NCBI GenBank assembly: GCA_965202585.1
Contig: OZ241826.1
Span: forward strand, 29,388,001 to 29,452,000
Source: Thalia democratica
Lineage: Eukaryota
Length of the DNA: 64,000 bases
Direction: 5' to 3'
Positions within the stretch are counted from its first letter, which is position 1, and every line of letters starts with the position of its first letter. The position numbers and the translations under genes are program-made. The notes below the pieces were generated by a model. That model saw only the letters and a list, made by a program, of their open reading frames with translations, had not been told where the DNA came from and did not search any database. Of the stretch, positions 1-64,000 are shown piece by piece.

Positions 1-94
1 ATGTTATAAATTGAATTTTTTAAATCTAAAACTTAGTTAGGCAGTTTGTTTTTTAATATATTACTTAAGATTAGTTCTACATTCTAAGTTGAAA

Positions 95-2140
95 TTTGTT
101 TTAAACTATGATAATTGTTTACTATTTAATTTTAGACATTGAAAACTTATATATCATCATAATTTTCTTTGAACTTTTCTAGAAAATTAAAATTCTAATT
201 CCTTTCCTTTTTAATATTTTTTGTTTATTGAGTAAATTAATTTTAACTTTTTATTTATAAAAGTAGAAAATCTTTATAAAAGTAATAATGATATTAGTTT
301 TAGTATTAATATAAGTTTTGTAATATTTTTATTTTTAAGTTTTATGAAGTTTTAGAAAAATCTTAAAATGTCACAATATTAATATCAAGGTCACTATTAA
401 GGGAACTAAAATTACCCGGTAATCTAATTTAATGTTAGCAAATTGATTTACAATAATGAATAAACTCAATTTTTAGGGTTTTAATTAAGTTTAGTTTAAA
501 TATAGCTTATGATATTCAAAATTGATTTCCTGGAGTCTACCATTGATAATAATATAAAAAAGTTTCACTAAATAAATTTTTCAATCAAACACTACAATTA
601 TGAATAAATAACATATTGGTATAATTTGATGAACTTTTGAACAATGAATATTGATATAAATATATGATATGAAAGTTTAATGGCAATACAATGAAATCAA
701 ATATAGTTAGTAGAGCATCAATCAAAGACATTGAAATAGAATTTAAAATTTAATACTCAGGGTAGTTTAATAATTTTTAAATCTGAAGCTAGATAATTTA
801 CATTCAGGATGACTCATGCCAGTAAAGGAGTATTAAAAATAATTAAGTTATTTTAAGAATTTTAACAGTTTCTAGTCATAATTGTCAAAATCATTAATGA
901 AATATTGTTGTTTTATATTCAAAAGTATAATAATTTAAAGACTAACTAGTTACATAACTTCATTTTTATTGGAAAACGTATAATTATGTAAGGATTTAGA
1001 AAATAAAGGAAAACTCGGAACAATAAAATGTTACTTAGGACAGATTTAAGCAAGATCCACACATTCTGGATACTCAGGACAGTTTTAACTTTTCGGAAAT
1101 TTCAGGACCACATAGTTTAAAAACTTAGCCTCGTGGGAAAATTTATACGAATTCCGGATAACATAGGTCAGTTTGATTGTGTTAAAAAAGCTCCAAATAT
1201 TCTAGTTATTTTTGAAAAATTTAAGCTAGTTTATTAAATCTTAAATAAGAATTATTTGTAACAGATAGTTTAATTTAAAAAAAATTGATATTTTTATCAA
1301 TTGTGTTCAACAATTCGCTAGTTTTTGAAATACGTTTTAAATTCAAAGTTAATTGTAAAATCATAATGTATATTTTTTAAACTAATAAGTAATGGTCGAA
1401 TTATTGAGTGACGATTTTCTCATAGAAGTTTGGCAACTATGGTATTTAAAGAGTGTTTTAAAAATACAAATATACATCACAATTGTGGTGTTATGCTGAT
1501 TTTATGAACAGTGAATATTAAAAAAAAACAACATATAAAATCCCGATATTATTCCAGACATATCAGTTGTAGCTGATAGAGCTGAGAAAACATTAAATTA
1601 TGGTTAAGATACATTTAAGATATAAGTTAAAATATGAAAATCTCAAATTTAATTAGACAATTCGTTTTAAATATATTACTCAGGATTGGTTTTATAATAT
1701 CAGTAAAAATTTGTTTTAAAGCTATGATAATATTTTACTAACTAATTTTAAACATTTAAAATTTATATATTATCACAATCTGCTTATACAAATAAAGTTC
1801 TGATTTAATTCCATTCAAATTTTTTGTTTATTGACAATAATATTTTAAACATTTTATTTATAAAAGAGGAAAATCGAAACAAAAATAATAATGACACAAA
1901 CTTTAGAATTAACATAAACTTTGAAACAATTATACTTTTAGTTAAATGAAGTTTTAAACTAGTCTTGAAATTTTACAATAATAAAATTATGGTCATTTTA
2001 AAGAGAACTAAGTTTACTAGGAAATGTATTTCAATATAACCAACTTAGTTTAAATTAATTAATAAACTTTTAGGATTTTTAATTAGTTTACCTTGAATGT
2101 AGCTTATAATTTTTAACGTTTAATTCCTGAAGTCTACCAT
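95..2140. repeat. Degenerate direct duplication of non-coding AT-rich DNA (about 95-545 and about 1710-2140)
   Basis: Collinear shared words about 1.6 kb apart, e.g. CTATGATAAT, TTTTTTGTTTATTGA, TTTATAAAAG, GAACTAA and TAGCTTAT...TTCCTG(G/A)AGTCTACCAT. Boundaries are approximate. Confidence 0.6.
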
Positions 2141-2928
2141 AAAACATATTTTAAAAATAGAGTTTTGAATAGACACAAAAACGTGTAGTTTCCAAAACCT
2201 TGAAGAAATTATTCAAAAACTATTTTCAAACCTGTGTTCAGTGAACTACATATTTTAAGCATGTTTAATTTTGAAGTTATGGCATTCCTTATTACTCGTT
2301 ATGGCGCTTTAAATTTCTGATGTTTTCCTATAATATCTTGTATAAGTTCATAGTGTAAACTTTAAATTATGGTTCCCTGTCACCCTGTTCATGCATCCCT
2401 CCCTTTTGCCCCTTTTTTACTTTTTGCTCGCTCCATGAAATTCTTCAAAAACCCATTTTTGGAAATCTTAGTTTAATGTTTTTACACACTTATTTATATT
2501 CTTAGAGTTTTTTATATACAGTTAAAAGTAAATTTTTATTATGTTCTGCTGTTTATAATGTGCTAGCACAACTATGCACAATTAGTAATTTATAGACAAA
2601 CCGCTGTATAAAAATTTAAGGTAAATCAACTGGTTTAGTACTTCTAAGTGAAAAAAAAATCACTAGTTTATAATAGGTTATTTTTATAAAACTCCATCTA
2701 GTTTTTGGTCAATCTGGTAAGTTAGTTTTTATTTTATTATATAATGGTACCAAATAAACCAGTTTTTTATGAGTTAATAATTAAACTGTGATAATAATTA
2801 AAACCACGCCATGTTAGGTAAAATCTTTAGATACTAGAGTCTTGAAAATTTATGATTTAAGATTTATTTGATAATGTTACAAGTTTTTTTGATTAAGTTG
2901 TGTTATTTTCAGAAAAATAAGCTTAAAA

Positions 2929-5152
<2,224 letters not shown>

Positions 5153-5530
5153 CTACAGTTTAAAAACAGTGACTAAGTTTTTTAAAATAAGTATTCAAGT
5201 GTAATAGCAAAAAGTACGTAAAAATACTTGACTAGATGCAATAGCTAATATTACTGTTTGCTTATAATGGCTTCATTATTATCTTACAGTTTTTAAATAA
5301 AGTATTAGTGTTCTGCTTTCTACGAGTGTAATGAAGTATTTTTTAAGTTTTAAAAGTATTTTGTTTACATAATAAAAATTCGCCAACACTAAAGTTATAT
5401 ACACTTTAATGGACTTAGAATTTATTTACAAGTATTTTCTATGTAAATTTTTTTCATTTATATTTTTTAGCATAATAAACTTGAGTTAGTTACTAGTAGT
5501 GTTGTACTTTTGTAACCATTAAATTTTATC

Positions 5531-6105
5531 ACATGCGGCCTGATCCGGAGACTATTATTATTTATTTAAATGTTTTTGTGCACACTTAAATATAAAAGAT
5601 AGTTTTAAAATATCTTTATGAAAAACTTAAATATAAATTATCTATTTAAATAAATACCTAAAGTATAAAAAAATGAGAGCATAGTTGATAACTATGCATT
5701 ACTTATGTGCACAAAGGAAAACAAATGCAAATATTTTAATTACTTAATAAGTTTTATATAAATGACTTACTGAATTAAGCACTTTTTTAAATCATAAGTT
5801 GCTTTTGTAAGAATAAAGTTATTACGAAACTAAGAAAATAAAGCAAAGCTCGAATTATAATCTGTATTTTTTACATTTTAAAGTGTTAGCAATAAATTCT
5901 TTTAATGTTTAAAAATGTTATACAGCGGATTAGAACCAATTTAAACAAGATAAACCAATTTATTACAAATATTTTTACTTATAATATGTTTATGCTAAGC
6001 GGGCAACATTTACATGCTCGCTAGACGCAGAATTTTCTTTCGCGGGCCACAGACAATTTAAGAAAAGAAAACGTGCAAGCGAGCCGAAGTTTGACAACTC
6101 CTGGT
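5531..6105. mobile_element. Probable non-autonomous hAT remnant (only one terminus recognisable)
   Basis: Ends in GTTTGACAACTCCTG, a hAT-like terminus. GCGGGCCA/GCGAGCCG/ATGCGGCC subterminal-type words are present. No matching left TIR or TSD was found. Confidence 0.3.
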
Positions 6106-8512
6106 TTGAACAAACACCTAAACTTATCACATACCCTAATTTCATAATAATTTGAATCTTTTTTACTATTTAAAACAATATTAAGATACTTAAACTTTTG
6201 TCATAAAGTATAAGCTTTTTTGATTTTTAAGTTGTTAAACCCACATGATATAAAACAATAAAACTTATTTTAATCATAAATAATTTTTCAATTAGTTTTC
6301 AACAAAGCTTAAAATCTAGTGCTTGATTTAAAACACACTATAACTTCAAAAAAAATTCAAAAAATTGTTTTAGAAAACAGAATATAACTATATTTACTAA
6401 TAGCTAGTATTAATAAAAAACAATAAAATTGCACACTTTAAATCGAAATGTCTGGTGTTGTTGTTGAACTATTTAGTTAAAGCTTTTTCACTGCCGAAAA
6501 TTTTTTAAAGTTAACAGTTAGTTTTTACTCGTTTAAGGTCTCTGCACTTTATGAAGTATACAAACTACAAAAAAAGTGGTTCAATATTATTCAATAAAAA
6601 ACGGTGCACTCAAAATAACTAAACGAAAAAAAAACATCATTAATATACATTCATTTGAAATTGGTAATAATGGCTAAAATTGAATGGGCTTATTAAAATT
6701 ATCCTTAGGCTCAATAAAATTTATTACAACAACTTTTGACGATTTGAATAAGTACTAAAAAACTAAATTTAAATGATAATTTTTGTTAATGTTATTTTTT
6801 TATCAGTTAATTTCGTAAGACTTAAATTTTATGTGGACCTTAATATAACTAAATTCTCTTGTAAAAACAACCAACAAGATATAAAAATTTGATAAAACTA
6901 GTAAAAACAACAAAATTTAAATTAAACTTCTTCTAATTTTTTATGATTTGTGCATATAAGACTAGAAATTTGATATATTTAATTGTAACGTTGTATTTTA
7001 AACTTTATATTAAGGTCAAGATCAGTGGCGACGCCTGAGGAAGGACACTGAAGCATGCGTTTCTCCTGAAAAATATTTTAAAAAATTCAAGTTTATCAGC
7101 TTTATCTTTTAAAAAATTAATTTCCCTAAGTAACTTAATTTATTAATTTTGTTTATCTAGTAATCGACAAATCATTAAATATAGATTTATAGAGTTAAGT
7201 TCTATTTTGTATAAGTAGTCATTACAAGAGCCATTTTTTAAACACTTTAGAACACTTATTATTTTAATAGTAATATTTTGATGATGACTAAAGATAGTTA
7301 AAAGCAATTCGGTCCACGACAAACTTTTTCTAGGATAAGTAATTTAATACTTTCAAAGGCTGCAAATCAATGTATCAAAATTTTTATATTTAAAAAAAAA
7401 AGTAATTTATAAAATGTAGCATACAAACTATGAGAATTGTAAAACACTTTGGAAATAATTTATTTTTGTTGGGTTTTATAGTTCTTCAAACTTTTATTAA
7501 AATTAAAAAGTTAATAGTTATGGTAAACCTGAGACTGTATAATTATAAGTTTTTTCATGTATCTAGCTAGTATAAAATATATCAAAGCCATTAGAAAAAA
7601 CAACCTTAAATTAAACTTTTTCTATTTTATTGTAAGTAAAATTGTAAAGACTTTAATTCAGGTTTTTAAGATTTACTGACATTGGTACTTTGTAAAACTT
7701 TTTTGTAAGTTGATGAATAGATATTCGCATATTGTTTAGTACAGTGGTCGTCAAGGTGTACACTGGTGCACAACACTAGTGTACACGAAACTTTTTTTGG
7801 GATGCATGAAGTTTGTAGGGTACACGAAACTCATTAAGGGGTGCACGAATATTTGAAATTACAAAAAAACATTTGTTAGATTAAGTATGTAGTTAGTGTT
7901 TAATAAAGTATTTAAAGAATACTGATCTGGGGATTTTGAAGTAATTGCGGAGAAGTGTTCAATTAATAAGTATATAAGACAAAGCCATATATCTAAAATA
8001 TCATTGTAAAAATAAAATTTACAAAAAAGATGTCAAATAAAAAGAGGATCAAATAAAAAGTTTCAGCTTCAGTTTTTAAATGGTTTGAATCAAGGGAGTG
8101 TCTAGACATTTGTCAAGGGGGTTCACAATTTTTTTTCTTTATTTGCCACTTAAGTACGCATTTCTTAGGTATGAACTGCCAATTAAGTACGCATTGTGCA
8201 TACTAGCAAAAAAAACTCTGTGTTTAAAATTACTTTTTCTGCTTGGAAAAAAAAAACATATAAGTATTAATAGATTTTTTTTGTTGGTTATACTGTATTA
8301 AATTTAGATACATAAAAACTAAAGGAACCAAAAAAAAATTATTAACTTACAAATTTTATATCAAAACTCAAGTCTGTTATTTAAAACAAATACATTACAA
8401 TAACTTGAAAAGATAGTCAAATCTAATTTACATAAAGAACTAGTTGTAATTGTAAAATAAGTATATTATTCAATTTACACAGATAAATAGTAAACAAACA
8501 TAATCTTTAGAA

Positions 8513-10606
8513 TAGTGCTTCTGAAACCCTAGGGTTCCGCGAAACCTTTCGAATTTTAAAAAAGAAATTTTAAAGAAAAAAAAAAGTCAAATTCTAAAAC
8601 TTCAAAAAAAAGGAAAACATATATAATTATAGCATTCATTAATCTGCTTAGTGTGTATCTAGGACTTTTAATTGGTATTCATTATTAATAGGTGTCCTGG
8701 TTTCACAAATTTTTTGAATTTCTATTTTTAGTGAAGTCATGAAAATACCCTTCCTTTCACTATTGATCTGTGCAAGGAGGTTGCATCAAAAGCAGTTGTT
8801 AAAAAATTTAAAAAAATACTCTGTCTATTGACACCATCCAATCGAGGGTCATGGAGATGGTTAGTGATGCAGAGGATCAACTACTGGAGAAATTAAAAGC
8901 CAGTCTATTTTATGTTGTGCAACTAGACAAGTCCACTGACGTAAGCGGCAAAGCCTTGTTACTTGTTTTTGTTAGGTATTGTGGGTAGGAAGGATCCAAC
9001 AAAGACACATTGTTTTGTGGATAATTACCCTCAAAAACAACTTCTGTTGAAGTAATGAAATGTGTCTAAAATTATTTCATAAGCAAGGGTTTAGAGTGGA
9101 ATAAATGTATCGTCATTTGTACTGACGGTGCAGCGTCTATGACTGGGTACAAAAATGGTGTAGTGAGGAAAATGAAGGATAAAGCAGTTGAAGCTAAATA
9201 GATACATTGTTTTCTACATAAAGAACATTTCGCAACAAAACATCTTCCTTTATGTTTCAAAGAAGTTTTCTCAGCGTCGATTAAAACTGTTAATTATATA
9301 AAGAAAAGTGACACAAAGGTCAGATGTTTCAAAGATCTATGTGAAAGTTTAGATGCTGACCATCTGCGACTTCTTTATCACAACGAAGTTTGCTGGCTGT
9401 CGAAGGGGAGGACACTGGTTCGTCTCATTGAATTAAAGAAGCAGGTCTTCACCTTTCTTAAAGATGCAGGCTCAGAATTAGTGAACTTCTTTGAAGATGA
9501 TATTTTTTTGGTTAGGCTAGCTTATCTCACCGATATTTTTGAAGAATTGAACGCTTTGAACTTAAACATGCAAGGGAAGAAAAATTCAATTTTTGTTATG
9601 ACAGAAAAGATTGAGGCGTTTTAATTAAAATTAACTTTTGGAAGAATAAGGTTAGCAATGGTAATTTTGCGATGTTTCACCGGTTCGATAAGGCCCATTA
9701 AAAATGCATAGAATTCAACTTCTCTGACGAAATATACAACCACCTTGATCTTTTGTCTATAAAGTTTCAACATTATTTTCCTGAAGATGTTCGCATCGGA
9801 AATTTATGGAAATTTATGGATCCTTTTATGTGTGACATTGCTTCAGAAGAAGTGAATCTTCCTACACATACAGAAAACGAATTGCTGCAACTATCTGAAG
9901 ATAGCAATTCAAAATTGAGTTTCAAAGGGAATAAGTTTTTAGATTTTTGGATATGTGCAATTTCAGAGTACCCTGTCTTAGCAAAGCGTGCAGTAAAATT
10001 TCTTTTACCTATCACCACTACTTATCTTTGCGAGTCCGGCTTTTCGCATGTAACAATCATTAAAACAAAGCAAAGGAACTGTATGCTGACTCTAACCTTA
10101 TCTGCCTGACTCCGTCTCAGTCTATCCAAAATCTAGCCGCGCATTGACATGCTTGTTGCTAAGAGACAAGTCCAAGTTTCGCACTAAATGTTTTTTATTT
10201 GTTTTTCGTTTGGCATCTTACCCGTTTATTACAGTAATCTGTGAATTCGATTAGGTTCATGTATATTTCGTTATTGTTTGTAGCTCTCATTTTGAATTTA
10301 TTATGCAAGGAAAGATTTTATGACGTTGCAATTAATCATGTTTGTTTTTGTTTATTCATTATAAAATCAAAAATACCTATTGCCTCTGGCGCACTTTGAG
10401 TTTGATTCGACTTAATACTATCACAATAGTTATGATTTCTAACAATACTATAGTTTTGCTAAAAAACTCATTTTTGACTAAAACTATTTTGTTTTTTGCA
10501 GGAAATATTATATTAAACATTTTCTGTGAAATTAAATTAGGGGTTCCGCGGAAAAGTTGAACTTTTAAAAAGGGTTCCGCCACTAGAAAAAGGTTCAGAA
10601 GCACTG
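8513..10606 (+). mobile_element. hAT (Buster/Charlie-type) DNA transposon, defective
   Basis: Perfect 8-bp TSD CTTTAGAA (8505-8512 and 10607-10614). TIRs TAGTGCTTCTGAAACC and GGTTCAGAAGCACTG. GGGTTCCGC subterminal repeats and internal transposase remnants are present. Confidence 0.93.
8745..10187 (+). pseudogene. Buster/ZBED5-like hAT transposase pseudogene (stops, frameshifts, 5' part missing)
   Basis: Motifs LSIDTI..R, QLDKSTDVSG..LLVFVRY, CTDGAASMTG, IHCFLH, HNEVCWLSKG, and the hATC dimerisation motif LAKRAVKFLLPITTTYLCESGFS (ORF 9753-10109). Confidence 0.9.
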
Positions 10607-13600
10607 CTTTAGAATATCTTACTTTTTTCTGTAAATAATAATTTTTATAAAGTTTCTTTTAGTTAAACTACAATACTTTTAACATACTGTATTATCTGTA
10701 TAAATATAAAAACCTCAAACAAAAAACCTTACAACTAAACTTATTATATTAACCTAGTTGTTTTCATATAGTAAATGCTTGTTTCAAAATTAAAATAAAA
10801 CAGCTACTTAAATAGTTAAAACCTCAGCAATAAAACCAACTGACCAACTTTTTGACCAAGTACTTTGACCTTTAAAAGAAGACATGGGAAGCAAAAAAGA
10901 TTTTTTGATAGGGCAAGCTGTTAATCAGTTTTTTCTCTCATAACAACTGTTGTTGAATTTTTTTACCTTGAGTTTTTCACTAGGTTAATTTATTCAATTT
11001 CATATTGAAAAATTTTGTTCCTGATTTAACTGAATATTCCATTCTAAAGTCCATTCCAAAGAAGTTAAATCATACTTAACTGTGCACTATATATATATAT
11101 AAGTTATTTATATCAGAGAAAAATTTCAATTATAAATAGTCTGATATTCTATTTTATATATATTTATATGAGATATCCTAAAATTTTTTTTGAAGTTTTA
11201 GTATGAATCATGACAGTTACAATAATATAATTTAGTAAAAAAAAGGTTATTTTCATAGATAATTAAATTTTTTTTTACTAAACTTTACAAGTCAATTAGT
11301 TGAAACCTTGAATTAAACCACAAATTTTATAAAAAAGTTATTGTTTTACATTTAATCATTTAAAAAAAAAAATCTATTATAGCAAAATTAATAAATTATA
11401 ACTTCCCACTATTTTGTATAACTTTGTTGTTATATTACACTTTTTTATTTATAAATTAATGAAATGTTTTTACTTTAGTGTTAAATCATACTTAAAAATG
11501 TTATAAAAATATATTTTAAATATTTCTAAAAATCAAGAATTAACTATGTGGCCAACAGATATGCAAAAATAAAGTAACTTGAATAATAATTTTAAGATAC
11601 CATTAAATGATAAAAGAATAAATTGTCAGTTGGTGTAGTGGTCAAAAGATGATTTTAAAAACTCTCTAAAATGAACTTTTCAAGGTTTAAAAATTCACAC
11701 AACATTATAAATCAACTTAATAAAATAAAACTTAAGTAATTAAATTTGATATTTTTAAGAAAAATTGTAATTACTTGTTGAAAACCAATACTTAATAAAA
11801 AGTTATTTACTCTAATTAACAATTCATAATGGGTACTAAGAGCATCTTAAAAAAAGTTTTCTAGAAAAAAATGCTACTTTAAAACTTTTACCTATTATCA
11901 CGTCACAATTAAAATTGTATTCAAAATCTATTTCAGCTGGGCAAAAACGATCATTTTTCGTTAAGGAAACTTTTATAATCTTTCAATGTTATAAATTTAA
12001 CATTCATTATTAAAAGTTTATCAAGTAACCAAAATATTCCATGTTTCTTTTCTTTTTTTTTCAGGTGTTAACAGGAAACCAGTCGAAAAACGCTCCTAGT
12101 TTGCATGTAAATACAAACTGAGTTATGACTTGTAAGGAGAAATGAACTAAAAAGTGTTTACGAAGTCCAACCACTAGCGGCGCTTATCAAAACAAAATTT
12201 TGGGTTGCACTGATTTTTTTATAGCAGATTGATGTACACAGAATTTTATTAGCTTGACGACCACTAGTATATTATAAGGAAAATACTTTTGACTACATTT
12301 TTAATAGAATATACAAAATAGTAAGGCTAAAGTTCTTAAAGTTAATAAAATCTTTTAACATAAAAAATATGCCTATTAAATAATTTTGTAAAATGATTTT
12401 TTCTATAAACGGCTTGTACATTGCAAATGTAAAATTTGATTATGATAAACGACAATTTCGTTTTACTATATCAAAAAATTCATTTCCAATTAGTAACTAA
12501 TCCTATACATATAAGTTATTTATCATTTATTATCATAACTTTTTACTTCTAAAATTTTTGAACTTTTTAAACCATTTAATACATATGTAGGTAAATTGAT
12601 TTATATAATGTTATGCAAATTTTTTTTACAGATTTGTAAAAGTATACACATCCATTTTGTTTCTAGTTACAGGAAATAACTACTTAGACTTATTATAACC
12701 TAGAAACATAACTTACGCTTATAGTATAAGAATTATATAGTGTATAATTACTAAAATATAATTGAAGTAGTCACCTAATAAATTCTAAATACAAAATCTC
12801 TTATCATTAGTAAATTAACTTTAGTAGAATATATTTTAACTTCAACAAACAAAAACAATAGTACATCATTTATTAAGAAATGGTAAACTAATTTAATTTT
12901 TAAACTATAGTTAAACATTTCAATAAAATAATTTAGTGAAAAAGCTTCTTGTTATAATAGATTTTCATTGTTGTGTTAAAAAAAAAATACTTAATAAATT
13001 CAAATAAACAAAACAAAATTTATTTTAATCTTTAAAAACAAGTAATTGTCAATATAAATATTTAAAAGGTAACTTTTTAATATTTATTAAGGATTGTTTA
13101 AAAACTCATGCAGTTTCCTTCGTTTTAAAAAATTAATTAATTTTTATTTTTAATCAATGATTATAAAATATTTTTTTGTTTACAGTATATTAGAGTTGTT
13201 AAAACATTTTTTACACAGTGAAATTTTATGTTAAAAATATAATATTAGAATTTGTAAACACAAGTGATAACTATATTTAAGAGTTAATACCAAAAAGTTG
13301 CCTTATCAAAAATCCTATTAAAAACACTTTATTGAAATGTTTTTAAAAAGTTAGTACACTTGAACTAAAATACCAAAATACCAGCTTTTATAAATAGTTC
13401 TAAAAGTGATAAGTTGTTCTAGAATTTATTTAGTTTTAACCAAACTTTAACAAAGCTTTCAGAAGCGCACATAAATGAGCTTTGTACTAAAGATTTTAAA
13501 AAGTTTGTTATTATATGTAAATTGTAATTAATAATCTGAACTAACTTTCCTGTACAACGCGTTCAAAGTTATCTAAAGAGTGACTCACTCGTTAGCCCAA

Positions 13601-13819
13601 AAATTTTTCGCCCTGGATCATTTTTTTTAGCGTTTTTATGTGGTTCAACCATTAATACAATAAGGTAAAAAGTATGTTTGTGCAGTAAAAAATTTCAAAA
13701 TATTTTTTTTTTAATTTACTTTAAAATTTCATTATGATATTATATTATTAACTCTAGTACAAACTAAAGTAAAAATCTATAGTTGTTTAAATAAGCAGCT
13801 TAATTTAAGGTTTATTAGG

Positions 13820-14340
13820 ATGCGAGTGCAAATTCATTTAAATGGTGATATAAGTCAAAAATCTTCCTGTCACTGTTTCCCAGTTAAAGCGATTGATCAA
13901 CCGACAAACCGGCATACCAGTCAGAGTTCAGAACTTGTTTGATTATCCTGAATTTCCAGATGAAATACCTGGTTTGCGTTTCTTTGATGACAACCACATC
14001 TTTCATGAGAACATGCAACAAGTTAATTTAGTGCTTAGTCTTGGCAAAGTTTGTTTCTGGGTGTATGCTTATGTGCACTATCCGTGTGGTAACGGTCAAA
14101 CGACGGTTGCAAAGAAAGTTTCACAGGTTTTCGACGATTACTTATGTCAAAAGTCATATTTCGCTTGCTATAGGTTTGCAAGCAAGCGATATTCAACTAT
14201 CTCACAAAGCCAACGGACACCAATTTAACGATAATTCGAACGTCTACCAATGTGGCATTCAGAACGGATCAATTTTGAACGTGTCTGAACCTTTGAACCT
14301 GTCTGAAAAGTACCTCTGTCTTCCGATCAGTAAACAGTGA
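13820..14340 (+). pseudogene. Tandem di-ubiquitin-like protein gene (about 172 aa after correcting two frameshifts near 13860 and 14130)
   Basis: Domain 1: TVSQLKRLINRQTGIPVRVQNL...VNLVLSLG. Domain 2: STITYVKSHISLAIGLQASDIQL...GHQFNDNSNVYQCGIQNGSILNV. Both follow the ubiquitin pattern ([22 protein letters not shown]...[23 protein letters not shown]). A candidate 5'UTR intron lies at 13665-13818 (GT..AG) just before the ATG, TGACTCA at 13581 and AATAAA at 14444. Confidence 0.72.
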
Positions 14341-14677
14341 GGAATGTTTTTTTGTTTTTATATGAGTTGATATGTTCGCAAGAGTGTAGTGTTGATAACA
14401 GTTGTGTTTAGTAATTGATATATGTTTTGTTTTCATTGGTATAAATAAACTGTTCTGTTTTAACGAATTTTTTCATCTTTTTTTTAACCAATGTTTTAGA
14501 ATGACAATTAAATATAAATACAGCTTCTGTTGAAAGTAACAATACCTCACTACTTAACTAAAAAAACGTAAAACATCTTACATAATTTTAACATACTTCA
14601 TTAAAATTACAATACTAGTTATCTTTTGAACTAATATCTTTTTTTAAAAACTAACCTAAAAATAAATAAAATAACTC

Positions 14678-14702
14678 ATATATATATATATATATATATA
14701 TA
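14678..14702. repeat. (TA)n microsatellite; others at about 16193-16210, 17063-17079 and 23057-23080
   Basis: Direct reading of the sequence. Confidence 0.95.
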
Positions 14703-16534
14703 AATATAAATATATATAAAATATTTTCTACAATTATGGTTTTAGTTTTTTGAGGTTTCATTTATATAAGGCGTTAAAATATCAAAACTTATGTCGAAGT
14801 ATTTGTATCTTTTAATTATTTTAACAATGAAGACTCATAACTATCATTTAAAAATAAGTATTTTATGTTTGTAGTATTTTATTTAAGCCTTCAAATAGTA
14901 GAAATTACATTTTCTCGTATGTATCCAACTTAAACCATAATGAACATAAAGTAATGTAAATTGTAACCATAATGTTTATAGTGGAAACATTACGTAAGTT
15001 TCTATGGTTATTAAACATATACTTATAACAAAGTATATTCTATTTTGGCATATTAAAAAAATATCGTATTTTAAAAACAATTATCAGTGTTTACAGGAAA
15101 AAGATTGATTACAGCATAATTTTTTATAAACAACTTGTTTCTAAGTAAATAAATATTTTTTTTTTATAAAATTGAAACATCAAGTTAGGTAGTTTTAACA
15201 AAAAAATGTCTACAATTCTTTATTACTTTTATTACTTATTATCTTTTTGTAGAATAGTTTTCTAAAAATCAAAATAATCACTTTACTACTTAACAAGTTT
15301 TGTTGTTTTTTATAACAAAATACATTTATAATGGTTCGAAATTTTAATAAAATTTGAATAAACCCATTTTGTTTAAAACAAAAAAAAATACTGTTTTTTT
15401 TACGTTTTCTTATTTTCCATTATAATCCAGCAACGTTTGTAGATATATTTTTATTTTTTTACAGTGAAATATAATAACGAAAGGTAAATCTTTTTTTTTT
15501 ATATTAACTAAGTTGCAGATTAGTATTAAAAAAATTGAAGGACTAATTGTTCGTCCAAGTGTGACTTACCAGGCAGTAATTCTTTAGTCGGCTACCTTAT
15601 ATTTAAGTGAATTATCAAATATTTTATACAAGGCAAGTTTAAAATAAATGTTTACCAACAAGTTTTTTTTTAATGTATAGTAAATTATGTTAGTTTAGCT
15701 TTGTATAATCTATATTTTGCTTCGATTTATAATTTTTTCTAATTTAAAACATATTTTTTCTAAAATACTGTAGACTGCTAAAAAAAATCATCAGTAAATT
15801 TTGCCTATACAACATAGAAAACTGCCGACCACTTTTTTAGACTTAACTGTTTTTATCTGTATTTCTTTATGCTTTTAGGAATAGTTTAAATTTTTATGCA
15901 TTTCGTAACCCAGACAAGTGGAATGGTAGTTTCTTTTTTAATTTATCTTTTAAAACATTATTTATTTTATATATATATGTAAGTCTTATTAAATAAAATT
16001 AAAGAAATTTAAATTGTTAGATACTTTTTATTAAACATTGCTAAAAAGCTATTTATATTTAATATATAAATAAATTATCATAGTTAATTGAAAATTAAGC
16101 TTTTTTCTTTACTTTATAAAAAAAATTATTCAACCATTAAAACAAATGATAAAACTGTGAGTTTTCTAATTCTTTAACTGAAGTATTTCGTTTATATATA
16201 TATATATATACAGCATTTTCACACATTCTATGTCCTTTGAAAGAAATTAGCAATGGTCAGCTCAGCCCTTGTTTGCTAGGAAACTACATGCCCTCTGTTT
16301 CACATGGTTTTGTACCCTTGCTTGTGTAACGGTAATAAAAATACGCTTATCTGTTCTACTTGGTCTGCAATTCGTCGGAAAAGTTGTCTAGATGTATTTT
16401 CAGTATAGGAAATGACCTTATCTACTCAAGAAATTAAATTTGCTTCAAACACTTACGAGTATTAACTTTTGTTACTGAAGCAGTCAAAGTGTTTTTCTTT
16501 GGTGTATGCCTGTTTATAGACAAGGGAACAAATT

Positions 16535-17027
16535 ACTTTTGCACGAGCGTCACTTGCGCACGAGGACTATTTTGCAAGAGTGGACAATCTGCGAGGCGAC
16601 TGTTATGCACGAGGGACACTTTTGCTTGGAAACTATTTTTCACGCAAAGTCATTTGTGTACGACAACACTATGCATTATATATAACACTTATGCATTACG
16701 GCTAATTTTTGCTCAGCGATAGTTTTGCACGGCGTAAATCAGATATTAGAAAGAAAAATTTAAAGATTTAAACCAAGGATATAATTTTAAACTAAAATAT
16801 TCTAGACACTAAAATAAAGAATATACTGAAAGTGTAAGCATTTTTTACAACTATGGTTTTAAATAATTTTTTGTTTTTTAGAACTTTATTTTACCGTTTA
16901 TTGTAAAAAAATTTACGTATAAATGCGTTTTTTATTTAAACTAATAAAAATTAAGTTTTGTACTTATTTTATCTAGTTTTTTGCTTTAGAAATTAGAAGC
17001 GTGCAAAAGGGACGCTCGTGCAAAAGT
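16535..17027. mobile_element. MITE-like element of about 0.5 kb with inverted termini and internal TTTGCACG repeats
   Basis: ACTTTTGCACGAGCGTCACTTGCGCACG (16535-16562) is the near reverse complement of CGTGCAAAAGGGACGCTCGTGCAAAAGT (17000-17027). Further TTTGCAC(G) copies lie inside. No TSD was identified. Confidence 0.6.
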
Positions 17028-17407
17028 GAAGGTCCGTTTAAAATTGATCTTTTAACGCCATGTATATATATATATATATTCAAAAAGTTTTATTTAAAGA
17101 TGCAAAACTCGAAGGACTCGAGTTTCGTAACTATTCACTCATCAGCTTCAAAACAAGTTTAAGATAAAGCACAAAACAAAATCACTAATGAAAGTTAAAA
17201 ATTTTTGCATAAATAGGTTATGACGTAATTTTAAAACTATCGAAAATTATGCAAAACGGCTTGTGCAAAAATTAATATACCAATCGACAATAAACTAGCA
17301 AAAATTCATATAACCTCAGCGAGTAACTATATATTAGGACAGATAATTGAAAGAGATAAAGATAAAATTAAGATGCAAATTGAAATTTAGGTTATTTTAA
17401 GATGAAA

Positions 17408-17790
17408 TTAAAACTTGTTAAACTTTAAAAGCAACTTTTTTATATGTCTACAAGACGATACAAACTCGCTTCTTTTGTTTAGGCATCTCTTGTTTTTTAG
17501 TGCATATACAACGGCTGATGCTTCTTTGAGACACAGCCTACATATTGGGCTATTGCCGTCGGCTATAGGCTGTGCTCTTTTTATAACTATCCAGGATATT
17601 TCGAAGTCAATGCCGCTGCGCTTTAAGCCACAAACATACTTCGAAAATTCAGTGTCATTTTCATATATGCCGCCTTTAAAAGATTTTTTATGATTGGCAT
17701 ATCTGAATCTAAACTGAGTCGTGCACAAGCCAACATAGAACCTCGTCTAAACGCCAGAATTAACTGTGGCCTTGTAGACGATGTTCTCTC
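17408..17790 (-). mobile_element. Penelope-like element GIY-YIG endonuclease fragment (one in-frame stop)
   Basis: Minus-strand translation NIVYKATVNSGV*TRFYVGLCTTQFRFRYANHKKSF...EFSKYV..LK...FEISW...CRLCLKE...LNKRSEFVSSCRH is a typical PLE C-terminal GIY-YIG domain. Confidence 0.88.
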
Positions 17791-18434
17791 AACAAGTTTA
17801 AAATAAAGCACAAAACAAAATCACTAACATATAAAAAAGTCGCTTTTAAAGTTTAACAAGTATTAATTATAATGCATTTATTTCACTGCAGTTTTAAACA
17901 TATTAACCTAGAAAAGCAGCAAAGACTCAAAAAAAATAGCAAAACATTTTTTTTATCAAGGTTAAACGTTCTAAATCTGTTCAAAACATTTCTTCTTTAT
18001 TTTGTTCATAATTCTGTTTTATTTAGAAATGATGAAGTACATGAATACTTTATGTTCAATTTTTTATAAATATGTTTTTAGCGATTTTTAAAATTTTCGA
18101 GAAAATTTACTAAAACGACTGCGGATTATACAAAAGTTTTAACATCACTCAAGGTTTTCTTGAAAGTAGTATTGTACTACTTTCGAATTAAAAAACCAAA
18201 ATTAAGATTATTAAATAGTTTTTTAAGAGTCCTTGCTTGCTTTGTCAAAAATACTTTGTGCCAATGTATTGAAGTTACTTTTGTAAATAAACAATTTTAT
18301 TCATAAATATTTTTTATTACTTCCTTAAAGTTAATAAAGGTTCATTAACTATTGCTACATATATAACAAGGTACATAAATGTTAAATGTTAAATGTTATA
18401 CAGTACATAAATAACAATAAAGTACACAAGTTAC

Positions 18435-20439
18435 CTGAGGTAGTCTGGGTACACTTGCATAAACTATAGGAATGAGAGCGATCAATTGATGATTATAACC
18501 AAAAGAATTCCGCAATTCTCTAAGGTATTTGATAAGAGCAGAATAGTATGCTGATGCTAAATTTAAACTGTTTTGACCAAAATAAATAGTAGGTCTTCTA
18601 GTAGAATGGTTGTGACCAGAAAAGTTAGTACTGAATCCAAAGTTATGGTTTAGATTAATAGAACTAGTTTGTGCTCTAATGTTATAGATCTGAGAAGAAA
18701 AATCACCAGGTCTTCTAGTAGAATTATTCTGAGCCGAGGAGTTAGTAGATGGTGAAAAGTTATTGCTATTGTTTTGACCAGAAGAATTAGTATGTCTTCT
18801 AGTAGAATTGTTTTGACCAGAAGAGTTAGTAGAAGAACTAAGGATTGTGTTTAGATTAATAGCATTAGTAGGTGCTCTAATGTTATCGTTCTGAGCCGAA
18901 TAATCACCAGGTCTTCTAGTAGAATTATTCTGAGCCGAGGAGTTAGTAGATGGTGAAGAGTTATTGCTATTATTTTGACCAGAAGAATTAGTATGTCTAC
19001 AAATAGAATTGTTCTGAGCAGAAGGGTTAGTACCGAATTCAAAGATACTGTTTAGACTAATAGAACTAGTCTGTGCTCTAACTTTATCGATCTAAGCAGA
19101 TAAATAATTCGATCTAGTAGGATTGTTATGAGTGAAAAGATCAAGAGGTCTACTAGTAGAATCGTTTTGAGTGGAAAGATCTAGAGGTTAACTAGCAGAA
19201 ATTTCAATTTGACAATTGAAACCATTATTCGCTGTAGTATTAGCTGTTTGAGCTACTCCAAACGTTTGAGTACTTAAAACAGACTGTACACTAGTAAATT
19301 CTTCAGCATTATTCCTTTCCATCTCATCATTAGACTGTGTCAAGTCGATTGGTTGTTCTTTCTTTTCATTTTCCTTCTGCGTATGGTTAATGATATCATC
19401 GGCTCTTACATTTCCATTGCTGGACGTTCCTTCCTGAAATATTTTGATTTAAGACTTAGTTTGTGGCAAAAGTAATAACTTTCATTAATGAGCTTTATCA
19501 AAACAAGTAGTAATTATAAAGTAAAGAAATTCATCATAACACATTATATTACTTAAATCTAAGATGCTTATTAGTAACACTTAATAGTTGTTGAAAAACT
19601 GATATATCAAAAATATACATATTTTTGTATCAAAAAAACAAAAATTTCATTTCTTTAAGGAAATGTAAAAATTATTTAAAAAGATAAAAAAGGTACAGTT
19701 TGACCTAAGACATAATGTAAAGCAGCTTAATAGACTTAATTTAACAAAACTGCTTCTCAACATTTAAAACTTATGATGTTATTGGTTTTTAAGCTATTGT
19801 ACTTTGTATACTTATTTAGTACTGCAAAATCAACAATTTTCAATTAAAGAAGATAATCCTTTGTAATAACTTTCAAAAAAAAAAAGAAAAAAAAATATTA
19901 AGTGTAAAATGGATTAGGAATAATACAAAATTTACAATCAATTTTTTTATTGCTAGGTTTTTATTTTACTTAACTTAAAAATTACGTATTAAGAATATTT
20001 TTATAAAATATAAGAAATAATAATACTTTATTAAAAACATTACAAACAAGACATTTTACTTACTCTTTGTCAAATATTACATTTAAAATAAATAAGTGTT
20101 GAAATTTATGTACATCAATAAAAATAAAAAAAAACAACATCAGAATTTTAGAGTAATATACAAAAGGGTAAAGTAAAAGGTGCACGAACTCTATATTTGA
20201 ATCTTTAATAGTATAAACTGTTATTGTTAATTAAATTCTTTTTTCTGTGTTGTGTCTACTTTAAACTTTATGAATTGTCTTTTGCTATAATCCAAGCTAA
20301 AAACTGTTTTATTATAATTAAAGTTAATCTGTAAATTGCAAAAAAACAGACAACATACACATTATATATAGAAGAAAATTAAAAACTTTATCTGTACATT
20401 ATTAGACGTAGAAACATTATTTAACACCTTTTTATCCAT
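18435..20439 (-). pseudogene. Paralog alpha-1 of the SIM/repeat/RING family: start exon 20392-20439 and repeat exon 18435-19433; downstream exons not found
   Basis: The 48-nt exon MDKKVLNNVSTSNNVQ has its donor changed to AT. The 999-nt exon is homologous to the beta repeat exon (PIDLTQSN..., ends CAG|gt) and has in-frame stops at 19188-19190 and 19092-19094. Confidence 0.8.
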
Positions 20440-22174
20440 TTTATCTGCAAAAATACTTTATTTTGTTATCTGCAAAATAACTGAACAAAATATTACTTTT
20501 GCTATATAATATTTGTAAACTAACAACCGTTTAAAAAAATAGTAAAAGTAAATATACTTAAAGTTGCAAAAATGATTTTTAAAATTTTAAACATCTTGCA
20601 AGGATGAATGAAAGCTTTTTTAGGTAAACAAAGTACAAAGTTTACTAGAACTAATTAAACTACACTAGGTAGAGTTAAAAAACGAGTTATAAAATTAGAC
20701 TAGTAACTACTAAAGTATACAGTGTTTTGCTGTAATTATTTGAAGTAATACAAAGATAACTATTAAATAAAAACAGTTACAAACTGTTATTGTGTTAAAT
20801 GAACCTTTTCAAATACTAATACAAATTTTGATAGAAAGTATTTTTAAATTTTATAATGATGTGTGTTCAGGTTAAAAAAAAGAAAACCATGTTAAATTTA
20901 TTACATACAGTTTATATTACTGTACTAAAATTCATTCTTAAATAGATGATTTAATTTGAGCCTCAACTTTTAACTTCTGTTAAAAAAGTTTAATATCTTA
21001 TTTATCTAGGACATAATGTGATGGTTTTAGCCCTGACACATCTAAAGTATCTTAAAATTTGTCTGCATCATTACATAGCATTCGATTTCAGTAATATGCT
21101 AAGAAAAAAATTAAATGATCCTATAGATAAGTCACAGTTAAAAAGTTAAACAACCATGATTAACTTTTTGTTGGTTTTTTTATTCAAGCTATATTATTTG
21201 AAAACCATTCTGCTTTGAAAATTTAAGTATTTGTTTTACACTTAAAAATAATGTATTTTAAGTTTATAAATACATTTAAATTATAAAGTCAGTATATAAA
21301 ACTAGTCTGCAAGAAACTTTAAACTAACAATTGTAATGGATGTATGTACCTTTATTTTTACAACAAACGATTGAATTAATTATACTTTAATTAGTGTTAA
21401 CTAATATAATGCATATTAAATATTCAAAACACAATAGTTTAAGTATATAAAACTGAAAGAAGCTGATCACGAAAACAAAGCCTTCAAACTATCTGGATCC
21501 GGATCCGGCTTAATTTCAGGAAGTTGGGTCTAAATATATATATAAACCCTTACTTACTATTTTCAACAAAATATTAAAATAGTAAACACCAGTTAATAAT
21601 CTCAACCTTGGTCATTTTAAAAACTACTTAAAAAGATCAAAATTATTGATCTACCAGATCTAAAATCCGGATTGGGATCTTGTAACTTTTTGCTTGAATC
21701 CAGATTTGACCGAAATTTAATTTTTATAAAAGATTCAGATTCAGCCAGGTCCTAAATTTAAAAAAGTTATGGGTCCAGTTAAATTAAAAATAAATTGTTT
21801 CCCCCAATAAGAGATTTATTTACTTAGGTTATTATGTTTTTGATATTTGATATATATGAAATTAGTCAAGCGAGCCAGAATAATTAAAGTTTAGTTAGTT
21901 CAATCATTTGTTGTAAATATTGTAGTTCATACTTCCATTAAAGTAAAATATTGAATATTAGTTTAAAGTGTTTTGCAAATTAAGTTCTTATACTGACTAT
22001 ATAATATGTCTTCTTTAAAACTCAAAATATTGTGTTTTTTTAAATAAAACATGTACCGAAATTTTAATGTATTTTAAGTTGTTAAAAGTCATTAAATTAA
22101 AGTATTACTACAATGTTCTCATTTAAAATTATTAAATGATGAAACAGATAACAAGTACGGCTCATTTAACTTTT

Positions 22175-22358
22175 GGTTACTATAACATTAAGAGGCAGCG
22201 ATTGTTAAACAAATTTTTAAGTTTTTTGGTTTGTCATTTTACAAAATAATTCTTTTAAGCGGTGGTTTAGATCAAAAATAATATAAAGCAATAAAACTAT
22301 TTCTGTGAAAGATTTAAATTTTTTTGAATAACTGCTGACTCTTAAAGTTATAGTAACC
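22175..22358. mobile_element. MITE of about 190 bp (copy upstream of alpha-1)
   Basis: Termini GGTTACTATAACATTAAGAGGCAGC and TGCTGACTCTTAAAGTTATAGTAACC are inverted repeats. Same family as 33196-33391 and 54128-54317. Confidence 0.7.
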
Positions 22359-22639
22359 TAACTTTTGTAATACTTTACTTAATATATATATTTATAGTAC
22401 AAAAGAACAACTAGTTTTCGTATCGTTTACTTAATTTTAACTTTTTCAAGTATCTTTAGAACGGAACAAAGTACATAGCAAAAATGTAAATGATTCACAT
22501 AAAAATAAAATAGAATAGTTTTACTTAGCCTATTTTAAAAACAACTTATGTACAAGTCAACTTGTTTCTTGCTTTTTTTGTTCTTACTTTTTGTTTTATT
22601 TTATTGCTTTTTGTTGTTATTGTTAGTGGTTTTTTTTTA

Positions 22640-23055
22640 AATACATGTTTTGATTGTGTAGACAGGGTTATTGTCTTTCTTTTCTTTTATTTAATGATTT
22701 TTTTTTTAATTTTTTCGTTTTCGCACTTTTGTAAGTAACATAAATGGGTATGTAATTTTTGATTTTCGGTTATGTTTTAGTTCTGCTGAGTTATTCCCAT
22801 TTTAAATTATAGTCTTTATTTGCGTCTTTTAAGTCCCATATATAGTTTGATTATTCGGTATTATGTCTTTTTAATTTCTTAGTAAAACTTGTTTATGGTT
22901 GATATATCTGTTTTTAAATGTTGTACTAGTTTAGCCAACGTAAACTTTTGCTATATTGTCTCTTTTTATAGTAGCTCGGTAGATTAAATTTTTTATAGGC
23001 AGTTATTTTTTAATTGGCATTTTCTTTCCTGCAGTGGCAGTTTTTATCTTGCTGT
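22640..23055 (-). mobile_element. Second, heavily degraded Penelope-like GIY-YIG remnant
   Basis: Pieced minus-strand frames give CHCRK..CQLKNNCL, LIYRATIK...VYVG*TSTTFKNRYINHK, YIWDLKDANKDYNLKWE and SLNKRK. It abuts (TA)n at 23057. Confidence 0.7.
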
Positions 23056-24268
23056 TTATATATATATATATATATATATACATAAATAAAGTGTTTTCGT
23101 AAGGATAGTTTTTGTATTGAACGAGAATGGCAGCCATAATCTCAATTTATTAGAGAGTCTCATTGTTTTTTTAATTACTTTAAATCAGGGCTTATTAAAA
23201 AGTTTAGAAAAGATTGCTTAATGCTTATTTATTTATTTCTAAATTTAGCTATGTTGTAAAACGTTTATTATTGTTATTTCTAAGCAGTATTTATTTATCT
23301 TGATAATCAAAAAGTAGTTTAAATAACTGGAAATATGTTTTTTTTTAACTTAACAGGTTAATTATATGTATAAAAAATATTAATTTCATCACTTTAAGCC
23401 GTTCGGACATATGAATAACACTTTTTTTTACAAAAAGTAGTCACTGACTACAGCAAACTTAATCGAAGGTAAAAACAAAACTTAAGAAAATAGCTAATAG
23501 TTTTTTCTAACATACTTTTTTAATCAAAGTTTTCTTTTCAATCAAAATAGTTAATATTGTCCACGAAATTGTCATAAATAATAATGTTTTGTTAATTTAA
23601 AGCTCAATACATTACTAAACAAACATATAATTTTTTAATTAATTTTTATTTAAGTTTTAAATCAATGATGTTTTGGTTATTAATGACTGATATTGAGTAA
23701 ATAATGTTAAACTAAATCAAATATACTTAAACGGGTTTTAAGTTTATTTAAAGTATTTAAAGCATTTTATTTTACAGGTTGTTTTAAAAAATACTTTTAT
23801 AAATAGGACAACTTTAAGGCAAAATTTCTACAAACTAGATTTAATTCTTGCCTTTGCAGACGTAGAACAAATTATGTAAAAAACCAACACTATTCAATAC
23901 TTTGTTTAGATATAATACTTTACAATTTATTACTTTAAATAACTATGATACATGAACTGTTTTCTATTAACAAATAAAAATGCTGATTCTTTATTATTTT
24001 TTACTTTCATGTCATAACCTAATATAATAGCAATAACGTACAAAAATGTTACTGTTAAAGTACTTCTAAGATTATGACTTCTATGATCAATATGTAAAAG
24101 TTCTTAAATTGTTGTAAGTTTTCTATTTTGATATAATTAAACGACCCTAAATACTTGACAACTGCCAAATCTACATAAATTTCGCAGACTTTTAAACTTT
24201 GAAAAAGAAACACAATTTTCCAACTGTGCTGGTTTATTACTACAAAAAAAAAACAAAAAACGACCATT

Positions 24269-27200
24269 TTAGTCGCAAACAAACAAGTGTTTGCAGTTGG
24301 GGCACGTGTCGTGATCTTTAAACCACTTGGTGGCGCATTCGGTGCAGAAAACGTGTTTTCCGCTACAATCGAGCTCCATCAGATTGTTGCCCGGTTCGAA
24401 ATCACTCATACATATTGTGCACGTATTGCTCACATTCGACTGGTCTGCGGTGAACTTTCTGAACTTTTCCATTCTCGATTTTGTCAGACCTGTACAGATT
24501 TTTTAGATTTAGAATGTTTTGTAATCGTTTTAATTACTCTGTTAATGGTTAGTAGTTTACTTTACTTGATGTAAAGAAAGAGTTTAAATCGAAAAACTAA
24601 ATGTTTGGTACAAATTAAATCTAAATAAATACTTAGAAAAAACATTCATACTTTTAACTTAGTTAGAAGTCTTTATTTTTTTTAGTAAGCAATACGAAGA
24701 TAACGAAAAATTATTTTTATGTTCTTAACATTTACAAAAAAAAATACAAAAAAAAAGACTTTTGTTAAACAAAACCTTTAGATGGCAGTTCCCATACGTC
24801 ATTGTTGGGATCGAATAATTCATCATCGCTGAAATCATCAAAGAAGTCATCAATGAAGTCATCACCGTCGTCATCACCGACGTTATCACTGACGTCATCA
24901 TCGATATCATCAACAACGTCATTATGATAATGGTTAATGTTAACATTAAGTTGTATGTTAGGAACCTGACCACTACCGGCTTCATCGTAAATGTTAACAT
25001 TCACATCGAATTGCCCACCTTGGCTACTTCGACGAACCACTTGGCTTTGAACGTGACCGGCACTCACTGGAGTCTGATATGGGGCTGCCTGTAATTAAAG
25101 TTTTTAATGAGTTTAAAAAAATTATTAATTAATTACAAAATTATTTAAAATATGTTAGTCCTATTTTTAAACCTTACTGTGTTTTTTTTAGGCACCCAAA
25201 TCAATTTTACCTTTATTTAAACACAAAAATTCATCCAAAATAAAGTCAATACTGTTTATAAGCATCTATTGAGACTAAATAGCTGAATAATTCGTGTAAT
25301 GAAATAAAAAAACATTTACATTACTGTAGTTTTTTACGTTATAAACTAAAAAAACAGTTAAGATAAAATACCAAAAACCGAAACACTTTTTTAGTTAGGT
25401 AAAGCTTCCTTAATTTGTTGAAACCTTCCTTTACTTATTGTTTACATACTTTTATTAAACAAAATCGAAATAGCCTTTTGTTGGTAACCACGCTAGGAGT
25501 CCCTTTTACTTAATATATTTTATAAATAAAAAGTACTTACATATATTTAACAATTACTAACAAGTACTTACACAATTTCAAACTTACATAATTTTGAGCT
25601 TGTTGACCATCGTAGTTTGCGAATGGTGTTTGTAAACTCGGCTGTAAAATTTTAAAATGCATGATGAATATTTTACTTCAATTATAAGCAAAAACTATCG
25701 GTTTGTTTTAATGTCAAAACATAACTCAAGTTATTAAAAATATGATGATAAATTAAGAAAGCATTAAACAAAATTGCTTGGCATTATATAAATTTCCACT
25801 TTTATATTGATATATATTCAATGATAAACTTTTTTTTTACTAAAACCACGATTAGTTTATTAGTCTGATGTTTTAACAGATCCGATACTCTGACGGATCT
25901 GGCCTTGGCTTGACAAAGGTGTAATTGTATTTAAACTTGAAAAACTGATTTAAACCCAGTTCCGACTATAATGATCAAAAAAATTGGTACTAGCCAATTC
26001 TGGTTTGATCAAATTTGTGATAAAAATTCTGATCCAACTTATCATGTTTGAAAACTATCTAAACGAATTATCTTGTTTTGGGTTCAACTACAACAAGCTA
26101 CGACCATTTGAAAAAAAAATTATATCCTGAACGAATCTAATTTTTCTTTAATGTGTAGTTGGATCCGGATTTGGGCAAGCTATTGTTAGATCTATTGCTT
26201 AGATCCGTTATACCACTAATTACAATTTTTTTAATGTAAAAAACTAGTTAATTTAAATTAAACTAACTAAAATTATAAAAATGTAAATGTTATGCCTTTA
26301 CTATAATTTATTCAATTTTTTTTATGGACTTTCTAAATTTTTAATAAAAACTATGGATATTTGAGTATTCCTTTAATTTTAGTTTTTTTTTACTCTTTTA
26401 CGATAGTTTAAACTTTTATGTTCTTAAGTTCATATAAACCTTCCTTAATATCGAAGAGGTTTTTAGAAACTTAGGTATAATAAGTCTACTAAAAAAAAGC
26501 ATTTAATATTTAAAGGTTGAAAAACTGTTTTTCATACTACTTATATACAGAGTTGAAAAAAAAATTTGCCAAATTATTTCCGAGTTTTCATAATTTCCTC
26601 CAGGTTTTTTAGAAGTACACACTTTTGGGTCTATTTTTAGTTTAAAGTTAAGTTAAGGTAAGAAAATGTGTTAAATAGTTCATATAATATTAAAAAGATA
26701 CTCTAAAGCTACTTTAAATGTGTTTTTTTTAAATTTTATAAATATTTAAAATAGATTTTGTGAGTCAAATCGAAATTTACACACTAAACATGTTAAATTT
26801 GTTAAAAATTCCAGGTTTTTCCAGGTTTTTTAGCCTAAATAGTCAAATTTAAGGTTTTATTAAGGTGTTAAGGTTTCTTGGCAGCCTGTATATAAATTAA
26901 AAGTGTGTGTCTCAAAATACAAAAATACTTGACAATATTTATAATAAAATAATATAAATAAATACTCAATAATTATTGATTAACATTTAGCAAATTTGTA
27001 AATTTAAAAAATATATATACTTGAAAAAATACAGCCTATACAAAAGTTTTAACAAAACTATTGTCTCAAAAGTGATATGTATCACTTCCAAGTAAAAATA
27101 AAACGGCATGTAGTCTGTAAGGTGATTTTTTTAGGAGTCCTTGCTCGTGCAACAATAATACTTAGTGCTAATACATTCAGTTACTTTTATAATCAAATGT

Positions 27201-29766
27201 TTTATGTTCATAAATGATTCTTACTTGAAATTTTTGAGTTATCAAAACTTCATAAACTAATGCTACATTTATAATAAAGACTAATATTTAGTTAGTTTTT
27301 AATAAAAATTAACAACTAAATAAGTTACCTGAAATATTCTGGGTTGGTTAGCATAAGCAACAGGGTAAGGTTGAACCAATGGATTATAACCAAAAGAATT
27401 CAAAATGGCCCTAATGAAATTGTCTTGAGCAGAATAGTATGCTAGTGCTGCATTGTGAATATTTTGAGCAAAATAATTTGTAGGAGGTGGAAAGCTATTG
27501 TTTTGAGCATATATATTAGAAGGTGCTCCAATGTTATTGTTTTGAGCATAAATATTAGAAAATGCTCCAATGTTATTGTTTTGAGCATAAATATTAGAAG
27601 ATGCTCCAATGTTATTGTTTTGAGCAGAAATATTAGAAGATGCTCCAATGTTATTGTTTTGAGCATAAATATTAGAAGATGCTCCAATGTTATTGTTTTG
27701 AGCATAAATATTAGAAGATGCTCCAATGTTATTGTTTTGAGCATAAATATTAGAAGATGCTCCAATGTTATTGTTTTGAGCATAAATATTAGAAGATGCT
27801 CCAATGTTATTGTTTTGAGCATATATATTAGAAGATGATCCAATGTTATTGTTTTGAGCATAAGAATTAGAAGATGCTCCAATGTTATTGTTTTGAACAT
27901 AAGAATTAGAATGCGCTCCAATGTTATTGTTTTGAACATAAGAATTAGAATGTGCTCCGATGTTATTGTTTTGAACATAAGAATTAGAATGTGCTCCAAT
28001 GTTATTGTTTTGAACATAAGAATTAGAAGGTGCTCCAGTGTTATTGTTTAGAGCAGAAGAATAAGAAGGTGCTCCAATGTTATTGTTTTGAGCAGAAGAA
28101 TAAGAAGGTGCTCCTGTGTTATTGTTTTGAGCAGAAGAGCTAATAGGTGCAGCAAAATTATTATTTTGGGCAAAATAGTTAGAAGCTCCCATGTAACTGT
28201 TTTGACCAAAAGAGTAACTAGGTGCTCCTGTGTTACTGTTTTGAGCAGAAGAGTAAGCAGGTGCTCCTGTGTTATTGTTTTGAACATAAGAATCAGCAGG
28301 TCTTCTAGTAGGGTTGTTATGAGTAGAAAGATCAAAAGGTGTACTAGAAAAAATTTCATTTTGACGAGTAAAATTATTATTCGCTGTAGTATTAGTTGTT
28401 GGAGAAGCTCCAGAAGTTTGAACACTTGAAACAGAAATTGAACTAGGAAAACCTTCAGCATTGAACTTATCACTCTCACCATTAGACTGTGTCAAGTCGA
28501 TTGTTTCTTCTTCTTTTTGCTTTTTGTTCTGGGTCAGGTCAATGATCTCACCAGCTCTCTTGTTTCCACTTCTGGACGTTCCCTCCTTGAGTAAAATTAT
28601 TCAAAACTTGTTAATTTTTGTTTAATTCAGCTTAAAATTTACTGCAAATATTGTCATAACTTATATAGTTAGTTATACTAAGTAAACTTTTTTTTATATT
28701 TTTTTTACTGATAAGTAAAATAGGAAAAAGTCTTTACTATGCATAAATATTCTTTATATTATTTGTTTCTAAATTATTAATAAAAAGTTCGGCGTGATAT
28801 GTTCTTAGTGTCATAAGGGGTGCGGAACAAGATTAACTAAAATGTTGTCTTTTTTATGCTAACCTGTGCTAAAATATACATAATGATAAAACTTTTTAGA
28901 AATTAAAAATAATTTAGTTTAAAGCAGCTTATGTTGTCTTTTGGCACACTATAATGAATTACCACTTGTGTATGAAAATAAGTTTTATATTATACATAAT
29001 TTAAACAGTAAATTGTATTTAATTATGCTAGTGTTCTGACATTTTTGCTATTTTTCTTTAATACTTATTATTAATATTCAACAGTTGCTTTAAAATTAAT
29101 TTATTAATACATGTTTTTTTTTAAATACCAAATGTTGGACTTTATTTTACAGAGGCAAAGATGACTTTCAGATCAGAAAAAAGCTACAACTCGAGCTAAC
29201 ACTTAATTTAATAAATCTGCTTCATAATATTTAAAAAACACTTATAAAGTTTTTGAGTTAGTGTGTTTGTATATATTATTGTACAATATTGCAGTATCAA
29301 TATATTTTATAGACTTGAAGATAATAACATTTTAGAATACTTTTTTATTAGTAAAAAACCAAACAAAGGTTTAAGGTACAAAGTGTAAAATAAAGCACGG
29401 AAAACTTAAAAGGAAACATAACCTTTAAGTTACTAAAACAGTTTATATTTTTTCAAAATAAGTTACTAACTTATTTTTAATGCTTGGTTTTAGTTTTTCT
29501 TTAAATTTACTTAAAAAATTACCTTTTAACAAAGTTAAAGAACCATAAAAAAAATGTAATACGTTAAAACAATACAAAAAGACTATTCAATAAACTTTTT
29601 GTCAATAATATTACATTTAAAAAAGGAAGTGTTAAAATTTATTTGCACCAACAAAAATACAAAAAATAACAACAAAAAGTTAGATAAATATACAAAAGGA
29701 AAAAAAAGTAAACATTACCTGAACATTGTTAGACAAAGAAAAATTATCAGAAATTTTTTCATCCAT
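24269..29766 (-). CDS. Beta-1: intact SIM-SIM / Asn-rich repeat / acidic / RING E3 ubiquitin ligase (STUbL-like), about 612 aa. Exons 29719-29766, 27329-28585, 24776-25088, 24269-24489
   Basis: Exon lengths 48+1257+313+221 nt join in frame across GT-AG introns: MDEKISDNFSLSNNVQ|EGTSRSGNKRAGEIIDLTQ..ETIDLTQ..IFQ|AAPYQ..WELPSK G|LTKSRMEKF..CTIC..CSGKHVFCTEC..W..CPNC. Boundaries are conserved in the beta-2 copy. Exon joining is inferred without RNA data. Confidence 0.82.
25860..26218. mobile_element. Old GGATCC-rich MITE remnant in a beta-1 intron (orthologous copy at about 48810-49132)
   Basis: Multiple GATCCG/CGGATC words, ending GATCCGTTATACCACTA. Similar words occur at 21490-21720, 30588-30645 and 33758-33835. 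Confidence 0.4.
27500..28290 (-). repeat. Coding 39-bp minisatellite (13-aa unit AQNNNIGASSNIY) in beta-1
   Basis: Plus-strand unit GCTCCAATGTTATTGTTTTGAGCATAAATATTAGAAGAT. There are 13 consecutive near-perfect units plus several degenerate ones. Confidence 0.97.
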
Positions 29767-32700
29767 TTTAGCCTATAAATCTGTAAAATAACGAGACAAA
29801 TTATTAAACAAGCTCTGTTATAATTGTAAAATAAGAAATGTTTAAAATAATAGTAAAAGAAAAAACTTCTTTATACTGCAAAGATGATTACCCTTTTCAT
29901 TTTAATATTTAGCAGAGATGAATCTAAGCTTTATTAGGGTGACTAGCACAGACTTTACATGAAATGATAAATTTAATTTGATATAGCTAAAAAACAAGTT
30001 ATAAAATTAAATTAGTACATGTTAAACTTAATATTTTTTTGCTGTATTTATTTAGAGTAATAAAAACATAACTAACTTTTAAAAGAATATATATACTCAC
30101 AAATTATAATTGTATTAAGTACATCCTTTTAAAATACTATTAAAAATTTAGATATAAAACACTTTTATATATTATTTGTTCAGTTCAATAAAAATAGATC
30201 ACCTAGTTATATTCTATAATGCTCAATATAAATTACTGTACTAATATTCATTTTTAATTGTGTTTACTTTTAAAAATATTGAGTTAATAACTAAATTATA
30301 GCTTGAAGTTTTAATTTTGTTAAACAAGGATAAATTTATCTGCGACAAAAAGTGATGGTTTTAGCTCTAATAATTCTAAAGTATCTTTAATATACTATGA
30401 TCATTACATAGCATTCTATTTTAGTATTATGCTAAGATAAACTGAATGTTCAAATGTTCCTATAAAAAATGATCACAGTTATAAAGTTTAATAACCATGA
30501 TTAGTTTTTGTAGGATTTTTTTATTTTAAACTACATTTTTTCAAAATCAAATTATCTTTAGTCAATGAAAAAAAAATCTAATATATTTAGTGATGTAAGG
30601 GATCTGGATATTTTTTAATTTAAGATCTGGCCGGATCCGTATCCTAAATATTTTATTTAGTTTCAATACAAAATTATTAAACTTACTTACTATATCATTA
30701 TTAGTTTGTTAAACTGTATCATACAAATATTTTATTGAAAAACACAATTATTTTGTCTAAATATTATATTTGAACACTTAATGGAACCTTAAAAAATCAA
30801 CCCTTAAAAAATCTCAGATTTATTTCTAGACTGTTTTTTTTTAAATATAAAACACCTGATTTTTGTAGCCTTTAAATTATTGTTTTTAATTCAAGGTTTC
30901 AAGATTGTTTTGCAACCCTGTATAAAAAAACAGTGTGTTTAGCATATATTTTAAATATGATTACCTTCCTAAGTTTTAAGAACTTTTCTAAATTACTGAA
31001 AACTATACTTTGTAACCCAAACTAGCTTAAGTTATCAGTATTTTTAAAACCCTAAAAAAATTGCTCTTTCTTCATACTTATAAGTTATAAGTATGAAGAA
31101 AGTTATAACCTATTTTTGTTAAAAAAAATTAAGTTAAATTTCATTTTCATTAAACAGATGTTAAAATAAGTTGTCCAAGTATAAAAAGAGATAGTTTAAC
31201 AGGGATATTAAAAAAATAAATTACCTTTTATAATTAAGTTTTTAAATAAAGTTAGTTATATCAAACAAAATAAAAAATAACAACAAAAAGTTAGATAAAT
31301 ATACAAAAGGAAAAAAAAGTAAACATTACCTGAACATTGTTAGACAAAGAAAAATTATCAGAAATTTTTTCATCCATTTTAGCCTATAAATCTGTAAAAT
31401 AACGAGACAAATTATTAAACAAGCTCTGTTATAATTGTAAAATAAGAAATGTTTAAAATAATAGTAAAAGAAAAAACTTCTTTATACTGCAAAGATGATT
31501 ACCCTTTTCATTTTAATATTTAGCAGAGATGAATCTAAGCTTTATTAGGGTGACTAGCACAGACTTTACATGAAATGATAAATTTAATTTGATATAGCTA
31601 AAAAACAAGTTATAAAATTAAATTAGTACATGTTAAACTTAATATTTTTTTGCTGTATTTATTTAGAGTAATAAAAACATAACTAACTTTTAAAAGAATA
31701 TATATACTCACAAATTATAATTGTATTAAGTACATCCTTTTAAAATACTATTAAAAATTTAGATATAAAACACTTTTATATATTATTTGTTCAGTTCAAT
31801 AAAAATAGATCACCTAGTTATATTCTATAATGCTCAATATAAATTACTGTACTAATATTCATTTTTAATTGTGTTTACTTTTAAAAATATTGAGTTAATA
31901 ACTAAATTATAGCTTGAAGTTTTAATTTTGTTAAACAAGGATAAATTTATCTGCGACAAAAAGTGATGGTTTTAGCTCTAATAATTCTAAAGTATCTTTA
32001 ATATACTATGATCATTACATAGCATTCTATTTTAGTATTATGCTAAGATAAACTGAATGTTCAAATGTTCCTATAAAAAATGATCACAGTTATAAAGTTT
32101 AATAACCATGATTAGTTTTTGTAGGATTTTTTTATTTTAAACTACATTTTTTCAAAATCAAATTATCTTTAGTCAATGAAAAAAAAATCTAATATATTTA
32201 GTGATGTAAGGGATCTGGATATTTTTTAATTTAAGATCTGGCCGGATCCGTATCCTAAATATTTTATTTAGTTTCAATACAAAATTATTAAACTTACTTA
32301 CTATATCATTATTAGTTTGTTAAACTGTATCATACAAATATTTTATTGAAAAACACAATTATTTTGTCTAAATATTATATTTGAACACTTAATGGAACCT
32401 TAAAAAATCAACCCTTAAAAAATCTCAGATTTATTTCTAGACTGTTTTTTTTTAAATATAAAACACCTGATTTTTGTAGCCTTTAAATTATTGTTTTTAA
32501 TTCAAGGTTTCAAGATTGTTTTGCAACCCTGTATAAAAAAACAGTGTGTTTAGCATATATTTTAAATATGATTACCTTCCTAAGTTTTAAGAACTTTTCT
32601 AAATTACTGAAAACTATACTTTGTAACCCAAACTAGCTTAAGTTATCAGTATTTTTAAAACCCTAAAAAAATTGCTCTTTCTTCATACTTATAAGTTATA

Positions 32701-32894
32701 AGTATGAAGAAAGTTATAACCTATTTTTGTTAAAAAAAATTAAGTTAAATTTCATTTTCATTAAACAGATGTTAAAATAAGTTGTCCAAGTATAAAAAGA
32801 GATAGTTTAACAGGGATATTAAAAAAATAAATTACCTTTTATAATTAAGTTTTTAAATAAAGTTAGTTATATCAAACAAAATAAAAAATAACAA
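29661..32894. repeat. Head-to-tail 1611-bp tandem duplication, identical by eye, containing the beta-1 start exon (29719-29766 and 31330-31377)
   Basis: Offset of 1611 throughout. The 12-bp word AAAAAATAACAA is present at 29661, 31272 and 32883. The region is single-copy in beta-2. Confidence 0.95.
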
Positions 32895-33195
32895 ACTATT
32901 GTAACTAATTAGTTTTTTCTAATTTAATTTCTAAAAAAAATATGGTAAACAAAAAAAATCTTAAAACTACCCTGAGTTAAAAAAAACTTAGTTAGCATTA
33001 CTTTTTCAAATTTTCATAACTAAGCATTAGTTCTGAAGCTATCTAAAATATTTAACAGACTAAAATAACATCAAGAGTTATCCTGAGTTAACTGAGTTAG
33101 TATACTGAGTTTGTGGCTGCCATTCTTTTTTAATATTAAAATTATCCTCAAGAAAGCACATAATGTGTTTATACAAAACAAAGTGTTAAAAATAT

Positions 33196-33391
33196 TAGGA
33201 TACTGTAACTTTAAGAGGCAGCAGTTGTTTAAAAATGATTTAAACCTTTCACAGGAATATTCTATCTATACTATTATGGACTATTTTTATCTACACCAGG
33301 GATAAAAAGAAATTTATTTTGTAAAATTTAAAATTTAAAACTAAAAATAAACTGTTGAGTATTTGCTGCCTCTTAAAATTATAGTAACCTA
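33196..33391. mobile_element. MITE of about 195 bp with 28-bp inverted termini including terminal TA
   Basis: TAGGATACTGTAACTTTAAGAGGCAGCA and TGCTGCCTCTTAAAATTATAGTAACCTA match at 25/28 as reverse complements. Confidence 0.75.
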
Positions 33392-35802
33392 ATAGTAATT
33401 GAGCTGTATTTGCAAAGTTTTTACAACGTTTAATTTATTTAAATGGGAATAAGATTGTTAAAATAAAACTATAAAGACTATAAAAAATTGAAATGCACTA
33501 AAATTTAAACACTTGTTTTATTAAAAAAAAACAATCTGAATTTATTCACATAACTAAACTGTTGAAAAAGTAAAAGATTGTAATCTGCAAGAAACTTTAA
33601 ATTAAAAATTTACTATTTTTACTCTAATGTCTTTTTCGCTTGACTAGTTTTATAATTATAGTATTATAAAGTATTCAGTATTCAAAACACGTTAGACTAA
33701 ATATACAAAACTAATAGTAGCTGTATGTGGAAAGCAATTTTCTTGTTAACTAACTTGATCCGGAGCCAGCCAAATCCAGCTAGGATCTGGATTTTTTTTC
33801 ATTTTCTTTAACTAGGTTCTAGCTGGATCCGGTAGATTACTTGATTTAATCTACATTGCCTCCTTATATGAAAACCTCTTTTGTTATTGAAGCTTTTTAA
33901 AAATCAATTATATTAGTCAAATTCTATATAAAATAGCATGCATGAATGTACATCAATATAACATGCATTTTAAATGCTTTGCTAGATTAAATAAATAAAA
34001 AAGATACCGCACATACAATTATTATATACAGGTTTACAAGTTCAGTTTATGAAAGTAGCCTAGAAGTTAATTTCTTTAAATAAATTAAATTTTATTTAAC
34101 AATTGCAGCATTATAATTTTATTTTTTATACTTAAATTTTAGTTAAAAACTTATGCAGGGCTTCTTTTCAACAGTTGAGTCTAACTATAACAAATGTTTC
34201 AAGAAAAAAATACATGTACAATTTAAAGCTAGTTACAGTTGTTTCAATTTTATAATACTATTATATGTTCAATGTGTAACTTTATGTTAAGATTCTACAA
34301 ACCAGTTAGTAAGTTCGACGTTTTAAAAATACGCAGAAAAAGGATAGCATATATGAAAATAAGTAAAATATTTTACTCAATAGTTTTTTACTCAATAACC
34401 TAAACTTGCTTTCTTTTTTAGGGGTAGCACATGCCCCTGAAAACAATCAAAGAGCTGCATATAAATATAAAGCTTATATTTAGATTGTGCTGGCAAGTAT
34501 AAATTGACATTTTAGTTACCAGAAGATAAAACCAATGTAAATAATTTTGTAAAACGATTTTATTTAAACATGGATTTTGATATTTTTCTAATCTAAGTAA
34601 AAAATTTTTGTGCTAAATTTAAACGGGCTGGTGTTTGCTGATGTTTTATTATTCTGAACTTCTAGCAACCCTGCTGTCAACTTATTTTGTGTAAAACTTA
34701 TTCTATTTTATAAAGTGGAACTAACTAACCACTAAACATTACTAACGTTGTAAAGGTTGAACCTTAATTCAATAGATTAATCAAATTTTACTTTACTAAA
34801 TTATTTGTGTTAGTAAAACTAGCATTGAACATAGTTTTTTTAAAACTTTGACCAAAGTATAAACTTTTTATGTATAACTTAAGATAAAATATATATTAAT
34901 ATATGTTTTTTTATTTAAAAATTAGTATAACAAGTAGAAATTATAAAGTACCGAAATGCACTAAAACATTACAACATTATATTATTTTTTACTAAAATGC
35001 TTATTAGTAATACTTAACAGTTGTATAAAAACTGGTACATCAAAAACAAGCTACTTTTATATAAATTTTCATTTTGGAAATGCAAAATTATTTTTAGAAA
35101 ATTAAAAAGGCACAGTTTGACCTAAGACATAATGTAAAGCAGCTTAAACATTAAACTGATTCTCAACATTTAAAACTTATGATGTTTTTGGTTTTTGAGC
35201 TATTGTAATTTGTATACTTATTTAGTACTGCAGCATCAACAATTTTCAAGGATTTAAAGATAATAAGCCTTTGCAATAATTTTGATAAATAAATAAAAAA
35301 AATAAAGTTTTATAAAGTGTAATGGAGTAGAAAAAGAAAAATTTATAATCCATTTTTTAATGCTAGGTTTTAACTTTACTTTACTTAAAAATTACGTTTT
35401 GGTAAAGATTTTAAAAAATATAAGAAATAATAATGCTTAACTAAAAACAATACAAAAAGAATATTTAATTTACCCTTTGTCAAAAATATTACATATAAAA
35501 TAAATAAGTGTTGAAAATTATGTACATCAATAAAATACAAAAAAACAAGATCAAAATTTTAGAGTAATATACAAAAGGGTAAAATAAAAGGTGCACAAAC
35601 TCTATATTTGAATCTTTAATAGTATAAACTGTTATTGTTAATTAACTTTTTTTCTGTTTTGTTGCTACTTTAAACTATATGAATTGTCTTTTGCTTTAAT
35701 ACCATGCTAAAAACTGTTTTCTTATAATTAAAGTTAATCTGTAAATTAAAAAAATAAATAGACAATATATACAATAAATATAGAAATAATTAAAAACATT
35801 AC

Positions 35803-35850
35803 CTGCACATTATTAGACGCAGAAATATTATTTAAAACCTTTTTGTCCAT
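35803..35850 (-). pseudogene. Orphan start exon of paralog alpha-2 (MDKKVLNNISASNNVQ); its own repeat exon is absent
   Basis: Intact acceptor TTGCAG, ATG at 35850 and donor CAG|GTAATG. Homology to the alpha-1 intron stops at about 34927, just short of the repeat-exon acceptor. Confidence 0.75.
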
Positions 35851-37107
35851 TTTATCTGCAAAAATACTATATTATTTATCTTCAAAATAACTGAACATAA
35901 CATTACTTCAGCTTTATAATATTTGTAAACTAACAAACGTTAAAAAAATAATAAAAATAAATAAACTTAAAATTGCAAAAATGATTTCTAAAATTTTAAA
36001 CATGTAGCAGGGATGAATGAAAGCTTTTTTAGGTAAACAAAGTACAAAGTTTACTCGAACTTATTAAACTAAACTAGGTACATTTAAAAATTAGTAAATA
36101 CTTAAGTATACAGTGTTTTGCTGTAATTATTTGAAGTAGTACAAACATAACTATTTACAACAAAAACAGTTACAAACTTTTATTGTGTTAAATACACCTT
36201 TTCAAATACTAATACAAATTTTGATAGAAAGTATTTGTAAATTTTTAATATTATCTGTTAAGGTTACGAAAAAAAAATGTTGTTATATTTATTACATACA
36301 ATTTATATTACTGTACTAACAATAATGTTATGTTTTATTAATTTAAAGCTAAAAACGTAATTAAAAAAAACATATAAAGCTTTAATTAATTTATATTTAA
36401 GTTTTAAATCAACAATGTTTTGGTTATTAGTGACTAGTATTGAGTTTATAATCTTAAACAAAACCATACGGTTTCTAAACTTTATTTAAGTAATTATAAG
36501 CAATTTGGTTTACATATTGTTTTACAAAATATTTTTATAAATAGAACAAATTTTAAGGCGAGTTTTCTACAAATTAGATTTAATTCTTGTCTTTGCAGTC
36601 GTAAAATCAATTATGTAAAAAATCAACACTATTTAATACTTTGTTTAGATATAATAGTTAACAGTTTATTACTGTAAATGACTCTGATACATGAACTTTT
36701 TTCTATCAACTAATGAAAAATGCTGATACATATTTTTTTTTTTTGATGTCATAACCTAATATAATAGCAACATTGTACAAAAGTATCACTATTAAGTTAC
36801 TTCTAAAATCAGTATGTAACCATTTTTAGATTGTTGTTACTTTTCTAATTCAATATAAATAAACGATTCTAAGTACTTGACAACTGTTAAATCTTCACCA
36901 ATTTTGCAAAAAAAAGATATAGAAACACAATCTTCTAATTTCGCTGGTTTATTACTACTACGCAAAAACACAAAACGACCAATTTAGTCGCAAACAAACA
37001 CGTGTTGGCAGTTGGGGCACGTGTTGTGTTTTTCAAACCACTTGGTGGCGCATTCGGTGCAGAAAACGTGTTTACCGCCACAATTGAGCTCGATCAGATT
37101 GTTGCCC

Positions 37108-37599
37108 TGTAGCAGTCTAACAGACATGCTCTGTTATAAATTGAGAGAATTGGGAAAAAGGGGTTGTTAAAGCACTATATATGCTACGCATGAACGATCA
37201 CGTCGCTTTTTATCGCATGCGCTTCTTGATCGCATAGACGAGTATACAAAAGTCAGTGTTTTACTTTTTGCTAGTTTAGTATTATATTATATTTGTGTTA
37301 TTTACTTACGATTATAGAGTGTATTTGGTGTTTTATATTTTATGTTGTGAGTTCTTTTAATAAATAATTGTGTTTAAACGTTTTTGTTGTTTTAACTTAG
37401 ATTACTTGACCATTCATTCGCGGTATATTAATCAATAAATAGCGCGACATGAATTCGAAACAAGTTGCCAAAAAGTTGTCCAAAATGATTACTCGCTCTG
37501 AGTCAGCCAACGCGCCTGAACCCGTTGTTAGCGAAACAGAGAAGTCACGACCGCCGGCTCCGTTAAGGGAAAGTACCGAAGGACCGAGCGATCGTCACA
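37108..37599 (+). repeat. 5' LTR (492 bp)
   Basis: TGTAGCAG...CGTCACA. No differences from the 3' LTR were seen on manual comparison. AATAAA motifs lie near 37359 and 37434. Confidence 0.97.
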
Positions 37600-39029
37600 G
37601 TGGCGTCCTCCCCGGGTCCAAACCCGTTTTTATAACAAAAAAGCAAACCTTATCGAGAAGACAGAATTGCGAAGCGGGTATGCAGAGCACAGATGCCTCT
37701 GCATACCAACAAAATATTAATAGCGTACCAGGAGCAAAGGAGGACTATAACGCTCCTTTGCGTCCACAAAATACGCACGATTTGTATACAGCGAGCGTAG
37801 AAAATTCGCACTCTTCGCTTTATCCAAGAAACACAGCTGAAAGTGTTCAAGCTAGTCCGCACCTTAGTTTTAGGCAGGACGATATAGAAAACCTTAGCCA
37901 GGCAGAATTACAGCTAAGGATATCGGCTATAGAAGAAAGCCGTCGCACGGACGCTTTACGAAACAAGTTACGTGCGCTAATGACAGAATCCTTGTCAGAT
38001 AATAGCAATGTTTGTAATTTAGAAAATGGCGCTCGATGTGTTGAAACTGAACAAGATCGATTGCGCCGAAAGATAGTAGAAAATGCTAAGCTATTTAGAC
38101 AACTTCGAAATATTTCGGAACCTCGCGCGGAACTCGAATTATTTGAGTCACGTTGTAAGTCGTTTAATATCGATAGCGATCGTGAGAAACTTGAGTTATT
38201 AATACATATTTGGCCTCGAGATGACATAATTAATTTTCGGGAAACTAATAGCGAGTGTCATTTCAACTACTCTAATTTAAAAACTTATCTTATTGGCAAA
38301 AAATCTAGTTTGCCACACATACTTCGATTTAAACAGAGTACCTTAGGGCAGGCGTCTTTCCAGTCAGATAAGTGCCTAGCTGAAAAGTTGTCTAAAGCTG
38401 ATAAGGATAGTATGATAAAGTATTTTATGTCAGCTATATGTCCAATCGAACTAAAAAAGAAAGTTGAAGAAGCTTTTACGCTTAAAATAGATGATTTTTT
38501 AGTGAAAATAGAACAGATTTACGCTGGATCTCACTCGGAGATTCTAGAAAAAGCTCAAGAATTTCGTTATGAGCAAAGATCGCAGAATTTTTATAAAAAG
38601 AAACAAAATAATAATAAAAATTCGCATGTACAGCAATCTTCGCGTCGCCCTTATAGACATAATCAAAGTAATCAAGTTGAATACGATCAACAAAACGATT
38701 ATAATAATCAAAACACGCGTTACGACAGTAATGTAAACTATCAGAACGTAGCGAACAATAACATGGGATTCGGCAACGTTCAGCCGAATCACATGCAGTA
38801 TCAAAATGTAATGCCACCAAACGGCCAAGTTTTTAACCAGAACCCCGTTCAGGTTAACAATAGATATAATAATTCAGGGTATACCCAAGGTCCAAGTAAC
38901 TTCCAAAGTCAAGGGCCTCCATTCAATCAAAGTTTTCATAGTCAAGGGCATTCCCCAAACAACCAAAATTTTCATAACCGGCAGGGCCCCTTTAATCAAA
39001 AAAACGGGCACCCCTCCTCCCGACAGTAA
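37449..39029 (+). CDS. gag: Gag (526 aa), initiating inside the 5' LTR; Q/N-rich C-terminus and no CCHC knuckle
   Basis: First long ORF of the element, upstream of pol and overlapping it at a slippery site. Confidence 0.88.
   Translation: MNSKQVAKKLSKMITRSESANAPEPVVSETEKSRPPAPLRESTEGPSDRHSGVLPGSKPVFITKKQTLSRRQNCEAGMQSTDASAYQQNINSVPGAKEDYNAPLRPQNTHDLYTASVENSHSSLYPRNTAESVQASPHLSFRQDDIENLSQAELQLRISAIEESRRTDALRNKLRALMTESLSDNSNVCNLENGARCVETEQDRLRRKIVENAKLFRQLRNISEPRAELELFESRCKSFNIDSDREKLELLIHIWPRDDIINFRETNSECHFNYSNLKTYLIGKKSSLPHILRFKQSTLGQASFQSDKCLAEKLSKADKDSMIKYFMSAICPIELKKKVEEAFTLKIDDFLVKIEQIYAGSHSEILEKAQEFRYEQRSQNFYKKKQNNNKNSHVQQSSRRPYRHNQSNQVEYDQQNDYNNQNTRYDSNVNYQNVANNNMGFGNVQPNHMQYQNVMPPNGQVFNQNPVQVNNRYNNSGYTQGPSNFQSQGPPFNQSFHSQGHSPNNQNFHNRQGPFNQKNGHPSSRQ
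37601..37618 (+). promoter_or_regulatory. Primer-binding site (TGGCGTCCTCCCGGGTCC)
   Basis: Starts 1 nt after the LTR with TGG, the complement of tRNA CCA. The first 8 nt fit a tRNA-Asn-type 3' end (...GGACGCCA) from memory, so primer identity is uncertain. Confidence 0.75.
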
Positions 39030-39064
39030 GAGGTAGGGAGGAGAGGGGAGAGCCACCTCTTACT
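38999..39064 (+). promoter_or_regulatory. -1 programmed ribosomal frameshift signal: A_AAA_AAC plus a predicted H-type pseudoknot
   Basis: The heptamer at 38999-39005 is in gag phase. The pol frame opens right after TAA 38993-38995. Stem 1 is CTCCTCCC (39014-21) with GGGAGGAG (39036-43); stem 2 is AGTAAGAGGT (39025-34) with ACCTCTTACT (39055-64), interleaved. Confidence 0.88.
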
Positions 39065-42000
39065 AAGACAGTCGGCTGCGTGTTTAAAACATCTGAGCAA
39101 ACTGATTTCGACTCAGAATCAACCGTGTTAAAGCACCTTAGCGGCGATATTAGTAACCTTAAAACATCTGAGCAAACTGATTTCGACTCAGAATCAACCG
39201 CGTTAAAGCACCTTAGCGGCGATATTAGTAACCTTAAGACTTCTTTTAAATCGGGAAACGAGTCAACAGAAGCAGAAAATTTTAGCAAAACAGATGATGT
39301 TCAGGTTGACGTCGAACGACAGTCGACTTCTTTCGCGCCGGTTACCGATAGTTATAACGACAGCGCGAACGCGTATAGTGACGTCACAAAAGTACAAAAA
39401 TGGGGATTCCAATTAGATCAATGTTTTGTCGATAATCCAAAAGACCTACCACAACACTTAACGTTCGTTGTGGATAGAGGGTCTAACTTTCTGTTTATGG
39501 TAGATACCGGCTGTGAGGTTAGCATTATACCTAAGTCGTTCGTTAGTAAAGTAGAAAAAACTTTTCCTCCTTATAGTCGGTCGATCAAGGGTATAGGAAA
39601 CGGCAAAATGTACGCTATAGGAAGTACAACTCTTGAACTTCAATTAGGCAATTTACCATTAATAAATCATGAGTTTTGGGTCGTAAAAGTGCAAACACCT
39701 TTTGGGATAATCGGAATGGATGTCCTTAAAAGTAATAAATTAGTAATAGATCTCGCTAACTTAAAGCTAACAAATAATATTTCGCTTAAGACAGCAAAGC
39801 TTTTTTATCCAAATGATTTACCAGTTTCGATTATTAGAACAGTGAACTTCGCCGCAAAACTGTCGAATGACAACTACCGCGAGTTAGAAACTAAATGTCA
39901 ACAGTTGGTTAATCAGTTCCCAGAGTTAATCCAAACGCCAAATTATAACACACCGCCGAAGCATAATCACAGGCTCGAAATTGTGTTAAATGATTACAAA
40001 CCTAGAGTAATAAAAGCACGTAAGCTAAATAGAATACGTCAGTTAGAAGTAGATAAACAGTATGCTGAACAAGTAAGAAGAGGCGCCTTAGTGAGAACTA
40101 ATCTTAATTCCGGTATGAGCGTATCACCTATTACGTGCGTAAAGAAAAAAGATGACACGTTACGAATTTGTGTAGACTACACCTACATAAATTCGTTCAC
40201 GCAACCTTTATCTTATCCTTTGCCGCGCATCGACTCAATTCCGGAAAGAATTCCGGGGGGCACACGTTTTTTTTCAAATTTAGATTTAAAAGAAGCGTTT
40301 AGGAGTTTACCACTGCACCCAAATTCGCAACGTCATGCAGCGATTATTACATTGTCAGGCGTCTTCGTACCTTTACGGACACCTTTTGGACTGCGAAATG
40401 CGCCCGCAGGGTTCCAAAGGTTTATGGAGGACATCCTCCTTCCGTGCCAACATTTTGTAATGGTGTATATCGATGACATATTGATATTTAGCAAAACCGA
40501 AGATGAGCATCTTGCTCATTTGCGTCAAGTTTTAGTTATATTATCTAACAATGGACTTTATTTAAATTTAGAAAAGTCTAAGTTTGCGAAAGATAAACTT
40601 TTGTTTTTAGGTAATATTGTAGGAGTTAATGGTATAAATGTAGTAGATGAAAAAGTTAAAGCGATTAAGCAATTGCCATACCCAACGACACGCAAAGAAT
40701 TAAAGCGTTTCGTTGGGATGGTAAATCATTATAATCGATGGTTGCCTAATATAGCTCGTATAATGGCACCTCTAAACGCGCTGACAGGTGGACCAAAGTC
40801 TACAAACAGAACACCGATTGTTATGGGCGCAGTAGAAATGAAAGCGTACGACGAAACTATTTCAGAATTAGCAAATGCAACCACGCTAGCTTTCGAAAAT
40901 CACGAAAAGCCTCTCTGCTTGTATACGGACGCCTCAGATACTCATGTTGGGGCTGTCCTACAACAAGAGAGTGAAGAAGGCGTAATGCGTCCATTAGCGT
41001 TTTACAGTAAGAGTTTAAATATGCTGCAAAGAAGCCGTAGTGTTTTTTATAAAGAATTGCGTGCCATTCACCTCGCGTTAAAACACTTTCATCACAGAAT
41101 AATAGGACGAGAATTAACAATTTTTTCAGACAGTTTATCGGTAGTAAACGCAATTCAAAAAGGCCCAACTACGCAACCCCCGAGTGAACAACGTTGGTTG
41201 TGCGTAATAAGAGAATATAGTCCGCACGCAGAACATGTTAGCGGCTCAATGAACGTAGTTGCTGATTGTTTAAGCAGACCACCACAAGTATCGATAATGT
41301 TCGGCAATGCCAGTTACGATAGTGATTACGCGTATACTTCTGAAAGTGACGACAACGATTCAGATAGCTCGGCAAACGACTCTATAGGAGAGACAGAAGA
41401 AAATTTAATAATAAACACAGATGATGACACAGTGGCGACTGATAATCGATTTTTAACTTGTGACGTCGCCGCAATAACAGAATTACAAACCGAAGATCCG
41501 GAAGCTATTAACTCGGCCGAAATGCAAGATAAAGTAATCGAGTATGTCGGTCCAGAAAAAATGGCTGTCATCAACGATGACAATAATCGACGAGTGATTG
41601 TCCCAAAATCATTACGATTAAGCGTTTTCGATAGTATTCATAACCGTTTCCATTTAGGTATTGATAAAACAATTGAAAAAATCGCGCAAAATTATTGGTG
41701 GCCTGAGTTAATTAAAGACGTGAGTCACTGGGTCCGTAGTTGCGTTATTTGTCAGGCATCGAAAGTAAAGCGACATAATAAGCCAAGTATTGGCTTTTAT
41801 CCGCGAAATACGCAGCGATTCCAATACGTTCATATCGACCTCATGGGCCCGTTAAATATTGAATCCAGTGGGTTTCAATATATTTTAACAGCTAAAGATA
41901 GGGCTTCAGGGTTTCTTGTAACCGTGCCCATCGCGAATAAAAAAGCCAGTACAGTAAAAGACGCGTTTTTACAAAATTGGGTAGGTCATTTAGGAATTCC

Positions 42001-42730
42001 ACAGATTGTGGTGTCCGATAATGGTAGGGAGTTTATAAACACTATCCTAACAGAAACTTTTGATATGCTCGGAATTGATCATAGACTTGTACCGCCGTAT
42101 ACTCCGCAAAGTAACGGCTTTATCGAGCGGCAACATGCCGTAATAAATGTCTATTTGCGTTCCTTGCGAAATAAAAAAGAGTGGGCGTCGCACTTGCCAT
42201 TGTTGACGGCTAACATAAATAACACACTCATTGAAGGTTCTCCATTTACACCATCGCAGTATACCTATGGTACAGGTACGAACTTGTCGGGTCGAGTATT
42301 ATTTAATCGCATATACAACGAGGACGACCTAAATCCAATTAACGACGATAGCGACACAAGAATCTTTCTATATAACATGTCTAAAATTTCTAGAAATTTT
42401 CAGCGACGTAGTAGTGAAAATGTATACTATGAACCAAATATTTTTAATTGTCAATATGTTTGGGTCAAACAGCATAATAGGACTAAGTTAGAGCCTCTTT
42501 ACCACGGGCCTTATAAAGTTCATGCGAGACATAATCAGAGTTTAATAATTTGTAAAAATTCAAGGTTAGTAAAAGAGAATATAAGAAATTTGAAAGCATT
42601 TGTTAAGCGGGAAGAAATTTATAATAAAACAACAATCGATTCTTCGACGAATTTACTGCATGATTATAATTTACGAGAGCGAAAAATTGATATAAATTAC
42701 GCTGACGAATCGAGCGAAAACGAGTTTTAG
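39005..42730 (+). CDS. pol: Pol (protease, RT, RNase H, integrase), expressed as a Gag-Pol fusion
   Basis: FMVDTGC (protease), LDLKEAF, PFGLRNAP, YIDD (RT), LYTDAS..GAVL and DSLSR-type RNase H motifs, H-H-C-C zinc finger, HIDL..SDNG..E (D,D35E) and HGPY. The frame is open from 39005. Confidence 0.97.
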   Translation, partial: RAPLLPTVRGREERGEPPLTKTVGCVFKTSEQTDFDSESTVLKHLSGDISNLKTSEQTDFDSESTALKHLSGDISNLKTSFKSGNESTEAENFSKTDDVQVDVERQSTSFAPVTDSYNDSANAYSDVTKVQKWGFQLDQCFVDNPKDLPQHLTFVVDRGSNFLFMVDTGCEVSIIPKSFVSKVEKTFPPYSRSIKGIGNGKMYAIGSTTLELQLGNLPLINHEFWVVKVQTPFGIIGMDVLKSNKLVIDLANLKLTNNISLKTAKLFYPNDLPVSIIRTVNFAAKLSNDNYRELETKCQQLVNQFPELIQTPNYNTPPKHNHRLEIVLNDYKPRVIKARKLNRIRQLEVDKQYAEQVRRGALVRTNLNSGMSVSPITCVKKKDDTLRICVDYTYINSFTQPLSYPLPRIDSIPERIPGGTRFFSNLDLKEAFRSLPLHPNSQRHAAIITLSGVFVPLRTPFGLRNAPAGFQRFMEDILLPCQHFVMVYIDDILIFSKTEDEHLAHLRQVLVILSNNGLYLNLEKSKFAKDKLLFLGNIVGVNGINVVDEKVKAIKQLPYPTTRKELKRFVGMVNHYNRWLPNIARIMAPLNALTGGPKSTNRTPIVMGAVEMKAYDETISELANATTLAFENHEKPLCLYTDASDTHVGAVLQQESEEGVMRPLAFYSKSLNMLQRSRSVFYKELRAIHLALKHFHHRIIGRELTIFSDSLSVVNAIQKGPTTQPPSEQRWLCVIREYSPHAEHVSGSMNVVADCLSRPPQVSIMFGNASYDSDYAYTSESDDNDSDSSANDSIGETEENLIINTDDDTVATDNRFLTCDVAAITELQTEDPEAINSAEMQDKVIEYVGPEKMAVINDDNNRRVIVPKSLRLSVFDSIHNRFHLGIDKTIEKIAQNYWWPELIKDVSHWVRSCVICQASKVKRHNKPSIGFYPRNTQRFQYVHIDLMGPLNIESSGFQYILTAKDRASGFLVTVPIANKKASTVKDAFLQNWVGHLGIPQIVVSDNGREFINTILTETFDMLGIDHRLVPPYTPQSNGFIERQHAVINVYLRSLRNKKEWASHLPLLTANINNTLIEGSPFTPSQYTYGTGTNLSGRVLFNRIYNEDDLNPINDDSDTRIFLYNMSKISRNFQRRSSENVYYEPNIFNCQYVWVKQHNRTKLEPLYHGPYKVHARHNQSLIICKNSRLVKENIRNLKAFVKREEIYNKTTIDSSTNLLHDYNLRERKIDINYADESSENEF
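39086..39235 (+). repeat. Two tandem 75-bp (25-aa) copies at the Pol N-terminus
   Basis: KTSEQTDFDSEST(V/A)LKHLSGDISNL twice, with one nucleotide difference. Confidence 0.95.
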
Positions 42731-43800
42731 TAGATCGAATAAGCACGTGCGAAGTTTTAAATCACCCTTAACACTCGCAAGTGGTTTCTCAAAAATGCAA
42801 CATCGAACGCACTTGAAATTATTCTCTACAAACATGCGTTACTAATAGCTTAGTCTTAACGTAATCAACACTATATATTTTTTTTTCATTTTCCTCGAAT
42901 GAAGGGTCAAGTTTTTCAATAAACTAGTATTGTTAATTGTTTGTGTTATTTTTTTTTTCTCTATCTTTTAAATATTAGTGTTATATTCTTCTTTTGTTTA
43001 AACGTTATAAATTATTTTTTTATACACTTTTTAACAAATAATTAAGCCTAAAATAGGTTTAAAATTGTTACAATTTTAAAATGTAATAATTAAGATTTTT
43101 TTTACCTTGAATTACCAAATTTTTTGTTATTTCAAAATTATGCTATATATAAATAAATTGTTAAACAAGTCATGTAAGAAAATATGATAAGTTTATGTAC
43201 GTAAGTAAACAAGCATATATTAAGACTTTTTTGTTAAATATCAAATGTTTACTTTTGATATATTTTTTTTAAAATAAATAGGAGTTGTTGTTCAATTATT
43301 GTTTCAAAACAACTTATTTCCTGTATTTGTTTTAAAATTGATGCAAAACAAGTGCTTTGATTTTAACTCCCACAGTTTATATACTATAATATGTTTTTGA
43401 CAAATTATTTCTTAATTGTTGTTTTACTTCTGATTATATGAAATAAGTTAAAAAGTAAATATACTATGAAATTAAAATGAAGCCTATTTCAAACTTAATA
43501 TATCCAGTCACAAAATCCTGCTTGTTGTAGTGAAATTATGCGACAATAATTCTGAACTGCGATCGATGAGAATTCTGACTGAGTTAATTAGGAGCAGTGT
43601 TTTTACCAAAACACAATTTTTTAAACTTTTTGTAACAAATGACTTTCTTAACTGTTAAGGTCTTCAAAAAAATCAGTTAGAGTTTTTTCTGTTTCAGTTC
43701 AAAGTCTATAAAATGAGTTGTAAATTTTAAACCTTTTTGTCATAATTATCATCTTTTCTTGTATAACGTAATACTGCGAGAAGGCTTCAGCAATAAGGTT

Positions 43801-43913
43801 TTTTTACGACATGCAGCGATAATTGTTGCTATTGTTAACGACCTTAACGACTTAACGACTTAATGACTTTAACGGTTTTTACGACGTGTAGCAATAATTG
43901 TTGCTATTGTTAA
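43801..43913. repeat. Internal repeat cluster: two 38-bp direct repeats flanking about five TTAACGAC-like octamers
   Basis: TTTTTACGAC(A/G)TG(C/T)AGC(G/A)ATAATTGTTGCTATTGTTAA at 43801 and 43876. Confidence 0.85.
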
Positions 43914-44353
43914 AAAATATCATACCTCGTTAAGAAAACTGAAAGCTAATTATTGTTGTAACTGTTAAAAAGATAAAACTGAAGTTATTTCAAAAACAAT
44001 AAGGCTACATTTTAATTTTTTAAAAAACAAAACTGTATCGGTCAGTTGAAGCATTCTTCAGTTATTGTTTAACATCAGTGCTTACTTCATTTTTTTTTTA
44101 CGTTAACGATAAAAAGTAATAACATTATAAATACTATGTTTAGTTAATAAACTAGCCGATTTTATTAAACTATTAATACTTATGCTATATTTAATGCTTT
44201 TTGTTTGCATATGATTAAATAAACATGAAAAATGGATTATTACGTCATATCAACACTCCCACGTTTCTCTCAACATGGAAAATTTTCTTCTTCTCACCGC
44301 TTAGTATATAACGTAGAATTTTCAGTTACTCCATTTATTTGTTCATCGATATC

Positions 44354-46063
44354 ATGATAAGAGTAGCACTATTGTTGTTCATGTTAACAATGTCAGTGAA
44401 AGCTGAAACATCTTCACGACGACATATACTTCCAATGTGCACAACCGAGATTATTCGTAATTATAAATTGGATATGCCAGGACGATGTACTCCAAAAAAA
44501 AATGTTACGAGAATTGAGGGTATCACAATCTACAAACCGCATAAAGTCACGGTTGAAATTCCAGCCATTGCATGTAGGAAAGAAACCATCATTAACGAGT
44601 GTACTTATTATTTTTTTGGATCACAAGTTTGTGCTGAGACAAAACGAATATTTTCCGTTGTGGATACTAAATCATGTAAGCTGGCAGCAAAGACCAGATA
44701 TACTACGGAGGGAAGTCTTGTTCCTTCCAACGACAAAACCCTTGTCACCAATAATCAATTGAAACCAAGGTATCAATATCTTACTACGCTTACAATCGCT
44801 ACGACTAATTTTCGATTGGCTTCATTGTCGGTAACGAAAAACATTGTAACTGAGAAAATTTCTCACCTTATTATGGGTGAATTAAGTTGTGAAGGAAAAG
44901 CATGTACAGCAGAATCGTGGAGAATTGTCTTGCTTTCAAACAAAACGCTGTCGTGTGACTCAATAACGAGTTTGAGAAACAAAACCTTGATAATTCATCC
45001 CGTTTCTAACGGCCATCTCTTTGAAATTGAAGGGTCCAATATCATCGCAAATAAATTGATTAGCTGTGACAAGAAAGCTACTCAATGTATTAAGCTTGAG
45101 CAGAATGAAAGGTCACTCTGCACTTTTTCTGGACATGTTTTGATTATCCAGAAGAACACTAATATTTCTACTAGCAAACTTGAAGAAAATGAAACAGCAG
45201 CGACAGCAAAACAACTGGGTGCTGCAGTCTCAGGAGTTGCCCATGGTAGCCTGTTAAACATCAATTTACTGAAGAATTTTTTCGAGATGGCTTTATGTGA
45301 AAACGCTCGATCTATCCTGATTTCACTGAGAGGATCTCAAAGGCTAAATCCTTCGGAAGTCCTTTCCCTGTTGTTAGAGCGTGAGGTGCAAGCAGTGTAT
45401 TCTGCTGGGAGCTTGTGCCAACTTAAATGCTCCATGGTTGAAGCATATCTCCAACCAACGTTGATGGTTAACGGCAGAGAGTCTGATCGCCCGTTGTTCA
45501 GGACTTACACTGGGCTTGGTACGACACTGTCATCATTACGTCAAAATAGGTATCTCTCAACAAAAATAACATTTAGCGCCTCTAGATCAAATAGCAGAAT
45601 GTTTGAGTTCAAGGACAAAATTTTGCTGTTCAATAATTCTGTGTTGACTGAAACCAAACCATCAGTAAAAAAGTTATCGTTGAAAAGCTTAAAAATTAAG
45701 GAACAACTTTTTACTATAGATGATCAAGAGTTACTGAGAGATTTCCAACAATTGTCATCGTCTCAGGAAGAAGACACTAAACAACAAATTAGAAATTTAA
45801 TCTATCTGGAAAAACGCAGATATGCTGCAGAGGGACTTGACATTACTGGTTTCCTATCAAACACAGATGATACACAGTCAAATGTTTTTGCAGATATCAT
45901 TGACGCTTTCAAGAGTACCATATGGAGTAAAACGGAAGATGCACTTGATACGCTATCCAGAATATACACGATCATAGGATCAGTATTGTTGATTGTTTTC
46001 ATCGTACAAGTCATAAAACAATATATCAGAACAATTCGGAGTACTGAGAAGAATGCTGCGTAA
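44354..46063 (+). CDS. env: Env: gB-like class III fusion glycoprotein (about 569 aa from ATG 44354)
   Basis: Signal peptide MIRVALLLFMLTMSVKA and Cys-rich ectodomain. ALCE...QRLNPSEVLS...REVQAVYSAG...C and SDRPLF resemble recalled herpes gB motifs (WCELQ..KLNP..RVSARMLGD..C; YSRPL). C-terminal TM IYTIIGSVLLIVFIVQVI. Confidence 0.85.
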   Translation: MIRVALLLFMLTMSVKAETSSRRHILPMCTTEIIRNYKLDMPGRCTPKKNVTRIEGITIYKPHKVTVEIPAIACRKETIINECTYYFFGSQVCAETKRIFSVVDTKSCKLAAKTRYTTEGSLVPSNDKTLVTNNQLKPRYQYLTTLTIATTNFRLASLSVTKNIVTEKISHLIMGELSCEGKACTAESWRIVLLSNKTLSCDSITSLRNKTLIIHPVSNGHLFEIEGSNIIANKLISCDKKATQCIKLEQNERSLCTFSGHVLIIQKNTNISTSKLEENETAATAKQLGAAVSGVAHGSLLNINLLKNFFEMALCENARSILISLRGSQRLNPSEVLSLLLEREVQAVYSAGSLCQLKCSMVEAYLQPTLMVNGRESDRPLFRTYTGLGTTLSSLRQNRYLSTKITFSASRSNSRMFEFKDKILLFNNSVLTETKPSVKKLSLKSLKIKEQLFTIDDQELLRDFQQLSSSQEEDTKQQIRNLIYLEKRRYAAEGLDITGFLSNTDDTQSNVFADIIDAFKSTIWSKTEDALDTLSRIYTIIGSVLLIVFIVQVIKQYIRTIRSTEKNAA

Positions 46064-46209
46064 ACCTTATTGACTATTTGGAACGAACAATTTGAACTTA
46101 TAGGTTTGTAACAATACTAGGGTTGTATACTTTTAAATTTTTAACTACATTATTTACAAACTTGTATGTTACTTTATTTTATATTTTAACTTGTGTTTTT
46201 TTAATTATT

Positions 46210-46244
<35 letters not shown>

Positions 46245-46715
46245 TTAAAAATAGAAAAATAAAATAAAAATTATATAAATAACTATAATTACATAAAAAA
46301 AAAGGTTTTTTACAAAAAAAAAAAAATAAGAAATAAAAATTTATTTTTTGTGTGTTGTTTTAATATTAGTGTTAAGTGTTACTTTTTACATAAAAAAAAA
46401 AAAAAAAAACACAAAAGTATCGTTGCATGTTACAATATCTATTTTACATTTGATAGTATGTTTCCTAATAGAAGGATAAATTGAGCCAATGTGACTCCTT
46501 TGTATTTTACTTTTTATGTTTTGTCGCTTAAAATTTTTTGTACATACAATTTTTTAGCTTATATTACAAGTAAAAACTACATCAACGTTATTTTTAAGCT
46601 TTATGCTATGTGTATTAAACTTGTTTAGTATTGCACGTAATCGAATTTCGTGGTATAAGTGATAATAACATCCTTAAAATTTCCATACTCTCATTTAATT
46701 CAAAAAAAATTGACT

Positions 46716-46733
46716 GGAGTGGGGGAAGGGGAG
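46716..46733 (+). promoter_or_regulatory. Candidate polypurine tract GGAGTGGGGGAAGGGGAG (67 nt upstream of the 3' LTR)
   Basis: Strongest purine run before the 3' LTR. The LTR-adjacent sequence is only AGACGGAG. Confidence 0.45.
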
Positions 46734-46800
46734 CGCTCGGAAAATGCGTTATTAAAATCCCTAAGCCTCCACAGTCATTTCTTCTTCGGGCTAGACGGAG

Positions 46801-47292
46801 TGTAGCAGTCTAACAGACATGCTCTGTTATAAATTGAGAGAATTGGGAAAAAGGGGTTGTTAAAGCACTATATATGCTACGCATGAACGATCACGTCGCT
46901 TTTTATCGCATGCGCTTCTTGATCGCATAGACGAGTATACAAAAGTCAGTGTTTTACTTTTTGCTAGTTTAGTATTATATTATATTTGTGTTATTTACTT
47001 ACGATTATAGAGTGTATTTGGTGTTTTATATTTTATGTTGTGAGTTCTTTTAATAAATAATTGTGTTTAAACGTTTTTGTTGTTTTAACTTAGATTACTT
47101 GACCATTCATTCGCGGTATATTAATCAATAAATAGCGCGACATGAATTCGAAACAAGTTGCCAAAAAGTTGTCCAAAATGATTACTCGCTCTGAGTCAGC
47201 CAACGCGCCTGAACCCGTTGTTAGCGAAACAGAGAAGTCACGACCGCCGGCTCCGTTAAGGGAAAGTACCGAAGGACCGAGCGATCGTCACA
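46801..47292 (+). repeat. 3' LTR (492 bp)
   Basis: Identical by eye to 37108-37599 and followed by the TSD GCCC. ORF 47142-47357 is the LTR-encoded gag start running into host DNA. Confidence 0.97.
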
Positions 47293-50200
47293 GCCCGGTT
47301 CGAAATCACTCAAACATATTGTGCACGTATCGCTTACGTTTGACTGGTCGGCCGTGAATTTCCTGAACTTTTCTACTCTCGACTTTGTCAGACCTTTACA
47401 GATATTTTAGTTTAAAAAATTTTTGGGTACGTTTTAATTACTCTATTAAGGGTTGGTAGTTTACGATTTTTTGGTGAAAAAAAAAGTTTTAATACAAAAT
47501 CTAAATAATTGGCACATATTAAATCTATGTAAATACTTGGAAGAAAAACTCATTTTTTAAACTAAGTTAGAAGTCTTTAATTTTTTTAGTAAGCAATACG
47601 AAGATAACAAAAAAATATTTTTTTGTTCTTTACATTTACAGAAAAAAATTACAAAAAAAGAGAGTCCTTTGTAAAACAAAACCTTTAGATGGCAGTTCCC
47701 ATACGTCATCGTTGGGATCGAATACTTCATCATCGCTGAAATCATCAAATAAGTTATAAAAGTCATCAAAGAAGTCATCACTGACGTCACTACTGTTGTC
47801 ATCAACAACGTCATTACTGACGTCATTACTAACGTCATCGTCATCACGGACATCATTACTGACGTCATTATGATAATGTTTAAAGTTAATAGTAAGTTGT
47901 ACGTTAGGGTTCTGACTATCACTGACGTTATCGTAAGTGTTAATATTGACATCAAGTTGCCCATCCGGGCTTCTTAGACGAGCCACTTGGCTTCGAACGT
48001 GACCGGCACTCACTGGAGTTTGATGTGGTGCCACCTGTATTCAATTTTTTGATGGGTTTAAAAAAATTGTTAATTTACAACGAAATGATTTAAAATGTGT
48101 AGGTCTTGTTTTTAAATCTTACTGTGTTTATTTATTTTTTAGGCACCCAATTTAACGTTTATCTTTATTTAAGCACAAAAACTTCTCTAAAATAAAGTCA
48201 ATACTGTTTATAAGCATCTATTGAGACTAAATAGCTGAAAAATGTGTGTAATTAAACAAAAAAACGATTATGTTACTGTAGTTTTAAACGTTTTAAACTA
48301 AAAAAACAGCTAAGATTAAAATACCAAAAACCGAAACACTTTTTTAGTTAATTAAAGCTTCCTTAATTTGTTCAAAACTTCCTTTATTTATTGTTTACAT
48401 ACTTCTATCAAACAAAACCGAAATAGCCTTTTATTGGAATCCACGCTGGGAGTCCCTTTTACTTAATATATTTCATAAAAAAAAGTAGTTACATGTATTT
48501 AACAATTACTAACAAGTACTTACACAATTTCAAACTTACATAATTTTGAGCTTGTTGTCCATTGTAGTTTGCAATTGGTGGTTGTAAACCCGGCTAGAAA
48601 AATTAATATGCATGATAAAAATTTTACTTCGATCAAAAACAAAATTATCGGATTGTTTAAACATCATACATAACTTAAGTTATTTAAGTATGATAATAAA
48701 TTAAGAAAACAAAAATAAAATTGTCTGGCATTATAAAAATTTCCATTACTATGTTACAGCTTATATTGTATGATAAACTTTTTTTACTAAAACCACGATT
48801 AGTTTATCAATGTGGTTTTTTACCAGATCCGAAACTCTGACGGATTTGGCCTTGGCTTGACAAAGATGCAATTGTATTTAAACTCATAAAACTGATTTCA
48901 ACCCGGTTCCGATCATATTGAATCTTAGTTTCCGGATCCAATCAATCATGTTAAAAAAACCTTTCTTATCATTAATTTGTTCTATAGGTCCAACAAAAAC
49001 TAGCTACAACCATTTAAAAAAAAAAAGCAAACCCTGACGTGAACCTTTTTTTTTTTTTGTTAATAATATCTAGTTAGATCCGAATTTCAGCAAGCTACGG
49101 TCAGATCTAGCGTTTAGGTCCGTTAGTACACTAATAAAAACTACTTTAATGTTATAAACTTGTTAAATCAAGTTTAACTAATTTAGTAAATAAAAATGTA
49201 GAAGTTATACCTTAACTATAATCTGTTTTAAATTTTTTTTAGAGTTAATGATTTTTTAGCAGAAGCTTGTATACTTGAAAGTAAATAAATAAAAGCAAAC
49301 CTTTAATTTTAGTCAGTTTTTTACTTTTATAAGTTAAGTTTAAACTTTTATATTTTTTAAGTTTATATAAACTTTCCTAAAAATCATCAAAGAGGTTTTT
49401 AAAAAATTTTGTATAATAAGTCTACTGAAATAAATTAACAAAGCATTTAGTATTAAAAGGCTTTAAAATGTTTTTAAAACAACTTATATACATAGTTGAC
49501 ATGTGTTTTCGCCAAATTTTTTCTAGGTTTTCAAAATTTCGTTCAGGTTTTTAAAAGTACACACATTTTCAGGTATATTAATTAGTTTAAAGTTAAGTTT
49601 AAGATAAAAAACTGTGTTTAATAGTTTTTAAATATTGCAAAGATACTCTGGGTACTTTAAATGTCTTTTTTAATAAATTTTTCGAATCCATTTAGTTGTT
49701 TTTTTAAATCAAATCGAAATTTAATTGTTAAAAATTCTAGGTTTTTCAAGATTTTTTAGCCGAAATTGTTAAATTTAATGCTTATTTAAGGATTCAAGAG
49801 TTTTTTGGCTAACCGGTATATAAGTTTAAAGTGTGTTTTTGTATCTCAAAATACAAAAATATATGATTTCATTTTAGCGAATTTAGGAAATTTTAGAAAA
49901 CTTACTAAAAAAATTGCGACCTATACAAAAGTTTTAACAAAACTTATGTCTCAAAAGTGGTATTGTACTACTTCCGAATAAAAATAAAACGACATGTAGG
50001 ATGTAAAGTGATATTTTTAGGAGTCCTTGCTCGTGCAACAAAAATACTTAGTGCTAATACATTCAATTACTTTTATAAATATATGTTTTATGTTCATAAA
50101 TGTTTCTCACTTGAAACTTTTGAGTTATCAAAACTATTAAAAACTAATGCTACATATATAATAAGGATTAGTATTTAGACAGTTTTTAATAAAAATTAAC

Positions 50201-50361
50201 AAATATATAAGTTACCTGAAATATTCTGGGTTGGCTAGTATAAGCAACAGGGTAAGGTTGAACCAATGGATTATAACCAAAAGAATTCAAAAGTGCGCAA
50301 ATGAAATTGTCTTGAGCAGAATAGTATGCTAGTACTGCATTGTGAACATCTTGAGCAAAAT

Positions 50362-51020
50362 AATTTGTAGGTGCTCCAATGTTATTGTTTTGAGCATAAA
50401 TATTAGAAGGTGCTCCAATGTTACTGTTTTGAGCATAAATATTAGAATGTGCTCCAATGTTATTGTTTTGAGCATAAATATTAGAAGATGCTCCAATGTT
50501 ATTGTTTTGAGCGTAAATATTAGAAGATGCTCCAATGTTATTGTTTTGAGCATAAATATTAGAAGATGCTCCAATGTTATTGTTTTGAGCATAAATATTA
50601 GAAGATGCTTCAGTGTTATTGTTTTGAGCATAAATATTAGAAGATGCTCCAATGTTATTGTTTTGAGCATAAATATTAGAAGATGCTCCAATGTTATTGT
50701 TTCGAGCATAAATATTAGAAGATGCTCCAATGTTATTGTTTTGAGCATAAATATTAGAAGATGCTCCAATGTTATTGTTTTGAGCATAAATATTAGAAGA
50801 TGCTCCAATGTTATTGTTTTGAGCATAAATATTAGAAGATGCTCCAATGTTATTGTTTTGAGCAGAAGAATAAGAAAGTGCAGCGAAATTATTATTTTGG
50901 GCAGAAGAACTAAATGGTGCTGCAAAATTATTATTTTGGGCAGAATAGTTAGAAGTTCCCACGTTACTGAATTGACTCAAAGAGTGAGTAGGTGCTCCTA
51001 TGTTATTATTTTGAACAGAA
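50362..51020 (-). repeat. Coding 39-bp minisatellite in beta-2
   Basis: About 13 near-perfect AQNNNIGASSNIY units plus degenerate ones. The exon is 156 nt (4 x 39) shorter than in beta-1. Confidence 0.96.
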
Positions 51021-54000
51021 AAATCAGCATGTCTTCTAGTAAAGTTGTTATGAGTAGAAAGATCAAAAGGTGTACTAGAATAAATATCATTTTGACGAGT
51101 GAAATTATTATTCGCTGTAGTATTCGTTGTTGGGGATGCTCCAGAAGTTTGAACCCTTGGAACAAAAATTGAACTAGGAAAACCTTCAGCATTGAACCTA
51201 TCACTCTCACCATTAGACTGTGTCAAGTCGATTATTTCTTCTTCTTTTTGCTTTTTGTTCTGGGTCAGGTCAATGATCTCACCAGCTCTCTTGTTTCCAT
51301 TTCTGGACGTTCCCTCCTGGAAAAAATATTAAAAACTTGTTAATTTTTTTTTAATTCAGATTAAAATTAACTGCAAAATTTGCCATAACTTATACAGTTA
51401 GTTATATTAAATAACCTTTTTAATGTTAAGTAAAATAGGAAAAAGTTTTTAGTATGCTTAAATATTCTTTATATTATTTGTTTCTAAATTATTAATCAAA
51501 ATCACGGCGTGATATTTTCCTAGTGTCATAAGGGGTGCAGAACAATATTAACTTAAATTTGTCTTTTTTATGCTAGCCTGAGCTAAAATTTAATGATAAA
51601 ACTGTTTAGGAATTAATAATACTCTAGTCTAAAGCAGTTTATGTTGCCTATTGTCACATCAGAATGTATTACTATTTGTGTATAAAAACATTTATATTAT
51701 ACATAATTTAAACAATAAAACAATGTATTTTATTATGCTAGTGTTTTAACATTTGTATTATTTTTTTTTGATACTTATTATTAATGTTCAAAAGTTGTTT
51801 AAAAGTTAATTTTTTAATACATATTTTCTTTTAAAAATACCAGATGTTGGATTTTATTTTAGAGAGGCAAAGATGACTTTTAGATAAGATAAAAGCTACA
51901 TTTTGAGCTAAGACTTAATTTAAAAAAAACTGTTTCATAATATTTAAAACACACTAATAAGGTTTTTGAATTAATGTATTTATACGTATTATTGTACAGT
52001 ATTACAGTATCAATATATTTTATAGACTTGAAGATAATAACATTTTACAATACTATTTATTAGTAAAAAACCAAACAAAGGTTTAATGTACAAAGTGTAA
52101 AATAAAGCACGGAAAACTGAAAAAGAAACTAAGTTACTAAAACAGTTTATATTTTTTTAAAGTAAGTTACTTAATCATTTCTTAATACTAGGTTTTAGTT
52201 TTACTTTAACTTTACTAAAAAAAATTTCTTTTTAGAAAGTTAAAAAACCATAAAAAAATTAAAAAATATGTCATTCATTAAAATAATACAAAAAGACTAT
52301 TCAATTGACTTTTTGTCAGTAATGTTACATTTAAAACAAGTTAGTGTTGAAATTTATTTGCACCAATAAAAATAGAAAAATAACATCAAAAAGTTAGAGA
52401 AATATACAAAAAGAAAAAAGGTAAACATTACCTGAACATTGTTAGACAAAGAAAAATTATCAGAAATTTTTTCATCCATTTTAGCTTATAAATCTGTAAA
52501 AAAACGAGACAAATTATTAAACAAGCTATGTTATAATTATAAACTAAGAAATGTTTAATTTAATAGTAAAAAAAAACTTATTTAAACTGCAAAGATGATT
52601 TGCATTGTTATTTGAATATTTAGCAGAGATGAACCTAAGCTTTTTCAGGGGGGGCTAGTACAGACTTTACTTAAAATATTAAACTACACTTGATACAGCT
52701 AAAAAACAAGTTATAAAGTTAATTTGTACATGTTTAACTAAATATATTTTTGCTGTTTTTATTTACAGTAATATAAACATTACTAACTCTTAAAAGAATA
52801 AAGATACCCACAAATTATTATTGTTTTAAGTCAAGATCTTTAAAATACTAATAAAAATTTAGATATAAAACACTTTTAAATCCTATTTGTTCAGTTAATA
52901 AAAAATGATCAGCTAGTTATATCTATAATACTCAATATAAATTACTCTATTAATATTTATTTTTAATTGATTTTACTTTTCGAAATATTTAGTTAATAAA
53001 TAAATTTTATCTTTATATTTTAATTTTGTTTAACAATAATAAATCTGTCAGGGACAAAATGTGATGGTTTTACCCCTAATAATTCTAAAGTATCTTTAAT
53101 ATACTATTGGATCATTACATAGCATTCTATTTTAGTATTATGCTAAGATTTAAATAAATGTTCAAATTTTCCTATTTAAAATGGTCACAGTTAAAAAGTT
53201 AAATAACCATTATTAGTTTTTTGTTAGATTTTCTATTTTAAACTAATTTTTTCAAAACCCATTTATAATAATACTATATCATACAAATATTTTGTTGAAA
53301 AACACAATGTTTTTGTCTAAATCTTATATTTGAACACATTATAAAAGTACGTTAAAAGATCTACCCATACATAATCTCAGATTTATTTTTAGATTTTTTT
53401 TTATTAATATGAAACACCTGATTTTTGCAGGTTTTTAAATAAATGTTTTTAATTCAAGGTTTCAAGGTTGTTTTGCAAGCCTGTATAAAAAAAACAGTAT
53501 GTTTAGCATATATCTAAAATATGATTACCTTTTTAGATTTTAAAAACTGTTCTAAAATACTGAAAACTATACTTTGTAACCTAAACTAGCTAAGTTATCA
53601 GGATTTTTAAAACCATAAATAATTTTCCTCGTTCTACATACTAATAACCTATTTTTGTTTTAAAAAAATATGTCAAATATGATATTCATTAAAAAGATGT
53701 TAAAATAAGTTGTCAAAGTATAAAAAGAAATATCTACAGGGATATAAAAAAATTAATTAACTTCTAGAATTAAGTCTTTAAATAAAGTTAGTTATATCAA
53801 ACAAAATAAAAGATTACAAACTATTGTTACTTGTTAGTTTTTTCTTATTTAATGTCTAAAAATAAAGTTAAGAAACTTTAAAAAAATCTTAAAACTACCC
53901 TGAATTAAATAAAAAACTTAGTTAGCATTACTTTTTCTAATTCTTTTAACTAAACATTAGTTTCTGAAGCTATCTAAAATATTTAACAAACTAAAATAAC

Positions 54001-54127
54001 ATCAACAGTTATTCTCAGTTAATTGAGTTAGTATACTGAGTTTGTGGCTGCCATTCTTTTTTAATATTAAAATTATCCTCGAGAAAGCACATAAAGTGAA
54101 CATACAGAACAAAAAGTTAGAAATTAC

Positions 54128-54317
54128 TAGGATACAATTACTTTAAGAGACAACAGTTGTTTAAAAAAAATTTTAAACTTTTCTCAGAAATATTCTATAC
54201 TATTATGAACTATTTTTATCCACACCAGGGCTAAGAAGAAGTTTATTTTGTAAAATCTAAAATTTAAAACTAAAAAAAATTGTTGATTATTTCCTGTCTC
54301 TTAAAGTTATAGTAACC
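54128..54317. mobile_element. MITE of about 190 bp (ortholog of 33196-33391)
   Basis: TAGGATACAATTACTTTAAGAGACAACA ... TGTCTCTTAAAGTTATAGTAACC. Confidence 0.65.
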
Positions 54318-57040
54318 AAATATTAAATAAGCTGTGTTTGCAAAGTTTTTACAACGTTTAATTTATCTAAATGGGAAAAAGATTGTTAAAATAAAACTAT
54401 GAAAAATTTTTAAAAATTGAAATTTACTAAATTTTAAGTACTTGTTTTATATTAGAAAAAATTAACAATTTGAGTTTGATAATTTAACTAAACTGTTGAA
54501 TTAGTAAATGTAATCTGCAAGAAACTTTAAATTAAAATATTTACTATTTTTACTCTAATGGATGTATGTACCTGTATGATAATAACAAATGATTGAACTT
54601 ACTAAACTTTGATCAGTCTTTTTCGCTTGGCTAGTTTTATATGTACATTTTTATAAAATATTCAGTATTCAAAACACGTTAGACTAAATATACAAACCTA
54701 AAAGTAGCTGTTTGTGGAAAACAATTAGTTTAAGCTACATTGCCCCTTTATATGAAAACCTGATTTCTTAGTGAAGCTTTTTAAGAATCAATTATATCAG
54801 TTAACTTCTATACTAAAAAGCACGCATGAATCTACATAAATAAAACATTCTTTTTAAATTCTTTGCTAGAGTAAATAAATTAAAAATTTCCGCACATAGA
54901 ATTATTTTTTACAGATTTACTAGTTCAATTTATGATAGTAGCCTAGAAATTAATGTCTTTAAATAAATTAAATTTTATATAACAGTTGCAGCATTATAAT
55001 TTAGCTTGTTATACTCAATTTATAATTAAAATACTTATGCAGGGCTTCTTTTCAACAGTTGAGTCTAACTAAAACGAATGTTTCAAAAACAAAATATTTA
55101 TACAATTTAAAGCTGGTTACAGTTGTTTTTAATTTTTATTAAACTATTTTTTGTTCTTTGTATAACTTAATGTTAGGATTATAGAAATCAGTTGGTAAAT
55201 TCACCGTTTGAAATTTTTAAAAATTCAGAAAAAGCAAAACATATATGAAAAGAAGTATAGTTTTTAACTTAATAGTTTTTTTAGTTAAATAACCAATTTT
55301 TTTTTCCCCATTTAGGGGTAGCACATGCCAACTAAAACAATCAAAGAGTTGCTTGTAAGTAAAAAATATATATTTAGATTGTTCTGGCAAGTAGTAATTG
55401 ACATTTTAGTGATAAGAACATAAAACTAAACCTAAATAGTTTTGTAAACCGTTTTTATTTAAACATGGATTTTGATGTTTTTTTTCTAATCCAAGTAATA
55501 AAGTTTTCGTGCAAGATTTTAAATAAAGCGGGCTGATGTTTTATTATTCTATACTTCTAACAACCCTGCTGTCAACTTATTTTGTGTAAAACTTATACTT
55601 TTTTATAAATTCAAACTAATTTACCATTAAACATAGCTATCGTTGTAACGGTTGAACCTTAAATCCAATAAATAGTCCAATTAATATAATTTTATACTTA
55701 TTCAAATTTCTTTATTATTATAACTAGCATTTAGACATATTTTTTTTTAAACTTTGATCAAAAATTGAACTTTTTATGTATAAAATAAGACAATATACAT
55801 TTTGATATTTATTTTATTAGTTGAAAATATTTAAATCTGTTCTTAAATAAAATTTTTAAAGTTTAACTTGAAATATGTTTTGATATTGTTTAATAGTCTT
55901 TAAAAGGGGGTTGTCTTAACTTTTTTAACATGGGGTAGTATATTGTTTTGTTCAATAACAAAAAGTTTTCTGTAACAGTTTTTTTAAAACAGTCTAAGTA
56001 AAAAAACTGTGGTCAACTCTATCATTATGTTTTAGTTTTATTACTTGAATTTCTTCTTTCAGCAAAATATTTTTTTAAGTGTTCAACTATTTTAACTAAT
56101 ACAGATATTGTGGTATATCTTTTTATGAGGGTTTTAAAAATATTTATCAAAAACAGAAAAATTAATTTAAACTATAGTAAATGTTAGTAGATTAACTGTT
56201 GGTCATTAAAAGCTCTTTTATATTACTACAATTTGCTGCATTGAAAAAAAAAAAACCACTCACTGAGACGTGCACCACTTGGAAACAATTTAACGTTATG
56301 TCCAGGACATATAATACAACTTAAAAATCAATATTTAACAATTGTTTTACTTTAACTTTCTGTTGTATAACGAAAAAATTAAAAATAAGCAAATAATTTT
56401 TTTTCATGAGGATGATTTTTATACTTATTTAAAATCTGATTAAACTTTCGTTTCTTTATGTTTTTACATTCAGCAAACAAAACTTTGTCAAAGACCTTAA
56501 GTTTATTTTATGAATAAATCATTTATTTAACATGATTGAAAAAAAAGAATACAATTTAAATTTTAAAGTTTGCTCGTAATAAATACTATCACTTTTTTTT
56601 GCTGCTTCTTTTTTTTCGTAAGAACAAGTAATTTCAGTAAGTTTAAGCACTTTTGAACTTTTTTTTTATTGAGGGTAATAACCTACATATGTTTTAAAAC
56701 TTCTATTGGTTTCAATAATGCTGCATTCATTGCTTTAATACAATTATCACTAACCAAGTTTACTCAGTATTAAAGAATATGGGTGAAAATAGTGCATAAG
56801 TTACTGAACAATTGTTAAGTAACCAGGTATCGTTTTTTGTTTAAGTAAGACTATAGATTTTGTTTGAAATACCTAACTTGAAACAAATAATTTAGTAGTT
56901 TCAAGTGTAATTTTTTTTTAATGTCCTGGACAAAACGTTAAAAGAATTCCAATTTGATAACCGAAAAGTTTTACTTCTTTTAAATTAATAAATTTTATGA
57001 TATCTTTCAGCTATATAGTCAAGTGCAGTCTTAATTACTA

Positions 57041-57187
57041 TTTTTTGTACACCAGGTCATTGGATCAAACCTTTTAATTGTATTTTTTGTCGTTCAATAA
57101 ACAATAATATATTAGACTGCAATTTTTTTGAACGACAAAAAAAAAAACAATTAAAAGGTTTGATCCAAGGACCTGGTGTACAAAAAA
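57041..57187. repeat. Near-perfect foldback of 147 bp (arms 57041-57097 and 57128-57187, 30-nt loop)
   Basis: TTTTTTGTACACCAGGTCATTGGATCAAACCTTTTAATTG...GTCGTTCAA is mirrored with about 2 mismatches and a longer A run. Confidence 0.92.
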
Positions 57188-57264
57188 CATTTCGGTTATG
57201 GAGTCGTACAAAAGAACAGACTCTAATATATTAAATAAGTTAACTTTTATTGAGTCAAACTTAC

Positions 57265-58553
57265 AGTAATCATTAAGCTCGAGCACACACAAGTTGTCGA
57301 CAATTGTTTTCAGTTCTTCAGCTGAACTCACAAGAGGTTCTTTGCACTTCTTCTGAGGTGGCCAATGATGGTTGCATCCTTGATTTGCATGAGAAGCTCC
57401 CGGACAATTACTGGAATATTTATTTAATTAAGCCAACATTTATATATTGGAGCTTTGTTTAGCTAAAAATATAATAATCTCAAGTTTGTATTCAATCAAA
57501 GTAAGAAACTTAAATCTCTAAAAACCAATAATAAAAAAATACTGATCAAGAAGTAAGTAAATTTAATAAATTTATTTCACAGGTTTTATTAATAACATTT
57601 TAACCTTGCATTAGCAGCTGAAAAGCCAAACCAGTTTGTACTCTGCATTTGATTCGGAGCAGTGAAACTTTGACCAACGGTGCTGCTGGTAAGAAAATAG
57701 GCAAATTATTTAATAATGTGAAAATTTGCTACGACCCAATGTATTGAACTAGTTAATTATTTATTTAATAACACACCTTACATTTTTTTAACCTTTAAAC
57801 TCTTCTTGAAAAAGGTTTTGTTAACAACTGAAGTTATTTTGATTGGAAAACCAGAATTACTAATGCACTTGTTTTTTTTTTACCAAACAACTTAAAAATA
57901 CAGTACTTAAAAAATTTGATTTTGTTTTTCACATTTAGTTAAAATTAAACATCTTTCATTAACCTTGTACTACCAGCAGCAAGGTCTGACCAGTATGTGT
58001 TCTTCATTAGTTTTGAAGCGGTGAAGTTTGAACTAGTGGTGTTGCTGATAGAAAAATTGTAATTAAAATGAGGAAGTTTTCCGTAGTCAACCGCATTGTG
58101 TCCTGATGGCTGGTTTTTAACATACATCTCTGTAAACATATTAAATACTATTATGATTTTTATCAGCATTACTTTTTATTCTTATATTTTAAAATATGTT
58201 TGCTAACTTTGTTCAATGACAATAAAATATCATAAATTTGTAGTTTAAAACGTTTTAAAATGAAATTAACTCCATAAAATTAATAAAGGAATCGTTCTTA
58301 CTAACTGAATGTATTAGCCTACGTTTAATTCAGTTTGTATTATACAAAGGGTATATTTTTAAATACAGTATTTTAATTATCTATGTATGAAACAAACAAT
58401 TTATAGAATTAATTTTAATTGAAAAGTAAAGTCAAAATTCAGTAACGCTTGTAGTTAAAGTTAAACTTATATTATATGTCCATAAATTATTAAAACTAAC
58501 TTAGTGAAAAAAAGTAAAAATTATCTATTACCTTGCCTTTTACTTGCATCCAT
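57265..58553 (-). CDS. Spliced gene of unknown function. Exons 58532-58569 (candidate ATG 58553), 57964-58129, 57605-57685, 57265-57410; 3' end unresolved
   Basis: Four AG/GT-bounded exons join in consistent phases: MDASKRQEMYVKNQPSG...STNWFGFSAANASNCPGASHANQGCNHHWPPQKKCKEPLVSSAEELKTIVDNLCVLELNDY. No domain was recognised, and upstream coding exons are possible. Confidence 0.62.
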
Positions 58554-61360
58554 TTTAATATCTTTAAACCTAACAGTATAGAGTTTAATAGTTGAATAAA
58601 AGTGCAAGTAAAATTTTGGCTATCAATAATTCAGAAACAGTAAAAAGCAATCAATTAATCAAACTTTTAGCACGCAAAACTTAAATCATCAAAACAAAAT
58701 TATTGAACATTCAAAAAAAAATTGCTGTTTTATTCAATTAAAAAGCTTGTTATTTTATTTGTTTAAAAAATTTGTTTTTTTAAATTACGAGTATAAAACG
58801 TTCTAAAACTGTATTTTATTGCTAATCATTTTTATTATCAGGAATTTCTAGTTAGCTTTTTTTGCATTTATTATCTTAAAACAGAATACTATATATTTAA
58901 GAAAGCTTATATAAACAACTAAATAATGCTTGTAATTTTTTTTTTATGTAGAAATTTGTACTATGATAAAGCAATTTTACAGTTTGTTTTAGCCAATTGG
59001 TATTCAACTTGATTTTTTTTTAATTTCAAATTTTTACTTTGGACGTCGTCAATTGAATTAACAAAATTATTTTATTTAACTTTATTAAAATCAAATAATA
59101 AATGGTTTAATATATAACATAACTGTACAGTAAAGATGATAGCAGTCTCAGACGGATAATAAAGAAATTAGTAACTAACTAGTAAGTATTACAAACCGAT
59201 AAAAGTTATCAAAAAAAAACTTTCATGGTACTAAAAAAATCATTTCAAATAGAAGTTAAATAGCGTTTAAATATTTTATTTTTAGCGTTTTAAATTATAC
59301 TATTTCCGATATCGTATAAAATTAAGAGTTTATTCGAGTTTTGTAAAACATTTTAATATTTAAGCAAAGCTGGCTGTGAAATACGTATTTAAACCTTACT
59401 TTACTTAAGAACTAAGCTGTTTAAGCATACACTTTAAAGTTATATTTTTTTCTATCACACTATTTGTATATGTACCACAATTATCGTTGACAGTTTAAAC
59501 AAAAGTTAATGTTTACAATTACTTTGTTACAGTAACACTTAACTTTTTAAATATTTTTTTAAACGGATTATTTTATAAGCGGTTATCGATTTAAAAAGTC
59601 ATAAAAAAATTTATTAGTTAGCTAAAATGTCACAAACAACAACTTTTATTTTATTTATTTATTTATTTCAAAAAAAATTAAACATTTTAAAAATTTACCT
59701 ATGCGTTTTTAAAATCTTATAAACGCTAAATTTTTCATTTTAAAAAAGATGCTTTTACAAAATAGATAATATTAAGAGTATGTAAAAGTGAAAAAACAGT
59801 AGTGTTTTTTATTTTTGCATCCGAAATATAGTTTGTAAATCTTATAGAAAGTTAAGAAATAATATTATAGTTTGCCATTAACATTATTAAGTATGCTTTT
59901 ATGATTATAATATGTAGGTAAAGTTTTAGCTTAGTTAAACTTAAAAGTTAAATATTAATGCTGTTATTGTTCACCAGTTATAAAATATTAATATAGAAAA
60001 TTATCAAGCCAATTGTTTATGCTTTTAAGCGAAGCCGCTAAAACTTATAGCTCGTAGGTTAAATATATAAGTTTAAAAACAGTTTATAGGAAACATGACT
60101 GTCGCAAAATAACTAGTCACAAAATGCTTTTAAAATACAAAGATAAGATATAGTTGAAACAGATAGTATTTTAAACTTTGCTAAAAGTCAGCGATAGTTG
60201 TTGCTAATACTGTTGAAGTACTTTGTCTAATTTTAACGTTTTCTTAACTAGCAGAACTTTTACAAAACAAAAACTGTATTTTGTCGAAGAGTTTTAATCT
60301 ATACGTGTTAATAATGTTTATTTTAATTTTTTTAGTATTAGCTTGTAGTAGTTTATTTTTTGTTTTGAAAAGAAAACAATTAGTGATGATTTTTCTGAAA
60401 CAAAAAAAGTGAACTTCAAAACTTTTCATTTAATTTTATTCAGTTTTTTAGATTTAGATTTTATTTCAAAACACTATAAGTATAACGTTAAATAAAGCAT
60501 TCTAAATACTTATATATGACTTAAAAGTAGTTAAAGTTTGTAAGTGAACCTTTACCTTGCTAAGTCAAAAGTTAGTATGCTTTTTTAGTCAAAAGTAAAC
60601 CTAACTGTTTTTTAAAAAAAAATTACATTTACGATATACATTTAATAATTCATATTCTACTTTAAAAAAAAACTTTAAAGGTTTTTATAGTAGCTAATGC
60701 TAGAAAGTATTGAACTTAGTTTTCTACAACTTTTAGAATTAAGTAGAATTAAGTTTTACTCATTTTTGAAAATTTAGACTGTTAAGACAAAATTTCACTA
60801 TGTTTTTACTTTTTTGATACAAAAATAAATATTTATTATATAACTAAAAACTTTTATATAACCATAACTTGTTTTTTTTTTATTTCATCAAATTAATTCT
60901 AACTTGTTTTTATTTCAGTAATTAAATTAAACTTTTTTTTTTCTTTATGAAATTTTAAACTTTAGCAAAACAAACATTAAAACTTTTAAAAGTAATATTC
61001 AAAAAACCAAACCAAGACCAAAATATATTTTGTTTTACGTTTCATCTGGTTAGAGTGGGATACTATAAAAAAATAAATAATGTATTAAAAAAGCAATAAA
61101 TTCAAATTTTAAACATTTTCTAAATTGAAAGTATGAGTATGTAATTTTATACTATAGAATAAAAGCTAAAGTTTTATAACGGAAACGTAAAAGTTTATAC
61201 AATATATTATATTAGTTACACAATATAAGTACGTAATTAAAAATTCAAAAACTTTATAACACCTATTTTAGTTGTAAGTATAATAGCCTATCAGCGATAT
61301 AGCCTATTGGTTTGAACGACAACGAAATACTTATGCGATAGTTTTATTCAGTATTTTACG

Positions 61361-62784
61361 ATGACAAACTACACAAGGTTGTCAATTTTTCTGATAACAC
61401 TCGCACAAATTCGACATTCGAACTCATATTCAAAACAAGCTCCGACCAAGGCTTGCAAGAACATGGTTCCGAGGCACAGCTCTTTGAACTTTCAAAAATC
61501 CCCTTCACCCTACGTAATAACAATCAGTAACCATTCTTACGTGGCTCGTGTTCCAGTTACAAGTAAGCATTTATTTAAGTCATTAAACTACAAACATACA
61601 AAAAATTGATAAAAACTTTAAGCATATCAGATTTTTTCAGTAAAACTTAAAAAAAAATTAGTTTTGTATATTTAAGAAGTCCTACAAAAATAAACTTGAC
61701 TGTGTATCAAAAAACCCCTAACTTTGACAATTTCTTTTTAGCTCAGATCAAACAAACTTAAATTTTTCCAGTCACAGTATCAAGCCGCAGAGGCGTTGGC
61801 TTCAAAGGCATGTTCATCCAAGCGAGACGGCCGTTTAGTTCAGAACCGGTAGGAACTTGGCAGCAGTTTCCCGCCCATTTTGAATCAGTCAAGTGCAGCA
61901 GCGCAAACGACGCGGTTACACATTCAAACCCGGATGTAAAGAAGTCCGTTTCGCTCGAGTGGTTGCCGCTGTTTGACTATGGAGAAGTGCAGTTTAAGTT
62001 GGAGCTTTTTTGTATTTACGTACTAACTTACTTAAATTTTGTTATTATAAAGATTTAAAAAAAGTATACTTAGTAAAATTATAAAAAGTTATAATATGTA
62101 GCTATATTTTTCTGTTCTTGTACACTACATTAATTAATTAAAATAGGCTTGTAGAGTAATGTAGAAAAAAATCTGCTGAACCTAAACATTTTAGTTTTTA
62201 CCAAAAACGTATTTCACAAATAATGATAGGTATATCAGTAAGCATCAGTTAAATTTTATAATATAAAAACTTAGACTAATTTCTACAGGCTTGTCATTGT
62301 AGAAAAATACACGAACTTTTGGTCAAGCAATTCGATTCCAATAAGTCACAAAAAAATACCAGAAACAAAATCACCACCAAAGTTAATAGCTACTAGACTA
62401 GCAACGATTCCAAAAATCCGAACAAGTAAATATTATAAAGAAGCTTCAAGTAAAACTTTACAAGCAGCAGTGCTAAATAATTCGATTGAAACTGCTTCTG
62501 TAAAATCTGAAATTCGTTTTATTAAAATTTTAGAATCGTTCAAAGTTGATTTGCTTTTAACAATTAAAAATTTTACCGATTCAATTTTGTTGTCTAACTT
62601 AAGAAAAACTCCTGATAAGAATATTTCTATAACAACTATAACAAATGCTACCACCAATTTAATAACTCACTTTAATAAACCATTTGTTAAAAACTTTACT
62701 AAAAATGGTTCAGGTAATTTATATTTTAGCATAACGACAATATTTTTGATTATTGTTTCACTGATTAACTTAAGTTATGTTTAA
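61361..62784 (+). CDS. Reeler-domain protein (defense protein-like), 307 aa, secreted with probable GPI anchor. Exons 61361-61562, 61772-61997, 62289-62784
   Basis: Signal peptide; YSKQAP..AC..MVPRH, FKGMFIQAR, VGTW, C....DAVTHSN, W..P and VQFKLVIVEKYTNFW are Reeler consensus motifs. Thr/Ser/Lys-rich stalk and hydrophobic C-terminus after NGSG. Exon lengths sum to 924 nt. Confidence 0.9.
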
Positions 62785-64000
62785 AATCAAATTAAAATGA
62801 CACAGTTATAAATGCTTATTTAAAAGTTTAGTCCGCACTTTTTAAAAGCATGTTTGTTTACTTTGTTCGTAAAGCTTATAATTTTAATTTAGTTTGTACT
62901 TTTAGTTTGTAGTTTAAATGATATTTTGTTGCTGTAGATAGTTTTATATTTCAAATATAACTTTTTTAAAAAGGTTTTATGTTTCGTGTTTTTATTTTGA
63001 ACACGAATGAAAAATGATTTAAAATAGATTATTCTAAAATAGCCTTTGATTAAGCATTGTTTTTAACAATGTGCTTAATTAACTTCTAGTAATATTTGTT
63101 TTATTATCAGAGCACTATTTTCGTACAATGTAATTTGTAAGTTTAATTAAAGTAGTACTGCAATAAACTCTTTTTATTAAAACAAAATTTATGTTAAATG
63201 TAAATGTATATAAGAATATACTTTACAAAAGCAACATTTATTAGTTTCGCCTTAATAGTAGAAAATAAACTTCAAGCATAAATATTTCATTAAGTTGTTC
63301 TGTATTGTTCACAGTTAGTATAAACAAAAGTTTCTAGTACTGTGTAAAAGAAAGCATGTGTTATATTTATTGAGCAAAAAATATTTTTTTTATTTACATT
63401 AGAACAGTTTATAACAATTTTAAATGATTTAAAATTAAAAAGACCGATAGTTTGTTTAAAAACTTAAGTAAATTTAAAATACTTATATACTAAGAAGTAA
63501 AATGTGGAGTAAAATCCAAAGTTTTTAAAAATGATGAAATTTAGATGAAGTACTATAATTGACATTTAAAATGTTTTGCAACCAATCAGCTATTTAAATC
63601 AAAGTCAAAAATTTTCAGTTGTCTAAATAAACTAGAATATGTGGCATTAAATGACAATCAAACAACAGGTCCATACTAACTTGCGTCTAAGTTTTTAAAC
63701 AACGTTTAAGAATTTTCGAATACAAAAACTATAAGATACTTGAATTCAAATGTATCTTACTTTTTTATAAAAACTTTTTGAGGCATTAAAACATTTTTAT
63801 TTTGACACATGCGTTAAAAGAATGCTTTAAAACAAAATTAACTGTATTGATTAAAACACCGATAAGGATACCACATAATTATCTATACAATTAAATAATT
63901 TGTTATATAATATTTCAATTAAATTGAAGGAATCTAAAAAAAAAACTTATAATAAAATATACATTTATTAAACAACAAATTTATATTAACTCTAAGATGT

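Follow-up and report, generated by a model that had tools for sequence, protein, structure and literature searches.

A putative tandem cluster of a lineage-restricted RING E3 gene with STUbL-like predicted architecture

STUbL architectures of separate origin include RNF4/Slx5-8, Arkadia, TOPORS and viral ICP0. To our knowledge, RLIM has not been described as SIM-dependent. SIMs are loose motifs, identified by a core of four residues, three or more of them V/I/L, that is flanked by acidic or phosphorylatable residues (PMC12751080). In the established STUbL Arkadia, clustered N-terminal SIMs (VVVI, VEIV, VVDL) are found together with a distant C-terminal RING (PMC3678163). SIM2,3 of RNF4 have the form EIVDLT...VVVDLT with an 8-residue linker, and the acidic linker residues between the SIMs were shown to matter (PMC4083429).

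We analysed a stretch of 64 kb, here called the window, from an AT-rich and probably animal genome (approximately 25% GC); it carries one intact gene with a comparable predicted layout, copy B, and three damaged copies, A, C and D (Table 1). Copy B lies on the minus strand, and its four exons join into one 612-aa ORF with a CDS of 1839 nt including the stop codon, in frame throughout. The first-pass annotation of this DNA had proposed the four-exon model and the domain order, and both were borne out, as the junctions 29719/28585, 27329/25088 and 24776/24489 are each an exact GT..AG boundary and the frame is correct. The residues EIIDLTQ...ETIDLTQ, placed by it 5' of the listed ORF, were indeed located at the beginning of exon 2, ahead of the TTG ORF, and KGLTK was found to bridge the exon 3/4 junction, with its Gly codon split in phase 1. 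An acceptor-like ttttacag (AG) is present 16 nt 5' of the ATG of exon 1. The tandem duplication that gave rise to a second exon 1 relates 29604-31283 to 31215-32894 at 98.75% identity. Exon 2 comprises the SIM-like motifs, 13-aa repeats rich in Asn/Ser/Tyr and, C-terminally, a unique part.

The product of copy B would be a RING-type ubiquitin ligase that starts with the 16 residues of exon 1 and a disordered N-terminal region in which 9 residues separate two [T/I]IDLT motifs, followed by about 20 Asn/Ser/Tyr-rich 13-aa repeats, an Asp-rich tract and a C-terminal RING with a RLIM/Arkadia-type pre-RING segment. The RING would recruit E2~ubiquitin and the IIDLT motifs would bind SUMO as beta-strand SIMs, so that the protein would ubiquitylate SUMO-modified partners. 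We tentatively favour, as one joint explanation, that segmental duplication of a single lineage-restricted gene produced the tandem cluster and that copy B may be a STUbL of the Arkadia kind and not of the RNF4 kind.

Table 1. Features of the gene cluster and the retroelement in the window.
Feature	Position	Strand	Description
Copy B exon 1	29719..29766	-	ATG, 16 codons MDEKISDNFSLSNNVQ, GT donor
Copy B second exon 1	31330..31377	-	Identical to 29719..29766; from 1.6-kb tandem duplication
Copy B exon 2	27329..28585	-	419 codons, 1257 nt, phase 0-0
SIM-like motif a	28532..28546	-	IIDLT, residues 30-34; sole strict psi-psi-x-psi core in copy B
SIM-like motif b	28490..28504	-	TIDLT in B, IIDLT in C; preceded by EEE
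Tandem repeat array, copy B exon 2	27496..28301	-	39-nt unit (13-aa, QNNNIGASSNIYA-type), 20.7 copies
Copy B exon 3	24776..25088	-	Lys-free Asp-rich/hydrophobic acidic tract ending VWELPSK-G
Copy B exon 4	24269..24489	-	Pre-RING LTKSRMEKF segment and RING, stop codon included
AATAAA polyadenylation-type signal	24233..24238	-	About 30 nt past copy B stop; conserved in copy C
Copy C exon 1	52432..52479	-	100% identical to copy B exon 1
Copy C exon 2	50216..51316	-	Open; two IIDLT motifs; 39-nt repeat 13.2 + 2.5 copies
Copy C exon 3	47683..48034	-	Open, acidic; only in-frame indels compared to B
Copy C exon 4, 5' half	47293..47393	-	GLTKSRVEKF...SDFEPG; interrupted by retroelement
Copy C exon 4, 3' half	36984..37107	-	NNLIELNCGGKHVFC...VCD and stop; includes second GCCC target-site copy
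Ty3/gypsy-type LTR retroelement	37108..47292	+	Inserted in copy C RING exon
Retroelement gag-like ORF	37449-39029	+	
Retroelement pol ORF	39080-42730	+	
Retroelement env-like ORF3	44339-46063	+	
Copy A exon-2-like pseudo-exon	18429..19433	-	Two in-frame stops; 201-nt repeat
Copy A exon-1-like sequence	20392..20439	-	MDKKVLNNVSTSNNVQ; donor GT lost (AT)
Copy D	34929..36319	-	A-type 5' fragment, 84% identical to 19502-20928

A tandem birth-and-death history with one intact and three damaged copies had been suggested for this region. The count was reproduced, with the exon-1 duplicate in addition, and the history is supported. In copy C the four ORFs, their phases and the splice sites are all preserved and the introns are 80-88% identical to those of B; the copy is broken solely by a 10.2-kb LTR retroelement within its RING exon. 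The LTRs (37108-37600 and 46801-47293) form a 493-bp match of 100% identity that starts with TG and ends with CA, and a 4-bp target-site duplication, GCCC, is found at both ends of the element (uninterrupted site in copy B, TTGCCCGG). Pfam domains in pol follow the order PR, RVT_1, RT_RNaseH, Integrase_H2C2 and rve, which with the LTRs and the target-site duplication identifies a Ty3/gypsy LTR retroelement. The identity of the LTRs shows that copy C was broken very recently; the insertion is a mutation and not evidence of function. A part in transposon or virus defence or in germline SUMO turnover had been raised as a possibility, and none of the present observations speaks for it. Copy C would have been a working paralogue until this insertion, and A and D would be dead remnants. 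Judged by what remains of them, copy A is a pseudogene, with a degenerate motif a (DIINHT), PIDLT as motif b and no exon 3 or exon 4 found, and copy D is an exon-1-only fragment in which the exon-1-like sequence at 35850-35803 is the sole recognizable part.

Exons 1, 2 and 4 are under coding constraint. The identity between B and C was 100% for exon 1 (flanks 87-88%), 94% for the N-terminal part of exon 2 (flanks 88%) and 90% for exon 4 (flanks 81-82%), and exon 3 was no more conserved than the introns. The dN/dS was 0.27 for the RING exon, 0.75-0.83 for exon 3 and the N-terminal part of exon 2, 1.85 for the short C-terminal part of exon 2 and 0.68 overall. The overall value and the state of exon 3, as well as the damage in three of the four copies and the linchpin Arg lost from the RING of both B and C, are what would be expected if the entire cluster, B included, were a decaying non-functional gene family. 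This is, however, very improbable, since the frames of B and C (612 and 572 codons) are free of stops and frameshifts in spite of the intron divergence (12-19%) and the low GC content, the length of every exon 3 indel is divisible by three, the dN/dS of the RING exon is low and the break in copy C is so young.

The RING exon of copy B matched Pfam zf-RING_2 at 1.1e-12, and its AlphaFold2 model (pLDDT 92) has a helix at residues 3-6 and a strand at residues 10-13 before the RING. The best Foldseek match was RNF12/RLIM (6w9a_B; TM 0.87-0.90, rmsd 1.2 over 70 residues), with RNF38 and Ark2C next in rank, and in the family profile comparison the highest per-domain score was obtained for Ark2C/RNF165 (51.7 bits), with RLIM at 47.5 and Arkadia at 46.8. 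An RLIM-like pre-RING helix had been noticed before and was recovered here, as RLIM aligned over exon residues 1-68 and the model, including the RLIM-type N-terminal extension, superposes on RNF12. With RLIM/RNF12 and RNF6 the alignment takes in both the RING and the LTK... segment that precedes it (40 bits), and these proteins likewise carry a C-terminal RING behind a long disordered region. The domain nevertheless departs from the C3H2C3 type (RING-H2) of RLIM, RNF6, RNF38 and Arkadia in that the fifth ligand is Cys and not His (C3HC4) and two extra residues separate ligands 3 and 4 (x3 instead of x1). Compared to RLIM/RNF6, the linchpin is also changed to Lys or Gln, and the similarity ends with the RING. 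An RNF4-family RING was considered as well and rejected, with 23-37 bits per domain compared to 40-52 for RLIM and Ark2C, and with Foldseek rank 35 and a TM of 0.59.

The exon belongs to an unnamed marine RING family of more than 140 clusters at 50% identity. Its full-length matches to about 140 representatives had 40-58% identity, and the identity to 59 aligned members was 41-56%. Copy B carries the family signature, LTxxRIxKFxxFxAD followed by C-x2-C-x14-C-x3-H-x2-C-x2-C-x10-C-x2-C at the C-terminus; the spacing (14, 3, 10) is common to 128 of 149 members and Cys as ligand 5 to 140 of the 149. All eight zinc ligands are present together with the conserved Ile/Trp/Pro, which we read as the E2-contact residues, and none of the family-invariant positions (C23, C26, C41, H45, C48, W55, C62, P63) is altered. 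At the linchpin position that follows the last Cys, B has Lys and C has Gln, whereas Arg is kept in at least 90% of the family, and ligase activity may be weakened by this replacement. Each of the 26 member clusters with a checked source was an unnamed marine metagenome entry, several from Tara Oceans, and the GC content of the checked family contigs (24-34%) was near that of the window. Copy B differs from its relatives in length (612 aa versus 90-230 aa) and in the tail after the last Cys (7 residues versus 5 in most), and the N-termini of the relatives that were inspected looked helical or coiled-coil. A few members share with copy B an acidic Lys-free tract before the RING; in the distant relatives P0006 and P0015 acidic tract and RING lie within one ORF. 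As predicted from these features, copy B is a real lineage-restricted RING E3 with STUbL-like architecture and a layout nearer to Arkadia than to RNF4.

A SUMO-targeting function of copy B is plausible, and the signs that point to it are solely short motifs. The pattern [VI][VI]DLT was seen three times in the six-frame translation of the 64 kb, compared to 0.43 in shuffles, and each of these occurrences lies in exon 2 of copy B or C. Motifs a and b of one gene use different codons, so that they do not stem from a recent internal duplication. Like SIM2,3 of RNF4, they are of the [IV][IV]DLT type in tandem with a short linker, and both proteins share the HVFC signature and the C3HC4 ligand pattern. 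In contrast to RNF4, where the linker needs acidic residues, the 9-residue linker of copy B holds three Lys; copy B is also three times longer, and its RLIM-like pre-RING segment does not align to RNF4. The overall layout of N-terminal motifs and a distant C-terminal RING resembles that of Arkadia/RNF111, but copy B has two motifs instead of three, one of them strict, a C3HC4 RING and SUMO binding that is predicted only, and no homology to Arkadia/Ark2C was detected outside the RING.

It is also conceivable, though rather unlikely, that copy B is a real RING E3 of the described structure that is not SUMO-targeted, the IDLT motifs serving another beta-strand or peptide interaction or none and the N-terminal low-complexity region being a lineage-specific, weakly constrained appendage. 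This would fit the looseness of SIMs in general and the single strict core in B, where motif b (TIDL) has two of four hydrophobic positions (copy C has two IIDL cores). It would also fit the high dN/dS of the N-terminal part of exon 2 and the repeat number, 20.7 in B and approximately 15.7 in C, as predicted for replication slippage in an AT-rich genome. Furthermore, [VI][VI]DLT occurred in none of the 164 RING relatives examined. The exon 2 N-terminal region as query found no homologue, and a spliced-junction search of metagenome contigs gave no match; the absence of the motif from the relatives and of an N-terminal homologue upholds the lineage-restricted assembly that had been suggested earlier. 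On the other hand, residues 25-52 of B and C differ by 0 synonymous and 1 nonsynonymous change while their introns differ by 12-17%, the motif corresponds in type to SIM2/3 of RNF4 with the second copy following an acidic run, and it has decayed only in pseudogene A. Copy B is a well-supported gene prediction, and SUMO targeting, which would be its function under the favoured STUbL reading, is a motif-level hypothesis.

Between the motifs and the RING, residues 57-538 of copy B (482 residues) contain zero Lys; for the 219 non-repeat residues of this desert the absence of Lys has a P of about 7e-7. Such a desert may shield the long disordered spacer from self-ubiquitylation. Comparable lysine deserts are reported for the E3 San1 and for Slx5, the yeast STUbL subunit of Slx5-Slx8, which copy B resembles in this respect. 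The desert is unbroken through exon 2 and exon 3, and this bears on whether the repeat exon and the RING exons obligatorily form one protein. If exon 2 were a cassette exon, or if exons 1-2 and exons 3-4 were carried by separate transcripts, the main product in the cassette version would be a 193-aa acidic and RING protein like the short marine relatives, two of which, on long contigs, are single-exon genes unlike the four-exon copy B. Splicing of exon 1 to exon 3 would keep the frame because exon 2 is of phase 0-0, the resulting isoform being devoid of the motifs, and without splicing at the exon 2 donor a stop codon is reached after 9 more codons. We nevertheless regard this arrangement as improbable. 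Exon 3 has no Met and cannot be the first coding exon, and the Met of exon 4 in B is Val in C, so that no start codon is conserved in exons 3 and 4 and they need an upstream coding exon. The four exons were moreover duplicated as a set and have all stayed open in copy C, and B and C both retain the donor of exon 2 and the acceptor of exon 3, which together with the continuous desert speaks for a single protein.

A more far-reaching proposal is that the cluster represents an undescribed STUbL class, in which tandem SIMs, a prion-like repeat and a lysine-desert spacer were added to a RING of an unannotated family in an AT-rich marine animal lineage, the repeat driving SUMO-dependent condensates and duplication, gene conversion and retroelement insertion causing rapid gene turnover; we consider this speculative and unlikely to hold as a whole. 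Whatever the function of copy B, a large RING family that lacks annotation has come to light here. If its motifs do bind SUMO, copy B would be another independent STUbL origin, on a RLIM/Arkadia-class RING with an unusually long lysine desert and a prion-like repeat. The locus would then offer a natural test case for the means by which E3s keep their disordered targeting arms from being self-ubiquitylated, and for the rate at which such ligases are born and lost.

The four predicted exons of copy B, the intact member of the tandem RING ligase gene cluster, join into a coding sequence of 1839 nt (612 codons and the stop). Their junctions agree exactly with those proposed in the first-pass annotation, whose observed succession of SIM-like motifs, repeat, acidic tract and RING proved correct and non-random. 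The window has about 25% GC, zero N and a eukaryotic gene structure; a bacterial promoter scan showed no enrichment and is irrelevant to a locus of this type. Exon 2 starts before the TTG ORF given by the mechanical ORF list, the Gly codon of KGLTK is divided between exons 3 and 4, and an AATAAA is located about 30 nt downstream of the stop codon. Directly 5' of the ATG, an acceptor-like ttttacag or tttttgcag was found in all five exon-1 copies, a hint of a trans-splice site or of a non-coding exon further upstream. Metagenome contigs gave 0 matches to the spliced exon 3/exon 4 junction, a result that says little since the organism may be absent from that collection, and an Rfam search of the whole window gave nothing.

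Features of the RING ligase cluster and of the surrounding window
Feature	Position	Strand	Description
Dispersed direct repeat	5-560 vs 1621-2157		73% identical
Protein kinase exon	2929-3495	+	Gly-rich loop at its end
Protein kinase exon	4919-5152	+	weak Pkinase C-lobe match, E 7.5e-4
hAT fragment	9753-10109	+	C-terminal dimerisation domain, Pfam E 4e-5
Copy A	18076-21207	-	exon-2-like with two in-frame stops; exon-1 donor lost; without exon 3 or 4
Inverted repeat fragments	21218-22376 vs 33180-33629 and 54128-54645		inside cluster
Copy B	~23584-34922	-	intact; exon 1 doubled through 1.6-kb tandem repeat
Copy B exon 4	24489-24269	-	AG acceptor; RING exon
Copy B exon 3	25088-24776	-	AG acceptor and GT donor; acidic tract
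Copy B exon 2	28585-27329	-	AG acceptor and GT donor; starts EGTSRSGNKRAGEIIDLTQNKKQKEEETIDLTQSNG...
Copy B exon 1	29766-29719	-	encodes MDEKISDNFSLSNNVQ; GT donor
1.6-kb direct tandem duplication	29604-32894		98.75% identity
Perfect 17-bp hairpin	31102-31066		within copy B's tandem duplication
Copy D	34929-36319	-	A-type 5' fragment; exon-1-like sequence only
Copy C	36330-37107 and 47293-55828	-	four open exons; splice sites and phases conserved
Ty3/gypsy-type endogenous retrovirus-like element	37108-47292	+	493-bp LTRs 100% identical; 4-bp target duplication GCCC on both sides
Near-palindrome	57041-57187		147 bp, 83% self-complementary
Reeler ORFs, adjoining	61361-62058	+	N- and C-terminal domain parts, E 1.7e-3 and 9.6e-10

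Copy B was found to have zero Lys across residues 57-538 (482 residues; window 24776-28417), while the other 130 residues hold 14. For the 219 non-repeat residues of this desert the probability is about 7e-7 given the Lys frequency of the RING family, and Arg takes the place of Lys (7 Arg, 0 Lys) despite the AT-rich genome. The matching 443 residues of copy C contain one Lys. The desert crosses both the repeat exon 2 and the acidic exon 3, which fits with their being parts of one predicted polypeptide. Lysine deserts like that of copy B are reported for two other proteins, the E3 San1 and Slx5, a subunit of a STUbL. The repeat region consists of 28% Asn, 17% Ser and 8% Tyr, a prion-like composition, and one may speculate that it acts in condensates.

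The copies were inventoried by self-comparison of the window and by tblastn with the 612-aa model protein. Through its tandem duplication, copy B has its start exon twice in identical form, each time with the upstream region. In copy C, a 10.2-kb LTR retroelement interrupts the RING exon after ...SDFEPG, and without the element and one target-site duplicate this copy encodes an uninterrupted protein of 572 aa. The layout fits with an old duplication of the ~19502-34922 segment that would have given rise to copies D and C; the small tandem duplication would have come later, and the retroelement would have inserted very recently. The inventory thus supports the earlier count of one intact copy (B) and three damaged ones (A, C and D), and the layout supports the birth-and-death picture drawn from it.

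Comparison of copies B and C by exon
Region	B-C identity	Non-coding identity	dN/dS
Exon 1	100%	87-88% (flanking)	no changes
Exon 2, N-terminal part	94%	88% (flanking)	0.83 (few changes, dS 0.06)
Exon 2, C-terminal part	91%	83% (intron 2)	1.85 (15 changes/57 codons)
Exon 3	83%	81-83% (flanking)	0.75
Exon 4 (RING)	90%	81-82% (flanking)	0.27

Over the non-repeat parts together, dN/dS between copies B and C was 0.68. Exon 3 is no more conserved than the introns, yet it is open in both copies and all its indels are in frame. Because dS is lower (0.06) and intron identity higher (88%) in the 5' half (27329-30500 vs 50216-53210) than in the 3' half (dS 0.23-0.27, introns 81-83%), the closer 5' halves suggest gene conversion there or, as the alternative, a mosaic duplication history.

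The retroelement in copy C is apparently intact. It has TGGCG immediately 3' of the 5' LTR and encodes a gag-like ORF of 526 aa, a pol of 1216 aa (PR-RT-RNaseH-IN) and a third ORF of 574 aa. This last ORF looks env-like because it has a signal peptide, numerous Cys, N-glycosylation sequons and a C-terminal transmembrane segment; it had no Pfam match and no PDB sequence match. An exact look-up of gag in public assemblies returned no record, and the nearest relative of pol (86%) was on a Tara Oceans contig. This pol relative (L006) and one of the nearest relatives of the RING (L090) are both contained in the Tara sample SAMEA2732583. The source organism probably has a marine plankter among its relatives.

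Elsewhere in the window, the Gly-rich loop of the first kinase exon is one that we take to recall PIM kinases. The hAT fragment probably represents a domesticated hAT or what is left of a transposase, and the two Reeler ORFs are probably exons of a single gene. The near-palindrome, the direct repeat near the window start and the inverted fragments inside the cluster are probably transposon remnants.

The RING exon matched Pfam zf-RING_2 at 1.1e-12. Against PDB sequences its best single-domain match was RLIM with 40 bits, including the pre-RING LTK... segment, ahead of RNF38 (34), RNF165 (33) and RNF4 (23-26 bits). The family profile gave per-domain scores of 51.7 bits for Ark2C, 47.5 for RLIM, 46.8 for Arkadia, 43.4 for RNF38 and 35-37 for RNF4. 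An AlphaFold2 model of the exon, built on a 60-sequence alignment, reached a pLDDT of 92 and superposed best on RNF12/RLIM (TM 0.87-0.90, rmsd 1.2), then on RNF13, RMR1, RNF38 and Ark2C, with RNF4 at rank 35 (TM 0.59). Membership of the RNF4 family was ruled out by these sequence and fold scores. Because of the profile, sequence and superposition scores, the predicted domain is placed in the RLIM/Arkadia class, turned C3HC4, and we regard this family placement as settled. All zinc ligands are present, as are the conserved Ile, Trp and Pro, which we take to be E2 contacts.

Searched exhaustively with HMMER, 1.84 billion representatives yielded 159 matches to the RING at ≤1e-10. About 140 of the matches listed belong to one family of proteins of 90-230 aa with the RING at the C-terminal end; 128 of 149 family members share the ligand spacing C-x2-C-x14-C-x3-H-x2-C-x2-C-x10-C-x2-C, and in most the tail after the last Cys has 5 residues. 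Directly behind that Cys, at least 90% of the family have Arg; copy B has Lys there and copy C has Gln. All 26 family clusters checked for source were nameless and came from metagenome assemblies of ENA or JGI, and every family contig with a retrieved sample was marine metagenome, many from Tara Oceans, with a window-like GC of 24-34%. Single-exon genes of this family lie on two 8-10-kb contigs, L092 (10.3 kb) and L093 (8.4 kb). Both contigs are gene-poor, come from Tara Oceans and have 25-27% GC, and their family genes encode 212-215 aa with a helix-rich, coiled-coil-looking N-terminus. The closest relatives of the RING (56-59%) were on marine metagenome contigs only, and no acidic or SIM exons were found within 1.7 kb upstream on the contigs of the nearest ones. 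A degenerate-pattern search of metagenome contigs found distant RING proteins only (27-48% identity) and no close relative, and exact look-up of the RING-exon ORF in public assemblies gave no record.

Translated in six frames, the window contains [VI][VI]DLT three times, once in exon 2 of copy B and twice in that of copy C, as compared to 0.43 in shuffles. The two motifs of one gene differ in codons (ATT GAC CTG ACC vs ATC GAC TTG ACA), so they did not arise by recent internal duplication. Across the motif region, copies B and C have a single residue difference; the first motif of pseudogene A has degenerated and reads DIINHT. A reading of these sites as PxDLS CtBP motifs was ruled out, the Pro being present in pseudogene A only. 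None of 164 RING relatives examined had a SIM-like motif. When the complete exon 2 was used for a word-based search for homologues, low-complexity candidates overwhelmed it and there were no matches; with its non-repetitive N-terminal 105 residues, none of 38 candidates was significant. The SIM region matched nothing among PDB sequences.

Several points count against a SIM reading. SIMs are 'loose' motifs whose core has to have three or more hydrophobic positions (PMC12751080), and copy B has only one strict core among its 612 residues; the absence of the motif from the 164 relatives and the negative searches with the N-terminal region count the same way. The motifs of copies B and C match the sequence type of RNF4 SIM2,3, TVGDEIVDLTCESLEPVVVDLTHND, which has a linker of 8 residues (PMC4083429), and resemble the VVDL SIM of Arkadia (PMC3678163). 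A further point against is that the linker between the motifs of copy B contains three Lys, whereas RNF4 depends critically on acidic residues in its linker (PMC4083429). As read from its sequence, the architecture of copy B is STUbL-like and closer to Arkadia than to RNF4, with a putative targeting of SUMO.
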